A stretch of 64,000 nucleotides of DNA from the IMG/VR virus record IMGVR_UViG_3300020577_004566. One strand, 5' to 3'. Source of the DNA: an uncultured virus (IMG/VR IMGVR_UViG_3300020577_004566) (taxonomy: Duplodnaviria > Heunggongvirae > Uroviricota > Caudoviricetes). Below the pieces are notes generated by a model that was given only the letters and a program-made list of their open reading frames with translations, was not told where the DNA came from and did no database searches. Below, piece by piece: positions 1-64,000 of this stretch. Numbering within the stretch: position 1 is the first letter of the stretch; every line of letters begins with the position of its first letter. Position numbers and translations under genes: made by a program.

Positions 1-881
1 GGCTTCTGTTGATGGATGGCAGCGTACGTCTTCCTGCCAAGACCGCTAGCGCTCTTCGCCTCCTCAACCTCTTCTTTCCCGAACCGATTCGGCCTGAGTA
101 AATCACCCTCATTGATGCGAGGATCGGTGAATAGCGGGGTAGGTTTACTGATGCGAGGATCATACTCCTCCGGGAATACTAAATGAACATACTTTGGCTG
201 TTCAGATTTAATCAACTCGGCTGACAGGTCTTGCGCATGAACCCGCTGGCCGCAAACAATTCGACGCGGCCTGTCAGGGGTTTCAGTTCGGTTAAAGAAA
301 ATCTTCTTGTAGTAGTAGATTTTGTAGTCACGATTCTTCTTTGAAACACCATCAGACACATCGTGAGGATCGTCGAAAATCTGGATATCGCCACCCTCGC
401 CAGTGGTGCCTGATTCAGCCGACATGGTCACGCGATATCCGCCTGCAGTCGTGTAGTAACGATTGGCAATGTTCTGGCCCGTTTTTAGGCGCGTATTCGG
501 AAACAGTCGCTTATACTCGTGCGTCTCCATGAGCGTACGGGTTTCGCGCGAGTCGCGAGATGCGAAGTCTTTTGAATACGATGCCGTGACAAATCTTAGC
601 TTAGGATCGACCGCCCACGCCCACGCCACAAACAGCACCGCCAACACTTTCGATTTACCAGTTCTTGGGGGAATGTTGATCAATAGATTGCATCCCTCGC
701 TAGCCCACCGGACGCGCGGATCACAATCAATCACCATGCACTGGAGATGCAAGCAGAGCGCCTTCATGTACCAGTCATCAACAAGCGGAAACGGAGATAT
801 GAAACGCCAAAAGTGCTTGACGAACTCATGCAGTGAGCGCCGCAGCTTCACCCTCAATATCTCGTCGCTCGTGACGGTCAT
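1..881 (-). CDS. terL: Terminase large subunit (N-terminal ATPase half; runs off the left edge)
   Basis: Manual translation from ATG at 881: MTVTSDEILRVKLRRSLHEFVKHFW...LLINIPPRTGKS (Walker A)...TTGEGGDIQIFDDPHD (Walker B)...IVCGQRVHAQDL. Start overlaps the upstream stop (TGATG). Missing from the ORF track because no stop lies inside the window. Confidence 0.93.
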   Translation of the reverse strand, partial: MTVTSDEILRVKLRRSLHEFVKHFWRFISPFPLVDDWYMKALCLHLQCMVIDCDPRVRWASEGCNLLINIPPRTGKSKVLAVLFVAWAWAVDPKLRFVTASYSKDFASRDSRETRTLMETHEYKRLFPNTRLKTGQNIANRYYTTAGGYRVTMSAESGTTGEGGDIQIFDDPHDVSDGVSKKNRDYKIYYYKKIFFNRTETPDRPRRIVCGQRVHAQDLSAELIKSEQPKYVHLVFPEEYDPRISKPTPLFTDPRINEGDLLRPNRFGKEEVEEAKSASGLGRKTYAAIHQQK

Positions 882-1450
882 CACTCACCTACAACGATTG
901 AGCCGCCAGCGCGGTTGGCGAGATTTTCCAGGACAAGCAACTCCTCATCGGACATGGATTCGAGAGCAGCAAACTTAGCCGCCTGGACGTCGTCCTTTTT
1001 ATCAAACGACAAATGCCGCTGCACTTGATCAGTAGCAATACCCTTTTGCACCGAAGCATTAACTTGCGTCATTTTCACGGCAAGGCCAGCAGCCGCCAGC
1101 CGCAAGCTTGGCGGGCCTTGCAAGCATTCCTTGACGGCATTTATAACACCGTCGCGCATCTCCTCGTCGACTCTCCAGGGGAAGCGCGTCACCATCCGTA
1201 GCTGTTCGACGATATTGGTATTGCTGGTGTCCAGGTTGATCAGCTCGGCACGCTGCACTACTTGGACAGGCTCAAGCAATGGCTGACGACTGAGGCAATT
1301 ACCAACGGCGATATCTTTTCGACGATTTCCCTTTCCTAACCTCGCGTAGTTCGATTCGTGGGTAGTCGTGCCGGAACCACTTGGCGTTTTTGCGATACGC
1401 TTGGGTGACCGCGCCTTTGTAGTCTTCGACAATTTCTTTTTTGTTGCCAT
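881..1450 (-). CDS. Probable terminase small subunit
   Basis: Basic N-terminus, helical, translationally coupled directly upstream of terL. Positional inference only. Confidence 0.5.
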   Translation of the reverse strand: MATKKKLSKTTKARSPKRIAKTPSGSGTTTHESNYARLGKGNRRKDIAVGNCLSRQPLLEPVQVVQRAELINLDTSNTNIVEQLRMVTRFPWRVDEEMRDGVINAVKECLQGPPSLRLAAAGLAVKMTQVNASVQKGIATDQVQRHLSFDKKDDVQAAKFAALESMSDEELLVLENLANRAGGSIVVGE

Positions 1451-1757
1451 CGCGATCAACTTCCGTGTAGTAGAAATCCCAGATAACCTGCTGCTTGATA
1501 GACTCTACCCAATAGACTACCTGCCTTGCAAGGTTATCAATGTGATTATTATCCCGTAAAAGCTTTAATTCCAGCCACCTCTTGTATTCCCCAGTTGAGT
1601 GAAAATAGCCGTCCTCCGAGTGAACCGGCTTAGCTCCGAACTTGTTTTTTCCTGGAGAAAGAAGATCGATATCAATCGGTATCGTGCATGCTGGATCAGC
1701 GTAGAGCCTCTGCAGAGGCTTTTCAGCATTTGACGACTTTCGCCTGGACTTTGACAC
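1299..1757 (-). CDS. DUF1064-like PD-(D/E)XK nuclease / putative resolvase
   Basis: DGYFHSTGEYKRWLEL...LARQV...DFYY...VEDYKG pattern. Confidence 0.7.
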   Translation of the reverse strand: MSKSRRKSSNAEKPLQRLYADPACTIPIDIDLLSPGKNKFGAKPVHSEDGYFHSTGEYKRWLELKLLRDNNHIDNLARQVVYWVESIKQQVIWDFYYTEVDRDGNKKEIVEDYKGAVTQAYRKNAKWFRHDYPRIELREVRKGKSSKRYRRW

Positions 1758-1971
1758 GATAGCCTTTCAGTGAATAGTTGTGCCCTTCCTTACAGATGAT
1801 TCCGCGCGCAGCTAAAGCGCGAAAAGTAGAGGCTACATTAAGTCTCTGTTTCTTTTCGCGCTTCGCCAGCGACTCACCGATTTCCCTGATAGTTCCCCAT
1901 CGACCAAATCGACGGGCAAATCTGGTCATTTCGGCAATGACAGTTTTTTCACGCGGATACAGCTTCTCCAT
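1723..1971 (-). CDS. Small winged-helix protein resembling the LexA DNA-binding domain
   Basis: GTIREIGESL...VASTFRALAARGII pattern; start codon lies inside a motif-B palindrome. Confidence 0.55.
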   Translation of the reverse strand: MEKLYPREKTVIAEMTRFARRFGRWGTIREIGESLAKREKKQRLNVASTFRALAARGIICKEGHNYSLKGYRVKVQAKVVKC

Positions 1972-2584
1972 GATTCATTTTGTATCATATTTACTCTAAA
2001 GAATCCAGATAGCTATCTATCTGTTCTTTGATCAATCGTAGACTAGGAACGTCAACCGCGCCGTTGTGCAAATTGAGTCGCGACGAAAGACTCTTGATCG
2101 CGCGCAAGCGCCGGTCATGCCTCAGCTTTGACACGATAGCTTCGTCAAGTTCATCAAGAGATATCATCGGCCCGGCTTTGGCCGACAACTGAGAGACGAT
2201 CTCTTTTTCCTTCTCTCCCTTGACCGCAAAGGCCAAAGCGTTCAGGCCCTCCACAAAATCAACCGTAAAATCATCGGGCCAGTCAATCTTTCCGCCCCAT
2301 GATCCTACGATCATCCCAAGATAAAACGCCTCTAGGAATGACCTTTGCGAATCATTCATGATTGATGCAGTTTCCACGGCTCTCCTTCTCCTTTTGATGG
2401 ATTTCGACCGCCTGAACAAAACTCCCAAGGCAACCCATGAAAGCAAAGATTGCAACCCATATCGAGATAAATCCCAAGACAATAGGCTGAGCGTAATTGT
2501 AGATCAGCCATAGCACCAGAGCGGCGCTAGGCAGGAATATCAGCGCACACACCAGAGATATAGCCAGCAGACCGTAGACACGAC

Positions 2585-3217
2585 TCATAAGACTCCCTTG
2601 GCCCGAAGGCTCCTTCGGTACTTTCTTGGGAATGCCCAAGCGCCCTGCTTTTTGCATCGCTTCCTGAACTTGTGAATCAGTCGCATGTGGACTAGCGACA
2701 GCGCCGGTTCATCATTGTCTTTGTCGCTCCACAAGTCCCACCAAATCTTGTCCCAAGGCCCACCGGCGATTTCATCCTCCCAAGCATCACCCCAATGGAT
2801 TGTTACTTTGGGATGCGCTATGGAATCGCCGCAAAGCTTGATTACGTTTTTATCACGCTCGATCACATCGATTGACGTAACGTTGTCATTGACCAGAAGC
2901 CCGCGAACCACGCAGCCAAGTCCAAGGCCACCGACAAGAATCTTGCCTTTAGCCTTCATGCAAAAATCGAGATGAGTCCGCAGCTCGCAAGGCATATCGT
3001 TCATTACTACTTCGCCCGGAAACGCGCTATTCATCAGAGAATCGTTAGTGAGTCGATAAAGAAACGTGTACGATCCAGGGCAACACTCCCTGCCATGCTT
3101 AATGGCTATCTTAAAGGCATCCTCTCCGCTGATCACTCTCTTTCTGACAAACCACAAACCGGCGTCACCGGCTGGGATGGAATCAGCCCTCATTGCAGAC
3201 AAAATGCGGTCTTTCAT
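2585..3217 (-). CDS. Class I SAM-dependent methyltransferase (spermidine-synthase-like fold)
   Basis: ILVGGLGLGCV motif I, IDVIE, GDAW, D..WWD. Confidence 0.75.
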   Translation of the reverse strand: MKDRILSAMRADSIPAGDAGLWFVRKRVISGEDAFKIAIKHGRECCPGSYTFLYRLTNDSLMNSAFPGEVVMNDMPCELRTHLDFCMKAKGKILVGGLGLGCVVRGLLVNDNVTSIDVIERDKNVIKLCGDSIAHPKVTIHWGDAWEDEIAGGPWDKIWWDLWSDKDNDEPALSLVHMRLIHKFRKRCKKQGAWAFPRKYRRSLRAKGVL

Positions 3218-3256
3218 TGATTAGCCTCTAGCTTGATCATACTGAATAGGAATGAA

Positions 3257-3748
3257 CTATTCAACCGACCAGTCTATAGAATCTCTGATTTCGTCGGCGC
3301 TGCCCGGCCAATCGTCTTCGGAATCATCAATGCTTTCAGCGTCACCATAAGCCCGCTCAAGATCATCGGCAATTCTGTCACACGCATCGGCGCGTTCATT
3401 AAGCAAGTCGATAGTTGGTGAGCCGCCAGAAAACGCGCTTTCCATGTTACTCGCCTTTTCTCTGCAATCGTCGGCGAGAGAGCGAATCTCTTCCGCAGCA
3501 CTGGACAGATCGGCAGCAAGAGCCTCCATGTCATCGGCATTATCAACATCGATTGCGCTTATCCGTTCCTCAAGCCCTAGTACGGTTGAAAGGAACTCTG
3601 ATTGAGTCAACTGACTTGGCCTTGGGCGAGTCAGGCTTACTTGCTTTCCGCCGCGACGAAACTTCCACCAGTAGTAGCTGTCGCCTTTTTTGATGCCAGC
3701 CGCCTTGTTGGACTTGCGCGCTTTCTTGACAAAATGAACTTTAGGCAT
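3257..3748 (-). CDS. Hypothetical phage protein (basic N-terminus, acidic coiled C-terminus)
   Basis: Clean ORF coupled to the helicase stop. Confidence 0.65.
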   Translation of the reverse strand: MPKVHFVKKARKSNKAAGIKKGDSYYWWKFRRGGKQVSLTRPRPSQLTQSEFLSTVLGLEERISAIDVDNADDMEALAADLSSAAEEIRSLADDCREKASNMESAFSGGSPTIDLLNERADACDRIADDLERAYGDAESIDDSEDDWPGSADEIRDSIDWSVE

Positions 3749-5501
3749 TTCGCTTACCCCTTCCGTGCTTATAGAGAAGCTCGTACCCGTCCCGTGCAGT
3801 GCGCGGAGAATCGTATATTCCCATTCCGCGCAACTTGGACACTATCCAGGACGGGCACGTTTCTCTTGATCGCTTGGTCATCACCTGATTTCTCAGGCTA
3901 TTCATAACACCACGGGCCTTGGCTCCGGTGAGTGAACGAAAGAAATCTTCCGAGTAGGTCTTGCCCAGTTCTCGCGTCATTCTCCTGATAGAGTCGACTA
4001 TCTTTGGTGAAGCCGGATTAGCCGCACGGGCCACGTACCTTTGTCGCCCGGTCACATCTTCTCCGCCCCAAGGATCAATATCGCGCGTAACAGTCTCGCA
4101 CTCAACAGCTATGGATTGCCTGATACGCGCATCACGAACAAGGAACCGCTTATATTTGTCTTCCGCGTCTTGAACGGCTTCCTCTATATCAGGATCACGT
4201 CCCTTGCGTATCTGTTCGTCGACAATCTCTTTGGCTATCTCGCGAACCTTGTCCGGATGATTTTCTGTCCAAAGATCAACCGGATGCTTGAGCTTATTAT
4301 TTCCGCTCGACCCACCGTAGTCCAAGACGACTGCATGCGGCTTGTGGCTTGCAGCGATTTTGGCCAGCCGGACGCTGGCAGGAACCTTCTCTAGGCCGGA
4401 CAATATACTGACGCCATTTTCGTCATTGCATGGTCTCAGAACGCGGCCTACAATCTGAACGTACTTAGATCGAGACTTCGTGAATATACCGACCATGCAA
4501 AGCTGAGCAGCAACCAAATCCGCGCCTTCAAGGAACACTCCTTGGTTGAACATAAAGCGGAGAATCTTTTCCTCGAATTGCCGCTCGATATTTCTCCGCT
4601 CTTGCAAGCCAAAATCCATCTTAGCATCGGTATAGTCTCCAGGCTTGTACGATGCAACGTAGTCAGCCTTTCCGGGCATCGCATCGTTGACGAGACTGGC
4701 CCACAACTTAGCCAGCTTGACCGATGGCGCGAAGCCAACCGTTTGCATGCCGTCATGCTTTTCGATCAACGGCTTGATGACTGCGTAATCACTCTTGTGC
4801 TTCTCCCATATTTTGACGCATTCCCTTTCTGTTACTTCTGAGTTGTCGGAGCTGATCGCGGAGAAGTCCAGTTTGATCGTTATATCGTACTTTATCTTTG
4901 GCTTGAGAATCCAGCCGTCTTTGACGAACTGCCTCACTTGGCCATTAAAGGCAACCGATTCACATAGCGCCTTCGGGCTAACTAGCGGCTCCTCGTCTGT
5001 CCGGTCTGGCGTAGCGCTGTACACGATCACCGGGCAGCCAAAATGGGCCACGATGTCGGCGTACATGCTATCGACAGTCGCGTGATGCCCCTCGTCGATC
5101 AAGACAAGCCCTACAGAATCCTTTGGTATCTTTGCAAGCGCCTTAGCGCCAAGCGCCTGGACTGAGCCGCTGACAACAGCTCCATTTTTTACGTCCGACC
5201 AGATCACATCCTTTTCGTCACCCGAAAACGTGTAGCACTTTCTTCCTAGCCGCTGCACAGCAGTCCTGTTGCCCCGCACAAGCCCTTTCAGGTGAGCAAG
5301 TATCAAACTGCCCCTGCCAGACAATTCAGCCCCCCTGATAGCCGTGGAAGCCATCGTGAGCGACTTCCCGCAGCCCATAGGGGCCACACAGAGAGTCCCC
5401 CGGTGTTTTTTGGTCATAACATTTTCGAGAGCCTTTTCGCGCATCTCGTCCTGATAATCTCTCAGGATTACGCTTGGCTTGTCTTCCATATCGAATAACA
5501 T
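3741..5501 (-). CDS. Superfamily 2 (DExH) helicase
   Basis: LRDYQ, APMGCGKS, IDEGHH, SATPDR, EGADL, QIVGRVLR motifs. Confidence 0.92.
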   Translation of the reverse strand: MLFDMEDKPSVILRDYQDEMREKALENVMTKKHRGTLCVAPMGCGKSLTMASTAIRGAELSGRGSLILAHLKGLVRGNRTAVQRLGRKCYTFSGDEKDVIWSDVKNGAVVSGSVQALGAKALAKIPKDSVGLVLIDEGHHATVDSMYADIVAHFGCPVIVYSATPDRTDEEPLVSPKALCESVAFNGQVRQFVKDGWILKPKIKYDITIKLDFSAISSDNSEVTERECVKIWEKHKSDYAVIKPLIEKHDGMQTVGFAPSVKLAKLWASLVNDAMPGKADYVASYKPGDYTDAKMDFGLQERRNIERQFEEKILRFMFNQGVFLEGADLVAAQLCMVGIFTKSRSKYVQIVGRVLRPCNDENGVSILSGLEKVPASVRLAKIAASHKPHAVVLDYGGSSGNNKLKHPVDLWTENHPDKVREIAKEIVDEQIRKGRDPDIEEAVQDAEDKYKRFLVRDARIRQSIAVECETVTRDIDPWGGEDVTGRQRYVARAANPASPKIVDSIRRMTRELGKTYSEDFFRSLTGAKARGVMNSLRNQVMTKRSRETCPSWIVSKLRGMGIYDSPRTARDGYELLYKHGRGKRNA

Positions 5502-5700
5502 GCGTCACCACTCGCATAGAAATCGCCAGTGCCGAACTCGAATCAGCTCCCTCCAGTCACCGTCTTTGACTGGCCATGCACCCTACACCTTCTGGCGAAA
5601 ATTGGATCAAGCAGACCTGTGTGCATCTCGTACTATGATACTTGCAGAACCAGCCGACCGTAAGCGTTGCCGCGCCGATCCGTCTTACTTGATCCAATGC

Positions 5701-5997
5701 TCATTCAACTACCGCTAAAACAAACTCTTCCCTGATTATTGATAGGGTTTCCCCGGCCCATTCAAAGTCCTCGGCTCCGTAACTTCCAAAAAGAACTTTT
5801 TGCCCGACCTTCACGGACATGGGAATGAGTTTTCCATCCTCACCCTTTTCTCCAGGGCCTACGCCGACAACCGTGCCACGGTACTGCGTTCGTTGGGCGC
5901 TGTCAGGGATAAAAATCCCACCCTTGCTCACCTTCTCTTTGTCGTCGCGCTTAATGATCACGCGATCATTCATAGCAACCAGCTTGCGTCCATCCAT
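5701..5997 (-). CDS. groES: Co-chaperonin GroES
   Basis: DRVIIKR..EKVSKGGIFIPDSAQ..GTVVGVGPG..SVKVGQKVLF. Confidence 0.95.
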   Translation of the reverse strand: MDGRKLVAMNDRVIIKRDDKEKVSKGGIFIPDSAQRTQYRGTVVGVGPGEKGEDGKLIPMSVKVGQKVLFGSYGAEDFEWAGETLSIIREEFVLAVVE

Positions 5998-6022
5998 TGC
6001 ATTCTCCTTGTTAAAATGCCAA

Positions 6023-6095
6023 AGGTGCGGACGGGAATCGAACCCGTAACGTCAAGCTTGGAAGGCTTGCACTCTGCCAGTTGAGTTACCACACC
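6023..6095 (-). tRNA. tRNA-Gly(TCC), no encoded CCA
   Basis: GGTGTGG acceptor, D arm ACTC/GAGT, anticodon arm CAAGC-CTTCCAA-GCTTG, T arm ACGGG-TTCGATT-CCCGT. Confidence 0.9.
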
Positions 6096-6098
6096 AAA

Positions 6099-6194
6099 AG
6101 CCCGAAGCTGGAATTGAACCAACACCCTCCTCCATCTCCATCCGTACGCGATGTGCAAACGATAGAGGCGCTCTGCCATTAGAGCTATTCGGGC
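6099..6194 (-). tRNA. tRNA-like gene with a 30-nt insert in place of the 7-nt anticodon loop
   Basis: Acceptor GCCCGAA/TTCGGGC, D arm GCTC-TAATGGCA-GAGC, T arm GTTGG-TTCAATT-CCAGC. Anticodon stem CCTCT/GGAGG encloses 30 nt. Confidence 0.75.
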
Positions 6195-6228
6195 CAATTA
6201 GCCTCGCGCGAGGCTAATTAAAAGACAC

Positions 6229-7263
6229 TTACTTACCCTGTGCCGTTCGCTTAGTCACCCACCCATCCTCCGTGTCGTCGGCGACGGCGAAAGGCTGATA
6301 GAGGTCAAGAGCCTGAACAATGTCATCCAAATGAGTTGCCAGCTCCTTGGGGATATGCTTTGCCGATTGCTTCTTGAGGAGCTTCTTGAATCCGCTGGCA
6401 TAGTCTTTAAGTTGTTCGCGAAGGATGCTGAATTGCTCACGATCCTCAAAGACTCCCAATAGGCGCTTTGGCACTTCCTTGTTTTTGCCATCCTTGAGAA
6501 CTGGCCCTGCGGCCTCCTTTGCCTCTTTGTCAAGCCGCGCCTTAGCTGCTTTAAGGGTCTTGCATTCCTCATTCTTGACGAGTGCCAGCGCTGCTTTCTG
6601 CGTTTCATGATCAAACTCAACAATGAAGTTGGCATCGTTGGCACTGACAATATCAGCGTCCAGTGCCTTCCAGAGAGCTGGTATGCCCTTCTCCCTGACG
6701 CGCTTAACACGCTCCATCAGGGCAGTGCTAACGCCAGCCTCTTTGGCCTCTTTCTTCGCTTTCTTGCCTTCTCCTGGAGCAGCGCGCTTAGCTTTCTTTT
6801 TCGCCTTCTTAGGCTTCCCTTCGCCATCGTCGTCATCGGCTGGTGGAGCATCGTCCTCTACATCCTCTTCCGGCGCTGCATTTGCAACGCGCATCGCCTT
6901 TTCTTCCTCGTCTTTCATTTCAAGATACAAGACTGCGGCGCGAGAAGGGGCGAGGTGACGATGGCAAATCTCTGACTTGGACAAACTCCAGCATTCAGGA
7001 TCAGAGATTTCAATGATTTCAACAGGAATCGGAACTCCAGCTTCACGCGCCGCCTTGATACGGTGACGACCAGAAACCACAGCGCCACTGCCGTCCTGAA
7101 CAAGGATCGGATGGCGGATTCCGTTCACCTTAACGTCTTCCAAGAGCCGCTGATAATCAGCGTCGCTGTGCGCGTCCGGCTTGGTGCAGGACGCATGGTA
7201 AGTGACCTCCTTCATCTTGGCCGGATGCCACGTAGTTTCCTTTACGACTTTGAACGAACTCAT
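6229..7263 (-). CDS. ParB N-terminal domain protein
   Basis: LLEDVKVNGIRHPILV...VVSGRHRIKAA ParB/Srx motif, then an acidic/basic linker and an HTH-like segment. Confidence 0.85.
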   Translation of the reverse strand: MSSFKVVKETTWHPAKMKEVTYHASCTKPDAHSDADYQRLLEDVKVNGIRHPILVQDGSGAVVSGRHRIKAAREAGVPIPVEIIEISDPECWSLSKSEICHRHLAPSRAAVLYLEMKDEEEKAMRVANAAPEEDVEDDAPPADDDDGEGKPKKAKKKAKRAAPGEGKKAKKEAKEAGVSTALMERVKRVREKGIPALWKALDADIVSANDANFIVEFDHETQKAALALVKNEECKTLKAAKARLDKEAKEAAGPVLKDGKNKEVPKRLLGVFEDREQFSILREQLKDYASGFKKLLKKQSAKHIPKELATHLDDIVQALDLYQPFAVADDTEDGWVTKRTAQGK

Positions 7264-7295
7264 GCCATTCTCCTTGCTTAAAGGTTAAGTGATTG

Positions 7296-8279
7296 TTAGC
7301 CGTCTTCGCCCGGCTGGCGTTCTTCAGAAGAGTCTGACATCGCCTTCTTGCGGCGGTCAAATATCTGATCGAGAAACTCGATATTCCCCTTGGTTAATTT
7401 TTTCTTCTGGGCAGCGTAGTTTTTCAAGGCTTTTTCCAAGTCCTGATTGCCCGAAGCTTCATTGCACAGCCACCAGAAAAGCCCGAAGTCGGTGACGTGC
7501 TTCTTGAGTTCCTCGCCCTTCATGGCACTTGCCATTGTATCGACAAAGGGCTTGACCTCCTTTGTCCAGCTTGGAACTTTACCCGATTCAAACGCCACTT
7601 TGATCGGAAATCTTTGCTTAATCGACTCCTTGGCGGCGTCAAACTCTTTCGACTTTGGATTGGCGTCCTGTTTACTCTCTACTGGCGGAGCAGGCTCTTT
7701 CTTTTCTTCTGGCTGCTTATTCTCATCCGGTTTCTGCTCTTGCTTTGGGGCCTGTTGTTGCGTCGGTGGACTTTGCTTCTTCTCCTGTTGCTGAGGCTTT
7801 TGCTGCTGCCTACCCTGCTGTTCATGCTGCCCATTATCCTGATCAGGATCGTCACCCTTTCGAGACGAGAATAACTGAGCATAGGCGTACTTGAGTGAGT
7901 AGGTCAGAATCTTTCCAGGGGACTTGTCTTGGTCATCTAAGCCATGAGCCGGAATGTTGAAGTGATGCTCTTCTCCAGTATCAGCATCTACCGCCATGTA
8001 GTGGCACAGACCAATCATGTGCAGATAAGTCTTTACCCCATATTTCGTCTGCGTGTCGCGGAACTCAAAATGAAGCATCTCAAACTTAACTGGGATAATG
8101 CTCACGCCATGCTTGGCACACAAGGGCAAATAGACGTCAAGCACGCTTTCAATGCTAGCCGTCTTCTTGTTACCGACGCCGCTAACCGTGTCTTTGACAG
8201 CCGCTGGCGCTTGCGTCTGGATAGCGTTGATTTTCTTCCACAGCCCCACTGTCGGGACTTTCTTTTTTTCTGGTGCCAT
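7296..8279 (-). CDS. ERF-family single-strand annealing protein
   Basis: DDQDKSPGKILTYSLKYAYAQLF...DDPD motif followed by a Q/P-rich linker. Confidence 0.8.
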   Translation of the reverse strand: MAPEKKKVPTVGLWKKINAIQTQAPAAVKDTVSGVGNKKTASIESVLDVYLPLCAKHGVSIIPVKFEMLHFEFRDTQTKYGVKTYLHMIGLCHYMAVDADTGEEHHFNIPAHGLDDQDKSPGKILTYSLKYAYAQLFSSRKGDDPDQDNGQHEQQGRQQQKPQQQEKKQSPPTQQQAPKQEQKPDENKQPEEKKEPAPPVESKQDANPKSKEFDAAKESIKQRFPIKVAFESGKVPSWTKEVKPFVDTMASAMKGEELKKHVTDFGLFWWLCNEASGNQDLEKALKNYAAQKKKLTKGNIEFLDQIFDRRKKAMSDSSEERQPGEDG

Positions 8280-8301
8280 TGTCATTCTCCTTGTGATTCC
8301 C

Positions 8302-8329
8302 ATGATACAAGATGAATCATGGGCGTCAA
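8302..8329 (-). promoter_or_regulatory. Sigma-70-type promoter for the ERF-ParB-tRNA-GroES-helicase operon, overlapped by motif B
   Basis: TTGACG-16 nt-TATCAT on the minus strand. Confidence 0.6.
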
Positions 8330-8360
8330 GTATTTTGATTAGCCTCCGTAGAGGCTTTCG

Positions 8361-9159
8361 CTATTTGGTAGCGTATTTACGATCCTTCTTTGGCCCAAGA
8401 TAAGCGTCAATGGCTTTCCAAGTACTCTTGATTCCAAGCTCCTTGCAAGTCTCCTTGAAGGCTGGCCCATCCTTGCTCATAGTGCCTTCCGCAATCGCCT
8501 TGTGACAGCGGAGCAGGACGGATTCAACGTCCATGTTGGCCGGGTAGTTTTGCGGATTGAGCTTGTACGCCAAACGGAAATGCTTGTCGTACTCGGCGCA
8601 AAAGATATCAAAGTTAGTCATGACTCTGGCCCTGTGGGTTATAGTTACCTTGTAAGTGCCTTGCATAAAGCTTGGCACGAGACTGCGATGAGTTATCATA
8701 GCTACTCATATCTCCATGAATCGCCAACGCGCTTAACCTTGCTCGACATAGCAATTGCTTCTTGTTCTGTCTCGCAATTGCCAACGTCGCGCCATTCACC
8801 GTTGATGTTAATTTCGACAAACCAACGAATATGACTGCAGCCTTTGAAAGTTGGAATGTTGATTGGAGTAATTTTCATGGCTTTGAGCGACAGGCCTTGA
8901 ATTACGCAGCTCATAGAATCTCTCCCATAACATAGTCATGAACTTTGACCGCTGGCTTGCCGGTAACACTCAGATAGCCAGTGTATTTTCCGTAGTGAGC
9001 AGTGAACTTAGGATGACCAAAAGTTCCAGGGACAGCCTCCAGAGAGAACGCATAGACATGGGCATCATTTTCCCAGTCGGCTGAGCAGTTGGTGAAGCCA
9101 GCAGCCCGAACCATTGCTTGAAGTTCTTTAAGGCTCATCTCAGTCACTCCTTGTTTCAA
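8361..9159 (-). CDS. Three small hypothetical early-type genes (8361-8699, 8702-8914, 8911-9159)
   Basis: Tightly packed ORFs downstream of the motif-C promoter at 9161-9206. Confidence 0.6.
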
Positions 9160-9160
9160 T

Positions 9161-9206
9161 CACTCACCACACAATCAATCATACTCTCTGGTAATGATAT
9201 CGGCAA
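9161..9206 (-). promoter_or_regulatory. Early promoter, motif C copy 1
   Basis: TTGCCG-17-TATGAT followed by GTGTGGTGAG; nearly identical to the copy at 62560-62605. Confidence 0.85.
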
Positions 9207-9262
9207 CTAAAAAGGGAAAGAATTATCAAAATAATCCTTTCCCTGTCAGATTACCCTGAAAA

Positions 9263-9814
9263 CTAGGCAGATTGCTGGCCTTGACGCCATTCCGGCTTGT
9301 GCTTGTCTAGCAGCTCGTGCAAGCCTATCCAGCCGTAACCACCCCTGCCATCCTCCACCTGAATACATGGCCCCGTCTCGCCCATCGCAATGGCTACCGT
9401 CAAAGCCAATCCAGTCAGACCAGTGTCTTTGTAGAAGCCGATTACCGGGCCTTGGTTTTTGTCGTCGTAAATGGCAATTGTCGATTTTGGATACTTATCA
9501 CCTTCAGGCTCTGAATTGATCCAGATTCCAGCGCAGCTTTCCATCGGACAAATAGCAATCTGACTTCTCTTGTCTGGAGAGCGAACGATCAACCTTCCTT
9601 CTATGATCACGTCGCCTTTGATTACCTTATTGTCCGGCTCTGGAGTGTCAGCATCCTCTTGCTTGCCAACTTCCTCTTTCGCTTTCTCGAGTCGATCCTG
9701 AAGCTTCTTCTTGACGTTGTCCGCCAGCGCCGGAGGCATCTCAGCTTCCTTTTCCTTTTCTCCGCTTTGCAAAGGCAGCTCCTCTGCAACGGTAGGTTTT
9801 TTCTCTTCGCTCAT
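9263..9814 (-). CDS. Hypothetical protein
   Basis: 183-aa ORF with a plausible RBS. Confidence 0.6.
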   Translation of the reverse strand: MSEEKKPTVAEELPLQSGEKEKEAEMPPALADNVKKKLQDRLEKAKEEVGKQEDADTPEPDNKVIKGDVIIEGRLIVRSPDKRSQIAICPMESCAGIWINSEPEGDKYPKSTIAIYDDKNQGPVIGFYKDTGLTGLALTVAIAMGETGPCIQVEDGRGGYGWIGLHELLDKHKPEWRQGQQSA

Positions 9815-9840
9815 CGGAATTACCTTTCAAAAACAGGAAC

Positions 9841-9883
9841 AAAGAAAGAAAGCGCAGAGCATCCGTAGAGGCTCTGCGCTTTC
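9841..9883 (-). terminator. Intrinsic terminator built on a motif-A copy
   Basis: GAAAGCGCAGAGC...GCTCTGCGCTTTC hairpin followed by TTTCTTT on the minus strand, just after the stop at 9891. Confidence 0.7.
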
Positions 9884-9890
9884 GTGAGTT

Positions 9891-10439
9891 CTATCGGACG
9901 AATAAATGCATATAGCGCCGTCCGTCACTGCCCATCACCCACGCAGCGCCTGCGTAGGTATAATTATCATCGGCACAACATGTTCCCCAGCCCCATGAAG
10001 GCTCAAGAGCGCCACAGCCAGCAGCCGTAGCGACCGCTCCAGCGGGAAGATAAGCGAAGTCGCTGGCAAGATGGCCGTGACAATGAGTAGCAGCACGTTG
10101 CTTGGCACATGCATTTGCAGCCTGAGTCAACAAAGGATCGCCAATAAATGGTCTTAACCCTTTTTTGGCGCGATAGGCGTTGACTTCATCAAGGGCATCG
10201 GCAGAGCCGGTAGAGCTTGCTACCGGCAAAGCTGATGGAGCAGGGGCAGGCATATTGCATACGCCATTAGCGCACTGGCTACTTGAGCTTGATACGGCAG
10301 AGCATTGCCCATTGGAGCATGAACTTGTGGCGCTGCACGATTCGCAGCCGCCTCTGCTACGTCGTTTACCTGACGCATCGGCACTCACCGTCAAAGCTAT
10401 CAGACACACCAGCGACAGACACAGTCCTAAAAATCTCAT
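9891..10439 (-). CDS. Secreted CAP/SCP-domain protein with a Cys-rich N-terminus
   Basis: Signal peptide; DALDEVNAYRAKKGLRPF..DPLLTQAA. Confidence 0.75.
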   Translation of the reverse strand: MRFLGLCLSLVCLIALTVSADASGKRRSRGGCESCSATSSCSNGQCSAVSSSSSQCANGVCNMPAPAPSALPVASSTGSADALDEVNAYRAKKGLRPFIGDPLLTQAANACAKQRAATHCHGHLASDFAYLPAGAVATAAGCGALEPSWGWGTCCADDNYTYAGAAWVMGSDGRRYMHLFVR

Positions 10440-10482
10440 GACAGACTCCTTTACGAAACGCCTATGACACCATGCCACAGGT

Positions 10483-10977
10483 TCACGGATTGGCGAGGTC
10501 GCCAAAAGTGATCTTTGACCGGCTCTTCTGCCGGACTAGTATACGATCAATCGGTCTCTGAATATAGGGCAGGCCGTACCTTGCAGCGATATTGATCAGT
10601 CCAAGAATCAGGCTGTCACTAAGCAAGTTCAGATGAACTCCCATCGCTTCTAAGTGGTTAATCACTTCGCCGCCGATCGGCTTTCTCGTGGTCATGGCCC
10701 GTGTTTCAGGGGCATCCTCTTCACTGAGCATGAGCCTTGGCGCTATCGGCCTGCCATCAGCGTTAATGTTGATCTTGCCCAAAATAATACTTATCTCCGA
10801 TTTGAGCTGGGCGACAGTGTACTTTTCCGGACTGCTGAACAGCATATCAAGAAGCTTCATCGCGTCGTCAATGACGTTCATCGATATTAGCTTGCGAATC
10901 AGCGGCCATAACTGGGATATGCCGCCAGTGAATAGTTCGTAGTCATTCTGAGCTTGAGAGATGTTCATTGAAGTCAT
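10483..10977 (-). CDS. Hypothetical protein; C-terminus paralogous to 11576-12163
   Basis: EVINHLEAMGV...YGLPYIQ. Confidence 0.6.
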   Translation of the reverse strand: MTSMNISQAQNDYELFTGGISQLWPLIRKLISMNVIDDAMKLLDMLFSSPEKYTVAQLKSEISIILGKININADGRPIAPRLMLSEEDAPETRAMTTRKPIGGEVINHLEAMGVHLNLLSDSLILGLINIAARYGLPYIQRPIDRILVRQKSRSKITFGDLANP

Positions 10978-10983
10978 GGTTTC

Positions 10984-11499
10984 CTACCGGCAAGTTGAGC
11001 AAGTTCCCGACAAAAACGACGGCTGAAAATAGCCGCCCGGCGAAGGCCTCCATTCCACGGAAGTGAAATCTATCACCTTGCGTTCGCCTGGAATGAAATT
11101 GACTGTCTTTTCTACTTCCTGACACTGTCCATTTCTACACAAGGAAGCCTTAAAAGTGTACGTTCCGGAAACGCCAACCCAATCGGGATGAGTACGGAAC
11201 AATCGGCTTGAGCCTGTCTGCTGTGTAGCCGCTCCATTGATCGTGATCACGGCGTCATCAGGACAGCGGACTTCATAGGAAGAAACGTCGCTACGGGTAA
11301 TTAGATCGGCAAGAGCGTCCTGCGGAACTGGATTAGCCTCGCGCGAGGCTTTCGTCTTGGCTGGAGTGTCAATGTGTCCAGGAGGCAAAACATCCTTTGT
11401 GATCGATCCGGGGGCCACTGGTTGCCATCCCGGAGGCCTTGGCTCATCGCCGAAAGCAACAGAAACAAACAGCAGACACATGACGGCTGAGAGTCTCAT
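10984..11499 (-). CDS. Secreted protein with a TIGR03000-like planctomycete domain
   Basis: Signal peptide; VRCPDDAVITING..TQQTGSSRLFRT...YTF...GERKVIDF. Confidence 0.75.
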   Translation of the reverse strand: MRLSAVMCLLFVSVAFGDEPRPPGWQPVAPGSITKDVLPPGHIDTPAKTKASREANPVPQDALADLITRSDVSSYEVRCPDDAVITINGAATQQTGSSRLFRTHPDWVGVSGTYTFKASLCRNGQCQEVEKTVNFIPGERKVIDFTSVEWRPSPGGYFQPSFLSGTCSTCR

Positions 11500-11575
11500 A
11501 GATGACTCCTTGGAAAATGGTATCCCGCCGCCCACACTGACAACGGGATACCATAAGCCCGGTTTTGGCAACGGG

Positions 11576-12163
11576 CTATTTCTTAAACTTCGCAATCAGC
11601 CCCTGGATAAATGGCAGGCCAAACTGAATGGCCAACTGGATAATAACAACCAGTAGTCCAGGAGGAATCATTTCAACCTGGACACCCTCTGCCTTTAGCT
11701 TGCTGATGACTTCATCTTTCGATGGGCGTTTTTCAACCGGCAGAGCAGCAGGCGCTGCGCCAACCTTAATCGGCGAAGGATTGACTGGGTTCACCGGCTG
11801 AGGGTTGACAGGGCCTGGATTGATGGGCGCTGGCAACGGCTGGGCCATTTGCAGGAGGAGCTGAATAATCCCCTGAAGCAAAGTAGTCAGATTAAAGCTT
11901 GGCAAGACCGGATTGGGAACCGGCGTTGGCACGGGGACAGGGCTAGGCGTAGGCGCTGGCTGAGGCTTGATGAACAAGCTCAGTAAAGCCAAGATGTTGG
12001 CCGGGCTAAAGATGGACGCAAGACCGCCAAGGGAGTTAATGAACGTCGACAAATCGCTGCCGACGAGGCGCTGTCCATTGACCAACTCAAGAGAGTTGTG
12101 ATCGATGAAATCGCCGGACGGAGTATCGATTCTTTCCGCCACGTTAATGCTTTCGTTAGCCAT
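11576..12163 (-). CDS. Proline-rich membrane-associated protein
   Basis: PAPTPSPVPVPTPVP and (PVN)n repeats between amphipathic helices. Confidence 0.7.
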   Translation of the reverse strand: MANESINVAERIDTPSGDFIDHNSLELVNGQRLVGSDLSTFINSLGGLASIFSPANILALLSLFIKPQPAPTPSPVPVPTPVPNPVLPSFNLTTLLQGIIQLLLQMAQPLPAPINPGPVNPQPVNPVNPSPIKVGAAPAALPVEKRPSKDEVISKLKAEGVQVEMIPPGLLVVIIQLAIQFGLPFIQGLIAKFKK

Positions 12164-12249
12164 GCACGAACTCCATTTAGATAGTTTGCTTCGTAACGAA
12201 ATGATACATAAGATCATTGGAATAGGCAATCTTTATTAAGGACAATTCC

Positions 12250-12747
12250 ATGAGCAGAAACAAGGAGACTACGCACGGACTTTCAAAAACAAGAGAGTAT
12301 TCCATCTGGTCTAAAATGCGCCTCCGATGCTACTATGAGCTTAATCCAAATTACAAATGGTATGGCGGAAAAGGCGTGTACGTGTGCCATAGATGGAAAG
12401 AGTCGTTTACGGCATTTCTGGAAGACGTAGGCAAAGCGCCTGGCAAAGATTACACACTAGACAGAATTGATTCATCGAAAAACTACACATGCGGAAAATG
12501 TGATGACTGCAAACTAAAGAAGCAAAAGCCAAATTGCCGATGGGCCACCAAGCATGATCAATCAAGAAATATCAGTAGCAATAGATATTATACTCACAAC
12601 GGAAAAAAGATGATTCTAAAAGACTGGTCAAGAGAAGCGGGAATCCCCTATCTAACCTTGTGGAACAGGCTTGATAGGGGAATAGTTTTTTCAGAAGCAA
12701 TATCAATGAAAAAGGGCACTAGGCAGCAGAAGCGTAAAACGAAGTAG
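12250..12747 (+). CDS. Free-standing HNH-type homing endonuclease
   Basis: HGLSKTREYSIW..M..RC...YGGKGV.VC.RW..SF..FLED.G......TLDRID...NCRWAT..Q.RN. Confidence 0.88.
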   Translation: MSRNKETTHGLSKTREYSIWSKMRLRCYYELNPNYKWYGGKGVYVCHRWKESFTAFLEDVGKAPGKDYTLDRIDSSKNYTCGKCDDCKLKKQKPNCRWATKHDQSRNISSNRYYTHNGKKMILKDWSREAGIPYLTLWNRLDRGIVFSEAISMKKGTRQQKRKTK

Positions 12748-13534
12748 CGGCCACAGCGCCATCAGGAATGGCCTTTCTTCCTTCCAAGATTCCAACGCCG
12801 TTGTTACTCCAGCTATCTGACCACGAGTTCCAGATGAGGATACGGAACGGATTGAGAGAAACCAAATCAAGGATACCAACACTGTGGCCCCACCAATCGA
12901 AATCACCGGCCAAAGGAATGCCCAGCAAAAGACAAGTAACCATCTGAGCCTTCATCTGTCGCGGATCTAAATCCATCCATCCCGGCTCAAACTTGTGGAG
13001 AGCAGCATTCCTCCAAGTCTCGGCATTGTCGTTTGATCGGCTCATTGACTGCTGAGGCCAATACTGAGACGTTGGTATGCCCTTGTCGGCGATGAACTCG
13101 ATAGAGTCAGTGCAGTTTCCGCCCTCGTCTCGATAGCCCTTGATCATACAGCAAACAGCGAAAGCACTTAAATCGGCGTACGGAAGCCCCATCTTGGCGC
13201 GCCAAATCAGAGCCGCACTTGTCGTGCTGTGGCCCCAGCAATAGCCCTTGCCGTTTTGATCGCGCGAAGGGATTGGGCCGCCGCCCGGCCCGCTCGTATT
13301 TCTCACGTCCGACAACTGAGCCTTGGCAGCAATACGCGCCGCCAGCCTGTCAGCCCATTCGTTCTCTGGGATAAGCGGCAAGGAAAATGCCGACGCCCTG
13401 GCATGATATCCGACTGGTTGCGCTTTATAATTTCTCGGCCTCAGCCCGCGCGCGCGACGAGTCCCGTCAGGGCCTTCATGGCCAACATGATCAAGGTAAT
13501 TGTCATCGTTGATGACGATCATTTCGCTTGGCAT
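12719..13534 (-). CDS. Papain-like (C1 family) cysteine peptidase
   Basis: DQNGKGYCW (Gln, Cys), WGHSV (His), WNSW (Asn). Confidence 0.88.
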   Translation of the reverse strand: MPSEMIVINDDNYLDHVGHEGPDGTRRARGLRPRNYKAQPVGYHARASAFSLPLIPENEWADRLAARIAAKAQLSDVRNTSGPGGGPIPSRDQNGKGYCWGHSTTSAALIWRAKMGLPYADLSAFAVCCMIKGYRDEGGNCTDSIEFIADKGIPTSQYWPQQSMSRSNDNAETWRNAALHKFEPGWMDLDPRQMKAQMVTCLLLGIPLAGDFDWWGHSVGILDLVSLNPFRILIWNSWSDSWSNNGVGILEGRKAIPDGAVAATSFYASAA

Positions 13535-13552
13535 CCATGCACTCCTTAGAAA

Positions 13553-13626
13553 GCCGGGGGATAGGATTTGAACCTATGACCTTCAGGTTATGAGCCTGAT
13601 GAGCTTCCAGACTGCTCCACCCCCGG
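13553..13626 (-). tRNA. tRNA-Met(CAT), initiator-like body, no encoded CCA
   Basis: CCGGGGGTGGAGCAGTCTGGAAGCTCATCAGG-CTCATAA-CCTGAAGGTCATAGGTTCAAATCCTATCCCCCGG. Confidence 0.9.
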
Positions 13627-13633
13627 TATGATC

Positions 13634-14737
13634 CTACTTCGCATATTTGTTCATGAGCGCAATGACAGAATCAAGATCGGCTGGCAAAGGCTCTTCAGTG
13701 CCGGTGGTGCCGTTTGAAATCACGATCCAGGGCACTTGTTTTCGACTTCGCCCGAACGCCTTTTGCCACAGCTCCGATTCGCCGGTTGCAACCGTGCTAT
13801 CGGGCCAGATGCGCCATTCTGCAGTATTGCCATTCTTGACACACTTACTGTTGAGGTAATCTCTCAGCCCTTGTGCCGTGAGCATCGTCGATTGAGGAAT
13901 CGGCAACGCGCCAAGCCCCTTGGCTGGATACACAATCAGGACACGAAATCCAGGGTCTGGGATAGGGGCAGGATTGACCGGTTCAACAGGAGTTGGCGCG
14001 GCGGCGCATTGCTCCAATGCCTGCTGAATCCCACCAAGCATCTTCGCAAATGCCGCCCGCTCCGCCGCGCCAAGAGTGATATCGTAGTAAGGGCGAGTGA
14101 CGTCAAAGATAATCTTTGATATCGCTGCACGAGTCTGGACAAGAGGAGTGACTAGCCGATACTGAGCATCAATAGCGGCCCATACATCAGAGCCTGTCTT
14201 GAACGTAGCCAACTTATTGTTGATATCACGGAATATCGTAGCGTTGACCTGCGCGGCCTCCGAAGTTCCCTTATCCAGGGCGAACGCTGCAGTAATGGCC
14301 GGAATGTACGGTGAAGGCTGAGGAGTCGGCTTTTTCTTAAGTATGTGCGCGTTGTATCGGTACACCGTGGCGTTATCCACGATCACGCGGAGAGTCATGT
14401 ATTCAGGGCTGTCATCGCCAGCGAAAATGATTGCCTGATCATTTACCTGGAGAGCGCCATTCTCCAGCGACTCAACCTTTCCTCGCCACGACGTAGGTTT
14501 CTGATTCGAGTCTCGCGATTCAACTTCAACCGAAAAAGGCTTGCCGCCAAAAGGCTTCGCGCCGCTGGCTGTCTTGGTAAAATCAAATACCTGATACTGG
14601 CCAAGCGATAATTCGCCTTCTTGGAAAACAGGCTCTATCGCAGTAGCCTTGGAACTTGCTACATGAACTTTATCTTGGCTGTAAGCAGGGACAGCCAAGA
14701 GCAGCAGAAGCAGTAATGATCGCATTAAGTTCACCAT
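13634..14737 (-). CDS. Secreted multi-domain protein with Pro-rich linkers
   Basis: Signal peptide LLLLLLLAVPAYS; PTPQP and PTPVEPVNPAP linkers. Confidence 0.7.
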   Translation of the reverse strand: MVNLMRSLLLLLLLAVPAYSQDKVHVASSKATAIEPVFQEGELSLGQYQVFDFTKTASGAKPFGGKPFSVEVESRDSNQKPTSWRGKVESLENGALQVNDQAIIFAGDDSPEYMTLRVIVDNATVYRYNAHILKKKPTPQPSPYIPAITAAFALDKGTSEAAQVNATIFRDINNKLATFKTGSDVWAAIDAQYRLVTPLVQTRAAISKIIFDVTRPYYDITLGAAERAAFAKMLGGIQQALEQCAAAPTPVEPVNPAPIPDPGFRVLIVYPAKGLGALPIPQSTMLTAQGLRDYLNSKCVKNGNTAEWRIWPDSTVATGESELWQKAFGRSRKQVPWIVISNGTTGTEEPLPADLDSVIALMNKYAK

Positions 14738-14819
14738 AAGAGAAAAGGCAGGTGAGCAATCCTAGTCCATCCACCTAATAGCCCTGTCCTGAAGCCGCCT
14801 TTCCATGATTCAGAATGTA

Positions 14820-15710
14820 TCATAACGAGCCTGAATCGTCAATATACTTGGCCGAATCGTACCCATAAGATTTTTCCGCCTCAGCCATGTCAGTAACCAT
14901 CCATCCACGATCAGTCTCAAGAATATCGACCGACCATCTTCCTGTGCAAGCGTATCCGCATGCAGCAGCAAGCCCGAACACTCTCGCATAATCGTACGAA
15001 GAAAAATCTTGCACTAAGTGTATTTTCTTTTCCCACTCAGGATCGTCTGGATGACCTTGCCTGATCGCGTCCGCTGGCCAATAGGGCTGAAAATAGGCAA
15101 CCCTGCCACCATCAACAAACACCCTGATTTCGCGAATAACAGGCATGCAGCCGTACGCTTTACACTTAAACACTGGCTTAACCGGAAGATATTCGCGCAC
15201 AACAAACTTTGATATTTCCAGGCCAAACATATCGCACAACTGAGAGAAGCACACGAGTGAACCCATGTGATATTCTATTTTCTCTATATCGGTTACATAG
15301 CACGTGCGATTAAAATCATGCTTGCCACTGGTCAATCCAGTACGTAGAAACCAAGGGCCAGCCGGGCTGATTTTCAAGGCACTCTCAATGACCTTGCCAA
15401 CCAGCCTGTTCCAATTCATTTCAGCAAGCTCGCCCTCTTCCTTGCTTCTGATTACCACAAACTCTGAGCCGATCTTATCAAGTTCATTACGATGCTTTAG
15501 TTCACAATACTCCTGATGAATAGTTATATCGACCTCACTGGCATCAACGATAATAGTGTTTGGCGTCGGCACAAGATCACATATCTTTGGATACCAATAA
15601 GACAGGCATGTTTTGTTAATCGGCTTCTTTTGCTTGCGCCTGCTCCTTGATTCCTCTACCGCTTTCTTTGCTGATTGCTCGATCAGCTTTCTGATATCCT
15701 TAGATTCCAT
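14820..15710 (-). CDS. ATP-grasp-like protein
   Basis: FLRTG..SGKH, FVVREYL, REIRVFV, WSVDILETDRGWMVTDM. Confidence 0.65.
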   Translation of the reverse strand: MESKDIRKLIEQSAKKAVEESRSRRKQKKPINKTCLSYWYPKICDLVPTPNTIIVDASEVDITIHQEYCELKHRNELDKIGSEFVVIRSKEEGELAEMNWNRLVGKVIESALKISPAGPWFLRTGLTSGKHDFNRTCYVTDIEKIEYHMGSLVCFSQLCDMFGLEISKFVVREYLPVKPVFKCKAYGCMPVIREIRVFVDGGRVAYFQPYWPADAIRQGHPDDPEWEKKIHLVQDFSSYDYARVFGLAAACGYACTGRWSVDILETDRGWMVTDMAEAEKSYGYDSAKYIDDSGSL

Positions 15711-15989
15711 CGCATTCCCCTTGTTAGAGTTTAAGGAACTCACCGTCACACCTGATTATGATTGTACAATTATCGATAAACGGATGCTGAGGATGATCAA
15801 ACAATTCGTTGCCGCATGCCTGGCATTTCGCAAGACCACTCGCACGATCAGCATCGATGGTATAAGCAGGCTGGTACTCGCCAGCTTTTATTATGTCATA
15901 TCGCGCCACGGCAATAGGACATAATAATTCGAGCTTGATTCTTTGCCTTAGATACACGCCAAACTCCAGCTACGCGCACCGTGCGCACC

Positions 15990-16265
15990 TCATGGCGGAA
16001 TACCAATATCCCAATGGCAAGAATCCGGGCCATCTTCTCCGTCTTTATATTCTTTGATCCACTGCTTGTATTCTTTCGACTCGCCAAGACGAGTGTATCC
16101 GTATCTGCTTCCATTGCAATCAACTGCAGTGACTTGCTCTTCTTTGCAGTTGGTTAGGATTCGTACAACTTGATCTATTACCCACGCCTTATGATGCTCA
16201 CCGTCGACGCCACCAGAACACATTAACCTATCCAGGACAGCGGCTATCTTTTCCTTGTCAGTCAC
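15990..16265 (-). CDS. Conserved-looking phage hypothetical protein
   Basis: GGVDGEHHKAWVIDQVVRIL..WDIGIPP; the RBS is supplied by a motif-A copy. Confidence 0.7.
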   Translation of the reverse strand: MTDKEKIAAVLDRLMCSGGVDGEHHKAWVIDQVVRILTNCKEEQVTAVDCNGSRYGYTRLGESKEYKQWIKEYKDGEDGPDSCHWDIGIPP

Positions 16266-16846
16266 GATTAGCCTCCGTAGATGCTTTCGCGGAAAACTTA
16301 CCCTTGCAACTGGAAAATTATTGTATAGACTAAGCGAACCAAAAGAAAGAACCCCGAAGGTGTGTCAGTCTTCGGGGTTCAAGCTAGGCTGATGTAGACA
16401 GCCGCCTCTAGTCGTATTCTTACGCCTCCTGGCATCTCCTGTCAACTCCATGCACTAATAATTCTTTGGCCACAAGCCGCCCCTTGGCACAAAGGGTGAC
16501 GCTAGGCTGATCCGGACTCCCTTTCTCCGGGCCTTCAAATGGGCAACGACAGGGCGCGTAAACGCGAGACGTGCAATCTGCATTGCCCTGATATGGTAGA
16601 CACAACACGGTCAGGGGTATCGAGATAGTCCTTTGCAGCGTTGACGGGCGGTTAAAGTGCATGTAAACGTACAGCCAACCATGCCGGATCAAGCAGGCTC
16701 CCTCAAAGCTATACCGAATGATCTTCCATTCCCGCTTTCATGGATGAAAATCCGTGATCGCGGGGGTGATGCGCGCCCACCGCTCTGCTTCCCGAATAGC
16801 TTGAAATCAGATAGGATACATCAACCAAAGAACAAGGAGAACAATC

Positions 16847-17485
16847 ATGGAATGGATGACTAAACAAGAGAGATTAAGGCTAACGCGCCTTGGCCAGCAG
16901 GGAGACGTTGAAGCGCGTAACGCTGTGATTATGTCAGTGACTGGAATGGTTAATGCGCAAGCGATGAGATACTGCAGGGCATTTAGATTCTATGGCCGAC
17001 TGGATGAAGTTTTTCAAGTTGGTATGACCTCAGTAGCAGAAGATTTCGACAAGATAGATACTTATAAAAAGCACAAAGGAAAGATCATCAATCCCATCAC
17101 CTATCTGGTAACCAATGCGCGCTGGCGCATGCTGCACTATTGCAAGTTTGACGGAATTATAAGAGTGCCGGACGGCGGAAGGAGTAGAGATAAAAGAGTT
17201 GCGCCCATCAATTCGACCGTTAATGACTATATCGTTGAAGAGCTTCCAGGATATTCGCCGAAAGATATAGAAGAAAGGGAGTCGGAAAAGGTTATTGCCG
17301 AAGCAGTAGCGAGACTGCCAAAGAATATGCAGCATGTAGTGAAGTCGGTTATCATGGCAGAAAAAACGCTAAGTTCGACCGGCCAAGAGATTGGCTTAAG
17401 TAAAGAGAGGATCAGGCAAATAAAAGAAGCTGCGCTGAAAGAATTGCGCAACGATATAAAACTGATCAAGCACTTTGTAAATTAA
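16847..17485 (+). CDS. RNA polymerase sigma-70-family factor
   Basis: GDVEARNAVI (region 1.2/2); region 4 HTH TLSSTGQEIGLSKERIRQIKEAALKELR; RBS ACAAGGAG. Confidence 0.92.
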   Translation: MEWMTKQERLRLTRLGQQGDVEARNAVIMSVTGMVNAQAMRYCRAFRFYGRLDEVFQVGMTSVAEDFDKIDTYKKHKGKIINPITYLVTNARWRMLHYCKFDGIIRVPDGGRSRDKRVAPINSTVNDYIVEELPGYSPKDIEERESEKVIAEAVARLPKNMQHVVKSVIMAEKTLSSTGQEIGLSKERIRQIKEAALKELRNDIKLIKHFVN

Positions 17486-17488
17486 GAA

Positions 17489-17525
17489 GCCCCGGCGCTA
17501 TTTTGTGGTGAGCAGCGCCGGGGCC
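17489..17525. terminator. GC-rich hairpin between convergent genes
   Basis: GCCCCGGCGCT...AGCGCCGGGGC inverted repeat directly after the sigma stop. Confidence 0.6.
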
Positions 17526-17583
17526 GAACAAGGAGAAGTGGGGCTGAGACTGCCCGCTTCCTAACTTAATGATAGTTATTCAG

Positions 17584-18603
17584 TTACGATAGTAAAGCAT
17601 CTTTGAGTCTTTTTATGCAAAAACCCCAGTTGTATCCCAGAGCCGTTTTAAGGCCCTCAGTCGCCAAGGCATGGCCATAGGTGGGAAAAGTCATAATACC
17701 GGCACAGTGACGCCCCAAGAGGCCAGAATCGCCCGGATCAGCCAGCAGACAGTTCACGGAGTGCTTAGCGTATTCCATGTTGCCGTTGCACTTAGTCATT
17801 ACCACCGGGCACCCGCAAGCCATAGCCTCCAGGGCTGTGAGTCCAAAGCCCTCATGATTGCTCGGCATAAGGAATACGCCAGCTTGTGAGTACAATTCTC
17901 TCAGCTTGCCATCATTGACGCTATTCATGTGGATATGCGGGATTCCTGCAGGAACATCACCCGGCCCCGGCCCTTGACCAAAGGTAACTAGTGAAGTCTC
18001 CGGAACAATACTTTGGCACTCGACTGCGGCCATACGCGCGCACAACCATCCTTTAAGGTCTCGCGGCCCGGCTCCTGGACGGTACGGACAGAATATACGG
18101 TATTGTTCTCGCGCCATCGGCAACGGCATGAACGTATCAAGATCAATCCCAAGGCCAACGAACCTTGGCGCTACATCGCTCTTGCAGACATGATTCCAGC
18201 TCAACTCCTTCTCCACCCATCGCGAGGTAGGGATAGGTATCAATCCCATTTTATAGGTGCCGACAATTCGCCTGGACTGCTCATCGGAATTACTGTAAGT
18301 AGTCTCAATATCTTGCGTCAGATAGTAGCCTCTATCGTCTTCTTTGATCGTCTCTTTCACCCAATAAGCAGTCTCCCACCATGTAGCAACCTTATGAGCG
18401 CGTGTTGCTCGTGCTGCATCGCCAAGAGCCGCCAAAGAGTTGAATTGTCTGAGCCTCAATTTACGCTTGAACCACTTTGGGACAGGCGCTGGCGGAGTCC
18501 ATAGCTCACAATCAACGCCAGCATCATTGAGCCTGGATACCATTTCCAGGACGACACGGATTCCGCCGCACAGGCCGGTAGAGTGCAAGTAGAATATCAC
18601 CAT
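17584..18603 (-). CDS. Glycosyltransferase family 4 (GT-B fold)
   Basis: GGIRVV; LRELYSQAGVFLMPSNHEGFGLTALEAMACGCPVV. Confidence 0.93.
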   Translation of the reverse strand: MVIFYLHSTGLCGGIRVVLEMVSRLNDAGVDCELWTPPAPVPKWFKRKLRLRQFNSLAALGDAARATRAHKVATWWETAYWVKETIKEDDRGYYLTQDIETTYSNSDEQSRRIVGTYKMGLIPIPTSRWVEKELSWNHVCKSDVAPRFVGLGIDLDTFMPLPMAREQYRIFCPYRPGAGPRDLKGWLCARMAAVECQSIVPETSLVTFGQGPGPGDVPAGIPHIHMNSVNDGKLRELYSQAGVFLMPSNHEGFGLTALEAMACGCPVVMTKCNGNMEYAKHSVNCLLADPGDSGLLGRHCAGIMTFPTYGHALATEGLKTALGYNWGFCIKRLKDALLS

Positions 18604-19391
18604 GAATCACCCCATCTTTCATACAGCCATGAGCGTATGGCTTTTGGATGTGTACCGGAAAACTCGGTCAACTTTGAAATATCTGTTATGCTATTCCAAT
18701 CCCATTTACCATCTTTCTTCATAGCCTCAATACGATCATCTATTATTGGATCGCCAAAGAACCACTGAAGCATATCGCTGGCCTTTTGTATTTGTTCAGG
18801 CCCTTTCCTGATGAAACCGTAATGATGTATATTGATCAGATCGGTTAGAGAATCGGTATCGTGTACGTTCTCTATTGATTCGGCGTCTCCAATAGCATCG
18901 AGATGAATGCGGGCAAGACGGATCGGATGGTCATTGCAAGGCTTATCGGAAGTAGGGATATCATACTTGACTCTCCAGATGGGTGAACGATAGAAATTAA
19001 TTCGCCTGCAGTGATATGATTCAAACTGATCAGCAAAGTTGATTATATCAAATATACTCTTGTGACTATTCTCATGCAAAACCTCGTCAGCCTGAATCAT
19101 GAAATGCCAGTCGGTTGATAAGTATGATTTTGCGAGATTGGCTAGAATAGCCAGACGTGTATAGCCACTAGCGCAATCAAAATGAGCGTCGCAATTAAGT
19201 ATGATTCTGCAACGTCGCCTATTATGATTTCTAACAAACTTCTGTAGGAGTTCTTTTGTTCCATCGTCGCTCCCGCATTCAAGGATAGATATCTGATTAC
19301 AGACAGGCATTAAGCTCTGTATTGCTTCCGTTATGCAATAATCATACTTTATTGCATTGCGAACGAATATAGAGCCGCCAAGAGTTGCCAT
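18597..19391 (-). CDS. Glycosyltransferase family 2 (GT-A fold)
   Basis: GSDDGT, WHFMIQADE, IHHYG. Confidence 0.88.
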   Translation of the reverse strand: MATLGGSIFVRNAIKYDYCITEAIQSLMPVCNQISILECGSDDGTKELLQKFVRNHNRRRCRIILNCDAHFDCASGYTRLAILANLAKSYLSTDWHFMIQADEVLHENSHKSIFDIINFADQFESYHCRRINFYRSPIWRVKYDIPTSDKPCNDHPIRLARIHLDAIGDAESIENVHDTDSLTDLINIHHYGFIRKGPEQIQKASDMLQWFFGDPIIDDRIEAMKKDGKWDWNSITDISKLTEFSGTHPKAIRSWLYERWGDSW

Positions 19392-19769
19392 ATTTACCTT
19401 GCGGCCATTACCAGTGCAACTGTAGTTACCGACATAAAGATTGATATTGCCGTTTCCCCTGGACAGCACCAGAAGGCAAAGACAAAGAAAGCAATAATAC
19501 CGACTACTGTAGAGCCGATAATGATCTTGCTTTTGATTTTCATCTACTCATCTCTCCAAAGAGGTCGATTATCGGTTTCAGGGTTACGCGGAACCTGACC
19601 TGATCCAGGGCACACAGACCGGCACATTTTTGGGTAATCGTGCGTAGGCACTTTTCCCGGAATTGGATTTTTCCTTTTCTTTTCCTCGGCAGCTTGATCG
19701 TACTGCCATCCGCAATGAGGGCACATGCTCATAAATCACTCCCCATTTCAATTAGCCTCTACAGAGGCT

Positions 19770-20276
19770 CTAGCGACTGATACGGCAGTTGTTGAGAGAA
19801 ATCTTGTCTACGCCAATGAAGCCAATAGTTCCCTTGACCGTAACGACGGCACCGGGCTTGAGGTGTTGCATCCAAGGTTCAATTTCCTGATCGCCCTCCT
19901 GATGGAGAACGCCGCCTCCAATACGAGGAACTTCCAAGATAATGCCGTGGCCCTTGAACATGTAAACGTTATCGATCACTACAGCGCCGCCCTCAGCCAC
20001 TTTGAAACGCACCTTCCACTCCACCTTGGCATCGATATGATTGGCCACGGTATCATTGAATTGCTTGACCATGTCATCATACTTGAGCGAGTTGCCGGAA
20101 CGCTTGGCGATAATCTCTTGATTGGAAATAGCTAAGCGCCACCGGTAGAGATAGTGAGACGTTTTCTCTAGGCTGGAGTAGTCGAACTTCGGCTCTTCGG
20201 CCTTTGCCTTTTTATCTTGCGCCTGAACCGGCGACGGAATCAGCAGAAACACCAAAACCAGCAATCGAGCTAACAT
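19770..20276 (-). CDS. Secreted hypothetical protein
   Basis: Signal peptide MLARLLVLVFLLIPSPVQA; CAAGGAG RBS. Confidence 0.65.
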   Translation of the reverse strand: MLARLLVLVFLLIPSPVQAQDKKAKAEEPKFDYSSLEKTSHYLYRWRLAISNQEIIAKRSGNSLKYDDMVKQFNDTVANHIDAKVEWKVRFKVAEGGAVVIDNVYMFKGHGIILEVPRIGGGVLHQEGDQEIEPWMQHLKPGAVVTVKGTIGFIGVDKISLNNCRISR

Positions 20277-20420
20277 GATCGTTCTCCTTGTTGAGTTTGC
20301 CGGATCACTCACCCGTCCCGGCTGAAAGGCCAACTTAGACGTTAAGGAGTTACCTTGAAGGCCCTTGGTTATCGCCCCCGCTTGCCCAGTGGCGACTAAT
20401 TCCATTTTACCCAGTTAATC

Positions 20421-22916
20421 CTATCCCACCTTGTAGTTGGCGGCAAATCCTTTTCGCTTGTCGCTGCCATCTACATGGAAATCTTCGTCCAAAGTAATGC
20501 CATATTTAAGGGCAAGACCACGATATTCCTCGATTCCATTCGTGCAGTGCCAGATTATACCTTCCTTACGGACGTTTCGGCGCTCACCCAACAAAGGCCA
20601 CACCCACCGATTACCTATTTCACACTCGCCTTTTTCGTCCTTCCAGGGCATCACGCCAAAGTGCTGGCACATAATGTGATTGTAATGCAATTCCACAACA
20701 GGCGCGTAACTGTTCCGGCCCTGCAGGTCGCGATAAGCACCGCTATCAAACCACTTGTTCACATTAAGCAGGCAACATTCTGATCGCACATAGAGCCGTG
20801 TATCATTGTCGATACAGTTGTTTGTTCCAGTGGCATGACCGGACGCCAGCAGGCCAGCAGCGCCATCCTGCAGCCACCTGTCGATATTGACGATATGCCG
20901 ATGACTCAGCTTGCAAACGACGTCCAGCTTTTCGACCTTACCCCACTGAATGGCTTTCCAAAAAACGGTAGAATCCCCACGATGGTGCCCATAGTTCTCC
21001 GGATTGGGCCAATACTTAACGTGGGGATATTTCTTAGCAAGATTCTGGTGAGCAATCTGCTTGGCGCTTCCAGGAACGCTATCATCGCAAAGCAGTATCG
21101 GGACGCCGCCGCATTTGTCGCCAATAATCTGTATCTGCAGCTCAGCCAGCCTAGGAAGATTGTAGCACCCCAGCGCCACGCCGATGCGCTCCCAATTAAA
21201 GCATCTCGACACAGCCCACGCAAGCTTATCCCCAAGCACAGTAGACTCAAGAGAGCATCCACACAGAGAGCAGGCGTCGATATCTTTGTTTCTGAACTGG
21301 CACTTGTTGCACTTCTCGCGCCGATGCGCCTTTTCGTCTGCAGGCACCAGCCTAGAGCCGTTGGCAACATGCTCCGCCAGCGACGATAAGTAATTGGCCG
21401 ACCGCTTAAAGAATGATGGTAGCTCCGGCTCAACATTAAGAAATGGAACCACATCAGCACTAAGAGCGTAAACAGAGACTGAGTGAGCGCGCTCAATCAG
21501 TGCCCAGCCATACTTGACCGCCGCTTCGATGATTGCCTTTTCAACGCCCGGAAACAGCTTGCCCACGTCGTGAAACATGATTACGCCATTCTTGACGAGT
21601 AAGGGCAATACTGCCTCTATATCATTCGCCACGCTATCATAATCATGGTCACCATCAATAAGGATCGTATCGAACTTTTCCGTTATGCTCTTGGCCGATT
21701 CGCTGGCCTCGCCTGGAATCAGCTTAAGAGGACACTTGCAGCGCCAGCCGATAGACCGCTGAATCTCTTCAGTAGAGAAGCCGAATCCGTCAGGATCGAA
21801 TCTATCCAGACAGGTCACCGACTTAGCTACAGAGCCAGCGATGGCAGCGCTGTAGCCGCCGTATGTGCCAAGCTCAAGATATCGATTGCCCTTGGCATAC
21901 TTCCTGACAAGCTGAGACTCCGCGTAGGTCATCCACTGACTTCCAGGCAGGTCAAGAGGCAGCTCCCAGCCTGGATGGATATCGGGGTCTCCTAGCGAAA
22001 GCATCTGTAGAGGCTCTGCGATTTCTCTCAGTCTGCGCTTGAGCCAGTCAATGCGATGCGAATAAGGCGCAGTCTTGCCGTTGACCATACCGAACCCTGC
22101 AGCATGCCAGATCATGACAGAGCCAGTCTCTTTATTCGGCCTGTCTCTATCTATCCACCACTGCCAGTTATACGCCCTCTTGAGATTCACCCAATTGAGC
22201 TTTTGCTTAAAGATATTGATGTTTACAAGGCTCTGCTCTGCGCAGTGACTTTCAAGGAATGGCTTCTTGGGAGGATCGAACATTCCTTTGTGCCGACGAC
22301 TACAGACGATCACTCCGGAATTGAGGCACCACGGGATTTCAACCGGCTCATGACCTTGCGACTCCTGGAGATGCTTGTACTCGTTCTCCAGCCATTTTTC
22401 GACCGTGCTGGCAGCTATGGCCGCGTAGTCATCGTGCATGCCAATGCATGATTCAGGAACGATATCGAATAGGCTTGGACATTCAGGTGACACGACTATG
22501 TCAATATCAAGAAAGATGATTCGCTCATAGTGATCAAGGTAGTTGCCAGCCTGGAGTTTTTGGATCAGCCCGAACTGAGTGTTGTCGCCACTGATTACAT
22601 GGAAATCAGCTCCTATACGATTCGCATACGCGCGTAGATTGTCGCCCGTCACCGCGTGCATAAGCCTGCCTTCGTGATTGACGGCACATGTAATAACAGC
22701 ATACTTACTGGACGTGCATAGCTTGAGCTTGGGAAGATAAGGAGGATTCACCCACACCGGCGTTTTGATGCCTACATCATTATCCCAAATGGCGCGTCGA
22801 TTGATGCTTTCCGTATCTTCGCCAACAGCCCACTTGTGGTGATGGCCGTTGTGATATCGCTTGTGGCGCTCACACCAGTTTTCTGCGTTGCCTTTTTTTG
22901 TCAGGACACAAATCAT
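20421..22916 (-). CDS. Multidomain protein: GT8-like glycosyltransferase, SAM methyltransferase, Cys cluster and a second GT-A-like domain
   Basis: IIFLDIDIVV/LNSGV/EQSLVN; YLELGTYGGYS/IDGDHDY/IMFHD; CNKC..CSLCGC; ILLCDD. Confidence 0.8.
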   Translation of the reverse strand: MICVLTKKGNAENWCERHKRYHNGHHHKWAVGEDTESINRRAIWDNDVGIKTPVWVNPPYLPKLKLCTSSKYAVITCAVNHEGRLMHAVTGDNLRAYANRIGADFHVISGDNTQFGLIQKLQAGNYLDHYERIIFLDIDIVVSPECPSLFDIVPESCIGMHDDYAAIAASTVEKWLENEYKHLQESQGHEPVEIPWCLNSGVIVCSRRHKGMFDPPKKPFLESHCAEQSLVNINIFKQKLNWVNLKRAYNWQWWIDRDRPNKETGSVMIWHAAGFGMVNGKTAPYSHRIDWLKRRLREIAEPLQMLSLGDPDIHPGWELPLDLPGSQWMTYAESQLVRKYAKGNRYLELGTYGGYSAAIAGSVAKSVTCLDRFDPDGFGFSTEEIQRSIGWRCKCPLKLIPGEASESAKSITEKFDTILIDGDHDYDSVANDIEAVLPLLVKNGVIMFHDVGKLFPGVEKAIIEAAVKYGWALIERAHSVSVYALSADVVPFLNVEPELPSFFKRSANYLSSLAEHVANGSRLVPADEKAHRREKCNKCQFRNKDIDACSLCGCSLESTVLGDKLAWAVSRCFNWERIGVALGCYNLPRLAELQIQIIGDKCGGVPILLCDDSVPGSAKQIAHQNLAKKYPHVKYWPNPENYGHHRGDSTVFWKAIQWGKVEKLDVVCKLSHRHIVNIDRWLQDGAAGLLASGHATGTNNCIDNDTRLYVRSECCLLNVNKWFDSGAYRDLQGRNSYAPVVELHYNHIMCQHFGVMPWKDEKGECEIGNRWVWPLLGERRNVRKEGIIWHCTNGIEEYRGLALKYGITLDEDFHVDGSDKRKGFAANYKVG

Positions 22917-23980
22917 GGCTCATCCACATCAAGTTGAATAGTCGAACCCACGGCTGGCGCGTCAAGCGTCAAGGCTGGGTAGCACATGCCGTATCGGAAT
23001 GGAGTTCCTGGCGCGAGAGTTCCGCCAGCGCCATCGTTGTAGAAAAAACCTCCATCACAACACAAGGCATAATATCCCTTGGTCAGATCAGAGCAGATGG
23101 CTGTTTGCGTTGCTGTCGCAGCCCACTTCGGAGAACAAGTCGTCACCGTTAAAACACGAGAGCCGTTGACGCCGCTGGGAATGCCGCCAACACGCTTTGA
23201 CCATGTGTAGTAACAAGACCATGCGGACGGCGGGCTTGCCCCTAAATTACAATCAACGCAAACAACATTGACGTTCAAGACTTCCTCGTTAGAGGCAAGC
23301 ATCAATGAGCCATCATTGCAATTTACCAGATTAGTTAGTCCGCCAGCGCCATCGGAATAGCTTCCCGTGTAGAGAGCTTTGATTCGTCCTGGGAAAGGGA
23401 GGACGACGTCGGTTGATGTGCAGCTATACCCAAAAGAAGCCTTGGCAAGCGTCAAGCTTCGTGTGCCAAGGTAGCTTGACGTGATCGTGAAATCTAACGA
23501 CGCCGGGAAATAGTCGCTACCGTCGTTAATGAAGCGTCGGCACCGGCAACAGAATGTGCCGTCATCATTTCCGTCTCCGCCTGGATTAGCTCCGCCGCCT
23601 CCGCTTCCTGATCCGCTGCCACTGCCGCTACCGTATCCACTGCCACTAGCGCCCGACCCTCCTGAAGTCGCACATTGATTGCACACCGGGACAACAACCG
23701 GGACGTGATTGATATTGCCGAAGAGCCGGGCTAAGTAGATTTCACCGTCGATCAGTGATCCGTCCGGATTGCAAAGGCCACGCGGAGCAGCGATTAGAGG
23801 CGCTCTTTCGCCGCCCCCACTTCCTGACGACTGCTGAGCAACATTGCCGTATCTCCTGACAAGGCCATACCGACCACAATAGTCGCCAAAGGCAACAATG
23901 GGCACCCGGCCATTAGAGCCGCTCCCAGGGCCTGACAGAGCCACGTTTCCGTAGCGACGGCCTAGAAAGTACCTGCTCAT
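22913..23980 (-). CDS. Gly/Ser- and Cys-rich minor tail protein
   Basis: SGSGYGSGSGSGSGSGGGG tract; repeated RRYGNVA; lies at the end of the tail operon. Confidence 0.55.
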   Translation of the reverse strand: MSRYFLGRRYGNVALSGPGSGSNGRVPIVAFGDYCGRYGLVRRYGNVAQQSSGSGGGERAPLIAAPRGLCNPDGSLIDGEIYLARLFGNINHVPVVVPVCNQCATSGGSGASGSGYGSGSGSGSGSGGGGANPGGDGNDDGTFCCRCRRFINDGSDYFPASLDFTITSSYLGTRSLTLAKASFGYSCTSTDVVLPFPGRIKALYTGSYSDGAGGLTNLVNCNDGSLMLASNEEVLNVNVVCVDCNLGASPPSAWSCYYTWSKRVGGIPSGVNGSRVLTVTTCSPKWAATATQTAICSDLTKGYYALCCDGGFFYNDGAGGTLAPGTPFRYGMCYPALTLDAPAVGSTIQLDVDEP

Positions 23981-25464
23981 GGAGTCGGCACACCCTTGAC
24001 GTAGATTCCTTCCTTAAACGTCTTAGTGGCTGGATCATACCTGATCTCGTGCCCATTGTATTCGTCGTCACTCGTGCTTGTCGACGATCCAGAAGTCAAG
24101 AACCCGTCATTACGCCAAAGCATAGTTTCCGGTGGATAGATCGGCGCTGAACGCCACTGATAGGGACTGATCGGCTTAACGGTTTCAGGAACTATCCTTC
24201 CGCCCTCAACCTTGGCTTGGACGTTCGGATGACACCAATACTCGGTAGTCCAAGCGCCACCGCGCCCTTGCTGCTGGACGAATACGCAAGCCTGCATTGT
24301 GCCGCAGATATCTAGCGGAACCATTTCGCTCATGACGCCATGCCGTCGATATTTCCTCTTAACCAAATTGGCATAGAACTCCTCCATGCGAAACTGGGCG
24401 CGCGCAGTAATATCAGTTGCGTTGGCAAGCACGCCAGTGTACGGATCGACCCACGCTGGCATGTCATCCCAAATCTGGTGATAGGTGTTTTCCAGAAGCT
24501 TGCTGCGTTCCAGCGAGTTAAGCTGATCGTCTCCCGCGTCAATTTCCTTGATATGCTCCATATCTGCATACCACTGACCCGGCGCTTTAATAAAGACGTT
24601 TTCGCTGCCAGAATTGGTAGAGGTCTTTTGAAAGATTACTCGTACGCCCTTCGGGTAGAATGTGCTGACCGGCTCAGCCCATTCGATCTCTTCATCTCGC
24701 GCACCAAGATACTTATCAAACAGCTTTTTATTACTATCGTGGAACTCATCTTCTGTTCCGGAATTGATGAGATAGTAACCACCGTCAATATCAAGTGCCA
24801 GTGACAAAGTAAGGTAATTCAGAACGATAGTAATGGCTTGATAGTTGGTGAATGACCTGAAATCAAAACCAATAGGAATTGAATTAGGCGTTTGATCGTC
24901 TGTCAACTGCGGAGCATCTCCAGGCATCCAATCAGGCCACAGCTCATCCAGCATCTCCTGCCAAGTCCAGGGGGCCACTGTGTCAGGGTTAATTGTGTCG
25001 TCGTAAAGCTGGTCTTGCCCATAAGCAGGCGCTGGCGCATTGAAAAGCTTGAATCCCGGAAAGTCTAAGTCTAATTGCGGATGCATTCCGTAGTAGCGAT
25101 AGTCGGCGATCTCAAGAACAAACATATCACCGTCACCGCCGCCGTCAGTTGGCGCTAACGGCTCCATTCCAGTAGCCCGGACAAACACCAACCCCTCTTG
25201 CTTTTTGGTAACATTGCCCGATTGCAGGTATAGAGTGATGGGCTTGTCTTTCACGGCATTGACAAGCTTGCGTGTAACGGCAAAGTAGCCGTAGGATGGA
25301 TTCGGCCCGCTGATATCACCCCAGCGATTGGTGAGCCGGGCCAAATCAACCCGGCCAGCCACGTCAAGCCACTGCATGTGGGGACGATTCGCAAGCATCT
25401 GCACGTTGCGAAGGAATAGGCACGGCTCAAGAACCGCCATTTCATTTATAGCAATGTAAGCCAT
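23977..25464 (-). CDS. Probable tail tip / hub protein
   Basis: 495 aa, beta-rich and acidic, in the tail operon (positional). Confidence 0.5.
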   Translation of the reverse strand: MAYIAINEMAVLEPCLFLRNVQMLANRPHMQWLDVAGRVDLARLTNRWGDISGPNPSYGYFAVTRKLVNAVKDKPITLYLQSGNVTKKQEGLVFVRATGMEPLAPTDGGGDGDMFVLEIADYRYYGMHPQLDLDFPGFKLFNAPAPAYGQDQLYDDTINPDTVAPWTWQEMLDELWPDWMPGDAPQLTDDQTPNSIPIGFDFRSFTNYQAITIVLNYLTLSLALDIDGGYYLINSGTEDEFHDSNKKLFDKYLGARDEEIEWAEPVSTFYPKGVRVIFQKTSTNSGSENVFIKAPGQWYADMEHIKEIDAGDDQLNSLERSKLLENTYHQIWDDMPAWVDPYTGVLANATDITARAQFRMEEFYANLVKRKYRRHGVMSEMVPLDICGTMQACVFVQQQGRGGAWTTEYWCHPNVQAKVEGGRIVPETVKPISPYQWRSAPIYPPETMLWRNDGFLTSGSSTSTSDDEYNGHEIRYDPATKTFKEGIYVKGVPTP

Positions 25465-25999
25465 TACTTGTCCTCGTAGAGTCGGGCCAGCGCCTGAGCC
25501 TCTTTGTCTTTGCGATCAAACAAAGACCTGATATCCATCGCCCGTTCTTCGCCGTAAAGGTCTTGGTAAACTTGGCCTACCCGCTCCTTAGTTAGTTCGC
25601 CGGTAGTATCCCAGTGGATGGACTGCTTCATGCTTCGCGCCTTATCCCTGGCGTGCCAAAGGATCATCTGCTGTTCATTGGGCAGCGTAAGCACAGACGG
25701 GCCATAGAGGCAGACCATCTCTATGAGCCAGTCGCTTTTTTTGCTCGATCATCCATTACCCTATCGAATGCAGCAACCCAATCAGACACCATTGGCGCAG
25801 TAATTTCACTGGGAAGGCCCTTGCTAACCATCCATAAACGAATCTCTTCCGCAGTGTTCAGTGACTTGTCTTCCTTCGTGCGCCTGAAGGCGTCATCAAT
25901 AGCCGCCGTCAGCTCATAATAGCCAAACGTAACCAAATCCTTGCCTTCAACGACAAAGGACACTGTCGGCTTGGGCAACTCAATCCTGATCGATTCCAC
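25464..25999 (-). CDS. Tail-assembly-chaperone-like pair (25721-25999 and 25464-25718) joined by a -1 frameshift
   Basis: A AAA AAA heptamer at 25736-25742; the -1 frame reads KKSDWLIEMVC straight into the downstream ORF. Confidence 0.7.
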
Positions 26000-26039
26000 G
26001 GCATTCTCCTTGTGAACCCAATTAGCCTCCGTAGAGGCT

Positions 26040-27836
26040 CTAGCGAATCGGCGCTTTATTATCACCTTCTAGGTTACTGATTCCTAGCTCACTTGGAACT
26101 GTTATGATGGCATTATTATTGACAGGAATCTTCTGCTGTTGAGGAATGTTGCGACTGAAATCGCCGTTACCTTGGTCAGTCTTCTTAATTGGATTGCTGG
26201 CATCCATTGCAACAGGAATGTAGGGGATGACGAAATCAGTCTCCCAGACTACAGAGCCAAGAACATCTATGTCCGGGTAAGTCTCTACCTGGATAACCTC
26301 CCCACTGGGAACTTCAACCGTTTGGCCATTGATCTTGGTGAGCGAAGGGACTCCCGCAGCCGGAATGCCGATGCGCTTGATATACCCGCACAAGCGGTAT
26401 CGATTGTACGGCTGAGACACCTCTTGCACCTCGCCCTTGGTGACCGCAGTGCTTTTCTGGTCAGGTGTAAGCGGGTAATTCACCCAACGATTTCCTTCAG
26501 TTTGGCATTCGATCCAGACAACAAACTCTATGTACGCGCCAAAAGGCTGGATAATCAGCCCTTCCTGCCTTGGCGGACGCTGCCTCTTGAAGTTGCCTTG
26601 CGCCTTTCCGGGGTCTGGAATATATGGCGTTACACTGGAAATATCTATAATGACGTTCTGATCAGGCTGGCCAGCCATGCGCGTGTAAGCGCCGGTTCGA
26701 TTCGGCCCAAGGACAGCGTCGGCAGTAGCTTTATTGACCTCTTCTGTCCAAGGGAATGGTTGCCACAGGCCAGAGCGCGCAAGGATGTCCGCTGGCATGA
26801 ACGCACCATTTTTGGTGCTCGCTGCCATGATCACCCAAGCGGAAGTTAGTGACGTGGAACGCTCTCTCACCTTCTCAACTATTTCGATACCAACTGGGAA
26901 AGGTATAATCGCTCCCAACGAAGTAACCAAGCGGGCCAGCATGAATTGGAATCGAGACTGAAAAGCATCTAAGCAAGCTTGATATCCATAGCCAGTAGGA
27001 TACCTTGCATCTGGAATAGCTGTAGCGCTAAAAGTCCAAATCCACTTTGATATAGTCATCCTGTCAGCGCTGGCACTCATCTTGTGGATGATTTCCATAT
27101 TGCTGATGCCCGGTGGATTGGTCAAGCCCCGGTTTTGGTCATCCCAAAAGCTAAAGGTCACCTTGGTCTTGGCCTTGTCCACGTTCAGCTCATGGCCACG
27201 ACGATGGAACCCGATTGGGCACTCAACCTTGATGATCGAGAGGAAATAAGTCTCGATATTCCAGCCCGGTTCAACGATAGCGTTCTGGTGCCATCGGCTA
27301 CCGGCAATATCGATCTCACCGGTAATAGTGCGATCACAAAAGCCCTCAGAATCATACTTATACGAAGTAGTCCAGGTGTACTCCAGAATGTTGGGGCCAG
27401 AGAGCGCTGCACCCTTTTTCCAGGGCAAAGTAAACTTGACCTCCCACACAAAACGACAAGTGATATTCCCTAACGGCTCCCATTCGATAATTTCCGGGAA
27501 CGGCCCCCATTCAACATCTCTATTCTGCGAACTGTCCCGATTGATATAAATGTCACCGAATCCCTTGCCGACAATCGTTAGAGCGCCGCCGGGTTGAGAC
27601 AGAGTCTGCTTGATCGAATCAAAGGCACCGTCAACCGTTCCGCTGGCCGTAGCAAGATCACTGCTGAAAACCCAGCCCGATACGGAAAGAGTGTGTTCGA
27701 CGTACTTAATAGCACGTCCGTCGCTCGTCTTAACCTGTCTGCTGACAATCTTGGTTTTCACGTCGCCCGGAAAGGTAACAGAGCCGTCTTTCGTGGCGTA
27801 TATCAACGTACCAAGAGCCGCTATGTGATGCGACAT
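26040..27836 (-). CDS. Probable tail structural protein
   Basis: 598-aa beta-rich ORF directly after the tape-measure-like gene. Confidence 0.55.
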   Translation of the reverse strand: MSHHIAALGTLIYATKDGSVTFPGDVKTKIVSRQVKTSDGRAIKYVEHTLSVSGWVFSSDLATASGTVDGAFDSIKQTLSQPGGALTIVGKGFGDIYINRDSSQNRDVEWGPFPEIIEWEPLGNITCRFVWEVKFTLPWKKGAALSGPNILEYTWTTSYKYDSEGFCDRTITGEIDIAGSRWHQNAIVEPGWNIETYFLSIIKVECPIGFHRRGHELNVDKAKTKVTFSFWDDQNRGLTNPPGISNMEIIHKMSASADRMTISKWIWTFSATAIPDARYPTGYGYQACLDAFQSRFQFMLARLVTSLGAIIPFPVGIEIVEKVRERSTSLTSAWVIMAASTKNGAFMPADILARSGLWQPFPWTEEVNKATADAVLGPNRTGAYTRMAGQPDQNVIIDISSVTPYIPDPGKAQGNFKRQRPPRQEGLIIQPFGAYIEFVVWIECQTEGNRWVNYPLTPDQKSTAVTKGEVQEVSQPYNRYRLCGYIKRIGIPAAGVPSLTKINGQTVEVPSGEVIQVETYPDIDVLGSVVWETDFVIPYIPVAMDASNPIKKTDQGNGDFSRNIPQQQKIPVNNNAIITVPSELGISNLEGDNKAPIR

Positions 27837-29300
27837 TTATCGGCCCCCTATTCCTTTGAGCTTTGGACGCTCCATACTCCTGATAGCCCCGCTCATGAAG
27901 TCAGGAAAGCCTTTGTTGTCGCGGTTCATAAACTGGGCACCGCCAGCATTGAACTTGCCAATCGGATCATCTTTGTCAAAGCCATTTGAACCAAGTATGC
28001 CAATGACCTCCTGAGCATTGCGAACAGCGTCGGCAATGGCGTTTTGCGTTGACGCTGAAATACCCATATCCTCCATCTGCTTTTCCGTGAGATTAACCAT
28101 TTTGGTGAGCAGTTCTTTGTTTTCCTTGCTTACTGTGCCAGTGCCAGCAATCCATTCAAGGATGCTTGTGTACAGCTCCGAAAACGGCCTAACGATTGGC
28201 TCAATAGCTGAGGCAACTTTTGCCTCGATAATTCTCCATGCATTAGCTTGTCTGTTTTCCCGATCCTGAACACCGGCAATCTGCGCTCCGTACTCATTGG
28301 CGATGCGCATGTCCGTCCCAAGGTCTCTCAAAGTATTGCGTACGCTTTGTACTCTCAGCTCCGCAGAGAACTGAGAAACCCTGTGACCTTCCTCTAAGAG
28401 CTTAGCCTTAGCAGCGCTCCACGCCTCACTAAGTCCCATAGCAACGGCACCGGCAATGCCAAGCGCTCTTGATGCCATAGTTGCCGACGACGCTACGCTG
28501 GCAAGGCCCTGATTGACGCCGCCAGTCGTGAATGAGCCGCCCCTGCCACCCATGACGCGCTGCAATACTGCATTGGCGTTTTGAGCTATGTTCGCGCCCA
28601 TGTTAATGGTGTTGAATTGACCCTGATTAACGCCTAATTGATTGGCAAGGAACTGTCTTTGCGTTGCCTGCTGCAGTTGCTGGCGCTCGGCCATTTTCTG
28701 AGCAAGCCAGGCAGGGTCTTTTGAGTTGGCCTCGTCCTGCCTTTTTTTCTGGTCTCTTGCGTACCAATCCTCATTAACTTCTTGTTGACGTAGGCCACGG
28801 GCAGCGTCCCTGCCTTTCTTCCTTTCGTCCCTAGCATCACGTCTTGCAACGTAGTTCTCGTCACGCTCCTGCTGTCTGGCGGCGCGATCTGCGTCTCTAT
28901 CCTTCTTTTTCTGATCTTTTGTTTCCCGCCGCGCAACATAATCCTCATCACGCTCTTGCTGCCTTGCAGCACGTTCTGCATCCTTTTCCTTCTTCCTTTC
29001 GTCCCTAGCATCACGTCTTGCAACGTAGTTCTCGTCACGCTCCTGCTGTCTGGCGGCGCGATCTGCGTCCTTGGCGTCTTTCTTGGCCTTGGCAGCGTCA
29101 CGTTTATCTTGCGCGTCTTGATCACGCTTGTCTTGAGCAGCCTTGCGGAATCCGCGTACACGCTCATCGTCATCCATCATCCGAATGCCGCTGGTTGTGT
29201 ATCCAGGGCCTTTTGATGGCTGGACAAACGAAGTGCCAAAGGCGGCAGCACTAGCTGCGCCTTGGACTGGTTCGACTTGGATTCTGAGTGATTCCGACAT
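27837..29300 (-). CDS. Tape-measure-like protein with charged 29-aa repeats
   Basis: Helical, Ala/Gln/Arg-rich; follows the tail tube candidate. Confidence 0.6.
   Translation of the reverse strand: MSESLRIQVEPVQGAASAAAFGTSFVQPSKGPGYTTSGIRMMDDDERVRGFRKAAQDKRDQDAQDKRDAAKAKKDAKDADRAARQQERDENYVARRDARDERKKEKDAERAARQQERDEDYVARRETKDQKKKDRDADRAARQQERDENYVARRDARDERKKGRDAARGLRQQEVNEDWYARDQKKRQDEANSKDPAWLAQKMAERQQLQQATQRQFLANQLGVNQGQFNTINMGANIAQNANAVLQRVMGGRGGSFTTGGVNQGLASVASSATMASRALGIAGAVAMGLSEAWSAAKAKLLEEGHRVSQFSAELRVQSVRNTLRDLGTDMRIANEYGAQIAGVQDRENRQANAWRIIEAKVASAIEPIVRPFSELYTSILEWIAGTGTVSKENKELLTKMVNLTEKQMEDMGISASTQNAIADAVRNAQEVIGILGSNGFDKDDPIGKFNAGGAQFMNRDNKGFPDFMSGAIRSMERPKLKGIGGR
28740..29069 (-). 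repeat. 87-bp tandem repeat (about 4 units) inside the tape-measure-like gene
   Basis: 80 bp at 28816-28895 and 28990-29069 are identical (offset 174 = 2 x 87); peptide DRAARQQERDENYVARRDARDERKK. Confidence 0.9.
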
Positions 29301-29327
29301 TAGAGCCTCTACGGATGCTCTGCGCTA

Positions 29328-29873
29328 TTATGTAGCCGTATAGAGGACATAATCGCTTGAAGAGGCATAGAGCAGTAAATCAAAGTTCATCGAATACTTA
29401 CGCGCTGCTGGCCCGTAATAAAACTCGATATCTTGATCAGCCATAGCTTTCAGCTTGCCGAATGTGACCGTTGCAGGGCCATGAGTTGCGGCTGGCGTAT
29501 TGGCTACCGCCGTCAATACCAGAGAACTAGCATTGTCACTGCCCAGTCGGCCCATAGCTGCAGTGGCATTGACGACAATCCACTTTGTTGACCCAGAAGG
29601 CGCTACCACAACCCAAGGATAGGTCATCTTGAGCATGCTGGCACGCCACTCGATAAACGTAGTGGTAAGAATGCCGCGACAGCCCTGGAACACGGTATCG
29701 ATCAGTGATCGGCCATAGGCGTCACTCCTGGAGATTTCTTCCTCCAGGATTCTGATCCTGCTCCTCCACCCGTCTTCTGTCAAGTTGATCGTTTCAGATG
29801 ACCCTGAAACGCCAGCAAGAACGGGCGTATTGGCGGCTGTATAAGGGCCAGCAGCAAAGTTTCCTAGTGGCAT
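29328..29873 (-). CDS. Probable major tail tube protein
   Basis: 181 aa, Thr/Ala/Ser-rich, upstream of the tape-measure-like gene. Confidence 0.55.
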   Translation of the reverse strand: MPLGNFAAGPYTAANTPVLAGVSGSSETINLTEDGWRSRIRILEEEISRSDAYGRSLIDTVFQGCRGILTTTFIEWRASMLKMTYPWVVVAPSGSTKWIVVNATAAMGRLGSDNASSLVLTAVANTPAATHGPATVTFGKLKAMADQDIEFYYGPAARKYSMNFDLLLYASSSDYVLYTAT

Positions 29874-30011
29874 CTCTTAACTCCCTGCGCGTGCTCTATG
29901 GCCTTCTCGATTATCTTCTCAGGATCGGCCCTGTGCATAGTGATCAGCAGAACCAAATCGTAATAACATTCCAGCAGTCTGCCGGTAGTAATCTCCCATT
30001 CGATATAGGGA

Positions 30012-30497
30012 TTACCCCGCTTTGACAGGCTCAGGCAGTCCTGCAGGAGATTCAGCCTTTGCAGATGGTTCAGATGCTCCAGAGCCTCCCACAGCTCCTT
30101 GCGTGCCCCCTTGGGCATCGGCTCCTTGCTTGTCTGTAGCCCCAGCGTGAACGGCCTGCGATCCTGCCCGCTTGAAGATTCCGGCATAGCGGCCACGGTC
30201 TGCTCTAGTGTGGGATTCATGTTCTGCAAACGCTTTCTTCCAGGCTTCGGTATCTTTGCACAGTGGGCAATTGACAAACTGCGCATCGCCCGTGCCGTGA
30301 TGATGGGCACCCTCATACAACTTGCCCGCATGTTTGCTCATGTCAAGATCGCAAGCAAAATCCTGCTTGCCGCCAGAAGCGCGAACCGGAACGACAGCAC
30401 CGAACTTCTTGTTGATTTCGACGCCGTCAGATTGAGCAATAACAGGCTCCGCATCGCCTTGGCAAACGACAAAATGTATGAGCGTTTCGGCTTCCAT
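30012..30497 (-). CDS. Hypothetical protein in the neck/tail region
   Basis: ORF coupled to the upstream stop; CPLC motif. Confidence 0.55.
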   Translation of the reverse strand: MEAETLIHFVVCQGDAEPVIAQSDGVEINKKFGAVVPVRASGGKQDFACDLDMSKHAGKLYEGAHHHGTGDAQFVNCPLCKDTEAWKKAFAEHESHTRADRGRYAGIFKRAGSQAVHAGATDKQGADAQGGTQGAVGGSGASEPSAKAESPAGLPEPVKAG

Positions 30498-31069
30498 TAC
30501 GCGATATCTCCCTTGGCCTGCCGCTGCAGGGCATTGACGAGATGGATCGTACCAGAGAAGGCATTTTTTTGCAAACTAGGCTTTGCGCTTATTGCTTTGA
30601 GCCAAGCCGGGTCTCTGGTCTGCCGGACTGGCATCGGGTCTTGGACGATAAACGGCTCAATCAGTCCGTTAGTAAGTGGATTGTCTGCCGAGAATGCCGC
30701 GTTGATCAAAGCCATGATTTCATAGTCACGATTCATGAGTCGTGCAGACGCAGTGCGCATCAAGTTCTTGCCCAAAAGCATCGGATCATCAATACGGCTA
30801 TCAGGAGCGTACGCTGATCGGACTGTAATGGTGATGCACGCGCTCCATCGCTCATTGACATAGGGCTGTCCAGATATTCTAACTTCGTTTCGCCCGTCGA
30901 TCTTGTGAATAGCGCAATACCACTGGCCTGCCATCGCTGGCGGATCACCCTCCTCGAATCGCTCATAGATGTAGTCTTTGACAGACGCTGCTGGATAAAA
31001 TGCCACCAGCGCCGCCTGCATTTCAGAGACTAACGTATTCTTGATAGCATCGATCATTGTGATAGCCAT
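30497..31069 (-). CDS. Probable tail terminator / completion protein
   Basis: Position and size. Confidence 0.45.
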   Translation of the reverse strand: MAITMIDAIKNTLVSEMQAALVAFYPAASVKDYIYERFEEGDPPAMAGQWYCAIHKIDGRNEVRISGQPYVNERWSACITITVRSAYAPDSRIDDPMLLGKNLMRTASARLMNRDYEIMALINAAFSADNPLTNGLIEPFIVQDPMPVRQTRDPAWLKAISAKPSLQKNAFSGTIHLVNALQRQAKGDIA

Positions 31070-32073
31070 TACGCAGCCACTCCGTAATCTGGAATCGGCA
31101 CCCATCCAGGAGGCATGGGTACTTCAAAGTATGGAACGAAAGTTGGCTTCTCAGGAGGCTTGCCAGTCTTCTGCCACTCAATTGCTTCCGGCACACCGGC
31201 ACGAGCAGCCTGCGCTACGGTCATATAAGAATCATGGCACCGGCAGTTGTAATGCCGTGGCGTTCTGTTGTGGAGATACGCCGGATCATCCTTGCGGTAT
31301 ATACTGCCCCCATTGACACCGCCCCGGCTCATCATCTTACATGCGACCGTTCGCCGAACATCATTGATCGTATACACCTTGACGTAAGGGAATAGCCCTG
31401 TGAGATTCGGATTGTTTACCGTCTTGGCAGCACCCTCAGCCCACATGCGCGACGACGCAACGCGATAGACCAGCTCAGCCCGTGCTGGCCCCAAGGCAGA
31501 CTTATCAAACTCTTTCTTGACAGCGCCATACCACTGGATTCGACTGGCCCCAGTATCGGGAACAGTCGCTACCGATTGCCTGATTTTCTCCAGGGCCTTC
31601 TGACTGTTGACGCCAGTGACAGTCCAGGCTCTGGCTCTCTGGCCATCGGCAAGTTGATCAAAATCGTCGCGCTGCAAGACGTTCCATTGTTTCACTGTCT
31701 CGACAGCCTTTTCAGCCACCGGACGCCATACTTTTGTTTCGGACGGAAATGATATACCGTCCCACAATCCGACGCGGGGTCTGCGCTCAAGTTCTTTATA
31801 GTAATCGCCTCGCCAGCTCCTGACGAGCGGAAGATTCTTGATAGTCAGATTGCCCAGCGGCTCAGCAGCTCCATTGATGAATGAAGCCATCTCCAGGTCT
31901 GCCAGCAGAGACGCGAACTCTTCATCGAATCCACTCTTAACCTCATCGGCAAACAGCTCCATCAAGTCAGGAGCGTTTTCGCCGTGGCGCAGCACGGAAT
32001 TGAATAGACGCTCACTGGCATCGTGATAGCCAGCAAGCGCGAGTGTCACCAGTTTGTCCCAAGGAAGAATCAT
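31069..32073 (-). CDS. MuF / SPP1 gp7-like head morphogenesis protein
   Basis: FPYVKVYTINDVR...IYRKDDP......PRHYNCRC. Confidence 0.88.
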   Translation of the reverse strand: MILPWDKLVTLALAGYHDASERLFNSVLRHGENAPDLMELFADEVKSGFDEEFASLLADLEMASFINGAAEPLGNLTIKNLPLVRSWRGDYYKELERRPRVGLWDGISFPSETKVWRPVAEKAVETVKQWNVLQRDDFDQLADGQRARAWTVTGVNSQKALEKIRQSVATVPDTGASRIQWYGAVKKEFDKSALGPARAELVYRVASSRMWAEGAAKTVNNPNLTGLFPYVKVYTINDVRRTVACKMMSRGGVNGGSIYRKDDPAYLHNRTPRHYNCRCHDSYMTVAQAARAGVPEAIEWQKTGKPPEKPTFVPYFEVPMPPGWVPIPDYGVAA

Positions 32074-33920
32074 TAGTCAGCCAATGCCAGCGGCTTCTTT
32101 TCGCGCTGTTTATTCGAGAAGGTTACCGAACGAAATGTTAGCTCAAGTCCGGAAAGAGGATTGTCGGTAATAAACCGTTCACCTGTCCCCGGCTGTAAGT
32201 AGGCCAGCGTAAGGTGAGGCTTGTAGTCCGGAAAGTCGCTGGTGTAATGCAGCGACTTCAGGGCCTTGTTAAGCGCATGAAGTTCCGGGGAAATCACGTC
32301 GATCTTGAGAACGTCGTACTCGTCTTTCTTGAAGATCGACAGCGAACCAAGCTTGACCTTAATCGGCCCTGGAAACTCACCGATGATTTCGGCAGCATCG
32401 TCAGGATAGTTGTCGTGCAGCCCATAGAGAACCGTGATATGCGGCTTGTCCTCGACTCCTTTTTCAGCTAGATATTCGTTAGGTATACGTGTCGTGAGAC
32501 GTCTAACCAGCTCAGCCATTGGCGCATCCAAGTCTAACTGAGTGGAACTATACTCTTTCTTGCGCTTCATGCGCTCAGCCACTTTGTTCATCGCAATGCT
32601 GAATCGAGTTCCCTGCCCTTGCTGATCCTGGATTCCGCCTGACTGCGCTGGCTTATCCATTCCAATTTGCTTTTGTCCAGGGCGACCCTCACGCCCCATC
32701 ATGCCGTCGCTGGCGTCTTGACGACCGCCGTTATCGTCATTCTCATCGCCCGGCCTGTCTCCTGCAATTACTTGGGCAGTCACTTCGCAATCAGCGCCAT
32801 AGCGCTGGCGACATAGCGGGGCTACGATGTAATCAGTGACTGACGGAAGAATCGTCATGGCCCGCGTTTCACCGCGAGAATAGAACGCATCGATAGATAT
32901 CAACGAACGGCTGTATCCGCCCGTATTGCCGTCGTGAGTGAGAATCTCATCAGGGATTCCCATGCCGCGCAGAATCCCTCGATCCAGATAATCCAGTGGT
33001 ATCTGTAGGTCTGCCAATCGCACCAAGTTCTTGGCGTATTCGACGATTTTCCAGCCCGGCTGACCTTCTATTCCGGCTGGCAATCTAATGTTGCTTCCTG
33101 TCTTGACCACTTGACAGAGCAAGTCAGCATACGCCTCACTGGTGACCACCGATCCATCTTCCGCAACAACAGACGTGTTGGCAGGATACTCCAGGAGTAG
33201 TCCTGAAAAGCTAGCCTTATACGATGCCTTCAGAAGATTTTCCAAGACGCCGTCTGGCATCGTCTTAGCCTTCCATCGCATGTGAGACGCACGGAGAACA
33301 CTTCTGCCGTACCATCTGGACGCAAGCGGATCATTGGCTAGCCACAGCGCCTTGGACGGCCTATAGACTCCAGGGCCTTCCAGGATCGCCTTTCCTTCAA
33401 TACTCTCCGGGTTATCCAGGAAGAAACTGCCAAAGCCACGACCAACATCGACAGCAGCAAAGCTCAGCTTGTCATTGTTAGTCCAAGGAACGCTGCCCAG
33501 TGGTGGAGCAATTTCAAAGTCAGAGAAATCCCAGAAACGACTGTCGTGCTGATCCTTTTTGTAGAGCGGTTCATAACAGCACCAGCCATAACCAAGATAG
33601 AGGTTTAACTTTGGGATCAGACTGTTCCAGACACGCATGTAAAGATCACACGCAAACGCATACGCTTCCGGCTTACTTGTCTTGACGATGATCGGCGCTT
33701 TGGCAATAGGTATCTTAAGATACTCCATGCCAAGGCTCACCTGATCGTCATCGAGCATCGGGACAACGTCGGCATTGATAAACGTTGTCTGTGTCCCGAA
33801 AGTGGAGAGCATGCCAAGGCCACTGAAGTTGTTGCGCTTGAGCCTTGTTTCGCCCAACGGTTTGATTCGCGCAATGCTGCGTTTCGGCCCGGCTTCGGTC
33901 TTGCCGCGAGTTCGTGTCAT
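32073..33920 (-). CDS. Portal protein (Mu gp29-like) with a C-terminal 2H phosphoesterase domain
   Basis: YGWCCYEPLY and WYGRSVLR portal-like motifs; C-terminal PHITVLYG and PHLTLAY (two HxT motifs). Confidence 0.8.
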   Translation of the reverse strand: MTRTRGKTEAGPKRSIARIKPLGETRLKRNNFSGLGMLSTFGTQTTFINADVVPMLDDDQVSLGMEYLKIPIAKAPIIVKTSKPEAYAFACDLYMRVWNSLIPKLNLYLGYGWCCYEPLYKKDQHDSRFWDFSDFEIAPPLGSVPWTNNDKLSFAAVDVGRGFGSFFLDNPESIEGKAILEGPGVYRPSKALWLANDPLASRWYGRSVLRASHMRWKAKTMPDGVLENLLKASYKASFSGLLLEYPANTSVVAEDGSVVTSEAYADLLCQVVKTGSNIRLPAGIEGQPGWKIVEYAKNLVRLADLQIPLDYLDRGILRGMGIPDEILTHDGNTGGYSRSLISIDAFYSRGETRAMTILPSVTDYIVAPLCRQRYGADCEVTAQVIAGDRPGDENDDNGGRQDASDGMMGREGRPGQKQIGMDKPAQSGGIQDQQGQGTRFSIAMNKVAERMKRKKEYSSTQLDLDAPMAELVRRLTTRIPNEYLAEKGVEDKPHITVLYGLHDNYPDDAAEIIGEFPGPIKVKLGSLSIFKKDEYDVLKIDVISPELHALNKALKSLHYTSDFPDYKPHLTLAYLQPGTGERFITDNPLSGLELTFRSVTFSNKQREKKPLALAD

Positions 33921-34759
33921 CTTGCACCGCTCCCCAAAAACTTGATCATCCAATCAGGACTGCCAAGTATCTGCCTCAGCATATTGATCGCGTCATCGTA
34001 CCAGAATTGAGGAATTATGTCAGGCAGAAATGCACGCCTTGGAAGGATTGGCGTACCATCAGCTTTGAGTTTTCTTGGCTCTGGAGACTGATGGTATTTT
34101 GCGTAGTCCTTTTTCGTGCCAACATCTACCCATCCAGGGCCTATCTCAAATAACTGATCAATGGCCCCAATATAAGGCTCAAGAGAACGGAATAAGTCAC
34201 CGGTATCACGAAGAATAAGCGCGGACGCAGAAGTAAACGCAAGCGCCTTGATCCTCTTTGGATTCATTTTTTTGGTGCCTATATCCTCTAATTCTTTCTT
34301 GGTTTTGTTGTAGCGCGTCTTTGATATGTACGGCTTGATTTTCTCAAGCAACTTCAGGGCACGTCTACGCGCAGTGCTATTGCCGCCACTTTCATAAAAC
34401 GCCTTCATCTTCTTGGTTTGGGCAAGAAAGAGGCGACGCCGCGAAGCAGACAAGGTGCCACTATCATTGGCTATGTCATTAACGATTTTCTCAACAGCCT
34501 TGACGCCGGTAATCTTCGTTCTTAAAGCCAGCGTGACAACGCTCAAATGCTGCCATACCGTACCGTCGTCGCCCGTACCGCCTTGGGACAACTTGTCAAA
34601 ATGTTCGTGAATGTTATGTAAAGTAACTAAACCGACCGCAACAAGAGCGTCTTTAATAGCTCCTGATGGATCAGAGATTTCGCCGGAAAGATAACGGCCA
34701 AGGTTCATTAACTTGGCCATGACCTCTTCGGGGTCACCAGAATAATGCACGTCTTGCAT
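33917..34759 (-). CDS. Virion morphogenesis protein (Mu gpG / P2 gpS-like)
   Basis: GTVWQHLS..T; ILRDTGDL; VGT...YAKYHQ; LPRRAFLP. Confidence 0.82.
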   Translation of the reverse strand: MQDVHYSGDPEEVMAKLMNLGRYLSGEISDPSGAIKDALVAVGLVTLHNIHEHFDKLSQGGTGDDGTVWQHLSVVTLALRTKITGVKAVEKIVNDIANDSGTLSASRRRLFLAQTKKMKAFYESGGNSTARRRALKLLEKIKPYISKTRYNKTKKELEDIGTKKMNPKRIKALAFTSASALILRDTGDLFRSLEPYIGAIDQLFEIGPGWVDVGTKKDYAKYHQSPEPRKLKADGTPILPRRAFLPDIIPQFWYDDAINMLRQILGSPDWMIKFLGSGAR

Positions 34760-34786
34760 TCAATTAGCCTCCGTAGAGGCTCTGCG

Positions 34787-35311
34787 CTAGAGGCCAGCTA
34801 CCGCTTGATCGTAGAAATCGACGCCAAAAGGACGCCTTCCAACCGGAACTGTCGATTGATTGGTCTGCAGGCGAGACGGATTGGGATAGCGAACATCATG
34901 ACGCTGATTGATGATGCCCGGCCTTGCAGGCGACCTTTCAGGGGTACCAGCGATATCAGCTTTGGCCTCTCTTACCTTTTCGTACCACTCAAGAACCTCG
35001 TCAGCCCATAGCTTCAAAGTCTCTGAGACAGGGTCAGTCCTGTGACGTCTAGTGCGTAGTGCCGCACGAACTGCAACAGCCTCACGAATAGCTGAACTAT
35101 TGGTCATGTAATTTGGATCGTAGCGCCGGAATAGGTAGGAGTTGCATTCGGCGGTAGCAAACTCGATACAGTCGGCCAGATAGGTTGATTCTGGCGGAGA
35201 AGAGATTGAGCCACTGCGATCATCGTCAAGACCAAGCTGCAGACCGATCACGCTCAAGACGTACTCGATATCAGTCTGGCTACACAGCATGACCGCAGCA
35301 TCGACGCTCAT
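34787..35311 (-). CDS. Head-tail adaptor (Mu gp36-like)
   Basis: IEFATAECNSYLFRRY; LEWYEKVREAKADI. Confidence 0.7.
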   Translation of the reverse strand: MSVDAAVMLCSQTDIEYVLSVIGLQLGLDDDRSGSISSPPESTYLADCIEFATAECNSYLFRRYDPNYMTNSSAIREAVAVRAALRTRRHRTDPVSETLKLWADEVLEWYEKVREAKADIAGTPERSPARPGIINQRHDVRYPNPSRLQTNQSTVPVGRRPFGVDFYDQAVAGL

Positions 35312-35673
35312 ATCTTACCATGCTCTTTCGCCCACGTATCGTAGGCTTCCGGGAATGTCCAACAATGAAGCTTTGGAACCTCACTGTATTCTGACGTTGT
35401 GCTGAACGAAGGGAAGCGCCGCTGCATATACCAGATTGCCCACTGATTGTTCATGGGCATTTTCTCTGACAGCTCTCCGGGCCAAGCCTGAAGCCCTTCA
35501 CCCCTTCCCTCGCCTGACCAATACAAAATCTTCGTACCGGGCCTCAGCAAGGCTCCATTTGGCCCGTGCGTTTTGCCGATACGAAGATCAAGTTTACTTA
35601 CCGTTCCCATAGCCTTTTTTAAGGCAGCAGCCTTGCTCATGACCTGCTCCGCAAGAGTGAAAACCATGAGCAA
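35308..35673 (-). CDS. Hypothetical protein
   Basis: ORF between the capsid and adaptor genes. Confidence 0.55.
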   Translation of the reverse strand: MLMVFTLAEQVMSKAAALKKAMGTVSKLDLRIGKTHGPNGALLRPGTKILYWSGEGRGEGLQAWPGELSEKMPMNNQWAIWYMQRRFPSFSTTSEYSEVPKLHCWTFPEAYDTWAKEHGKI

Positions 35674-35686
35674 GATTGTAGGGCTA

Positions 35687-36766
35687 TTAGGTCACCGTTG
35701 CAATATAAATCGCCCGGCCATTCTTGGCCCAAGGAAGGAAGGTATCGCCGTAGCTCACCTTGATTCCAGGGTCAGCAGTCAGAATGCCGTAGGCAAACAT
35801 GCCAGCGACTTCCTCCAGGTTATCGAGCATGCGATTGGGATCAGTCTCGATTCCAACGCGCTTGGGCACTGGGTAAGTGCCCTCCATCATATCATACCAG
35901 CTATCCAGCTTCGGAGTGAAGGCTACGATATTGTCATTCGAGAATGTGACGGCAGTACCATCATTCTTCTCATACTGGACGCCGATAACTGGATTCCAGT
36001 TGAGTTGCAACATCTTCTTGGGAATCTGGCCACTCAGCAGATACTCTGCGTTCATGGACTCGTGACGCCACAGGAAGTTCTGCAGGCTGGTGTTATTCAC
36101 GAGCATGCCCGGAACATTGATACCATAGTAAGTATCTTCCAGCTCGAACCCTGTGGCCTGACGGGCCAGCGCCAGCAAGCCAAGAATCTGGCCAGCGATG
36201 TTGGTTGAGCTTGTATTCCAGCCGGTAACCGTACCGCCGATAGTGCTGAGGTTGCCCGAAGGAACCTGCCAGCCAACGGTATCGACTGCACCTGACGAGC
36301 TTCCCAGCAAGATACCGTCACCGTCGAAGTACGCAGCGCCGAACGTCATAAAAGACGTCAGGGCACCGATACGCAGATTCATCAACTCAACCTTGGCATC
36401 GTCAATCTGACGGGCCAGCTCCTGCTCACCGCGCTGGCGAGTGTAGCTGTCAGGAGAGCGTAGTTGCATGAGGATGTAAGGATCGAATACGTCCTCTTCA
36501 CGAGTGTGCAAGAGGACAACGTCCTGAATGCCACCCTTGGACTGCAGACGACGCCGGGCACTGGCCCCGAAACGGGTGTTACGGGCCAGACGACGGCTAC
36601 CGTAGTAAACGGTAGACCGTGCGACATTGCCCACAACAGGCTGGCCCTTGCGCTTGAAAAATCCGGGGTTAGCGGACAGCCAAGGGTTAGGAATCCCCGG
36701 CTTGCGTTCTTGCAGCGCTTCCGTCATGGAGACGTAGCTCAGCACATCCAAGATTGAAGCACCCAT
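35687..36766 (-). CDS. Major capsid protein (lambda gpE-like)
   Basis: 359 aa, follows the decoration gene; C-terminal DP....YGDTFLP pattern. Confidence 0.8.
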   Translation of the reverse strand: MGASILDVLSYVSMTEALQERKPGIPNPWLSANPGFFKRKGQPVVGNVARSTVYYGSRRLARNTRFGASARRRLQSKGGIQDVVLLHTREEDVFDPYILMQLRSPDSYTRQRGEQELARQIDDAKVELMNLRIGALTSFMTFGAAYFDGDGILLGSSSGAVDTVGWQVPSGNLSTIGGTVTGWNTSSTNIAGQILGLLALARQATGFELEDTYYGINVPGMLVNNTSLQNFLWRHESMNAEYLLSGQIPKKMLQLNWNPVIGVQYEKNDGTAVTFSNDNIVAFTPKLDSWYDMMEGTYPVPKRVGIETDPNRMLDNLEEVAGMFAYGILTADPGIKVSYGDTFLPWAKNGRAIYIATVT

Positions 36767-36820
36767 ATCACAAGCCCCCGAAAATTACCAAGATTACTGT
36801 TGATGAACCAAGCCAAGCTG

Positions 36821-37522
36821 TTAGTAAGGATGGCTGAAAGTGAACTTGCCCTGACTGGACTTGGATAACTGATCACACAGCCATTGCTGCAGGCTGGTAT
36901 CAGAAGGCCAAGCAGGAAGTAGCTGGTCAGACTGGATTGTCCCGCCGATAGGCATGCGTTCAAAGGGAACGTCGATACCTGTGACGAGAGACTGATCGAA
37001 CACGTCAACGCCGCTTCCAGGAGGAATGAACGTGACAGGAAGGTGAGTTCCATCAGTGGCACACACGAATCCGCCAGCAATCAGATTGACGCCAAGCGAA
37101 GTCACTGTGATAGCACCCGTGCTGGTGTTGACGGCTGAATAGGCAACTGAACTGATGATTGCAACTGTACCAGCAGCCGAAGGAGGCCCAATATAGGTAA
37201 GGTTGCCAGTTGCACCGACACGCCGGACAATTTCCACCGCTTGAGCAGCCGAAACCGTAATGGTAGTGCCGCCCGAAGTGTAGGCGTTGGCACTGATGCC
37301 AAGGATCGAAGGACGGTACTTACCACCTGAAGTGGCCTTGCCCATCAAAAGACCAGCACGCAGAACCTGGAGATACCCAGTGTTGCCGCTGTCTCGTGAA
37401 TTAGCACCGTCGATAATCTTGCCACCTGGAAGGAAATACTCCCAGTTGCCAAGGAAGATGTTGCGCGGCTCCCAAGGAGTGATTGCGCGAATACCGGGCA
37501 GCCCGCGAATAGGAGTGATCAT
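36821..37522 (-). CDS. Head decoration protein
   Basis: VLRAGLLMGKATSGGKY motif; directly upstream of the capsid gene. Confidence 0.75.
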   Translation of the reverse strand: MITPIRGLPGIRAITPWEPRNIFLGNWEYFLPGGKIIDGANSRDSGNTGYLQVLRAGLLMGKATSGGKYRPSILGISANAYTSGGTTITVSAAQAVEIVRRVGATGNLTYIGPPSAAGTVAIISSVAYSAVNTSTGAITVTSLGVNLIAGGFVCATDGTHLPVTFIPPGSGVDVFDQSLVTGIDVPFERMPIGGTIQSDQLLPAWPSDTSLQQWLCDQLSKSSQGKFTFSHPY

Positions 37523-37581
37523 GCTTATAGTCCCGCAATTTCCAAGGGAAGAATTGAACCGTCAAAAGCCAGTCTTACCGG

Positions 37582-38286
37582 CTAGTAGCTTGCAAGGCGC
37601 TTTCCAGCAGCCTTTGCGGCTTCCATGTCAAAGCCATCGTCTTCGGCTGGCTTGATTGCCGGGCGAGACGCAGAGAATCGTCCGCCATTACTGAGAACGC
37701 TCTTGGATAGGCTGGCAGAGCTTGCGCGGGCCTCCTCAAGCACCTCAATGGTCAAGCACTCGTCGTGCAATAGACCGTTGCCGTCCAGGAGGACTGAGAA
37801 TCGATTCTCGCCCTTCTTGGAAAACTTGGCCTTGAAGTCTTCGTGCTTCTCTTTCGAGAGCCAGCCGTCTTCGGCAAGGCTATCAGCACGCTGTGACCAG
37901 TTGCTGGCCGTGTTGTCGGCAAGTGCACTCATTCCCGGCGTTGATTCAACGCGCTTCTGAGCAGTGATGACGCTCATTTGGTACTGCTGTTCAGGGCGCT
38001 CAGGAGTTGCATTGTCCATATTTTGGCTCACGTCTTGTGACGGCACTGTGTCAACAAGTGCCTTTTCTTCCGGGGTCATGGTGGAGAATATGGCCTGGAC
38101 AAGATTCATTTTCACGTCAGGCTCAAGTGCAGCGGCCATTGCAGCCAACTGGTCAGGCTGGAGAGCAACAAGCTTCTGAGCGATCTCAGAGCCTTCATTG
38201 TCGTCGCCTGCAGGAAACAACTCAGGCTGAGGCTTGGCGCTCAGTTCTGTATCGTCGCCCGGAGCTTGCGTGTCTGTATCTGCCAT
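37582..38286 (-). CDS. Probable scaffold protein
   Basis: Acidic and helical, upstream of the decoration and capsid genes. Confidence 0.55.
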   Translation of the reverse strand: MADTDTQAPGDDTELSAKPQPELFPAGDDNEGSEIAQKLVALQPDQLAAMAAALEPDVKMNLVQAIFSTMTPEEKALVDTVPSQDVSQNMDNATPERPEQQYQMSVITAQKRVESTPGMSALADNTASNWSQRADSLAEDGWLSKEKHEDFKAKFSKKGENRFSVLLDGNGLLHDECLTIEVLEEARASSASLSKSVLSNGGRFSASRPAIKPAEDDGFDMEAAKAAGKRLASY

Positions 38287-38357
38287 CCCATCCATCCTCA
38301 TTGATGGATGGGATTATCCTTCAAAAGACTTTTTTTGAAAAGGGCTTTTTCCATGAT

Positions 38358-38663
38358 TCATTTTGAATCATGAGACAACGGCTTTGCTCTGATATTTGCT
38401 AGAGCCTCCGTAGAGGCTTTCGTCTCTTCGTAACTGACCATATCACTTTCAATGGCGCTGCTCGATTGAGCGCCCATCATGTAACCTCTATCAAATGCTT
38501 CTTGCGCAATCTTTACTGATCCTTTGTAACATGTCCAGGCATCGTCAGTACGCATGGCTCCAACGCCCGGAAAGTATTTCGATTTCATCCACTGTATCCA
38601 CGCTCTAAAATCATCAGGCATCAGTCCTTCGGGATTCCAGGGATAGAAATACTTCCGGGTCAT
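38358..38663 (-). CDS. Hypothetical protein whose 3' end carries motif A and motif B
   Basis: 101-aa ORF coupled to the upstream stop. Confidence 0.55.
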   Translation of the reverse strand: MTRKYFYPWNPEGLMPDDFRAWIQWMKSKYFPGVGAMRTDDAWTCYKGSVKIAQEAFDRGYMMGAQSSSAIESDMVSYEETKASTEALANIRAKPLSHDSK

Positions 38664-38977
38664 CCGTGCTCCTCCTTGCGCTTCCTTGGCTTTGGCGGCT
38701 TGATCTTGGCTACAAACTTAGCAACCTTCTCGTGATGCTTGCTGATCAAACTCAGCTCAGCTCTGCTGTCGGCCTGATACGCTAGTCTAGCGTTCCACTT
38801 ATCCCAGTCAATAAAGCTTTTAATCCGCTCCCTGGCAAGGTTATGTAGGGTCTCAGGGTTGAGCGCGTCCAGCTCCCATGAGTTATCGGTATTGAACGCT
38901 TCAACGTACCACTTGGCGCGGCTGTCGCTCATCTTGGCTGGATTGGGCGGCGGTTTGTGCTGCTTGACTTGATCCAT
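38660..38977 (-). pseudogene. C-terminal remnant of a TOPRIM-like phage protein
   Basis: MDQV...PPPNPAK.SDSR...SWELDALNP resembles the end of a longer family; an in-frame stop lies 4 codons upstream of the ATG. Confidence 0.55.
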
Positions 38978-39025
38978 GCGGTATTCTCATCCATCCAGTC
39001 TGTCAGATCTGCCATTGCTGCCATT

Positions 39026-39478
39026 TTACTTTCCTTCAATTTCCATGCCTGCGTTGCCTGTCGTCAACCAGTTTGTGACAGACAGCATAACTTCTTCCTC
39101 GCTCAGGCGTGAGCGAGACTTCAAAGCACATTCCCAGATGGTGAGTATCCGCCAGCCTGATTCCTGAAGGTTACGGTATGATAGCGCATCCCTTTTCCGG
39201 TTTCCTTCTAATTTTTGTCGCCAGAAGGCTTTTCTGGTGGAAGGCCACTTGAACAGATGACATCCATGCATGTGCCAAAAACACCCGTGAATGAATATCA
39301 CCGCCTTGAATCGCGGGAATACCATATCGGGTCTGCCCGGTAGTTTGCGATCATGAAGGCGATAGCGAAAACCCTTCTGATGAAGGGCACGCCGAATTAA
39401 CATTTCAGGCTTGGTATCCTTCCCACGGATACCAGCCATCATTCGACTTCGTGTTTTGACATCAACGACGTCAGGCAA
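39026..39478 (-). CDS. vsr: Very-short-patch repair endonuclease
   Basis: RSRMMAGIRGKDTKPE, LPGRPD, FIHGCFWH, GWRILTIWEC; probable TTG start overlapping the dcm stop. Confidence 0.96.
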   Translation of the reverse strand: MPDVVDVKTRSRMMAGIRGKDTKPEMLIRRALHQKGFRYRLHDRKLPGRPDMVFPRFKAVIFIHGCFWHMHGCHLFKWPSTRKAFWRQKLEGNRKRDALSYRNLQESGWRILTIWECALKSRSRLSEEEVMLSVTNWLTTGNAGMEIEGK

Positions 39479-40784
39479 AGGATAATAACCCCTGCTCCAG
39501 TTTGGTTCTAACTGATTTGCTTTCGATAAATGGAGCCATGTGACGTGCCACCGCCTCAACTACAGGTACAACGACGGCATTGCCAAACTGCTTGTAGGAC
39601 TGCATATCGGATACTGGTATCTTGAAATCAGATTGTCCGGGTTTGTCAAAGCCCATCAGTCTGGCACATTCACGAGGAGTAAGTCGTCTTGGATTCTTGC
39701 CCTTCTGCTTGATCAATATCTCCGAACCATCCTTGTAGTACCTGGCAGAAAGGGTTCTTGTAACATCACCTGGCCCGTTAAGCCCGAAACCAAACCCGTT
39801 CCCCTTCAATCTGTGCTTCTCTGCGTAATCCCTTAGATACTTCCATAAATGTTCAGTCAATGTATACCGGTCAGACACTTTTGCTTTAGGGCCTATGGTG
39901 TAATGCCCTTCAGCCGTTTCAGAGCCATCCTCAGGGTGCAAGATTGAACCCAGTTTCGGTCCCTTCATGGGGTCAGGCAACACCAGGTCGTCAAAAGTGA
40001 AAGCATTCTGCTTCTTGAAACCCACTATGAATATTCGTTCTCGCCCTTGGGGCACGAACGACTTTGCATTGATGACCTTCCAGTGAACTGTGTAACCAAG
40101 CTCCTCAGACAATGTGCGGTGAATAACATCGAATGTTTTCCCTTTGTCATGATTCACAAGATTCTTGACATTTTCCAGGAGGAAAGCATTGGGTTGGCAA
40201 TGCTCTATTATTCGAGCCACATCAAAGAACAATGTGCCTTGGGCTTCGCATTTGAAACCATGCTCACGACCCAGGGCATTCTTCTTGCTGACACCAGCAA
40301 TTGAAAATGGCTGGCATGGAAATCCGGCAAGCAACAAGTCATGCGGGGGAATGTCACGCTCATCGATAGTCGTTATGTCACTGTGAAATACATGATCGAA
40401 CCCGTCATGGAAGTTGGCACAGTACGTCTGCTGGGCATAAGTGTTCCACTCGCAGGTAAATACACACTTGCCACCCAGGCCATCGAATCCGCGACGAAGA
40501 CCGCCAATGCCTGCAAACAAGTCGATGAATCGGAACTCTTCCCGCTTCGGCTTACCGTTTTGCGAAATCAATTGGCGCAACGCCGCCATAACCGGCGGAC
40601 GAGGTATGACACTACCGTCCTCATATCGACGCAGTGTTCGCGATGAATACCCTAACGATTCAGAAAGAAGATCAAGGGATAGACCGGTCTGCTTTTTAAG
40701 CTTGGAAAATTCGGTCATTTGTGACATCCTTGCCTCCGCTGGGTGTATTTTTGACATTATGTCCGAAACAGACCCATTTGGCAA
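39471..40784 (-). CDS. dcm: C5-cytosine methyltransferase (Dcm-like) with an N-terminal HTH
   Basis: FIDLFAGIGG, GFPCQPFS, ENVKNL, TLSARYYKDGSEILI, YKQFGNAV. Confidence 0.95.
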   Translation of the reverse strand: MPNGSVSDIMSKIHPAEARMSQMTEFSKLKKQTGLSLDLLSESLGYSSRTLRRYEDGSVIPRPPVMAALRQLISQNGKPKREEFRFIDLFAGIGGLRRGFDGLGGKCVFTCEWNTYAQQTYCANFHDGFDHVFHSDITTIDERDIPPHDLLLAGFPCQPFSIAGVSKKNALGREHGFKCEAQGTLFFDVARIIEHCQPNAFLLENVKNLVNHDKGKTFDVIHRTLSEELGYTVHWKVINAKSFVPQGRERIFIVGFKKQNAFTFDDLVLPDPMKGPKLGSILHPEDGSETAEGHYTIGPKAKVSDRYTLTEHLWKYLRDYAEKHRLKGNGFGFGLNGPGDVTRTLSARYYKDGSEILIKQKGKNPRRLTPRECARLMGFDKPGQSDFKIPVSDMQSYKQFGNAVVVPVVEAVARHMAPFIESKSVRTKLEQGLLSFA

Positions 40785-41058
40785 TGGCCTAATTGCAGCA
40801 CCTCTAGGTGAGGTGTCAATTTGATGAAAGGAGCGGCTATGATAACACCAGAGGAGCTTGCCGAACGCATGAAAGCAGAGATACTTTACGATATGTCAAG
40901 AGGTACGGTAGATTTCAATGGTCTTCGTTGTTTTCATGCGGCTCACCTTCGCATAATTAGATGATTCCATGATACAAAATGAATCATGAAACGACAATGG
41001 GCATGGCCAAAAAAGCCACGCCCATTTGCGCAGAGCCTCTATAGAGGCTAATTGAGTT

Positions 41059-41496
41059 TTATTCGAGCGTGCCGACGATATCAGCGTCAAAAACATCACC
41101 TTCAATGATGCTGACGTCGAAAGTCTTTGTGGTTGCGGTCTTGCCCTTTAACGTGAACGCACACCCAACGGTAACGCTGCCAAGACCAACTCCAGACAAT
41201 ACACAGTCGTTGCCTTCGATTGTGATCTTGGCCAGATCAGGACTATCAGGACTGACTGCCCAAATAGGGGCCTGATCAAACTCAAGCGGCTTGGCAATTG
41301 GCTTGCCGTTTTTGTCCAGCGCCCTCAGCTTTAGTCGCAGCGCTCTGTCTCTGGGAAAATCCATCAGCTCAACTCCTATATAGGTAACCGGCTGGGCATA
41401 TTGATGCCTGATGTAGGCTACGATATGTTCGGCCAAAAGAACGCCGCCAACAAAGGCAAGCGCCATCACAAATAAGATGTTAAGGAACAAGCTCAT
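41059..41496 (-). CDS. Membrane-anchored protein with an Ig-like C-terminus
   Basis: N-terminal transmembrane helix, beta-rich remainder. Confidence 0.55.
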   Translation of the reverse strand: MSLFLNILFVMALAFVGGVLLAEHIVAYIRHQYAQPVTYIGVELMDFPRDRALRLKLRALDKNGKPIAKPLEFDQAPIWAVSPDSPDLAKITIEGNDCVLSGVGLGSVTVGCAFTLKGKTATTKTFDVSIIEGDVFDADIVGTLE

Positions 41497-42140
41497 GACA
41501 GCTTGTCTCCTGCGGGAACTTGAGGGGACGGTATTGGCTTGGCGGGAACACTGGTCAAGTCCCGGCTATTACCGTACACCTCACTGACCACCCCCCACCA
41601 GCCGCGTTGGATGGCAGCTTCCTTGATTTTGCCGCCAACAGCAAAAGCTATCTCCCAAACAATCCAGACAATGCCAGCCAGCAAAAACGAGTAACAGAAA
41701 CACTCTTCCGCGCCAGAAGTTAGATACCTCTTGAGGATTAGCGGAGTCATGAAGACAGCCGACAGAAGGGACACAGAGAAGTAGGCACCCATCATAGCCC
41801 TTGTGATAGGCTTGTCTGAATTGGCGCGCATAGCCATACGAAGCATGACGCACACAACGGCACCGCCGAATGATCCGCCCAAAATCAAGAACATCTTGAA
41901 GTTATCGCGGATAATATCGATCTTCTCCGCATCAGCCGATGCGTCCGCAGCCGCAAGCGCGCCGGTCACGACATGCGCATGTTTATGCGGAGCATTTTTG
42001 ATCTCACGTATAGCCCTCGTCTCTATCTCGCTGCCTACACTGGTCATCAAGACCGTAAACAGCCCTAGACAGACGGCAATGAGCTTGCTGTGGTGCATAT
42101 CTTGCTCTTCCTTGGCATGAGTTAGATTGACAGCTATCAT
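41493..42140 (-). CDS. Multi-pass membrane protein (holin-like)
   Basis: Three to four hydrophobic segments; follows the fibre genes. Confidence 0.5.
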   Translation of the reverse strand: MIAVNLTHAKEEQDMHHSKLIAVCLGLFTVLMTSVGSEIETRAIREIKNAPHKHAHVVTGALAAADASADAEKIDIIRDNFKMFLILGGSFGGAVVCVMLRMAMRANSDKPITRAMMGAYFSVSLLSAVFMTPLILKRYLTSGAEECFCYSFLLAGIVWIVWEIAFAVGGKIKEAAIQRGWWGVVSEVYGNSRDLTSVPAKPIPSPQVPAGDKLS

Positions 42141-42181
42141 AGCACACCCTCTTATATCAGCATGAGCGACATAGCATTTTA

Positions 42182-44164
42182 TTAGTCTGGCCCCTGCGGG
42201 TTAGAGACTGGATCGGTGCCGGGGTTCACCGGGAAGCCATTAGACTTCGGCTTAGGCACGTTGTTGACCTGATCAACCGCATTGTCCCAGCTCACAAAAT
42301 ACGTCAAAGCAACGCCGCCTGGATTGTTTGTAGCCCACCAGTAAAAGCTGGCCTCATTATATACCAAGCCATTAAACATATTGGGCACGGAGATGTAGAA
42401 TCTGACGCCCGTGTATCGTGTCGTGAAGATAACAGATTCTACAGTTCCGTTATACTGCGATTCAGGCGATACAAGCGAGACTGATGGAATGGCCACGCCC
42501 GCCACGGCAGCTTCGGCAGGGTGAATCCAGGGATGAAAGTGGTTAAGCTTACGGGCCTTGCAGGTGATTTTGATTCCGCATCCGCCATGAATGCAGAAGT
42601 AGGACGGCTGGCCTTGATCGGTAAAAAGTCCGTCGATATCAAGCCACGTTCCATTGATCGCCGCTGCAATCGCTCGGCCACCGTTGACATTGAGTCCATC
42701 CTTAATCTGCAGGCCAGCGTAATTATTCTGGCTGATCGCAGCGCTATCCACTCCATCACCAAGGCACGTAACATTAACGTTGCTCATGGCGATATTGAGG
42801 CACTGATTGCCTTCTATCACAATTGGATGCGCCGCCAAGATTCCAGGATCGACAATCTGCGAATCGCTCAATCCGTGATAGTCAGGGGCAAGACCGCTCC
42901 ATGATTGGCGAATCCCGGCAGTATACCCGGACTTAGTCAACTGGATGCTCGGATTGATAATACTGAGACTGAAGCAGCCAGAGCCGGTTGCATCCAGGCA
43001 CTCGATACCAACGTCAGCATGCGAGCTGATCAGCTTCATGTTGCGCGGAGAAGTTCCAAGACTGCACTCCAGCCAGACAGGCCAGCCCATTGGATAATCG
43101 GTTTCTCCGGACGGAAGAGTTGAGCTTGTCGTGATCGAGAACGGCAACCCCTGCTCGCCCTGGACGATCCGCCATAAGGAAGAACCGCGCCGATTATTCA
43201 AAGGACTAATGACCGGACTGTATGTAATCTGATCATCGTCGACGACAACGCTATAAATCGAGTCATCCATGCACTTCTGAAGACTGCAAAGCCAACTCTT
43301 TCCAGGCACTCCAGAAGGCTGGATATTAGAAGCCACAAAGCGATAAATGCCAATCTTGTTGTTGCCAATGCCCCATAGAAATGAACTCAGATCATAGGTG
43401 ACCGGCTGGCGATGCCAAGCAGAAGTTCCTGTCTGTCGCATGTAGAGATACATGCCCAGCGCGCCTTGAGGAGGCTGGACGAACCTGCGGAGCAACTGAA
43501 ATGGCCGATGAGCCAACAAGTCGTCGCCAATTGCACTGATGGCAATCGGATCACTCATTTCCGACTCACCAACGTTACCGACCCACGAATACGCAACGTC
43601 ATAGTTGTCGTTAGGACAGTGAAACCGCGTAACGACAGGTGGATTGACAGGCGCTGCCAATATGGTCGACGGAGTTCCCCAGAAAGCCGTATCGTCGAAC
43701 GCATGCCACGCTTGAGCGCCCTGATTCCAGATAGCTCTTGATATATCTTGAGCGCGGAACTGATGGTCAGACCACCCGACCATAGGCAGGTAAGGCTTGA
43801 CAACATTGCGAGGATCGTTGCAGTCAGGGCCAGTACCAAACGGACGCCATTCGAGCTGAATGCCATTTGTAATGGTCGAATCCCACTGCCGACGAACCCA
43901 CAGGATTCGAGCAGCAGCACGACACCAAACATCATCGTTGAACCTGACTGAATAGCCGCTATTTTTTTCGGCCACATTCAGCACGACTACGGGGGACATG
44001 GCTGTGATATGGCCACTCTCGTCCACATACGAGTATGCTATCTCATAGATTCCGGGGGGCTGATCGTGAGCGCCAAGGTTAGCAAGAAACTCCAAAGCAT
44101 TAGGCTTTGGAAGATCAACCCAGCCCGGAGCAAATTGCGGGTCGCTGGTTCGCACGAAGTTCAT
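42182..44164 (-). CDS. Tail fibre/spike candidate with a beta-helix-like C-terminus
   Basis: Internal repeat (YEIAYSYV..SG..TAMSP / YDVAYSWV...GESEMSDP); Asn/Gly/Ile-rich C-terminus. Confidence 0.6.
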   Translation of the reverse strand: MNFVRTSDPQFAPGWVDLPKPNALEFLANLGAHDQPPGIYEIAYSYVDESGHITAMSPVVVLNVAEKNSGYSVRFNDDVWCRAAARILWVRRQWDSTITNGIQLEWRPFGTGPDCNDPRNVVKPYLPMVGWSDHQFRAQDISRAIWNQGAQAWHAFDDTAFWGTPSTILAAPVNPPVVTRFHCPNDNYDVAYSWVGNVGESEMSDPIAISAIGDDLLAHRPFQLLRRFVQPPQGALGMYLYMRQTGTSAWHRQPVTYDLSSFLWGIGNNKIGIYRFVASNIQPSGVPGKSWLCSLQKCMDDSIYSVVVDDDQITYSPVISPLNNRRGSSLWRIVQGEQGLPFSITTSSTLPSGETDYPMGWPVWLECSLGTSPRNMKLISSHADVGIECLDATGSGCFSLSIINPSIQLTKSGYTAGIRQSWSGLAPDYHGLSDSQIVDPGILAAHPIVIEGNQCLNIAMSNVNVTCLGDGVDSAAISQNNYAGLQIKDGLNVNGGRAIAAAINGTWLDIDGLFTDQGQPSYFCIHGGCGIKITCKARKLNHFHPWIHPAEAAVAGVAIPSVSLVSPESQYNGTVESVIFTTRYTGVRFYISVPNMFNGLVYNEASFYWWATNNPGGVALTYFVSWDNAVDQVNNVPKPKSNGFPVNPGTDPVSNPQGPD

Positions 44165-44222
44165 GGCATTTCCCTTGGTTAGGCGCGCATGTTACCAGAA
44201 ATGCCATTTAATATCAACGGAG

Positions 44223-44888
44223 CTACTGGACTATAAGGGAATCGTAATAAGTGGCGTTGGACGGATTGGGAGTCGAAGCGCCGAACCGAAAGCCTACCTT
44301 GGTAGCAGAGTTATGCTGAGTGCTACTGTAGCTGACGGGAGTTCCGTTAAAGGTAACCGATATACTTGACGCACCCACCACGGCTTGGAACGTTCCAGGA
44401 ACCCCATTCACTACCGACACAGTTTGGCTGGCGCGACTTGTAAACCCTCCCGCCGTGCATTCGTACAAAATGAGTAACGTTCCCTGAATCTGGGCAAGCC
44501 AGAAATTGCTTGAATCAACAAATCTAAAAACCATTCCAGGAAATCGATCCGCCCATGAATCAGAAACCAGAGACGCTGTCATAATGTAATTACTTGCACC
44601 AACATCAACATGGCACAGCCTTCCATCGGTGTTGTCGGTCATTCGCGCCGCATTGTTATTTATTTCCCATGTGCCGCTGTCAATCGAAAACGCAGCGCCA
44701 ACCTCCGGCGTGTAGCTGGCCAATGGAGTTCCATTGGCAGCAGTGAAAGTGCCATAATACAAGTATGAAGGGGGAGAGCTGTTTTTCCCTGACATAAACG
44801 GAAAGCCGGTGCCGCGAGTGCCCAGCATGGCACCCTCGCACCGACTGCGCAGCTTACTTTTACGAATCATGGCCAGCCCCTTTACCAT
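44223..44888 (-). CDS. Concanavalin/lectin-like beta-sandwich virion protein
   Basis: FTAANGTPL, GMVFRFVDSSNFW, YYDSLIV. Confidence 0.6.
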   Translation of the reverse strand: MVKGLAMIRKSKLRSRCEGAMLGTRGTGFPFMSGKNSSPPSYLYYGTFTAANGTPLASYTPEVGAAFSIDSGTWEINNNAARMTDNTDGRLCHVDVGASNYIMTASLVSDSWADRFPGMVFRFVDSSNFWLAQIQGTLLILYECTAGGFTSRASQTVSVVNGVPGTFQAVVGASSISVTFNGTPVSYSSTQHNSATKVGFRFGASTPNPSNATYYDSLIVQ

Positions 44889-45709
44889 CGGTACAACAGC
44901 ACGGCAAAGAAAAGAAACAATACGCTGACGGCGGCGCTTGCCTTCCAGTTGTTTTCGGCCTGAAAATCAGGGATTCCGTAAGAGGACAGCTTAAACACTG
45001 ACTCGTCCGGATCAGGCAGCTTGTTATAGAGATAGATCATTTTCGTCTCTCTGCCCTGGCCGCGAGACGTTTTTACCTCCCTGATAAGTCCATCAGGAAA
45101 ATAACTCTTACTGCCATCCTCGGCAAGGGCAATGCCATTGATCAGACTTGTGATCGAATAACTCTCGATTCTCAATTGAGAGTCCAGCAGGATCGCCGCC
45201 TTAATGGCATCACCACCCTTACTACACTCAACCGTCACAAGCGGATGGCCGAATAATCGCCACGACGACGCCTTGACGTTGGAGTAAATATCATTGTCCA
45301 GCATGGCCAGATTGATTCGAGAAGCCGTCCAAGGAAGGGCAAAGAAGGTCTTGCCAGTGTATTGCATACCTCGCTTGAACTCAGGAGGCCCGATCCTCTT
45401 GATGATCCATTCTCCATTCGATCTCTCCAGATCAAACGACTGAGCCTTATTAGTGCATTCAATCTTGTCTCCGTCGCCAACTGTGTATCGACAAAGAACG
45501 CTGCTATCGGTTGAATAGAAAAACTCTTCTCCAGATTCATTCGGACGAAAATTGAACGTTACCGATTTTCGGCACGAGTATGACGCTGGCGTACTCGGAA
45601 CCAATGAGTATCTCTCTGCAATCTTGCCAAGGATAGCAGGATCACCGGGCATTAAAACCAAAAGCAAAGCTAACATGTAAACTCCATAAGAAAAAATGGC
45701 GCGCGGCAC
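44882..45709 (-). CDS. Exported protein with a C-terminal transmembrane anchor
   Basis: N-terminal hydrophobic signal; FKLSSYGIPD followed by a TM helix. Confidence 0.65.
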   Translation of the reverse strand: MPRAIFSYGVYMLALLLVLMPGDPAILGKIAERYSLVPSTPASYSCRKSVTFNFRPNESGEEFFYSTDSSVLCRYTVGDGDKIECTNKAQSFDLERSNGEWIIKRIGPPEFKRGMQYTGKTFFALPWTASRINLAMLDNDIYSNVKASSWRLFGHPLVTVECSKGGDAIKAAILLDSQLRIESYSITSLINGIALAEDGSKSYFPDGLIREVKTSRGQGRETKMIYLYNKLPDPDESVFKLSSYGIPDFQAENNWKASAAVSVLFLFFAVLLYRW

Positions 45710-45739
45710 CTACCGAACGCCATGAATTAACAGCGCAGA

Positions 45740-46105
45740 TTACTTGCCGGTCTTGACAAGTCTATCTGGGTCTCCGCCTCCGCCCGTCTTCTTTTCCAGG
45801 CACGCGCATTCCCAAGTGATGGTCAAATCCTGGGCGACCCTTTTTTTACTTCTGCAAGCAGTCGTCCAGGTACAACTGTCCTCACCTTTATTCTTGCATG
45901 CAACACTAATGTCGCCACCGTTAGCAACGGCGCACATCTGCCCTTCAAGCTCAACAGCGACATAGGCAACACTGGGAGACAGGCATCCACGGTCACAGTC
46001 AACTCGCTCGATCCATGTAGCTGGAGTAGGAGGCTGAGCAGTTGCGGCGCTAACGCCAAACAAAACAGACGCCACCAGCAAGGCAGCAAGAAGCACATTC
46101 TTCAT
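45740..46105 (-). CDS. Small secreted Cys-rich protein
   Basis: Signal peptide ending ATA-Q; 8 Cys in the mature part. Confidence 0.7.
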   Translation of the reverse strand: MKNVLLAALLVASVLFGVSAATAQPPTPATWIERVDCDRGCLSPSVAYVAVELEGQMCAVANGGDISVACKNKGEDSCTWTTACRSKKRVAQDLTITWECACLEKKTGGGGDPDRLVKTGK

Positions 46106-46136
46106 AACGAACCCTCCATAGTCCTCGGCTAAACAA

Positions 46137-46955
46137 TCACTCAGACAGCACCTTGCCGCTAATGCGACCGCTTACCATCGGAACATTCGACGTAGTATAC
46201 AGCGCATAGGATTTTCCAAACACCCCATTGCTGCCTACAAACTTAACCAAGATTTTGATCTTTTCCTTGCTGTTTGCCGCTACCGTTATCGGCAATGACA
46301 ACGTTGAAAAGCACGAGCATGGCGATGACGATCCAAGTATCTTGACCGGCTGAGATGATCTATTGATCACGCTCACCTCATACTCTTTCGTCTCGCCTAT
46401 ATTGTGGCTTCCTGCATCCAGACAGGCAGGCTCAATTGACACGCCCCTGCCAAATGCATAATCGAGAGTCGAAACAGGATTGGGCACAAAACAGAACAAG
46501 ACAAGCAATGGTATCGATAAGGCAAACGATGCGTAAACGCCACTCGTTACCACTTCATAGTTTCGCCAGCGACCTTCCACCGGCCTATTGACAATGAGTA
46601 AAAGTATCGCCAGCAGATTGATTCCCAGCGTCCACCACGGGCTAACTGGCACGAGTCCAAGGCATCCGCACGAAGCCTGACCATTGATAGCCAAGCCGTA
46701 GCTGACAATGGCGAAAAGCATAAACAGGCCAACACAAGCGACTCTGCAGGCACGGGCACGCCACCCGGAGAGTAGCCAGAAAGCCAATACAAGCTCTGCC
46801 TGGGCAGCAATCACAAACAAGGCCGGATAGACTCCAGGAGTCTTGTACGGGTCTACCATAAGCCCATACAGCTTCATAGAGGCAGTAAACATGAGAAACG
46901 CGCTCAAGCACATGGCGAAACGACGCCATAGCCAGTATTTTCTGTCTTCGGACAT
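46137..46955 (-). CDS. MauE/DoxX-like membrane protein fused to a DUF1573-like domain
   Basis: GQASCGCLG after TM helices; INRSSQPVKILG...CSC. Confidence 0.8.
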   Translation of the reverse strand: MSEDRKYWLWRRFAMCLSAFLMFTASMKLYGLMVDPYKTPGVYPALFVIAAQAELVLAFWLLSGWRARACRVACVGLFMLFAIVSYGLAINGQASCGCLGLVPVSPWWTLGINLLAILLLIVNRPVEGRWRNYEVVTSGVYASFALSIPLLVLFCFVPNPVSTLDYAFGRGVSIEPACLDAGSHNIGETKEYEVSVINRSSQPVKILGSSSPCSCFSTLSLPITVAANSKEKIKILVKFVGSNGVFGKSYALYTTSNVPMVSGRISGKVLSE

Positions 46956-46972
46956 TAGAGCCTCTGCGGATG

Positions 46973-47692
46973 CTAATTGATTTCCGTATGAAGGCCGATC
47001 AATTCTTGCGTCGATGACGCTGCTTTTGTGACCAGCCGGATAGCTAATAGCGTAGCAAAAGACAGGTCAGCGACCACAAGGCCAGACTTATTCAGGGCAC
47101 CGTATCCCATCGGGAAGAATCGGTAGAATCCAGCCGTACTATTGTTGAAATCGTTGTCAGTTTCCGCGTATGTGTCAGCCCATTCTATTGTGCTTGAAGA
47201 AAACGTTTGCGAGTTGACAAACGGGTCAGTCGTCTGAGACGCCAAAGCAAGTGATCCAAGCGTCATCGTGAAATTGGCAGTTCCAATGCGCTTCCAGCCC
47301 GTGTAAGTGTTAGCCGACTGCGAAGAACCGACAGCCTTCACGTACGGCATGGAGTACATGCCAACTTCCCAAACTTGCGTCTGTCCATCGGCACCAGCGA
47401 CAGAACAGAACTCAAGCCCCAGCATTTTTTCGTCTGCACCTGGACGATAGCCATAGATGCCATTGCCAAGTAGGACTGGCGCATCATTCGGCTTGAGTGT
47501 CGCCAATGGCGTGTACGTGGCCTCATCAAGGATCATTGGCAGCGCAGTAGCGCCATTGGCTGTCGGCCACGCGAGAAGCTTTGGCGAATCGCACGCGCGA
47601 AGACGGTGAACCATATCGCGACGGGGATAATTATCAATCGGCATAAGATCAACCTCGTAGTTGTTGGCTGATCTTATCAGGAACGCCATCAA
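46973..47692 (-). CDS. Hypothetical, possibly virion, protein
   Basis: 239-aa ORF, Thr/Ala-rich. Confidence 0.55.
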   Translation of the reverse strand: MMAFLIRSANNYEVDLMPIDNYPRRDMVHRLRACDSPKLLAWPTANGATALPMILDEATYTPLATLKPNDAPVLLGNGIYGYRPGADEKMLGLEFCSVAGADGQTQVWEVGMYSMPYVKAVGSSQSANTYTGWKRIGTANFTMTLGSLALASQTTDPFVNSQTFSSSTIEWADTYAETDNDFNNSTAGFYRFFPMGYGALNKSGLVVADLSFATLLAIRLVTKAASSTQELIGLHTEIN

Positions 47693-48567
47693 CTTGCAAA
47701 GGCTCTTTTTCGATACAGATTGACCGCCACAGCCAAGATTCCCTCGAATAGGTAAATATCCTGCTCCATAACAAAGACCAGCCTGCGAGGGTCATAAGCT
47801 TCATCAAGAACTGATCCAACACTTCTTTTTGCTATGGCATGGGCTAATCGATCCTTACGACTGCGTAGCTGGTCAATAGCTTCGCTACCGGCAATGATGC
47901 AATCCCTAAGAACCTTGACGAGGTCATCGTGTTTACGCCGGAAGAATAGCCGCCGAAAATACCCGAACGCTTTCAGTTCATCGGTAGCGCATGACAGGCT
48001 AATCATTGTTGTTGCCGTCGTCTTGTTCATTCTTCTTTCTCCTGAATACCTCCGTAGAGGCTAATTCACTGGAATAGATTCGCCACGGCGCATAGACGAG
48101 AATCTCTATCGATTCTCCAGGCATGAGCAGGTAAACATGGAAGCCGCGCGACGATCCAAAGAGATGCCGCGCGGCTTCAGTCTTGTTAGAACGTGATTTC
48201 TTTGTTGAACGTGATAACGACATGGGCCTCAACCTTGATAGACGTAGTCTTTAAGGTTACCTCGACTAGTGCATCTTCGCGACGCGAAGCCTCTAACATC
48301 TCCTGCATGGCTGTCTTATCCTTCTTGAGGATTCGCTTTCTTCTGGAATACGGCAAGACATCATAGCCGCTTTCGCTTCATCGGCATTCTTAACAAGCGC
48401 CGAAAGGTCACTTGACGATCCAGCCGACCCAACGCCAATCCAGTTATACCCAACTAACTGGCCTTTATCATCAAGAGTCCAGCCAATAACCTTTCTTCCC
48501 CATTTGTCGCACGGTTCATATGTGTTCAGCCACTCCATTGCATTCTCCTTGTTCGATAAAGTTAAAA

Positions 48568-49287
48568 TCAGGGTAAGACCGGGATATTCTCGTGTTCGTC
48601 GAACTCGCCGACGCCAGCGAGAAATGTATTAGGATCGACCTCGCGAAGCTTGGCGCGAATCATGCCAACTCTTTCCAGGCTATCGGCACCGTCAAAAGCT
48701 TTGGTGTCAATACCTTTGAACAGCCGGACGATGACGGCAGACAGCGACTCAGGCGAGATGTGATAGCCACGGTTGAGATACTTAGTCACCCGCAGCATAC
48801 TTCCGCCCGCATCCTCGTCACGCTGCGGCTCAAGATAGTAGAGGCGCTTCGCTGCCAAATCGCTGTAGAATCGATCACTACAAAACGAATCCCAGCACTG
48901 ACGATTAGCTGACCACTGGATAGCAGCAGCACATACACTGAAATCGAATGACCGCGCTGTATCTCTGGCGGAATCGTAGAGCCATCGGTTGATGAACTGC
49001 ACTGACGTGAAAGCGCCACCATATACCGTGATGGCATTGTCAGAGTTTACCAGCTTGATATCGGTATTGCCGTTATTCTTACGCCGCTGCGTCAACTGCT
49101 CAGCAGCTTCGCGAAGCTTCCCCCTGGAAGGGCCAAAGATATCGATATCTTTAACCTCCTCATGGGCAATCATCGAACGAATGTAGCCACCGGCCACTAC
49201 CAGTTGATGTTGAATGATTATTTCGCGCAAGTCCTTTGGCAAGCGCGTGAGGCAGTAACGGATATCGGTTTCAGCTAAGTAACCCAT
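48568..49287 (-). CDS. Nucleotidyltransferase (poly(A) polymerase / CCA-adding head-like)
   Basis: VAGGYIRS....KDIDIF, FDFSVC, RVTKYLNRGY. Confidence 0.8.
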   Translation of the reverse strand: MGYLAETDIRYCLTRLPKDLREIIIQHQLVVAGGYIRSMIAHEEVKDIDIFGPSRGKLREAAEQLTQRRKNNGNTDIKLVNSDNAITVYGGAFTSVQFINRWLYDSARDTARSFDFSVCAAAIQWSANRQCWDSFCSDRFYSDLAAKRLYYLEPQRDEDAGGSMLRVTKYLNRGYHISPESLSAVIVRLFKGIDTKAFDGADSLERVGMIRAKLREVDPNTFLAGVGEFDEHENIPVLP

Positions 49288-49314
49288 GACGGCTCCTTGG
49301 AACGAAGTAGATAG

Positions 49315-49773
49315 CTAGAACGGGATTTCGTCGGCATCGCCCGGTGCGTCATCAGGATCAGGGGAATCGTAGTTACTGTTATTGCCAGCACTACTGTTGT
49401 TTCGTGCCGCCTGCGATCCATCAACCGACACGCCCTGGAGACGGTCTGCGATGATGACCACTTTAGTTCGCTTCTGGCCATCCTTGTCAACCCACTCCTC
49501 ATAACCAAGCTTTCCCTCAACCAGCACGTTCATGCCCTTGGCAAGGCTCATGAGGTAGTCTATTTTGGTGTCTGCACGGTAGAACTTCTTCACCGTGATC
49601 CAGCCACCCTTGTATTGCCACTTTCCGGTTGCCTTATCCTTAATGCTTCCTTCGGTGAATCCAAATTGAAACTGGATCACTCCGCCGCCAGTGCTAAATG
49701 ACCTGGATTCCGGGTCTGTCCCCATTCGTCCGGCCATCACCAGCTTGTTCACGTTCAGTTGAGGCACTGACAT
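49315..49773 (-). CDS. ssb: Single-stranded DNA-binding protein
   Basis: NKLVMAGRMGTDPE, KGMNVLVEGKL, C-terminal DEIPF. Confidence 0.95.
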   Translation of the reverse strand: MSVPQLNVNKLVMAGRMGTDPESRSFSTGGGVIQFQFGFTEGSIKDKATGKWQYKGGWITVKKFYRADTKIDYLMSLAKGMNVLVEGKLGYEEWVDKDGQKRTKVVIIADRLQGVSVDGSQAARNNSSAGNNSNYDSPDPDDAPGDADEIPF

Positions 49774-49977
49774 TACTCCTTGATTAGCCCGATTGGTTAC
49801 GGGATTGATGGTGGATTCTCAATAGTTTCGAGCATCCTTACCGCGAACCGGTAAGCACTCTTGGTTACGTTGTCCACAAGGATTTCATGGGGCTGGAGAT
49901 TGCTTTTCACCATAGCGCCCAAGATAAACCCTTGCATAGCTTGCCCGGCCAGATTAACAATAATCTCACGTCGTTGG

Positions 49978-50190
49978 TCAAGCGTTAAAGGGGTCACTGC
50001 CTTCGGAGCAGAAGCTTTCTTCGCCATAATCCACCTCCAGTTCACTCCTGACTATATCAACGCTGGCAGGAGCAATCAGCCCGATTCTCGCCTTGTTGTC
50101 GTTGTGACTAACAAGCACGATAGAAACCTCTTCACCGCTGGGGAGATAAAGCTTTATCTCTTCCCCTCTCTTCCTTGACAGTACGAGCAT
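49978..50190 (-). CDS. csrA: Carbon storage regulator CsrA/RsmA homolog
   Basis: MLVLSRKRGEEI...ARIGLIAPASVDIVRSEL. Confidence 0.92.
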   Translation of the reverse strand: MLVLSRKRGEEIKLYLPSGEEVSIVLVSHNDNKARIGLIAPASVDIVRSELEVDYGEESFCSEGSDPFNA

Positions 50191-50235
50191 AGCAACCTCC
50201 GTGTTTACTATTAGCCTCCGTAGAGGCTAATTACT

Positions 50236-50775
50236 TCATACCATGCTCCACTTAGAAAACGCAGACTTGTCGGCCACGTACAAAGGATGCTTCGGCATGC
50301 CGTCCTTATTGATGCCAAGACACAGCATTTCGCGCTTATACTTTCCGGCCAGATTGGCGACACGACGGGCCAGAAGTTTGACTAGAGGATGTTTACAGCT
50401 TCCCCATGCAACAAAGATGTTGCCGTGATTCTTTACAGCCCATTCAACTGCATGATAGTTATCAGGGCCTACCGGCTCTGGGTGAGCAAATAACATAGCC
50501 GGATCAGTGGAGCGAATCCCAAACAGATTGACGATGATAGTGGCCGGACAGTTGAGACGTCTGGAAAACTTCTGGCACTTGCGTACTGTAGGATCGTCTT
50601 GATGCTCAGTAGCCGTCGACGGGTTGAGCATAATCCAAACGCAAGTATCCTTGAACGTTGGTGCCATCACCGCCGACTTTATCAAGTAATAGCGGTACGT
50701 CTTGCACTCGGAAAATCGAGCTGATGCTTCGATTATGTCAGGAAGGTTTTTCATCGACTTCATAAGGCTCACCAC
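50236..50775 (-). CDS. DUF1643-like protein
   Basis: IMLNPSTA...DDPTVRKC, NLF..RSTDP, AWG, PKHPLY. Confidence 0.88.
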   Translation of the reverse strand: MVSLMKSMKNLPDIIEASARFSECKTYRYYLIKSAVMAPTFKDTCVWIMLNPSTATEHQDDPTVRKCQKFSRRLNCPATIIVNLFGIRSTDPAMLFAHPEPVGPDNYHAVEWAVKNHGNIFVAWGSCKHPLVKLLARRVANLAGKYKREMLCLGINKDGMPKHPLYVADKSAFSKWSMV

Positions 50776-51004
50776 AAGCTTTCAGGTAACATCCATGATA
50801 CAAAATGAATCATGAAACGGCTAGACTCCACTTTCCTTTATCGGGATATCGCACCATGCCTTGATATCCATACGATAGATAGCGCGTTCCTTTTCTGCCT
50901 CCAGGGACAGCTCATTGTCGAGAGCGGAATAGAACCATTCACCAGCCATCCTTTCACCGAAGACAGCTATTCCCTGATCATCATGCGCGTTTCCCGATGC
51001 CATT

Positions 51005-51736
51005 TCATTTCTCCTTGTTGAGTTTGGCGATTGCCTTTTTCAGAACTTCAAGCTCTTTTTCGTGCGAATTGTGCATGTATTCAAGCGATTCCTTCACGCC
51101 CCTGCCAAGCATGATCTTGACAGCTTCCCCGATGCGCGGAAGGTCAAAAGTCTCTACACGAAGCCCGGTAGCGTCCTCGAATCTTTTGACGTCCGATATT
51201 AGTGCGTTCAACTGCTTTTGATAGTTCTCTGCGTGCCGCCTAGCACTATCTGCCCCGCGCTGATACGCGGCTTCCTCAGCTTCTCTTCTGGCCGTGTCTA
51301 TAACATCCTGGAGTCCGCCTTTTTTGTTTCCAGTACGCAGTAGGGACGCAAGGAAGCCGCGATCTATGGGGCTAGGAGTCAGGATTGGCGGGGCCTTCAT
51401 GGTCTTGAGGCGACCATTCTTTGCGGCCAGCCATCCCCATGCAGCGGGAATCTCACTGATATCGGCAACTCCTTCGGTAGCAGTTACCAGATACCAGTGA
51501 TCGCAATATTTCTGAATCGCCATTGATTTCTCTGGCGTCCTAAGCTCTTTGATCCAATCGCCCCGGCCCGCTTTAAGCTCAAATCCGGTAATAGTCAATC
51601 CACGAGAAGGCCAGCAGCCAACCGCTATGGCATCTGCTGACCTACTCTTTCCTGCTCCTGTTGCGTTAGCCACCTCAGTCACGAGAGTGTAGGCAGGAGA
51701 AGGAAACATCTTGGCAAGTAAATTGAGAAGGCTCAT
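51005..51736 (-). CDS. MmcB-like PD-(D/E)XK protein
   Basis: EV...ADAIA...GFELK..RGDW.KEL..PEK...CDHWYLV. Confidence 0.65.
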   Translation of the reverse strand: MSLLNLLAKMFPSPAYTLVTEVANATGAGKSRSADAIAVGCWPSRGLTITGFELKAGRGDWIKELRTPEKSMAIQKYCDHWYLVTATEGVADISEIPAAWGWLAAKNGRLKTMKAPPILTPSPIDRGFLASLLRTGNKKGGLQDVIDTARREAEEAAYQRGADSARRHAENYQKQLNALISDVKRFEDATGLRVETFDLPRIGEAVKIMLGRGVKESLEYMHNSHEKELEVLKKAIAKLNKEK

Positions 51737-51999
51737 ACCGTCCCCGTTACGCTAACGTCAGCCAATGGATAGTCATGCTCAAGTAGCACGCGACTGATTC
51801 CGGGGCGAAGATTGGAAGGGTTCTCGCGGAAGATGATATCAGTATCATCCTCGTTGAAATCGTAGAACGCATTGCCGTAAAGCATCATGCGCAGCTCAAT
51901 CGCTGGCCTCCTCCGCTTCAGGGTCTCCAATTGGCGTGCCGTGAACTTCAAGTTGCTTCGGTTCTTCATGAGTCACCGTTCCATCAGGCCTTAACCTCT

Positions 52000-52839
52000 C
52001 TAGTAGTTCATCCAAACAGCTTCGATCATCCGCCGCTTGCTCTTTCCGCCTGCAGCGTTGTTCGGAACGTCAAAGTATCTGGCACGCCACTTACGCTTCT
52101 TTGCATAGCTATCATACAAGGCTGATCTATACCCTGACAGTATGAACTTGCCTTTTATCTTGCATAGGGCTTCAAGTAGCTCCTCGTGATCCTCATAGCT
52201 CATCTCATGCTCACCGTACACATCTTTAGCCGTGCGAGTGTTCGGCAAGTAAGTAGGATCGAGATAGAAAAGCGTTTTCTTGCCGTCTTGGCTCTTAATG
52301 ACGTTCAGCGCCTTGTCACACAGTAATAGAACCCGCTTCATTCTGGCGTGGACTTCCGGCAACCCTTCGATACCAGTAAGCCATGCACTAACCTGCTCAT
52401 TCATGCCGCGCCGCGTTCGCGTCCTGGACACCGGCGTAAACGACTTCATTCGCCCGGCCATTGACTGACGACACAGGATAAAGAATCTCCATGCCTCCGC
52501 AACAGAGTAAGAGACAATTCCTTTAGTCCGAGTCTTGAAATCTTCAACCGACTTACCCCACTCCGAAGATGATACCGGCGTAGCTTCGCACAGCCTCTTG
52601 AGAGATTGCAATGATGCTTCGCCCTGGATAACCGTCCAGAAGTTCATCAAGAAGCCGTTCGTATCGTTGGCGACCTCGCTGACACCTTCAGGATTAGCCG
52701 CCAGTAAAACACTCAGCCCACCGGCGTACGGCTCTACGTAGTGCGTATACTTCTTGGGAAACAGTTTTACTATCTCTTGAGCAAGATAGAACTTGCCACC
52801 GTGATACTTGATCGGATTCGGAACGCGCTTCGCTGCCAT
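52000..52839 (-). CDS. D12-class N6-adenine DNA methyltransferase (Dam-like)
   Basis: YHGGK, YVEPYAGG, FYLDPTY. Confidence 0.92.
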   Translation of the reverse strand: MAAKRVPNPIKYHGGKFYLAQEIVKLFPKKYTHYVEPYAGGLSVLLAANPEGVSEVANDTNGFLMNFWTVIQGEASLQSLKRLCEATPVSSSEWGKSVEDFKTRTKGIVSYSVAEAWRFFILCRQSMAGRMKSFTPVSRTRTRRGMNEQVSAWLTGIEGLPEVHARMKRVLLLCDKALNVIKSQDGKKTLFYLDPTYLPNTRTAKDVYGEHEMSYEDHEELLEALCKIKGKFILSGYRSALYDSYAKKRKWRARYFDVPNNAAGGKSKRRMIEAVWMNY

Positions 52840-52873
52840 GCTATCTCCTTGTCAATTAGCCTCCGTAGAGGCT

Positions 52874-54518
52874 CTAGCTCTTTCGCTTGCGGGTTTTTAG
52901 TTCGCCTTTGAGGCAGATTTCCCTGACCTTATCAACCATGTCCTCCATCGAGAACCGGTATTTGGTGATGAAATGCTTGATAAATGCAGCCGCAAGATAG
53001 CTAGCACCACGCATATCAATTGTCGGTATTATCTCGGTGTCAATGGTTTCAACAGCATCTCCCTCGCTGTCGTGGTCGCTAATAGAGCAGGCCACCGCAG
53101 CTATGAGCGCATCATTTCTCACAACGATAGCCCGCTGGCCGTCCTCAGTCATAGCTCTCTGCAGCATGCCCTTGGTGTCACCTGGATTGACTTCACCAAC
53201 GAACGTGGGTAGATAATCATGCCTGAATTGAGAACAGGCCGGACTCCATTCAGGTTGATTAAATGCATTTGTAACCATGACAATTGGATAGTCGCCAGAA
53301 GGAGGATTGGCGCGACAAAGACCGCCGACGTTGTGCATGCAATCTTGGCACGTCTTGTCTCTGTAGTCGCTCACTTCTTCTTCTTCTCCTTGGCGATCTC
53401 GGCACGCCATTTGGCCAGCTCAACCGGCGTCGGCTTGTCGTCGTCAGCAGTAAGCCACAGCTTACCAAGTTGGAGCGATTGCTTGCCTATTCCATGCTCT
53501 TTGGCACTAATCGCGTCGAATAGTCCTCGCATAAACATACGCCTGACCTCTTCGTATCTTCCAGCCGGAACACTGACCTTCCCAAGAGTTCTTATGTGGC
53601 CATCACAAAAGTCTCTCATGCCTCTAACGAGAACGTCATTGCCGACAGCACTTATCTCAGCGAACGCCTCATAGACATTAGCCATCACCAGCATCTGCAT
53701 GAGCACATCAAGCTTGGCAGTGTTTCCGTCAGCAAGCTTAACTATCGCTTTTCCAGACGGCTGACCAATAATTACATGGCCAACCGCAGCCCGAAAAATA
53801 GACAACAGCTCTTCGCATACTGCATTTATTCGGCCCTCCAAGGCCGTGGCTGGAACTTGCTGCCATATCACTTTCCCAGAGCCAGCAGGCATAGCATTTC
53901 CCTCCCCGTCCAACTGCATGAGCAGAGCCATGATTCATTTTGTATCATGGGATAGCGCTAAGTCTACCCCAAAAGCTGTCATTCGTTAGCAGGGTCGACT
54001 GTTTTTGGTAACTTAGGAACGTCACACCAACACTTGCCTGACTTTTCTGCTTTACTCTGGATCAGCTTTTTCATCTCGTCAATTTTGTACGCAGTGGTTA
54101 GAGTTGGGTACTCAATTGCCAGCCGCTCTTGCTCTTGCTCTGGGTACACGCAGTAATTTCCCCACGGTTCGTTGTCAAATTGCTGACGACATTTCAGGCA
54201 CTCACCACGACCAGTTAGTAGTCCACTGGTAAGATTTTGGTCACCAATCCGTTTGACCTCAGATTCATCAATGACTATATAGCTGTGTGGCTGAACCGCG
54301 AACACCCACTTACCGATGATGTGTTCTGGTAATCCAGCCTCAAATGCTAAAAGCATCCTTTGGATTTTATCTTGAGTCTTCACCGCTCCCCATCCTTTCT
54401 CCCGCTGTGCGGGGTGTTCACCGTGTTGCACCATCCACGCAGCTATATCGTCCGTTATGCCAGCCGCCTTCTCTATTTGAAACTGACTCACGGCGCTACC
54501 CTCCCATTCTCGCACCAC
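52874..54518 (-). CDS. Three hypothetical proteins (52874-53410, 53371-53931, 53979-54518)
   Basis: Contiguous minus-strand ORFs. Confidence 0.55.
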
Positions 54519-55216
54519 GATTGGTAAGTAATCGGGAACAGCTCCGCGAAGATAGCCTCAAGCTTTCTGGCAACCTCCTCGATCTCAGCTTGTGGATGAC
54601 TCACAAACTTGGCCGACTTGTCGTGAGTACGGAGCGATAGATAAGCCATGAGCGAACGCGCATTGCACGTACACCAACATTGGCTCATGATCGCTACGGG
54701 CAAGACTGATCTTGCCACTTCCTTGGCGACGTTAGCGGCCAGCATTCTTTCGTACGCTGCATAGCTCTGCTTATAAGAGTTGATCTGCTCCTCAACCACC
54801 ATCAAGTATATATTCCTCTCGGCTTGCACAAACTTGGGTTGAGTAGCCTTGTATCCAGGCTCCGGAACCATCGCACGGCTTTCGGGCACTACCCAAAACC
54901 TTGGCTCAAGCGCCTTGTAACGGCCTGACGTTTCGTTATAGCTCCACCCTATTCGGTGCCGATGGAACTCACGCCAAACGAAGATTGGCGCATCAACGCG
55001 GAAGGTCATGGAGTTATGTTCAAACGGAGTCCCGTGCCTATGTGACATTAGGAAGTTAATCAGCTTTATTTGATCGTATCTGCTTTTTAGCCTTTCTTCG
55101 GCATCGATTCCGCTTGCGGACACCCACGCGGCCCCGGCTATCGTAGAGTCGCTGCCTGCATGCTGGATCAGATTGACCGAACATTCTGAAACGAGGATGA
55201 TTGCTGACACTGGCAT
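54488..55216 (-). CDS. thyX: FAD-dependent thymidylate synthase
   Basis: HGTPFEH, REFHRHR..SYNETSGRY, KEVARSVLP, NARSLM. Confidence 0.96.
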   Translation of the reverse strand: MPVSAIILVSECSVNLIQHAGSDSTIAGAAWVSASGIDAEERLKSRYDQIKLINFLMSHRHGTPFEHNSMTFRVDAPIFVWREFHRHRIGWSYNETSGRYKALEPRFWVVPESRAMVPEPGYKATQPKFVQAERNIYLMVVEEQINSYKQSYAAYERMLAANVAKEVARSVLPVAIMSQCWCTCNARSLMAYLSLRTHDKSAKFVSHPQAEIEEVARKLEAIFAELFPITYQSWCENGRVAP

Positions 55217-55433
55217 TCTCCTTTTCTAGTTGCTTGATCTTGCGTTCCAGATACCATTTAGCCTTCTGCAGGTCTTCAACGGCAGCGTCTTTCTTGCCTG
55301 CCCTGGATATGTATTTGACTGCATTCCCAAGACAAAAATCGAGTTCCCACGCCTCAATGACTTTAATGGCTTCGTAGACAGTATCGCCGCCGTAATGAGC
55401 CGGATGATCGACCGATTCAACATGAGCCATCAA
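55056..55433 (-). CDS. DUF3310-like protein
   Basis: VDHPAHY...FCLGNAVKYISRAGKK...EDLQKAKWYL; start approximate. Confidence 0.85.
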   Translation of the reverse strand: MMAHVESVDHPAHYGGDTVYEAIKVIEAWELDFCLGNAVKYISRAGKKDAAVEDLQKAKWYLERKIKQLEKENASVSNHPRFRMFGQSDPACRQRLYDSRGRVGVRKRNRCRRKAKKQIRSNKAD

Positions 55434-56311
55434 GTCGTCGGCGTATTTCTTGAGTCTTTCGGCTCCACGCATGGCTGATTGTCTCCTGAAAAGATAGTGA
55501 CCGTGGTTTCAGTCACGATTTCATAAAAAGCTACACCGCCACCGTGGCAGTAATCGCATTCTGGATTAGGGTTGAATATCTGCGCTTTGTCGGCTGGCAA
55601 AATATAGTCTGTCAGCGCAGTACATATACATGCCCGCATCGCTCTTTCATGATTCACGTTCTTTTTGATAACTCTGCTCATCTGGTTGGTTCCTTATAAG
55701 TGAGGGTAATGACTGTCTGGACATTGCGGCCAACATCCCAAATTGGTTCAGTCTTCATGGTCATCAAAGCGCCATTGGCCGTAGCCGTTATAAGATCGCC
55801 TGCAAGCTTATTGATTGACTCAACTACTTTGGCTCTTTCGTTTTCGGCAAGCTTCTTTTTGTGGCTCTCCATCCAACAAGAAGCAGCTTCCAGGTATTCA
55901 CGCAAAGAAACGCTAGTTACATGAGGTTGCCCCTTCCACCAATTAAACTGTCCTGCAGTGCAAACAGTCCTTCCTATAGATGAAGTCGTAACATATTCAA
56001 AGAAAACATTGCCAGAATTGGTTATAACCCTTCTGTATTCCCGCGTCTGAGTATTAAGCCAGCACTCATCTAAGTCGCCGGGCCGATCTCGTTCATTGCC
56101 CAATCCATACCTACGCCAAAGCGCATCGTTGAAAGCTTTTTCGTTTGACAGATTCAAGGTTATCAACAGAGTATTCCACGCCTCCAGAAGAACAGACAAC
56201 CATCCCGAATTGTCTTTAGTCACCCATTCATAGGTTACTTCGTTGCCCTGAATGCCAAGGCAGCGGTAATGCGCTTCGCTGTCACTGGTTCGATAGTACA
56301 CGATCAGGCTC

Positions 56312-56950
56312 CTATTTGATCAGTTCCCAGAGTTCGTAGAAAGTCTGCATAAACATGGCCTTTGATCGCGCTGGCGTCCAAGGGCATATCTCTAGGAAGC
56401 CATACGCCGCATGGTCTTCACAGCCGATAATGTTGCCCTCGCCTGGAACGCCAAGGTACTTATCCTCAGTCTTGAGCAGACTCATATCCACTATATCCAG
56501 GTCTTTCTTGTATTCGGATTCATCAGGCAATCCGAATCGTCGCCGGAATAGATCGGTAATGTAGTCGTTGACTGCATTAAACGCTGGATTAGGCCCGATC
56601 ATCTTCATTGGCCTGGACAAATCGCCTGTGTACGCCTCTGGCCCGTCGTGCAATAGCGCTGCCAGCCTGTGTATTGGCAAGCCGGTCATCATCATCGATG
56701 CCAACACGCTATGCTGAGCAACTGAATAGAACTGCTTGATCCGTCCATCGAACCGGCATTGATTGGCTAAAGAATGAGCCACGTCAACAATATCAATATC
56801 GTCTGGCGTAGCACGGAGAAGGTAGAACTTCTTGCCCGAAGGATACATCTTCACCCAGATATCCTTGTTAAGCTTCAGGAACTCTTCTGTCGTCCACACT
56901 TCGCCGGTAAATGGCTTCCCTGGCAATGCGCTTGTATTAAGTTCACTCAC
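56312..56950 (-). CDS. HD-domain 5'-deoxynucleotidase-like hydrolase
   Basis: DVAHSLANQCRF.G...FYSVAQHSV...LLHDGPEAYTGD; start approximate. Confidence 0.88.
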   Translation of the reverse strand: MSELNTSALPGKPFTGEVWTTEEFLKLNKDIWVKMYPSGKKFYLLRATPDDIDIVDVAHSLANQCRFDGRIKQFYSVAQHSVLASMMMTGLPIHRLAALLHDGPEAYTGDLSRPMKMIGPNPAFNAVNDYITDLFRRRFGLPDESEYKKDLDIVDMSLLKTEDKYLGVPGEGNIIGCEDHAAYGFLEICPWTPARSKAMFMQTFYELWELIK

Positions 56951-58199
56951 TGCATGCTCCTGGATAAGTGTCCTCAAATCGCTCGTGCTGATCGCCGATC
57001 AATTTGATTTTCGAGAAGTTCTCACAACCCCTCATAGCCAGCCTCAACAGAATGTTATTTCCCGACCCCATCTGGTTGATCAGCCACCCAACGCAATGGG
57101 CGTCATGCGTCTCGTGACAAGCCATGATATACAGCGTGTCGCTCTGTATCTGCTCAGCAGCGTTGCCATTGGCAATAATGCTCTTTAGCCTGTCGATTGC
57201 TGCCGTGGTCACTGGCATCACTCCTCAATGATAATTTTACCCTTGGACTTTCCGTCTTTGTCGATTTCGGTCTTAACCATCTGCTTGCCATCATGGCCGA
57301 TGTATTCGAGAAACCCAAGGGTAGCGTCCAGCATCCATTCCCCGTAGGCATTATTGGGAAAGGATACCGCTGGCATGAACGGTACGTTTTTCGTAACCTT
57401 GTTCATGGTTCCATTGGCCACCGCAGACACCTGGACTAGCGCCATCTGCAGGACGCCCGCAAGGATGTTGCACTTTGCCGATTTAATCAGAGTATCGTAC
57501 CGTGCCTTCTGGCTTTCAGGATTCTGCAGGACTTCCCTGATATCAGCCGAATGCTTGAAGTCCTTCAGATTTACGGCCACGATATTCGCGTACTCTTCCA
57601 GGTAATCGACAACAGCCTTGTCGCCGACGACCTCTTTTGGCATTTTCTCCAATATCTCCACCAGCCAGCTCTTGGCTTCAGTCTTGTTAAGCTCCATTGC
57701 TATCTCCTGTTTTCTTGCGCCTTGGATGACCGCAAAGCGCTGCCAGTAAATGATCGGCCCTGACTATCGCTTCATCGGCTACCGCCTCGTATGTGCGGCC
57801 AAACTTATCGTCTGCAACCAGAGCCACATACACCTTGATTGCTATGTACGTCCTCAAGTCCATTCCAGGCTGAGGAGTCGTACACATGGTTTCGTTTGTC
57901 GGGAATGCTGGCATAGCGCCTAGCGCCTGTGGGTTCATGCAGTCACCTTGGATTTCAAAGGCTTACCAGTCTTTCCAAGAGTCGCCTGATACTATTCCTT
58001 GCATTTTTTCGACTTTCTTTGCTCCCATTCTTTAATCGCCTTTCGTGGACTGATCGTACACATAACAATCATATCCATACAACTACCGCACACTTCCCTG
58101 TCTCGCATCTTCGTGCAGCCGTCAAGTATTTCCTTAACGATCACACGAATTAGAGCGCCTTCACGTTTTGCCCGTTTCTGTCCAGGAGTCATAGTAGCC

Positions 58200-58529
58200 T
58201 CAATCATATTTGGTCATATTCTCCAGAGTGAGCGTTATTAGCCTCACTGGAGTTGTCTTGTATGCCGCCGCCAGCTCTACGATCACACTCAACTTGGGAC
58301 TCAGCTTGCCAGATTCCCACCAGCTAATTGTCTTCTGGTGCCCTGGAGAACGCTTGCCGAAGAATGAATCAGCTATATCCTGTTGAGACAGCCCACGCTT
58401 GGCCCGGAGAGCCACTAAAGCTAAGGCAAGGGCCATAGAAGCTATCTTCCCTTTGCCTGCCGCCTTGAGCCTTTTATGAGCTGCTGCAAGGCTTGCCTCA
58501 ATCAGGTCTTTTCTCTTCGGTGTTGACAT
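58200..58529 (-). CDS. XRE-family HTH transcriptional regulator
   Basis: LRAKRGLSQQDIA...TISWWESGKLSPKL; a motif-A copy lies 24 bp upstream of the start. Confidence 0.88.
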   Translation of the reverse strand: MSTPKRKDLIEASLAAAHKRLKAAGKGKIASMALALALVALRAKRGLSQQDIADSFFGKRSPGHQKTISWWESGKLSPKLSVIVELAAAYKTTPVRLITLTLENMTKYD

Positions 58530-58578
58530 TTACTCTCTCACATGAATAGATTAGCCTCCGTAGAGGCTTTCGGACTTG

Positions 58579-61500
58579 CTAGGCATATTCGCTATATCCG
58601 ACCGGATTGCCATGCCAAGCATTGATCCAGCCACCGTAGTCACGGAAACTGCAGCCAATGATCTTGCCATCTCGCATGGCCAGTTTGCGTCGGATTGGCT
58701 TCTTATCAAGAACTTGCTCCGGGTCAGGCATGCACTTGCCAGCCAACCAGGCAGTTGCTTCCTTAATGCATCCAATCGGCTGCAGAGTGACCATCTTGGC
58801 AGTACGCTTAGTGATCACGTACCACTCAACATTGGTCTGATCGTATCCCCAAGTAGCGTAGGCAATCTTGCCAACCTGCCAATCTTCATCGCCTTCAGGA
58901 GGATTCATTGCTGGCCCGCATTGCTGGCAGTCAGGCGAAAGGCAGTAGCCGTTGGCTGCGTTGCATTCATAAGTCTTGATGCCTTCATAGCTCTTGCTGG
59001 CGAAGTATTCGCAATCAACAGGAGCTGGGGCACTGATCTTGTCAAGAAGTTCAAACATGGCTCATTCTCCTTGTGTTTGTTTCGCTCGTTCGCTCACCAC
59101 TATCATCATACTGTATCGGAATGAATCGGCAACTTTATTCTTTGATTTTTTCAGGAATAAGTTTGCCCACCATTCTGGCCAGCATTTCTACGTCACGCGC
59201 TACATGGTAAAACGGAATAGAAGAGCTAGGGGAATGCATATCAAGAGCCATCTCCAGCATCCGCTTGGCGCACATGGCAATAACTTTGGCCGGAACTGGA
59301 TAAGTTCCGTTGAAGTTATTCTCGTGTTCAAAGTCGCATTCCAAGTCTTGCTTTCGCATCTGGCTTTCGCAAAACTCTATCGCCTCTCGCAAAGACTTTC
59401 TAAGAGCGCGATAGGCGTCGGCACTGTTGCCCACAATAGCCCACGGCCTGATCATGGCCTCCACTCTAGTTATCATCCCGCGAGCATCCGGAGCATCTGG
59501 ATAGGATTGCGGCGGACTCGTAACAAACATCTCAAGCTTCATGACTACTCAACTCCAAAAAGGAACAAGACACGCCCATTAACAATAGATTGGCAGATAA
59601 GCTCAAGATTGCCGGTCATCCTTGGCACTACAGCGCCTTCAACGATATACATCATGACTTGCTCTTCTTTGGCCATCAGGTTATTAGTGTGCAAGACGTG
59701 AAGCTCATAACTGTACGTCCTGGCATGCGGGCCTTCTTTTTCAAGCCTGATGTTCCAGCCGATTACCTTGGCATCCCAAGGAACCTTGAGCTTAATAGCC
59801 TCGATTTTCTTGTCGGCGCTCACGGTAAACTCAATCATCGGAACAGCCGATACGCCCTTGGTAATCATGATGCCCTTTCAAAGTCTAATCCAGGAGGGTT
59901 GAGATTGTAGCCGCATGGGCGAACCCGGAAGAACCTTGCCCACACTCGGCACATTCGGATGTATTGATTGTGGCTGGCCCGGTGCAATCGCCGCCAGTGT
60001 TCCCAGTGCCTTTCAGCTTTGCAAAGTCTGATCGGGATTCGGTATTTTGGATCACAACGGGCATTGTGACGTCCGACGACTTGAGTGAAGGGAATCATTA
60101 CTTCTCCTTGTGCCTCGCATTGGCCTGTTCAATTAGTCTCTGGAGATTCCAGATAACATCATGGGCAACACTTGCAGCCTCTTCAGGCTCAAGATTGGCT
60201 ATCGCGTCATTGATAGCCTTTTTGATTTTGTGAATGGCCTTTTTAGTGGCCTCTGGCATTGGCTTGCTCACAATGACACCCGCAATCCAGTGTTTTGCTC
60301 AAACACCTGCTGCAACGAATCGTTATAGACGTCGTTTGATTCATGGATCAATTTCATTTCCATGCCGCGCAACCGGTAGAACTTGACGTCATAGGTGTCC
60401 ATCGAATTAAGATCGATAGTCACGCAGTTGATTCCAGACTTGCAGAATCCGCCGCCTCCAGGCAGACGGAATGATAAACCTTTTTCGGTCGCGGAAAACA
60501 TCTTAGCGCCGGTCATCACCTTAAACCGACCGCCGCCCAGTTGGCTGATGATTTCCTTGGCTACAATCTGACGTTGCTCGGCTGCTAACATGACCATTCT
60601 CCTTGTTTGCGTTTCCCGTTCTCACCACACAGTCAATCATACTATCTCAGTATGATTATGCAAGTGCTTCTTCCAATAAAATGTTGCGATTGTAAGAGAA
60701 TGAGTTTTTCCAGTATTCTTCTTGAGAAATAAAACGATCATCGTCCATATCCATCAGCTTCGCGTAGAAATCAGAAACAACTCCATCGCCCCTCGCCTTC
60801 TGTTCATTTTCCAGCTCGACAGCAGTTTTAGCCATTCGACCGAAAGTAGTTCCGTTCTTAATATCCCGATAGGCATAATGGTGAAGGACTCGCCCGCCAG
60901 TCGGCTTAATTCCAAGATGATCAGGGAAGCCCCAGGGCGAGTAAGACTTCCCGTCGTCAGCTTCCAGGTAGTAAACAGGAATTACCGGATGCTGCTTTGG
61001 CCGTGCAGCCTCTGCTATCGCCATTGCACGCTTTTCTTTATTGTCGATCATGGCATTCTCCTTGTTCTGATTGTTCACTTAGGATTAGTAAACCCCAGCT
61101 TCATCGGCTGGGATATCGCATTCGCTTCGGCGCTTGACTACGCCATCCTCAAGATCAACACAGTAGCCATCAGGAATATGACCGGCAGCTATCTCCTTGT
61201 CCGCCGCCTTGGACTCGGCGATGAAATCAGCGATACCGCCAAGGGTAGTGTAAACTTCAACGGTGCCACCGCCACGACGACCATTCCACAATTCACGAGG
61301 ACGATACACCTTTAAGGTTTCGCAAGCGTTAGCATCGGCCCAAAAGTCGATTGATCGATCAAGAGTAGTGAGACGAAACTTTCCTGACCTGCTCTCGGCA
61401 ACAACATAGAAAGTCGATGGCTTACCTGACTTGCCGACGTATCGGACTTTGCGGTAGACGCGGCTCTTTTCAGTAATGGGAATCGGGACATAGGCATCAC

Positions 61501-62528
61501 TCGATTCAGATGATTCAACAAGCTTCTGGGCATCACCCTTGGCCTGCGATCCAATCCACCACATTTTTCGATCACTATCCCAGTGGCCACCCATAGACTT
61601 GATCTTGTCTTTAATCGGATAGGTGTTGCCGACAAAGTAGATTCGACGGCCTTCGTATTGCAACTTGACGCTCATGGCATTCTCCCTGTTTTAATTGCCT
61701 CGTTCACTCACCACACAACTATCATACTGTGACAGTATGATAGTGTCAAGGATTATTTAGAAAGAAAAGTCATGATAGTGATTTCTTTGACCGACCAACA
61801 AGCTGCTACCGCCACCAGTTTCACGCCATCCTCGATTAGTCAGGCGAAAGACTCTGGTGCATCCTTCTGGATTGCGCGAGTATTCATACTGCTGACATTC
61901 CGACATGCCGTTCTTATCGACTCGCTTTGCGTGATCGTACTGGACGGTCAAGGTTTTCGGAGTGACTTTAATGATGGTAGCTGCCTGTCGATCAGTCCAT
62001 TTCAGGACAGTGCAACCCATGCCGACCTCTGGCGATGGAGCGCCCACGGTCATTCCGCTCATCATCCAATTGACAACGCTGGCAGTTTCAGTTCCAAGCT
62101 TCATGACTAGTTCCCCTTTTCGTAAAGAACCCACATTTCGAGATGATTCGACCAGCCCCAGCGATTACCGTTAGGCTCATCGGCAAGCATGGCCATTGGC
62201 GAAAGATTATGAGGCACGAGAGCCATTTCCTTGGCAGAACGGACAGTCAAGACGTTTCCGTTGTCTTTGCTTCCATGAAGCTCGTCAACCATCTGGCGAC
62301 AGCCTTTTAATTGAGCAGAGTTCATTTTCGTTCTCCTTGCTTGACTGCTGAGGTGAAATCTGGTTTTTCGCCAGCAAACTTTGATAACCGAAGAACGGAA
62401 AATCCATTAGCCTTTGCCCATCGCTTAGCATTGGCCAAATGGTCTTTATCTTGGGTTGAGGTTATTAACTGCTCCTCCCATTCTTCGTCGCCCTTCTTTC
62501 GGCCCCAGAGGACATATTCGATTGGCAT
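58579..62528 (-). CDS. Block of small early-type hypothetical genes (58579-59058, 59135-59542, 59545-59868, 60268-60597, 60656-61051, 61085-61675, 61757-62105, 62107-62325, 62322-62528)
   Basis: Short ORFs, many with a CAAGGAG-type RBS, interleaved with motif-C promoters. Confidence 0.7.
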
Positions 62529-62605
62529 CTTTCGTCTCCTTGCCTCGTTGTTTATCAGTCACTCACCACACAGTTAATCATACTCTCTGGTAATGATATC
62601 GTCAA
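59093..62605 (-). promoter_or_regulatory. Early promoters, motif C copies 2-5
   Basis: 59093-59132 TTGCCG-16-TATGAT; 60621-60663 TTGCAT-16-TATGAT; 61705-61749 TTGACA-17-TATGAT; 62560-62605 TTGACG-17-TATGAT. All are followed by GTGGTGAG. Confidence 0.88.
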
Positions 62606-62761
62606 TAAGAAAACCGAAGATTATTCAAAATAACCTTCGGCCTCAGTTAGTTCTTTTTTACAGCCCGCTTCGCCTCTACGTCCCGATAGAAAGAATCGCA
62701 ATCTTCCTGGTCTTGCCCAGCATCTTTCTTGTATGATTCAAGTAAATGCTGGTCATGCTCG

Positions 62762-64000
62762 TCAAGTTCCACGGAGACCTTTGGCGACTCTGGCGGGGAT
62801 ATGCCCTTCGGATTCGAGTTCATCGACATGCTTCAGCGCTCCTTTCTTCTCTTCATCGGCATTGTATTCTTTCCTGCTCAAGTGGCTGATAATTTCCTCG
62901 CGATCCTTTAGCAGCCTGGAGTCTTGCGCCTTTCCGTTGTTGTCGATCACGCGAAGCTTGACGTCGGGACGTTCCTTGGCAAGCATGAGCGCCACACGTC
63001 TTGCGTCTATATTAGCCTGAACGGCCACTGAGGCAGGCACCGTGCGAGGATTGGCCCCCTTCTTGAGCATGGACATTGCCCGGCCCACAACGCCCTTCCA
63101 GGCTTCTTGGGGATTGCGGTCGATGAACACAATATCAGGCTCATAGCCGTGAGACTTGATTTCATCGATCTCCTTGGACAGCTTTGCGTAATCTGCAGAC
63201 GTCTGATCGATCCTGATTGGGTAATCGCGCTCATCAAAGTGATTGCCCACAGCCGTTCCTTTGCCAGAGTTGTGAGTCACCGTGAAATCGCCAAGCAAAT
63301 ACAGTCCGTCCCCTTCCAATGTGAAGCCATAGAAATCACCAAATCCTATCGGCCTTATTGAGAATCCGACATGCAAAACATTGCGAGTCCTCTTGCCGTC
63401 CAGATAATGAGTAGCGCGCGGCCTCGCTTTTCGTCTTGGTAGTTTAACAGGAATCCTGTCGATATCTCCACAAATAAACATCCTGTAGTAAGTGCCCCTG
63501 AATCCAGTCTGACTGGATTTCCTGCATCTTTTGGCGTACGCAGAGAACCCAAGCGATCTAGCTAGTCTTTCAACTTGCTCGGCAAGATGCTCATGCTTAG
63601 TTATAAAATCATAGCCACCACGATTATCGTAGCACCCATCAGAATCAATGAGTCCAGCAAGCAATTGAATCCGTACGCTGCGATCATTGATCATATACGC
63701 ATCAGGGATGTGCTTATTTCGCATTACGCCAATGCGCCTTAAAAGCTCCATTAACGGATTGATTGGTAGACCAGATTGGCCGACTGGCCTTTGTGATTTA
63801 AGCGCCAAATCATGCCTGCTAGCCTTGTTGCCCGGCTTACCAGTTGACCGAAGATTTAGCTCCGGAAAACCCTTAACGAACTCGGCAAGATAGTCAGCTA
63901 TCTCTTTGTCTGCAGAGGTTATCTGGGCAGCGCAATGCGTTCCGTCGCCCAGCCAGAGGCCAAGGAAATATGGATCAACACAAATCGACATATACCGGTA
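62762..64000 (-). CDS. P-loop (zeta-toxin/kinase-like) protein, 5' end outside the window, interrupted by an intein
   Basis: C-extein starts SGKGT (rest of Walker A); later IDQT, IVFIDR, GRA......RTVP. Confidence 0.7.
   Translation of the reverse strand, partial: YRYMSICVDPYFLGLWLGDGTHCAAQITSADKEIADYLAEFVKGFPELNLRSTGKPGNKASRHDLALKSQRPVGQSGLPINPLMELLRRIGVMRNKHIPDAYMINDRSVRIQLLAGLIDSDGCYDNRGGYDFITKHEHLAEQVERLARSLGFSAYAKRCRKSSQTGFRGTYYRMFICGDIDRIPVKLPRRKARPRATHYLDGKRTRNVLHVGFSIRPIGFGDFYGFTLEGDGLYLLGDFTVTHNSGKGTAVGNHFDERDYPIRIDQTSADYAKLSKEIDEIKSHGYEPDIVFIDRNPQEAWKGVVGRAMSMLKKGANPRTVPASVAVQANIDARRVALMLAKERPDVKLRVIDNNGKAQDSRLLKDREEIISHLSRKEYNADEEKKGALKHVDELESEGHIPARVAKGLRGT
63269..64000 (-). mobile_element. 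Intein with a LAGLIDADG homing endonuclease
   Basis: PYFLGLWLGDG, LLAGLIDSDG, C-terminal splice block FYGFTL.GDGLYLLGDFTVTHN/S. Confidence 0.95.

What the first reader, a model, noticed from the sequence alone, without database searches (positions are those of the whole stretch)
1705..58568. Genome-wide lattice of 18 palindromic sites (AGCCTC-N4-GAGGCT) at gene junctions
Seen: 18 copies of the 16-bp palindrome, 1.1-5.9 kb apart, across every functional module. Most sit on stop codons and/or ribosome-binding sites. Stops adjoin the copies at 19754, 26024, 46959 and 52858, and the copies at 16270, 29304, 34766 and 46959 supply the RBS. The copies inside ORFs (1705, 11335, 22000, 38403, 48047) fall in termini or inter-domain linkers. 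The only recurrent core variant is GAGGCT to GATGCT, in 5 half-sites and never compensated, which fits protein recognition of DNA better than RNA pairing. The spacer is always alternating purine/pyrimidine and is CGTA in 10 of 18, which reads as a cUACGg tetraloop on the transcribed strand. Known analogues: mycobacteriophage L5 stoperators (asymmetric) and parS/matS-type chromosome sites. Inference: a phage-wide silencing, roadblock or genome-organising system. Candidate binders are the XRE HTH at 58200-58529 (site 24 bp upstream of its start) and the ParB-domain protein (the longest perfect copy lies 13 bp past its stop).
Basis: partly seen in the sequence, partly recalled or inferred. Interest (0 to 1): 0.88.

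Follow-up and report, generated by a model that had tools for sequence, protein, structure and literature searches.

The report
Evenly spaced palindrome array in phage
An uncultivated sludge and freshwater phage carries 18 copies of one 16-base palindrome spread evenly along its genome, mostly between genes; they most likely serve as docking sites for a phage DNA-binding protein, but nobody has shown what such arrays do.

Summary
AGCCTC-N4-GAGGCT occurs 12 times exactly (0 expected). No other 6-N(3-6)-6 palindrome in the window recurs more than twice.

13-15 of 18 sites lie in the 8% of the window that is non-coding. Spacing is far more even than chance (CV 0.46, P about 0.0003-0.001).

Arms never co-vary. 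Both flanks obey the same symmetric rule in 36 of 36 half-sites without pairing with each other. One in-gene site was made by substitution. Another is kept in a 77%-identical relative with a different spacer. I read this as double-strand DNA sites for a dimeric phage protein. Candidates are a protein with a ParB/Noc/KorB fold and an XRE protein.

Against a purely DNA reading, the spacer is strand-biased: UACG on the mRNA in 10 sites against CGUA in 1. That gives a stable tetraloop hairpin, so an RNA role stays a serious rival.

The motif is not a host repeat in the rows that the capped scans returned. The closest known case is the unexplained 17-bp palindromes of Cluster O mycobacteriophages.

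The parts
1705..1720 (-). Palindrome site with exact arms. The mRNA-strand spacer is UGCA.
   Evidence: Lies 2 nt after the stop of ORF 1723-1971. It is inside only the longest-start form of the DUF1064 ORF 1299-1757.
6200..6215 (-). Palindrome site with exact arms and spacer GCGC. With its AATT flanks it is a perfect 24-bp palindrome.
   Evidence: Lies 13 nt after the stop of the ParB-like gene and upstream of tRNA-Gly 6023-6095.
8341..8356 (-). Palindrome site with exact arms and mRNA spacer UACG. Flanks are CGAA...AATC.
   Evidence: Lies 4 nt after a stop and 37 nt before the longest start of the Erf gene.
9858..9873 (-). Palindrome site with mRNA spacer UACG and 3' arm GAUGCU. It is the core of a 36-nt palindrome followed by a U-rich tail, so it looks like a terminator.
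   Evidence: -27.4 kcal/mol. Lies 17 nt after a stop and 43 nt before the next start.
11335..11350 (-). Palindrome site inside ORF 10984-11595, with exact arms and spacer GCGC. It encodes K-A-S-R-E-A.
   Evidence: The 77%-identical relative P0126 has KASTEA at the same place. A divergent contig carries the CGTA form there.
16270..16285 (-). Palindrome site with mRNA spacer UACG and 5' arm AGCAUC. The arm sits where a ribosome-binding site would.
   Evidence: Lies 4 nt before the start at 16265 and 134 nt after the previous stop.
19754..19769 (-). Palindrome site with exact arms and mRNA spacer UGUA. Flanks are GCTAG...AATTG.
   Evidence: Abuts the stop at 19770 and lies 21 nt before the next start.
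22000..22015 (-). Palindrome site inside the 831-aa ORF (codons 301-306), upstream of the methyltransferase domain (residues 347-451). mRNA spacer UACA, 3' arm GAUGCU.
   Evidence: The relative P0122 (82-84% identical) has other residues there and no indel, so the site arose by substitution.
26024..26039 (-). Palindrome site with exact arms and mRNA spacer UACG. Flanks are GCTAG...AATTG.
   Evidence: Abuts the stop at 26040. An AAGGAG ribosome-binding site and a GTG follow about 24 nt on.
29304..29319 (-). Palindrome site with mRNA spacer CGUA (reversed orientation) and 5' arm AGCAUC. The arm sits where a ribosome-binding site would.
   Evidence: Lies 8 nt after a stop and 3 nt before the ATG at 29300.
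34766..34781 (-). Palindrome site with exact arms and mRNA spacer UACG. The arm sits where a ribosome-binding site would.
   Evidence: Lies 5 nt after a stop and 6 nt before the ATG at 34759.
38403..38418 (-). Palindrome site inside ORF 38358-38663 (codons 82-87 of 101, K-A-S-T-E-A). Exact arms, mRNA spacer UACG.
41034..41049 (-). Palindrome site with exact arms and spacer UAUA.
   Evidence: Lies 9 nt after a stop and 249 nt before the start of the HTH-fused C5-methylase gene. A weak hairpin with a run of six U follows at 41033-41016.
46959..46974 (-). Palindrome site with mRNA spacer CGCA (reversed orientation) and 5' arm AGCAUC. It supplies both a stop and a ribosome-binding-site position.
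   Evidence: Overlaps the stop of 46973-47692 by 2 nt and lies 3 nt before the ATG at 46955.
48047..48062 (-). Weakest member, with two mismatches in the outer arm positions. mRNA spacer UACG.
   Evidence: Lies 16 nt before the start at 48030.
50213..50228 (-). Palindrome site with exact arms and mRNA spacer UACG.
   Evidence: Lies 7 nt after the stop of the DUF1643 gene.
52858..52873 (-). Palindrome site with exact arms and mRNA spacer UACG. Flanks are GCTAG...AATTG.
   Evidence: Abuts the stop at 52874 and lies 18 nt before the start of the N6-adenine methylase gene.
58553..58568 (-). Palindrome site with exact arms and mRNA spacer UACG. Flanks are CGAA...AATC.
   Evidence: Lies 10 nt after the stop of 58579-59058 and 23 nt before the XRE start.
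6232..7263 (-). Candidate binder 1: a 344-aa protein with a predicted ParB/Noc/KorB-like N-terminal domain and helix-turn-helix domain.
   Evidence: PHROG ParB-like matches at E 1e-6 to 1e-9. Pfam ParB_N only at E 0.0034. AlphaFold model at pLDDT 88. Foldseek matches to ParB, Noc, Spo0J and KorB at E 1e-5 to 7e-4 over 225-268 columns.
58203..58529 (-). Candidate binder 2: a 109-aa XRE-family helix-turn-helix protein.
   Evidence: Pfam HTH_31 at E 1.8e-7 and HTH_3 at E 1.7e-6. PHROG repressor or regulator matches.

Best explanation
The 18 palindromes are double-strand DNA recognition sites for a dimeric, sequence-specific DNA-binding protein encoded by the phage.

How recognition would work. 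Each half of the dimer reads one arm (GAGGCT, with G or T tolerated at position 3) plus two flanking positions. The four central bases are not read by sequence but must alternate pyrimidine and purine.

Placement. Selection keeps a site at least every 6 kb or so along the whole chromosome. Sites sit in the tiny gaps between genes where possible and are built into tolerant linker codons where needed.

Candidate binders. The first is the protein with a ParB/Noc/KorB fold encoded next to the most perfect site. Inference: it would load at each site and spread, so that evenly spaced sites coat or organise the whole genome or tune transcription globally. The second is the XRE protein that has a site just upstream of its gene.

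Secondary RNA effect. Every site is also transcribed. Inference: spacer orientation has been secondarily shaped at the RNA level, since UACG gives a stable hairpin and a GGAGG.

Shown versus inferred. Shown: the sites, their statistics, their symmetry, their gain and retention in relatives, and the fold of the candidate. Inferred: binding, the binder's identity and the biological effect.
For: 1. Arm sequence is invariant with no compensatory change in 18 sites. The single recurrent variant is the same base change in either arm (3 and 2 times), which is equivalent only on duplex DNA.
2. All 36 half-sites obey the same flank rule: position +1 is never G and position +2 is always A or T. This holds in left and right halves separately. 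Yet the two flanks of a site are complementary at +1 in only 4 of 18 sites, against about 5.8 expected. So the flanks are constrained per half-site and not for pairing.
3. All 18 spacers alternate purine and pyrimidine. That property is the same on both strands.
4. Spacing is even: CV 0.46, P = 0.0003 against uniform placement and 0.001 against random gene junctions. The 3 in-gene sites each split one of the three largest gaps that would otherwise exist (my arithmetic on the coordinates, P about 0.008, post hoc).
5. Site 22000 lies mid-gene. It has no indel against an 82-84% identical homologue that lacks it, so it was created by substitution.
6. Site 11335 lies mid-gene and is retained in a 77%-identical homologue. 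There the peptide KASTEA matches the canonical spacer form. A divergent metagenome contig shows 25 nt at that place identical to the 8341-type site.
7. The five variant sites make poor RNA hairpins (-1.6 to -3.4 kcal/mol for the core).
8. A protein with a ParB/Noc/KorB-type fold is encoded 13 nt from the perfect 24-bp palindrome.
9. Precedent: the authors of the Cluster O study predict dimeric DNA-binding proteins for their 17-bp palindromes (PMC4351075, passages read).
Against: - The spacer is strand-biased. It reads UACG on the mRNA in 10 sites against CGUA in 1 (two-sided P = 0.012). Counting all non-palindromic spacers the split is 11:3 (P = 0.057).
- Flank sub-families (CGAA...AATC four times, GCTAG...AATTG three times) all face the same way relative to transcription. 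A symmetric dimer does not need this.
- UACG closed by C-G is the most stable orientation in RNA: -10.0 against -8.2 kcal/mol.
- 13-15 of 18 sites sit right after stop codons. This also fits an RNA role.
- The flank classes are few and may reflect common descent, so 36 of 36 is not 36 independent observations.
- No binding was or could be tested.
- The ParB_N sequence match is below Pfam's threshold (E 0.0034). Only 7 of 47 family members match ParB_N at E 0.001 or better.
- Among the 103 window ORFs scanned, no ParA family was found.
- Site 22000 is absent in a close relative, so not every site is indispensable.
Confidence: 0.5

Rival explanations
1. The sites act as RNA. Each one, transcribed within the long co-directional operons, folds into a 6-bp hairpin capped by a UACG tetraloop just after a cistron. 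There it protects 3' ends or marks processing by a sequence-specific RNA-binding protein or nuclease. It could also pause or attenuate transcription, or hide the GGAGG so that translation of the next gene is coupled to the previous one.
For: - Orientation bias is 10:1 for UACG on the sense strand, which adds 1.8 kcal/mol.
- 13 of 18 sites lie 0-17 nt after a stop. At four sites (16270, 29304, 34766, 46959) the arm sits 3-6 nt before the start codon.
- All oriented flank sub-families face the same way.
- Site 9858 is extended to a 36-nt hairpin with a U-rich tail, like an intrinsic terminator.
- Invariant arms would fit a sequence-specific RNA-binding protein.
- From memory only: T4 has very stable tetraloop hairpins between cistrons.
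Against: - There is no covariation and no G-U type variant.
- 5 of 18 sites carry a pair-breaking change (A-G or C-U) at the same position, leaving -1.6 to -3.4 kcal/mol for the core.
- 8 of 18 spacers are not a known stable tetraloop.
- Flanks are constrained symmetrically but do not pair.
- Three sites lie inside genes, where ribosomes would melt them. One of these was newly created mid-gene in its weak form.
- No T-run follows 17 of 18 sites, and a canonical terminator exists elsewhere at 9244-9213.
- No Rfam family matches.
- Even spacing that includes the in-gene sites is hard to explain at the RNA level.
Confidence: 0.27
2. The palindromes are selfish or recombination-propagated DNA. They would be short linker sequences copied between gene junctions by gene conversion or short-homology recombination (the phage encodes an Erf annealing protein). 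They would serve, at most, as crossover points for module exchange and would not be read by a regulator.
For: - Flank sub-families and chimeric flank combinations look like copies and recombinants.
- Between relatives, one site differs at all four spacer bases while the arms stay the same, as if converted from another copy.
- Site 22000 arose where both flanks already matched flank classes found at other sites.
- An Erf gene lies at 7299-8303.
Against: - Site 22000 has no indel, so it is not an insertion.
- No transposase or REP-associated tyrosine transposase family was found among 103 ORFs.
- The motif is not multi-copy in any bacterial genome or other contig that the capped scans returned.
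- The very even spacing and the strict arm conservation across a relative argue for selection on function.
- The Cluster O study saw few if any rearrangements at its repeats.
Confidence: 0.1
3. The sites act as single-strand DNA hairpins or extruded cruciforms. They would be used strand-specifically in replication priming, recombination or packaging.
For: The elements are strand-oriented and evenly spaced along a genome with one replication and transcription direction (negative GC skew throughout). A DUF1064 junction-resolvase-like gene, an SSB gene and an Erf gene are present.
Against: No primase, HUH or rolling-circle protein was recognised among the 103 ORFs. A 6-bp stem is short for cruciform extrusion. 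The pair-breaking variants argue against a need for pairing.
Confidence: 0.06

Closest known systems
17-bp palindromic repeats of Cluster O mycobacteriophages (Corndog group). PMC4351075, passages read.
   Same: - Dozens of copies of one short inverted repeat lie throughout a roughly 70-kb phage genome.
- The arms are invariant and the short central spacer is variable.
- Many copies lie between genes and some lie inside genes.
- The phage is not obviously temperate.
- A ParB-like domain protein is encoded.
- Glycosyl- and methyl-transferase genes lie among the structural genes.
- The function is unknown, and the authors predict a dimeric DNA-binding protein.
   Different: - The sequence is unrelated: 7-N3-7 there, 6-N4-6 here.
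- About one third of their copies lie in genes, against 3 of 18 here.
- They found no meaningful spacer orientation, while here the bias is 10:1.
- Their copies are denser at one genome end, while here spacing is significantly even.
- The phage lineage and habitat are unrelated.
Stoperators of Cluster A mycobacteriophages (L5, Bxb1). PMC9283540 abstract seen. Also described in passages of PMC4351075.
   Same: Many copies of one short site are distributed across the phage genome, largely in short intergenic gaps. They are oriented with transcription and act on elongating RNA polymerase rather than at promoters.
   Different: Stoperators are asymmetric 13-bp sites bound by a monomeric immunity repressor of a temperate phage. 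Here the arms form a true palindrome. No integrase or immunity repressor of that type was seen in the window, and only the spacer and flanks are oriented.
ParB-family proteins with dispersed palindromic sites: KorB on plasmid RK2, Noc on the Bacillus chromosome, ParB-parS. The structures were matched. The site numbers and biology are from my own knowledge, not from a call.
   Same: These are 13-16-bp palindromes scattered over a replicon and read by a ParB-fold protein. That protein can load and spread, giving global regulation, silencing or organisation. A protein of this fold is encoded beside the best site.
   Different: The palindrome here has an unread 4-bp centre, which is more typical of small helix-turn-helix repressor dimers. 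No ParA partner was found. The sequence match to ParB_N is sub-threshold. No binding is shown.
Start-associated sequences (SAS and ESAS) of Cluster K mycobacteriophages. PMC3203893, passages read.
   Same: A conserved repeat sits just upstream of start codons and contains the ribosome-binding site. In half the cases it comes with inverted repeats. The function is unknown and the repeat is conserved across sub-clusters.
   Different: The SAS is asymmetric and strictly tied to start codons. Here the arm sits at the ribosome-binding-site position at four sites (16270, 29304, 34766, 46959), and the core is a perfect palindrome.
REP/BIME-type bacterial extragenic palindromes, and stable tetraloop hairpins between phage T4 cistrons (both from my own knowledge).
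   Same: These are short GC-rich hairpins placed just after stop codons in operons. They can stabilise upstream mRNA.
   Different: REPs are host-genome repeats spread by a dedicated transposase. This motif was found multi-copy only in this phage, and no such transposase was found. Ordinary stabiliser hairpins vary in stem sequence and keep their pairing. These do the opposite.

Membership tests
Phage genome-wide palindromic repeat arrays (Cluster O type) | One short inverted repeat recurs many times through one phage genome, far above chance. | tested here: met
   12 exact copies against 0 expected, and 23 against 3.1 with up to 2 mismatches. The next most frequent 6-N(3-6)-6 palindrome in the window has 2 copies.
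Phage genome-wide palindromic repeat arrays (Cluster O type) | Invariant arms, a variable spacer, and copies both between and inside genes. | tested here: met
   13-15 of 18 sites are intergenic and 3 are clearly inside genes.
Phage genome-wide palindromic repeat arrays (Cluster O type) | Sequence or phage relatedness to Cluster O. | tested here: not met
   The motif is different. Neither megablast nor tblastn with the capsid protein matched any of 50,697 phage records.
Stoperators (Cluster A mycobacteriophages) | An asymmetric 13-bp site. | tested here: not met
   The site is a 6-N4-6 palindrome.
Stoperators (Cluster A mycobacteriophages) | Sites are oriented with the direction of transcription. 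| tested here: inconclusive
   The arms are symmetric. The spacer is oriented 10:1 (or 11:3), and the flank sub-families are oriented.
Stoperators (Cluster A mycobacteriophages) | A temperate phage with an immunity repressor that binds the sites. | tested here: inconclusive
   No integrase family was found among the 103 window ORFs. An XRE protein is present. The source contig may be about 72.5 kb, so about 8 kb lie outside the window. Binding cannot be tested here.
ParB-parS / KorB-operator / Noc-binding-site systems | A ParB-fold protein (N-terminal nucleotide-binding domain plus helix-turn-helix domain) is encoded by the replicon. | tested here: met
   Model pLDDT is 88. Foldseek probability is 1.0, with E 1e-5 to 7e-4 to ParB, Noc, Spo0J and KorB over 225-268 columns. 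Caveats: Pfam ParB_N matches only at E 0.0034, and TM-scores are modest (0.22-0.42 on the query).
ParB-parS / KorB-operator / Noc-binding-site systems | A 13-16-bp palindromic site, with one copy next to the parB gene. | tested here: met
   The motif is a 16-bp palindrome. The perfect 24-bp copy lies 13 nt after the gene's stop.
ParB-parS / KorB-operator / Noc-binding-site systems | The protein binds the site, with CTP-dependent loading and spreading. | not testable with these tools
   The family alignment keeps G48, G65 and R68 invariant, and D64, R66, R101 and R102 nearly so. From memory, these lie in the nucleotide-binding motifs.
ParB-parS / KorB-operator / Noc-binding-site systems | A partner ParA-type ATPase (for partition systems). 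| tested here: not met
   No such family was found among the 103 window ORFs. From my own knowledge, Noc-type and KorB-type proteins do not need one for regulation.
REP / REPIN elements with RAYT transposase | Many copies in a bacterial host genome. | tested here: not met
   The 19-mer has 0 hits in 185,579 species genomes. All were single copies except one unrelated tandem duplication in a MAG. The scan was truncated, so absence is not proven.
REP / REPIN elements with RAYT transposase | An associated tyrosine (IS200-type) transposase gene. | tested here: not met
   No such Pfam or PHROG family was found among 103 ORFs.
Intrinsic (rho-independent) terminators | A GC-rich hairpin followed directly by a U-run on the transcript. 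| tested here: not met
   No T-run follows 17 of 18 sites on the - strand. The scan flags only the + strand reading of 11335 and 41034. Site 9858 alone has a long stem and a U-rich tail.
UNCG-tetraloop RNA hairpins | A C(UNCG)G loop on the transcribed strand. | tested here: inconclusive
   Met in 10 of 18 sites (UACG) and not in 8. The energy gain is 1.8 kcal/mol.
Structured RNA under selection for pairing | Compensatory or wobble changes that keep the stem. | tested here: not met
   There are 0 compensatory changes. 5 of 18 sites carry a pair-breaking change. No Rfam family matches.

The most novel reading that the evidence does not exclude
The palindromes are a ruler-like set of loading sites, one at least every 6 kb, for the phage's own ParB/KorB/Noc-type clamp. 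The clamp spreads from each site so that the whole phage chromosome is coated. That coat would compact or shelter the DNA, or set a global transcription programme, in a lytic phage with no partition ATPase. The same sequence, read in the mRNA, doubles as a tetraloop hairpin, stop and ribosome-binding-site cassette at gene junctions. If so, this would give a function to the unexplained palindrome arrays of phages such as Cluster O, which also encode ParB-like proteins.
Probability: 0.2. Interest if true: 0.8.

Novelty: new member of a known kind. Interest (0 to 1): 0.55.

Why it matters
Arrays of one short palindrome spread through a phage genome have been described. The Cluster O authors call theirs 'of unknown function', and I did not search for later work on them.

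This example is unusually clean and offers handles for experiments:
- It has only 18 sites and two obvious candidate binders.
- Its measurable spacing rule points to a process that acts along the DNA rather than at promoters.
- One site was demonstrably gained and one demonstrably retained in relatives.
- Its strand bias lets DNA-level and RNA-level roles be separated by simple spacer-flip mutants.

Tried and rejected
Relatives with DNA in reach:
- Megablast of 20000-44000 and tblastn of the capsid protein against 50,697 phage records gave nothing.
- IMG/VR scans with the capsid protein, the 831-aa protein alignment and the 660-aa protein found no close relative.
- The capsid alignment found 62 IMG/VR loci at only 29-39% identity. 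None has a palindrome array; the most frequent palindrome there has 3 copies.
- Close relatives (69-84% protein identity) exist only as proteins from assemblies whose DNA I could not fetch.

Motif scans:
- IMG/VR gave 63 contigs, all with single hits.
All were single except L182, which has two. None resembles the window.
- The only double hit in genomes is an unrelated 732-bp tandem duplication in an Aureispira MAG.

Sequencing runs:
- No RNA holder was listed, so expression and transcript ends could not be examined.
- In one search the difference table was truncated (147 rows not shown), so site-by-site variation could not be counted.
- The 'joint' 1988 to 8341 in X7 is an alignment artefact. 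Its 31 inserted letters are the left flank of site 38403, which shares 20 nt with site 8341.

Other checks:
- Promoter and terminator consensus scans were at shuffle level. I did not scan 60001-64000.
- The idea that the element supplies stops in all three frames holds in only 3 of 18 sites and is dropped.
- Isolated half-sites are not enriched: 21 and 8, against a mean of 18 for hexamers of the same composition.
- Sequence search of the PDB with the ParB-like protein gave only chance hits.
- Earlier notes of this scan held nothing on this genome or its relatives.
- I ran no complex prediction. The tool takes no DNA partner, and a homodimer pass for an XRE or ParB protein would not have changed my odds.

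Full report
**1. What is there**

The pattern AGCCTC-N4-GAGGCT occurs 12 times exactly in the 64-kb window. None of 100 dinucleotide shuffles gave a match. With up to two mismatches there are 23 hits against 3.1 expected. The other five two-mismatch hits are at chance level.

A scan for every 6-N(3-6)-6 perfect palindrome shows that this is the only recurrent one. It has 12 copies and the next best has 2.

The window is a tailed phage genome. Almost all genes are on the - strand and GC skew is negative in all 16 bins. Genes recognised include:
- a terminase gene cut by the window ends, carrying a LAGLIDADG/intein-like insert;
- a capsid protein;
- Erf, SSB and a helicase;
- GroES, ThyX and two DNA methylases plus Vsr;
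- a sigma-like factor, an XRE protein and a ParB-like protein.

The phage occurs in sludge, wastewater, river and freshwater metagenomes. It has no near relative among 50,697 phage records or in IMG/VR.

**2. Placement**

13 of 18 sites lie 0-17 nt after a - strand stop codon and before the next start. I removed ORFs that exist only through a site or that overlap a tRNA. After that, 15 of 18 sites fall in the 8.3% of the window that is non-coding (binomial P = 4e-14; that gene set is my own curation).

Stops abut or overlap four sites (19754, 26024, 46959, 52858). At four sites the 3' arm sits 3-6 nt before the start codon (16270, 29304, 34766, 46959).

Three sites are truly inside genes:
- 11335 and 38403 are both read as K-A-S-x-E-A.
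- 22000 is read as E-P-L-Q-M-L, upstream of the methyltransferase domain (residues 347-451) of the 831-aa protein.

Spacing is regular. The gaps run from 1.1 to 5.9 kb, with CV 0.46. P is 0.0003 against uniform placement and 0.001 against random choice among 85 gene junctions. Without the three in-gene sites the three largest gaps would be 6.4, 6.3 and 6.3 kb. Each holds exactly one in-gene site (my arithmetic, P about 0.008, post hoc).

**3. Anatomy**

*Arms.* The arms are invariant apart from one recurrent change, C to A at arm position 4. It occurs three times in one arm and twice in the other and is never compensated.

*Spacers.* All 18 alternate purine and pyrimidine.

*Flanks.* I read all 36 half-sites outward from the centre. 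The first flanking base is never G (A 15, C 13, T 8). The second is always A or T. Both rules hold in left and right halves separately. Yet the two flanks of a site are complementary at +1 in only 4 of 18 sites, against about 5.8 expected. So the flanks are constrained per half-site and not for pairing.

These features are symmetric on duplex DNA. They are what a dimeric DNA-binding protein would impose.

*Strand orientation.* Against that, the spacer is oriented. On the mRNA it reads UACG in 10 sites and CGUA in 1 (P = 0.012). Counting all non-palindromic spacers the split is 11:3 (P = 0.057). Two flank sub-families (CGAA...AATC four times, GCTAG...AATTG three times) always face the same way.

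*RNA energies.* In RNA the canonical core folds at -10.0 kcal/mol, against -8.2 for the antisense strand. The five variant cores reach only -1.6 to -3.4. Site 9858 is special. It is a 36-nt palindrome (-27.4 kcal/mol) with a U-rich tail and looks like a real terminator built on the motif. No T-run follows the other 17 sites, and an ordinary terminator is present at 9244-9213. Rfam finds only the two tRNAs.

**4. Relatives**

DNA of close relatives was out of reach, but their proteins were not.

*Site 22000.* The 831-aa protein has an 82-84% identical homologue (P0122) of the same length. It reads EIAENRPMLSL where the window reads EIAEPLQMLSL. More distant homologues read SLPLLSL and GLPMLSL. 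So site 22000 is absent in the relative. It arose without an indel by changing about nine central bases. Its imperfect arm (GATGCT) and both flanks are old coding sequence. This excludes insertion of a mobile element at this site. It shows that a site was built where a partial match already existed.

*Site 11335.* The 203-aa ORF has a 77%-identical homologue (P0126) that reads KASTEAN where the window reads KASREAN, within an otherwise variable linker. KASTEA is the peptide of the canonical UACG form. A divergent metagenome contig (run X8) joins 25 nt identical to 8338-8362, the canonical site with the same flanks, to the homologous region at 11455. So this in-gene site is retained in a relative with identical arms and a spacer that differs at all four bases.

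*Distant relatives.* The 62 IMG/VR loci with 29-39% capsid identity have no palindrome array.

**5. Is it a host repeat?**

The exact 16-mer is single-copy in the following:
- 63 IMG/VR contigs;

None of these loci resembles the window. The single double hit in genomes is an unrelated tandem duplication. A 19-mer present at six sites has no match in 185,579 species genomes. Two scans were truncated, so this is strong but not complete evidence.

**6. Candidate readers**

*The ParB-like protein.* It is 344 aa, and its stop lies 13 nt from the perfect 24-bp palindrome at 6200. It matches Pfam ParB_N only at E 0.0034. It has 1,640 relatives at E 0.001 or better. Its AlphaFold model (pLDDT 88) matches ParB, Noc, Spo0J and KorB structures across both the N-terminal and the helix-turn-helix domains. 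The Foldseek values are E 1e-5 to 7e-4, probability 1.0, 225-268 columns and TM 0.22-0.42 on the query. Relatives at 59% and 51% identity keep the same length. From my own knowledge, proteins of this fold read 13-16-bp palindromes scattered over replicons and spread from them. That would make sense of an even spacing rule.

*The XRE protein.* It is 109 aa and has a site 23 nt before its start. From my own knowledge, the 6-N4-6 layout with an unread but shape-constrained centre is typical of small helix-turn-helix repressor dimers.

*A third possibility.* The C5-methylase carries an N-terminal helix-turn-helix.

No binding could be tested.

**7. Verdict**

I put 0.5 on double-strand DNA sites for a dimeric phage protein, kept at regular intervals, with spacer orientation shaped secondarily by the fact that every site is transcribed.

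The rivals:
- An RNA hairpin role gets 0.27. The strand bias and junction placement favour it. The lack of covariation, the pair-breaking variants, the in-gene sites and the unpaired but constrained flanks count against it.
- Recombination-propagated or selfish linker DNA gets 0.1.
- A single-strand DNA role gets 0.06.

**8. Comparison with known systems**

- The nearest described thing is the array of more than 30 copies of a 17-bp palindrome in Cluster O mycobacteriophages. Its function is unknown, and its authors also predict a dimeric binder and note ParB-like genes (PMC4351075, passages).
- Stoperators are asymmetric and bound by a monomeric immunity repressor (PMC9283540, abstract).
- Cluster K start-associated sequences share the link with ribosome-binding sites (PMC3203893, passages).
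- T4 RegB cuts GGAG in intergenic ribosome-binding sites (PMC3014915, passages). It is a reminder that an RNA-level reader of such a motif is possible.
- The conserved inverted repeats bound by the phiC31 repressor, and the T4 tetraloop hairpins, are recalled only. My search for the former found no paper on the phiC31 repeats themselves.

This is a new member of a known but unexplained kind. Its added features are the even spacing, the strand-biased tetraloop spacer and the dual stop and ribosome-binding-site use.

Noticed in passing
window 3-884 and 62762-64000 (- strand): The large terminase gene is cut by both window ends. The part at 62765-63991 also matches LAGLIDADG, homing-endonuclease (intein-type) and Zeta-toxin-like P-loop families, which suggests a terminase carrying an intein. 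An exact-match protein lies on a 72.5-kb contig, so about 8 kb of the genome may lie outside the window.
   Followed up: partly
window 6023-6095 and 13553-13626 (- strand): The phage carries tRNA-Gly(UCC) and tRNA-Met(CAU). The tRNA-Met region has 20-100 times the contig depth of its surroundings in all four runs, with loose ends on both sides. That most likely reflects cross-mapping of other organisms' tRNAs. ORF 5970-6197 overlaps tRNA-Gly and is probably spurious.
   Followed up: partly
window 39026-40784 (- strand): A C5-cytosine DNA methylase with an N-terminal helix-turn-helix is followed directly by a Vsr very-short-patch repair endonuclease. The phage also has an N6-adenine methylase (52003-52839) and further methyltransferase-like genes.
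   Followed up: no
window 17587-22916 (- strand): Two glycosyltransferase genes and an 831-aa protein with a methyltransferase domain sit next to the structural genes. A homologue of the 831-aa protein also carries glycosyltransferase families. The Cluster O study reports the same kind of gene set between its portal and protease genes.
   Followed up: no
window 32076-33953 (- strand): The C-terminal part (residues about 500-590) of a 626-aa protein matches the 2'-5' RNA ligase/2H phosphoesterase family and the anti-CBASS Acb1 family.
   Followed up: no
window, e.g. 6000, 8283, 26002, 48541, 59063, 60595, 61054 (+ strand coordinates): A second recurrent word, CATTCTCCTTGT on the + strand, occurs 7 times. 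It reads ACAAGGAGAATG on the mRNA and is a strongly conserved ribosome-binding-site context. This shows that the host uses Shine-Dalgarno pairing.
   Followed up: no
window 12250-12747 and 16847-17485 (+ strand): The only well-supported + strand genes are an HNH endonuclease and a sigma-70 region-4 protein (a phage sigma-like factor). No palindrome site lies in or directly beside either.
   Followed up: no
window 9213-9244 (- strand): This is a canonical intrinsic terminator with a 14-bp stem and a T-run. It lies about 600 nt downstream of the terminator-like 36-nt palindrome at 9858, so ordinary terminators exist alongside the motif.
   Followed up: no
window 5704-5997 and 46140-46955 (- strand): The phage encodes a GroES co-chaperonin and a MauE/DUF1573-type membrane protein. 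More distant capsid relatives (35-40% identity) are annotated in Planctomycetota MAGs, a weak hint about the host.
   Followed up: no
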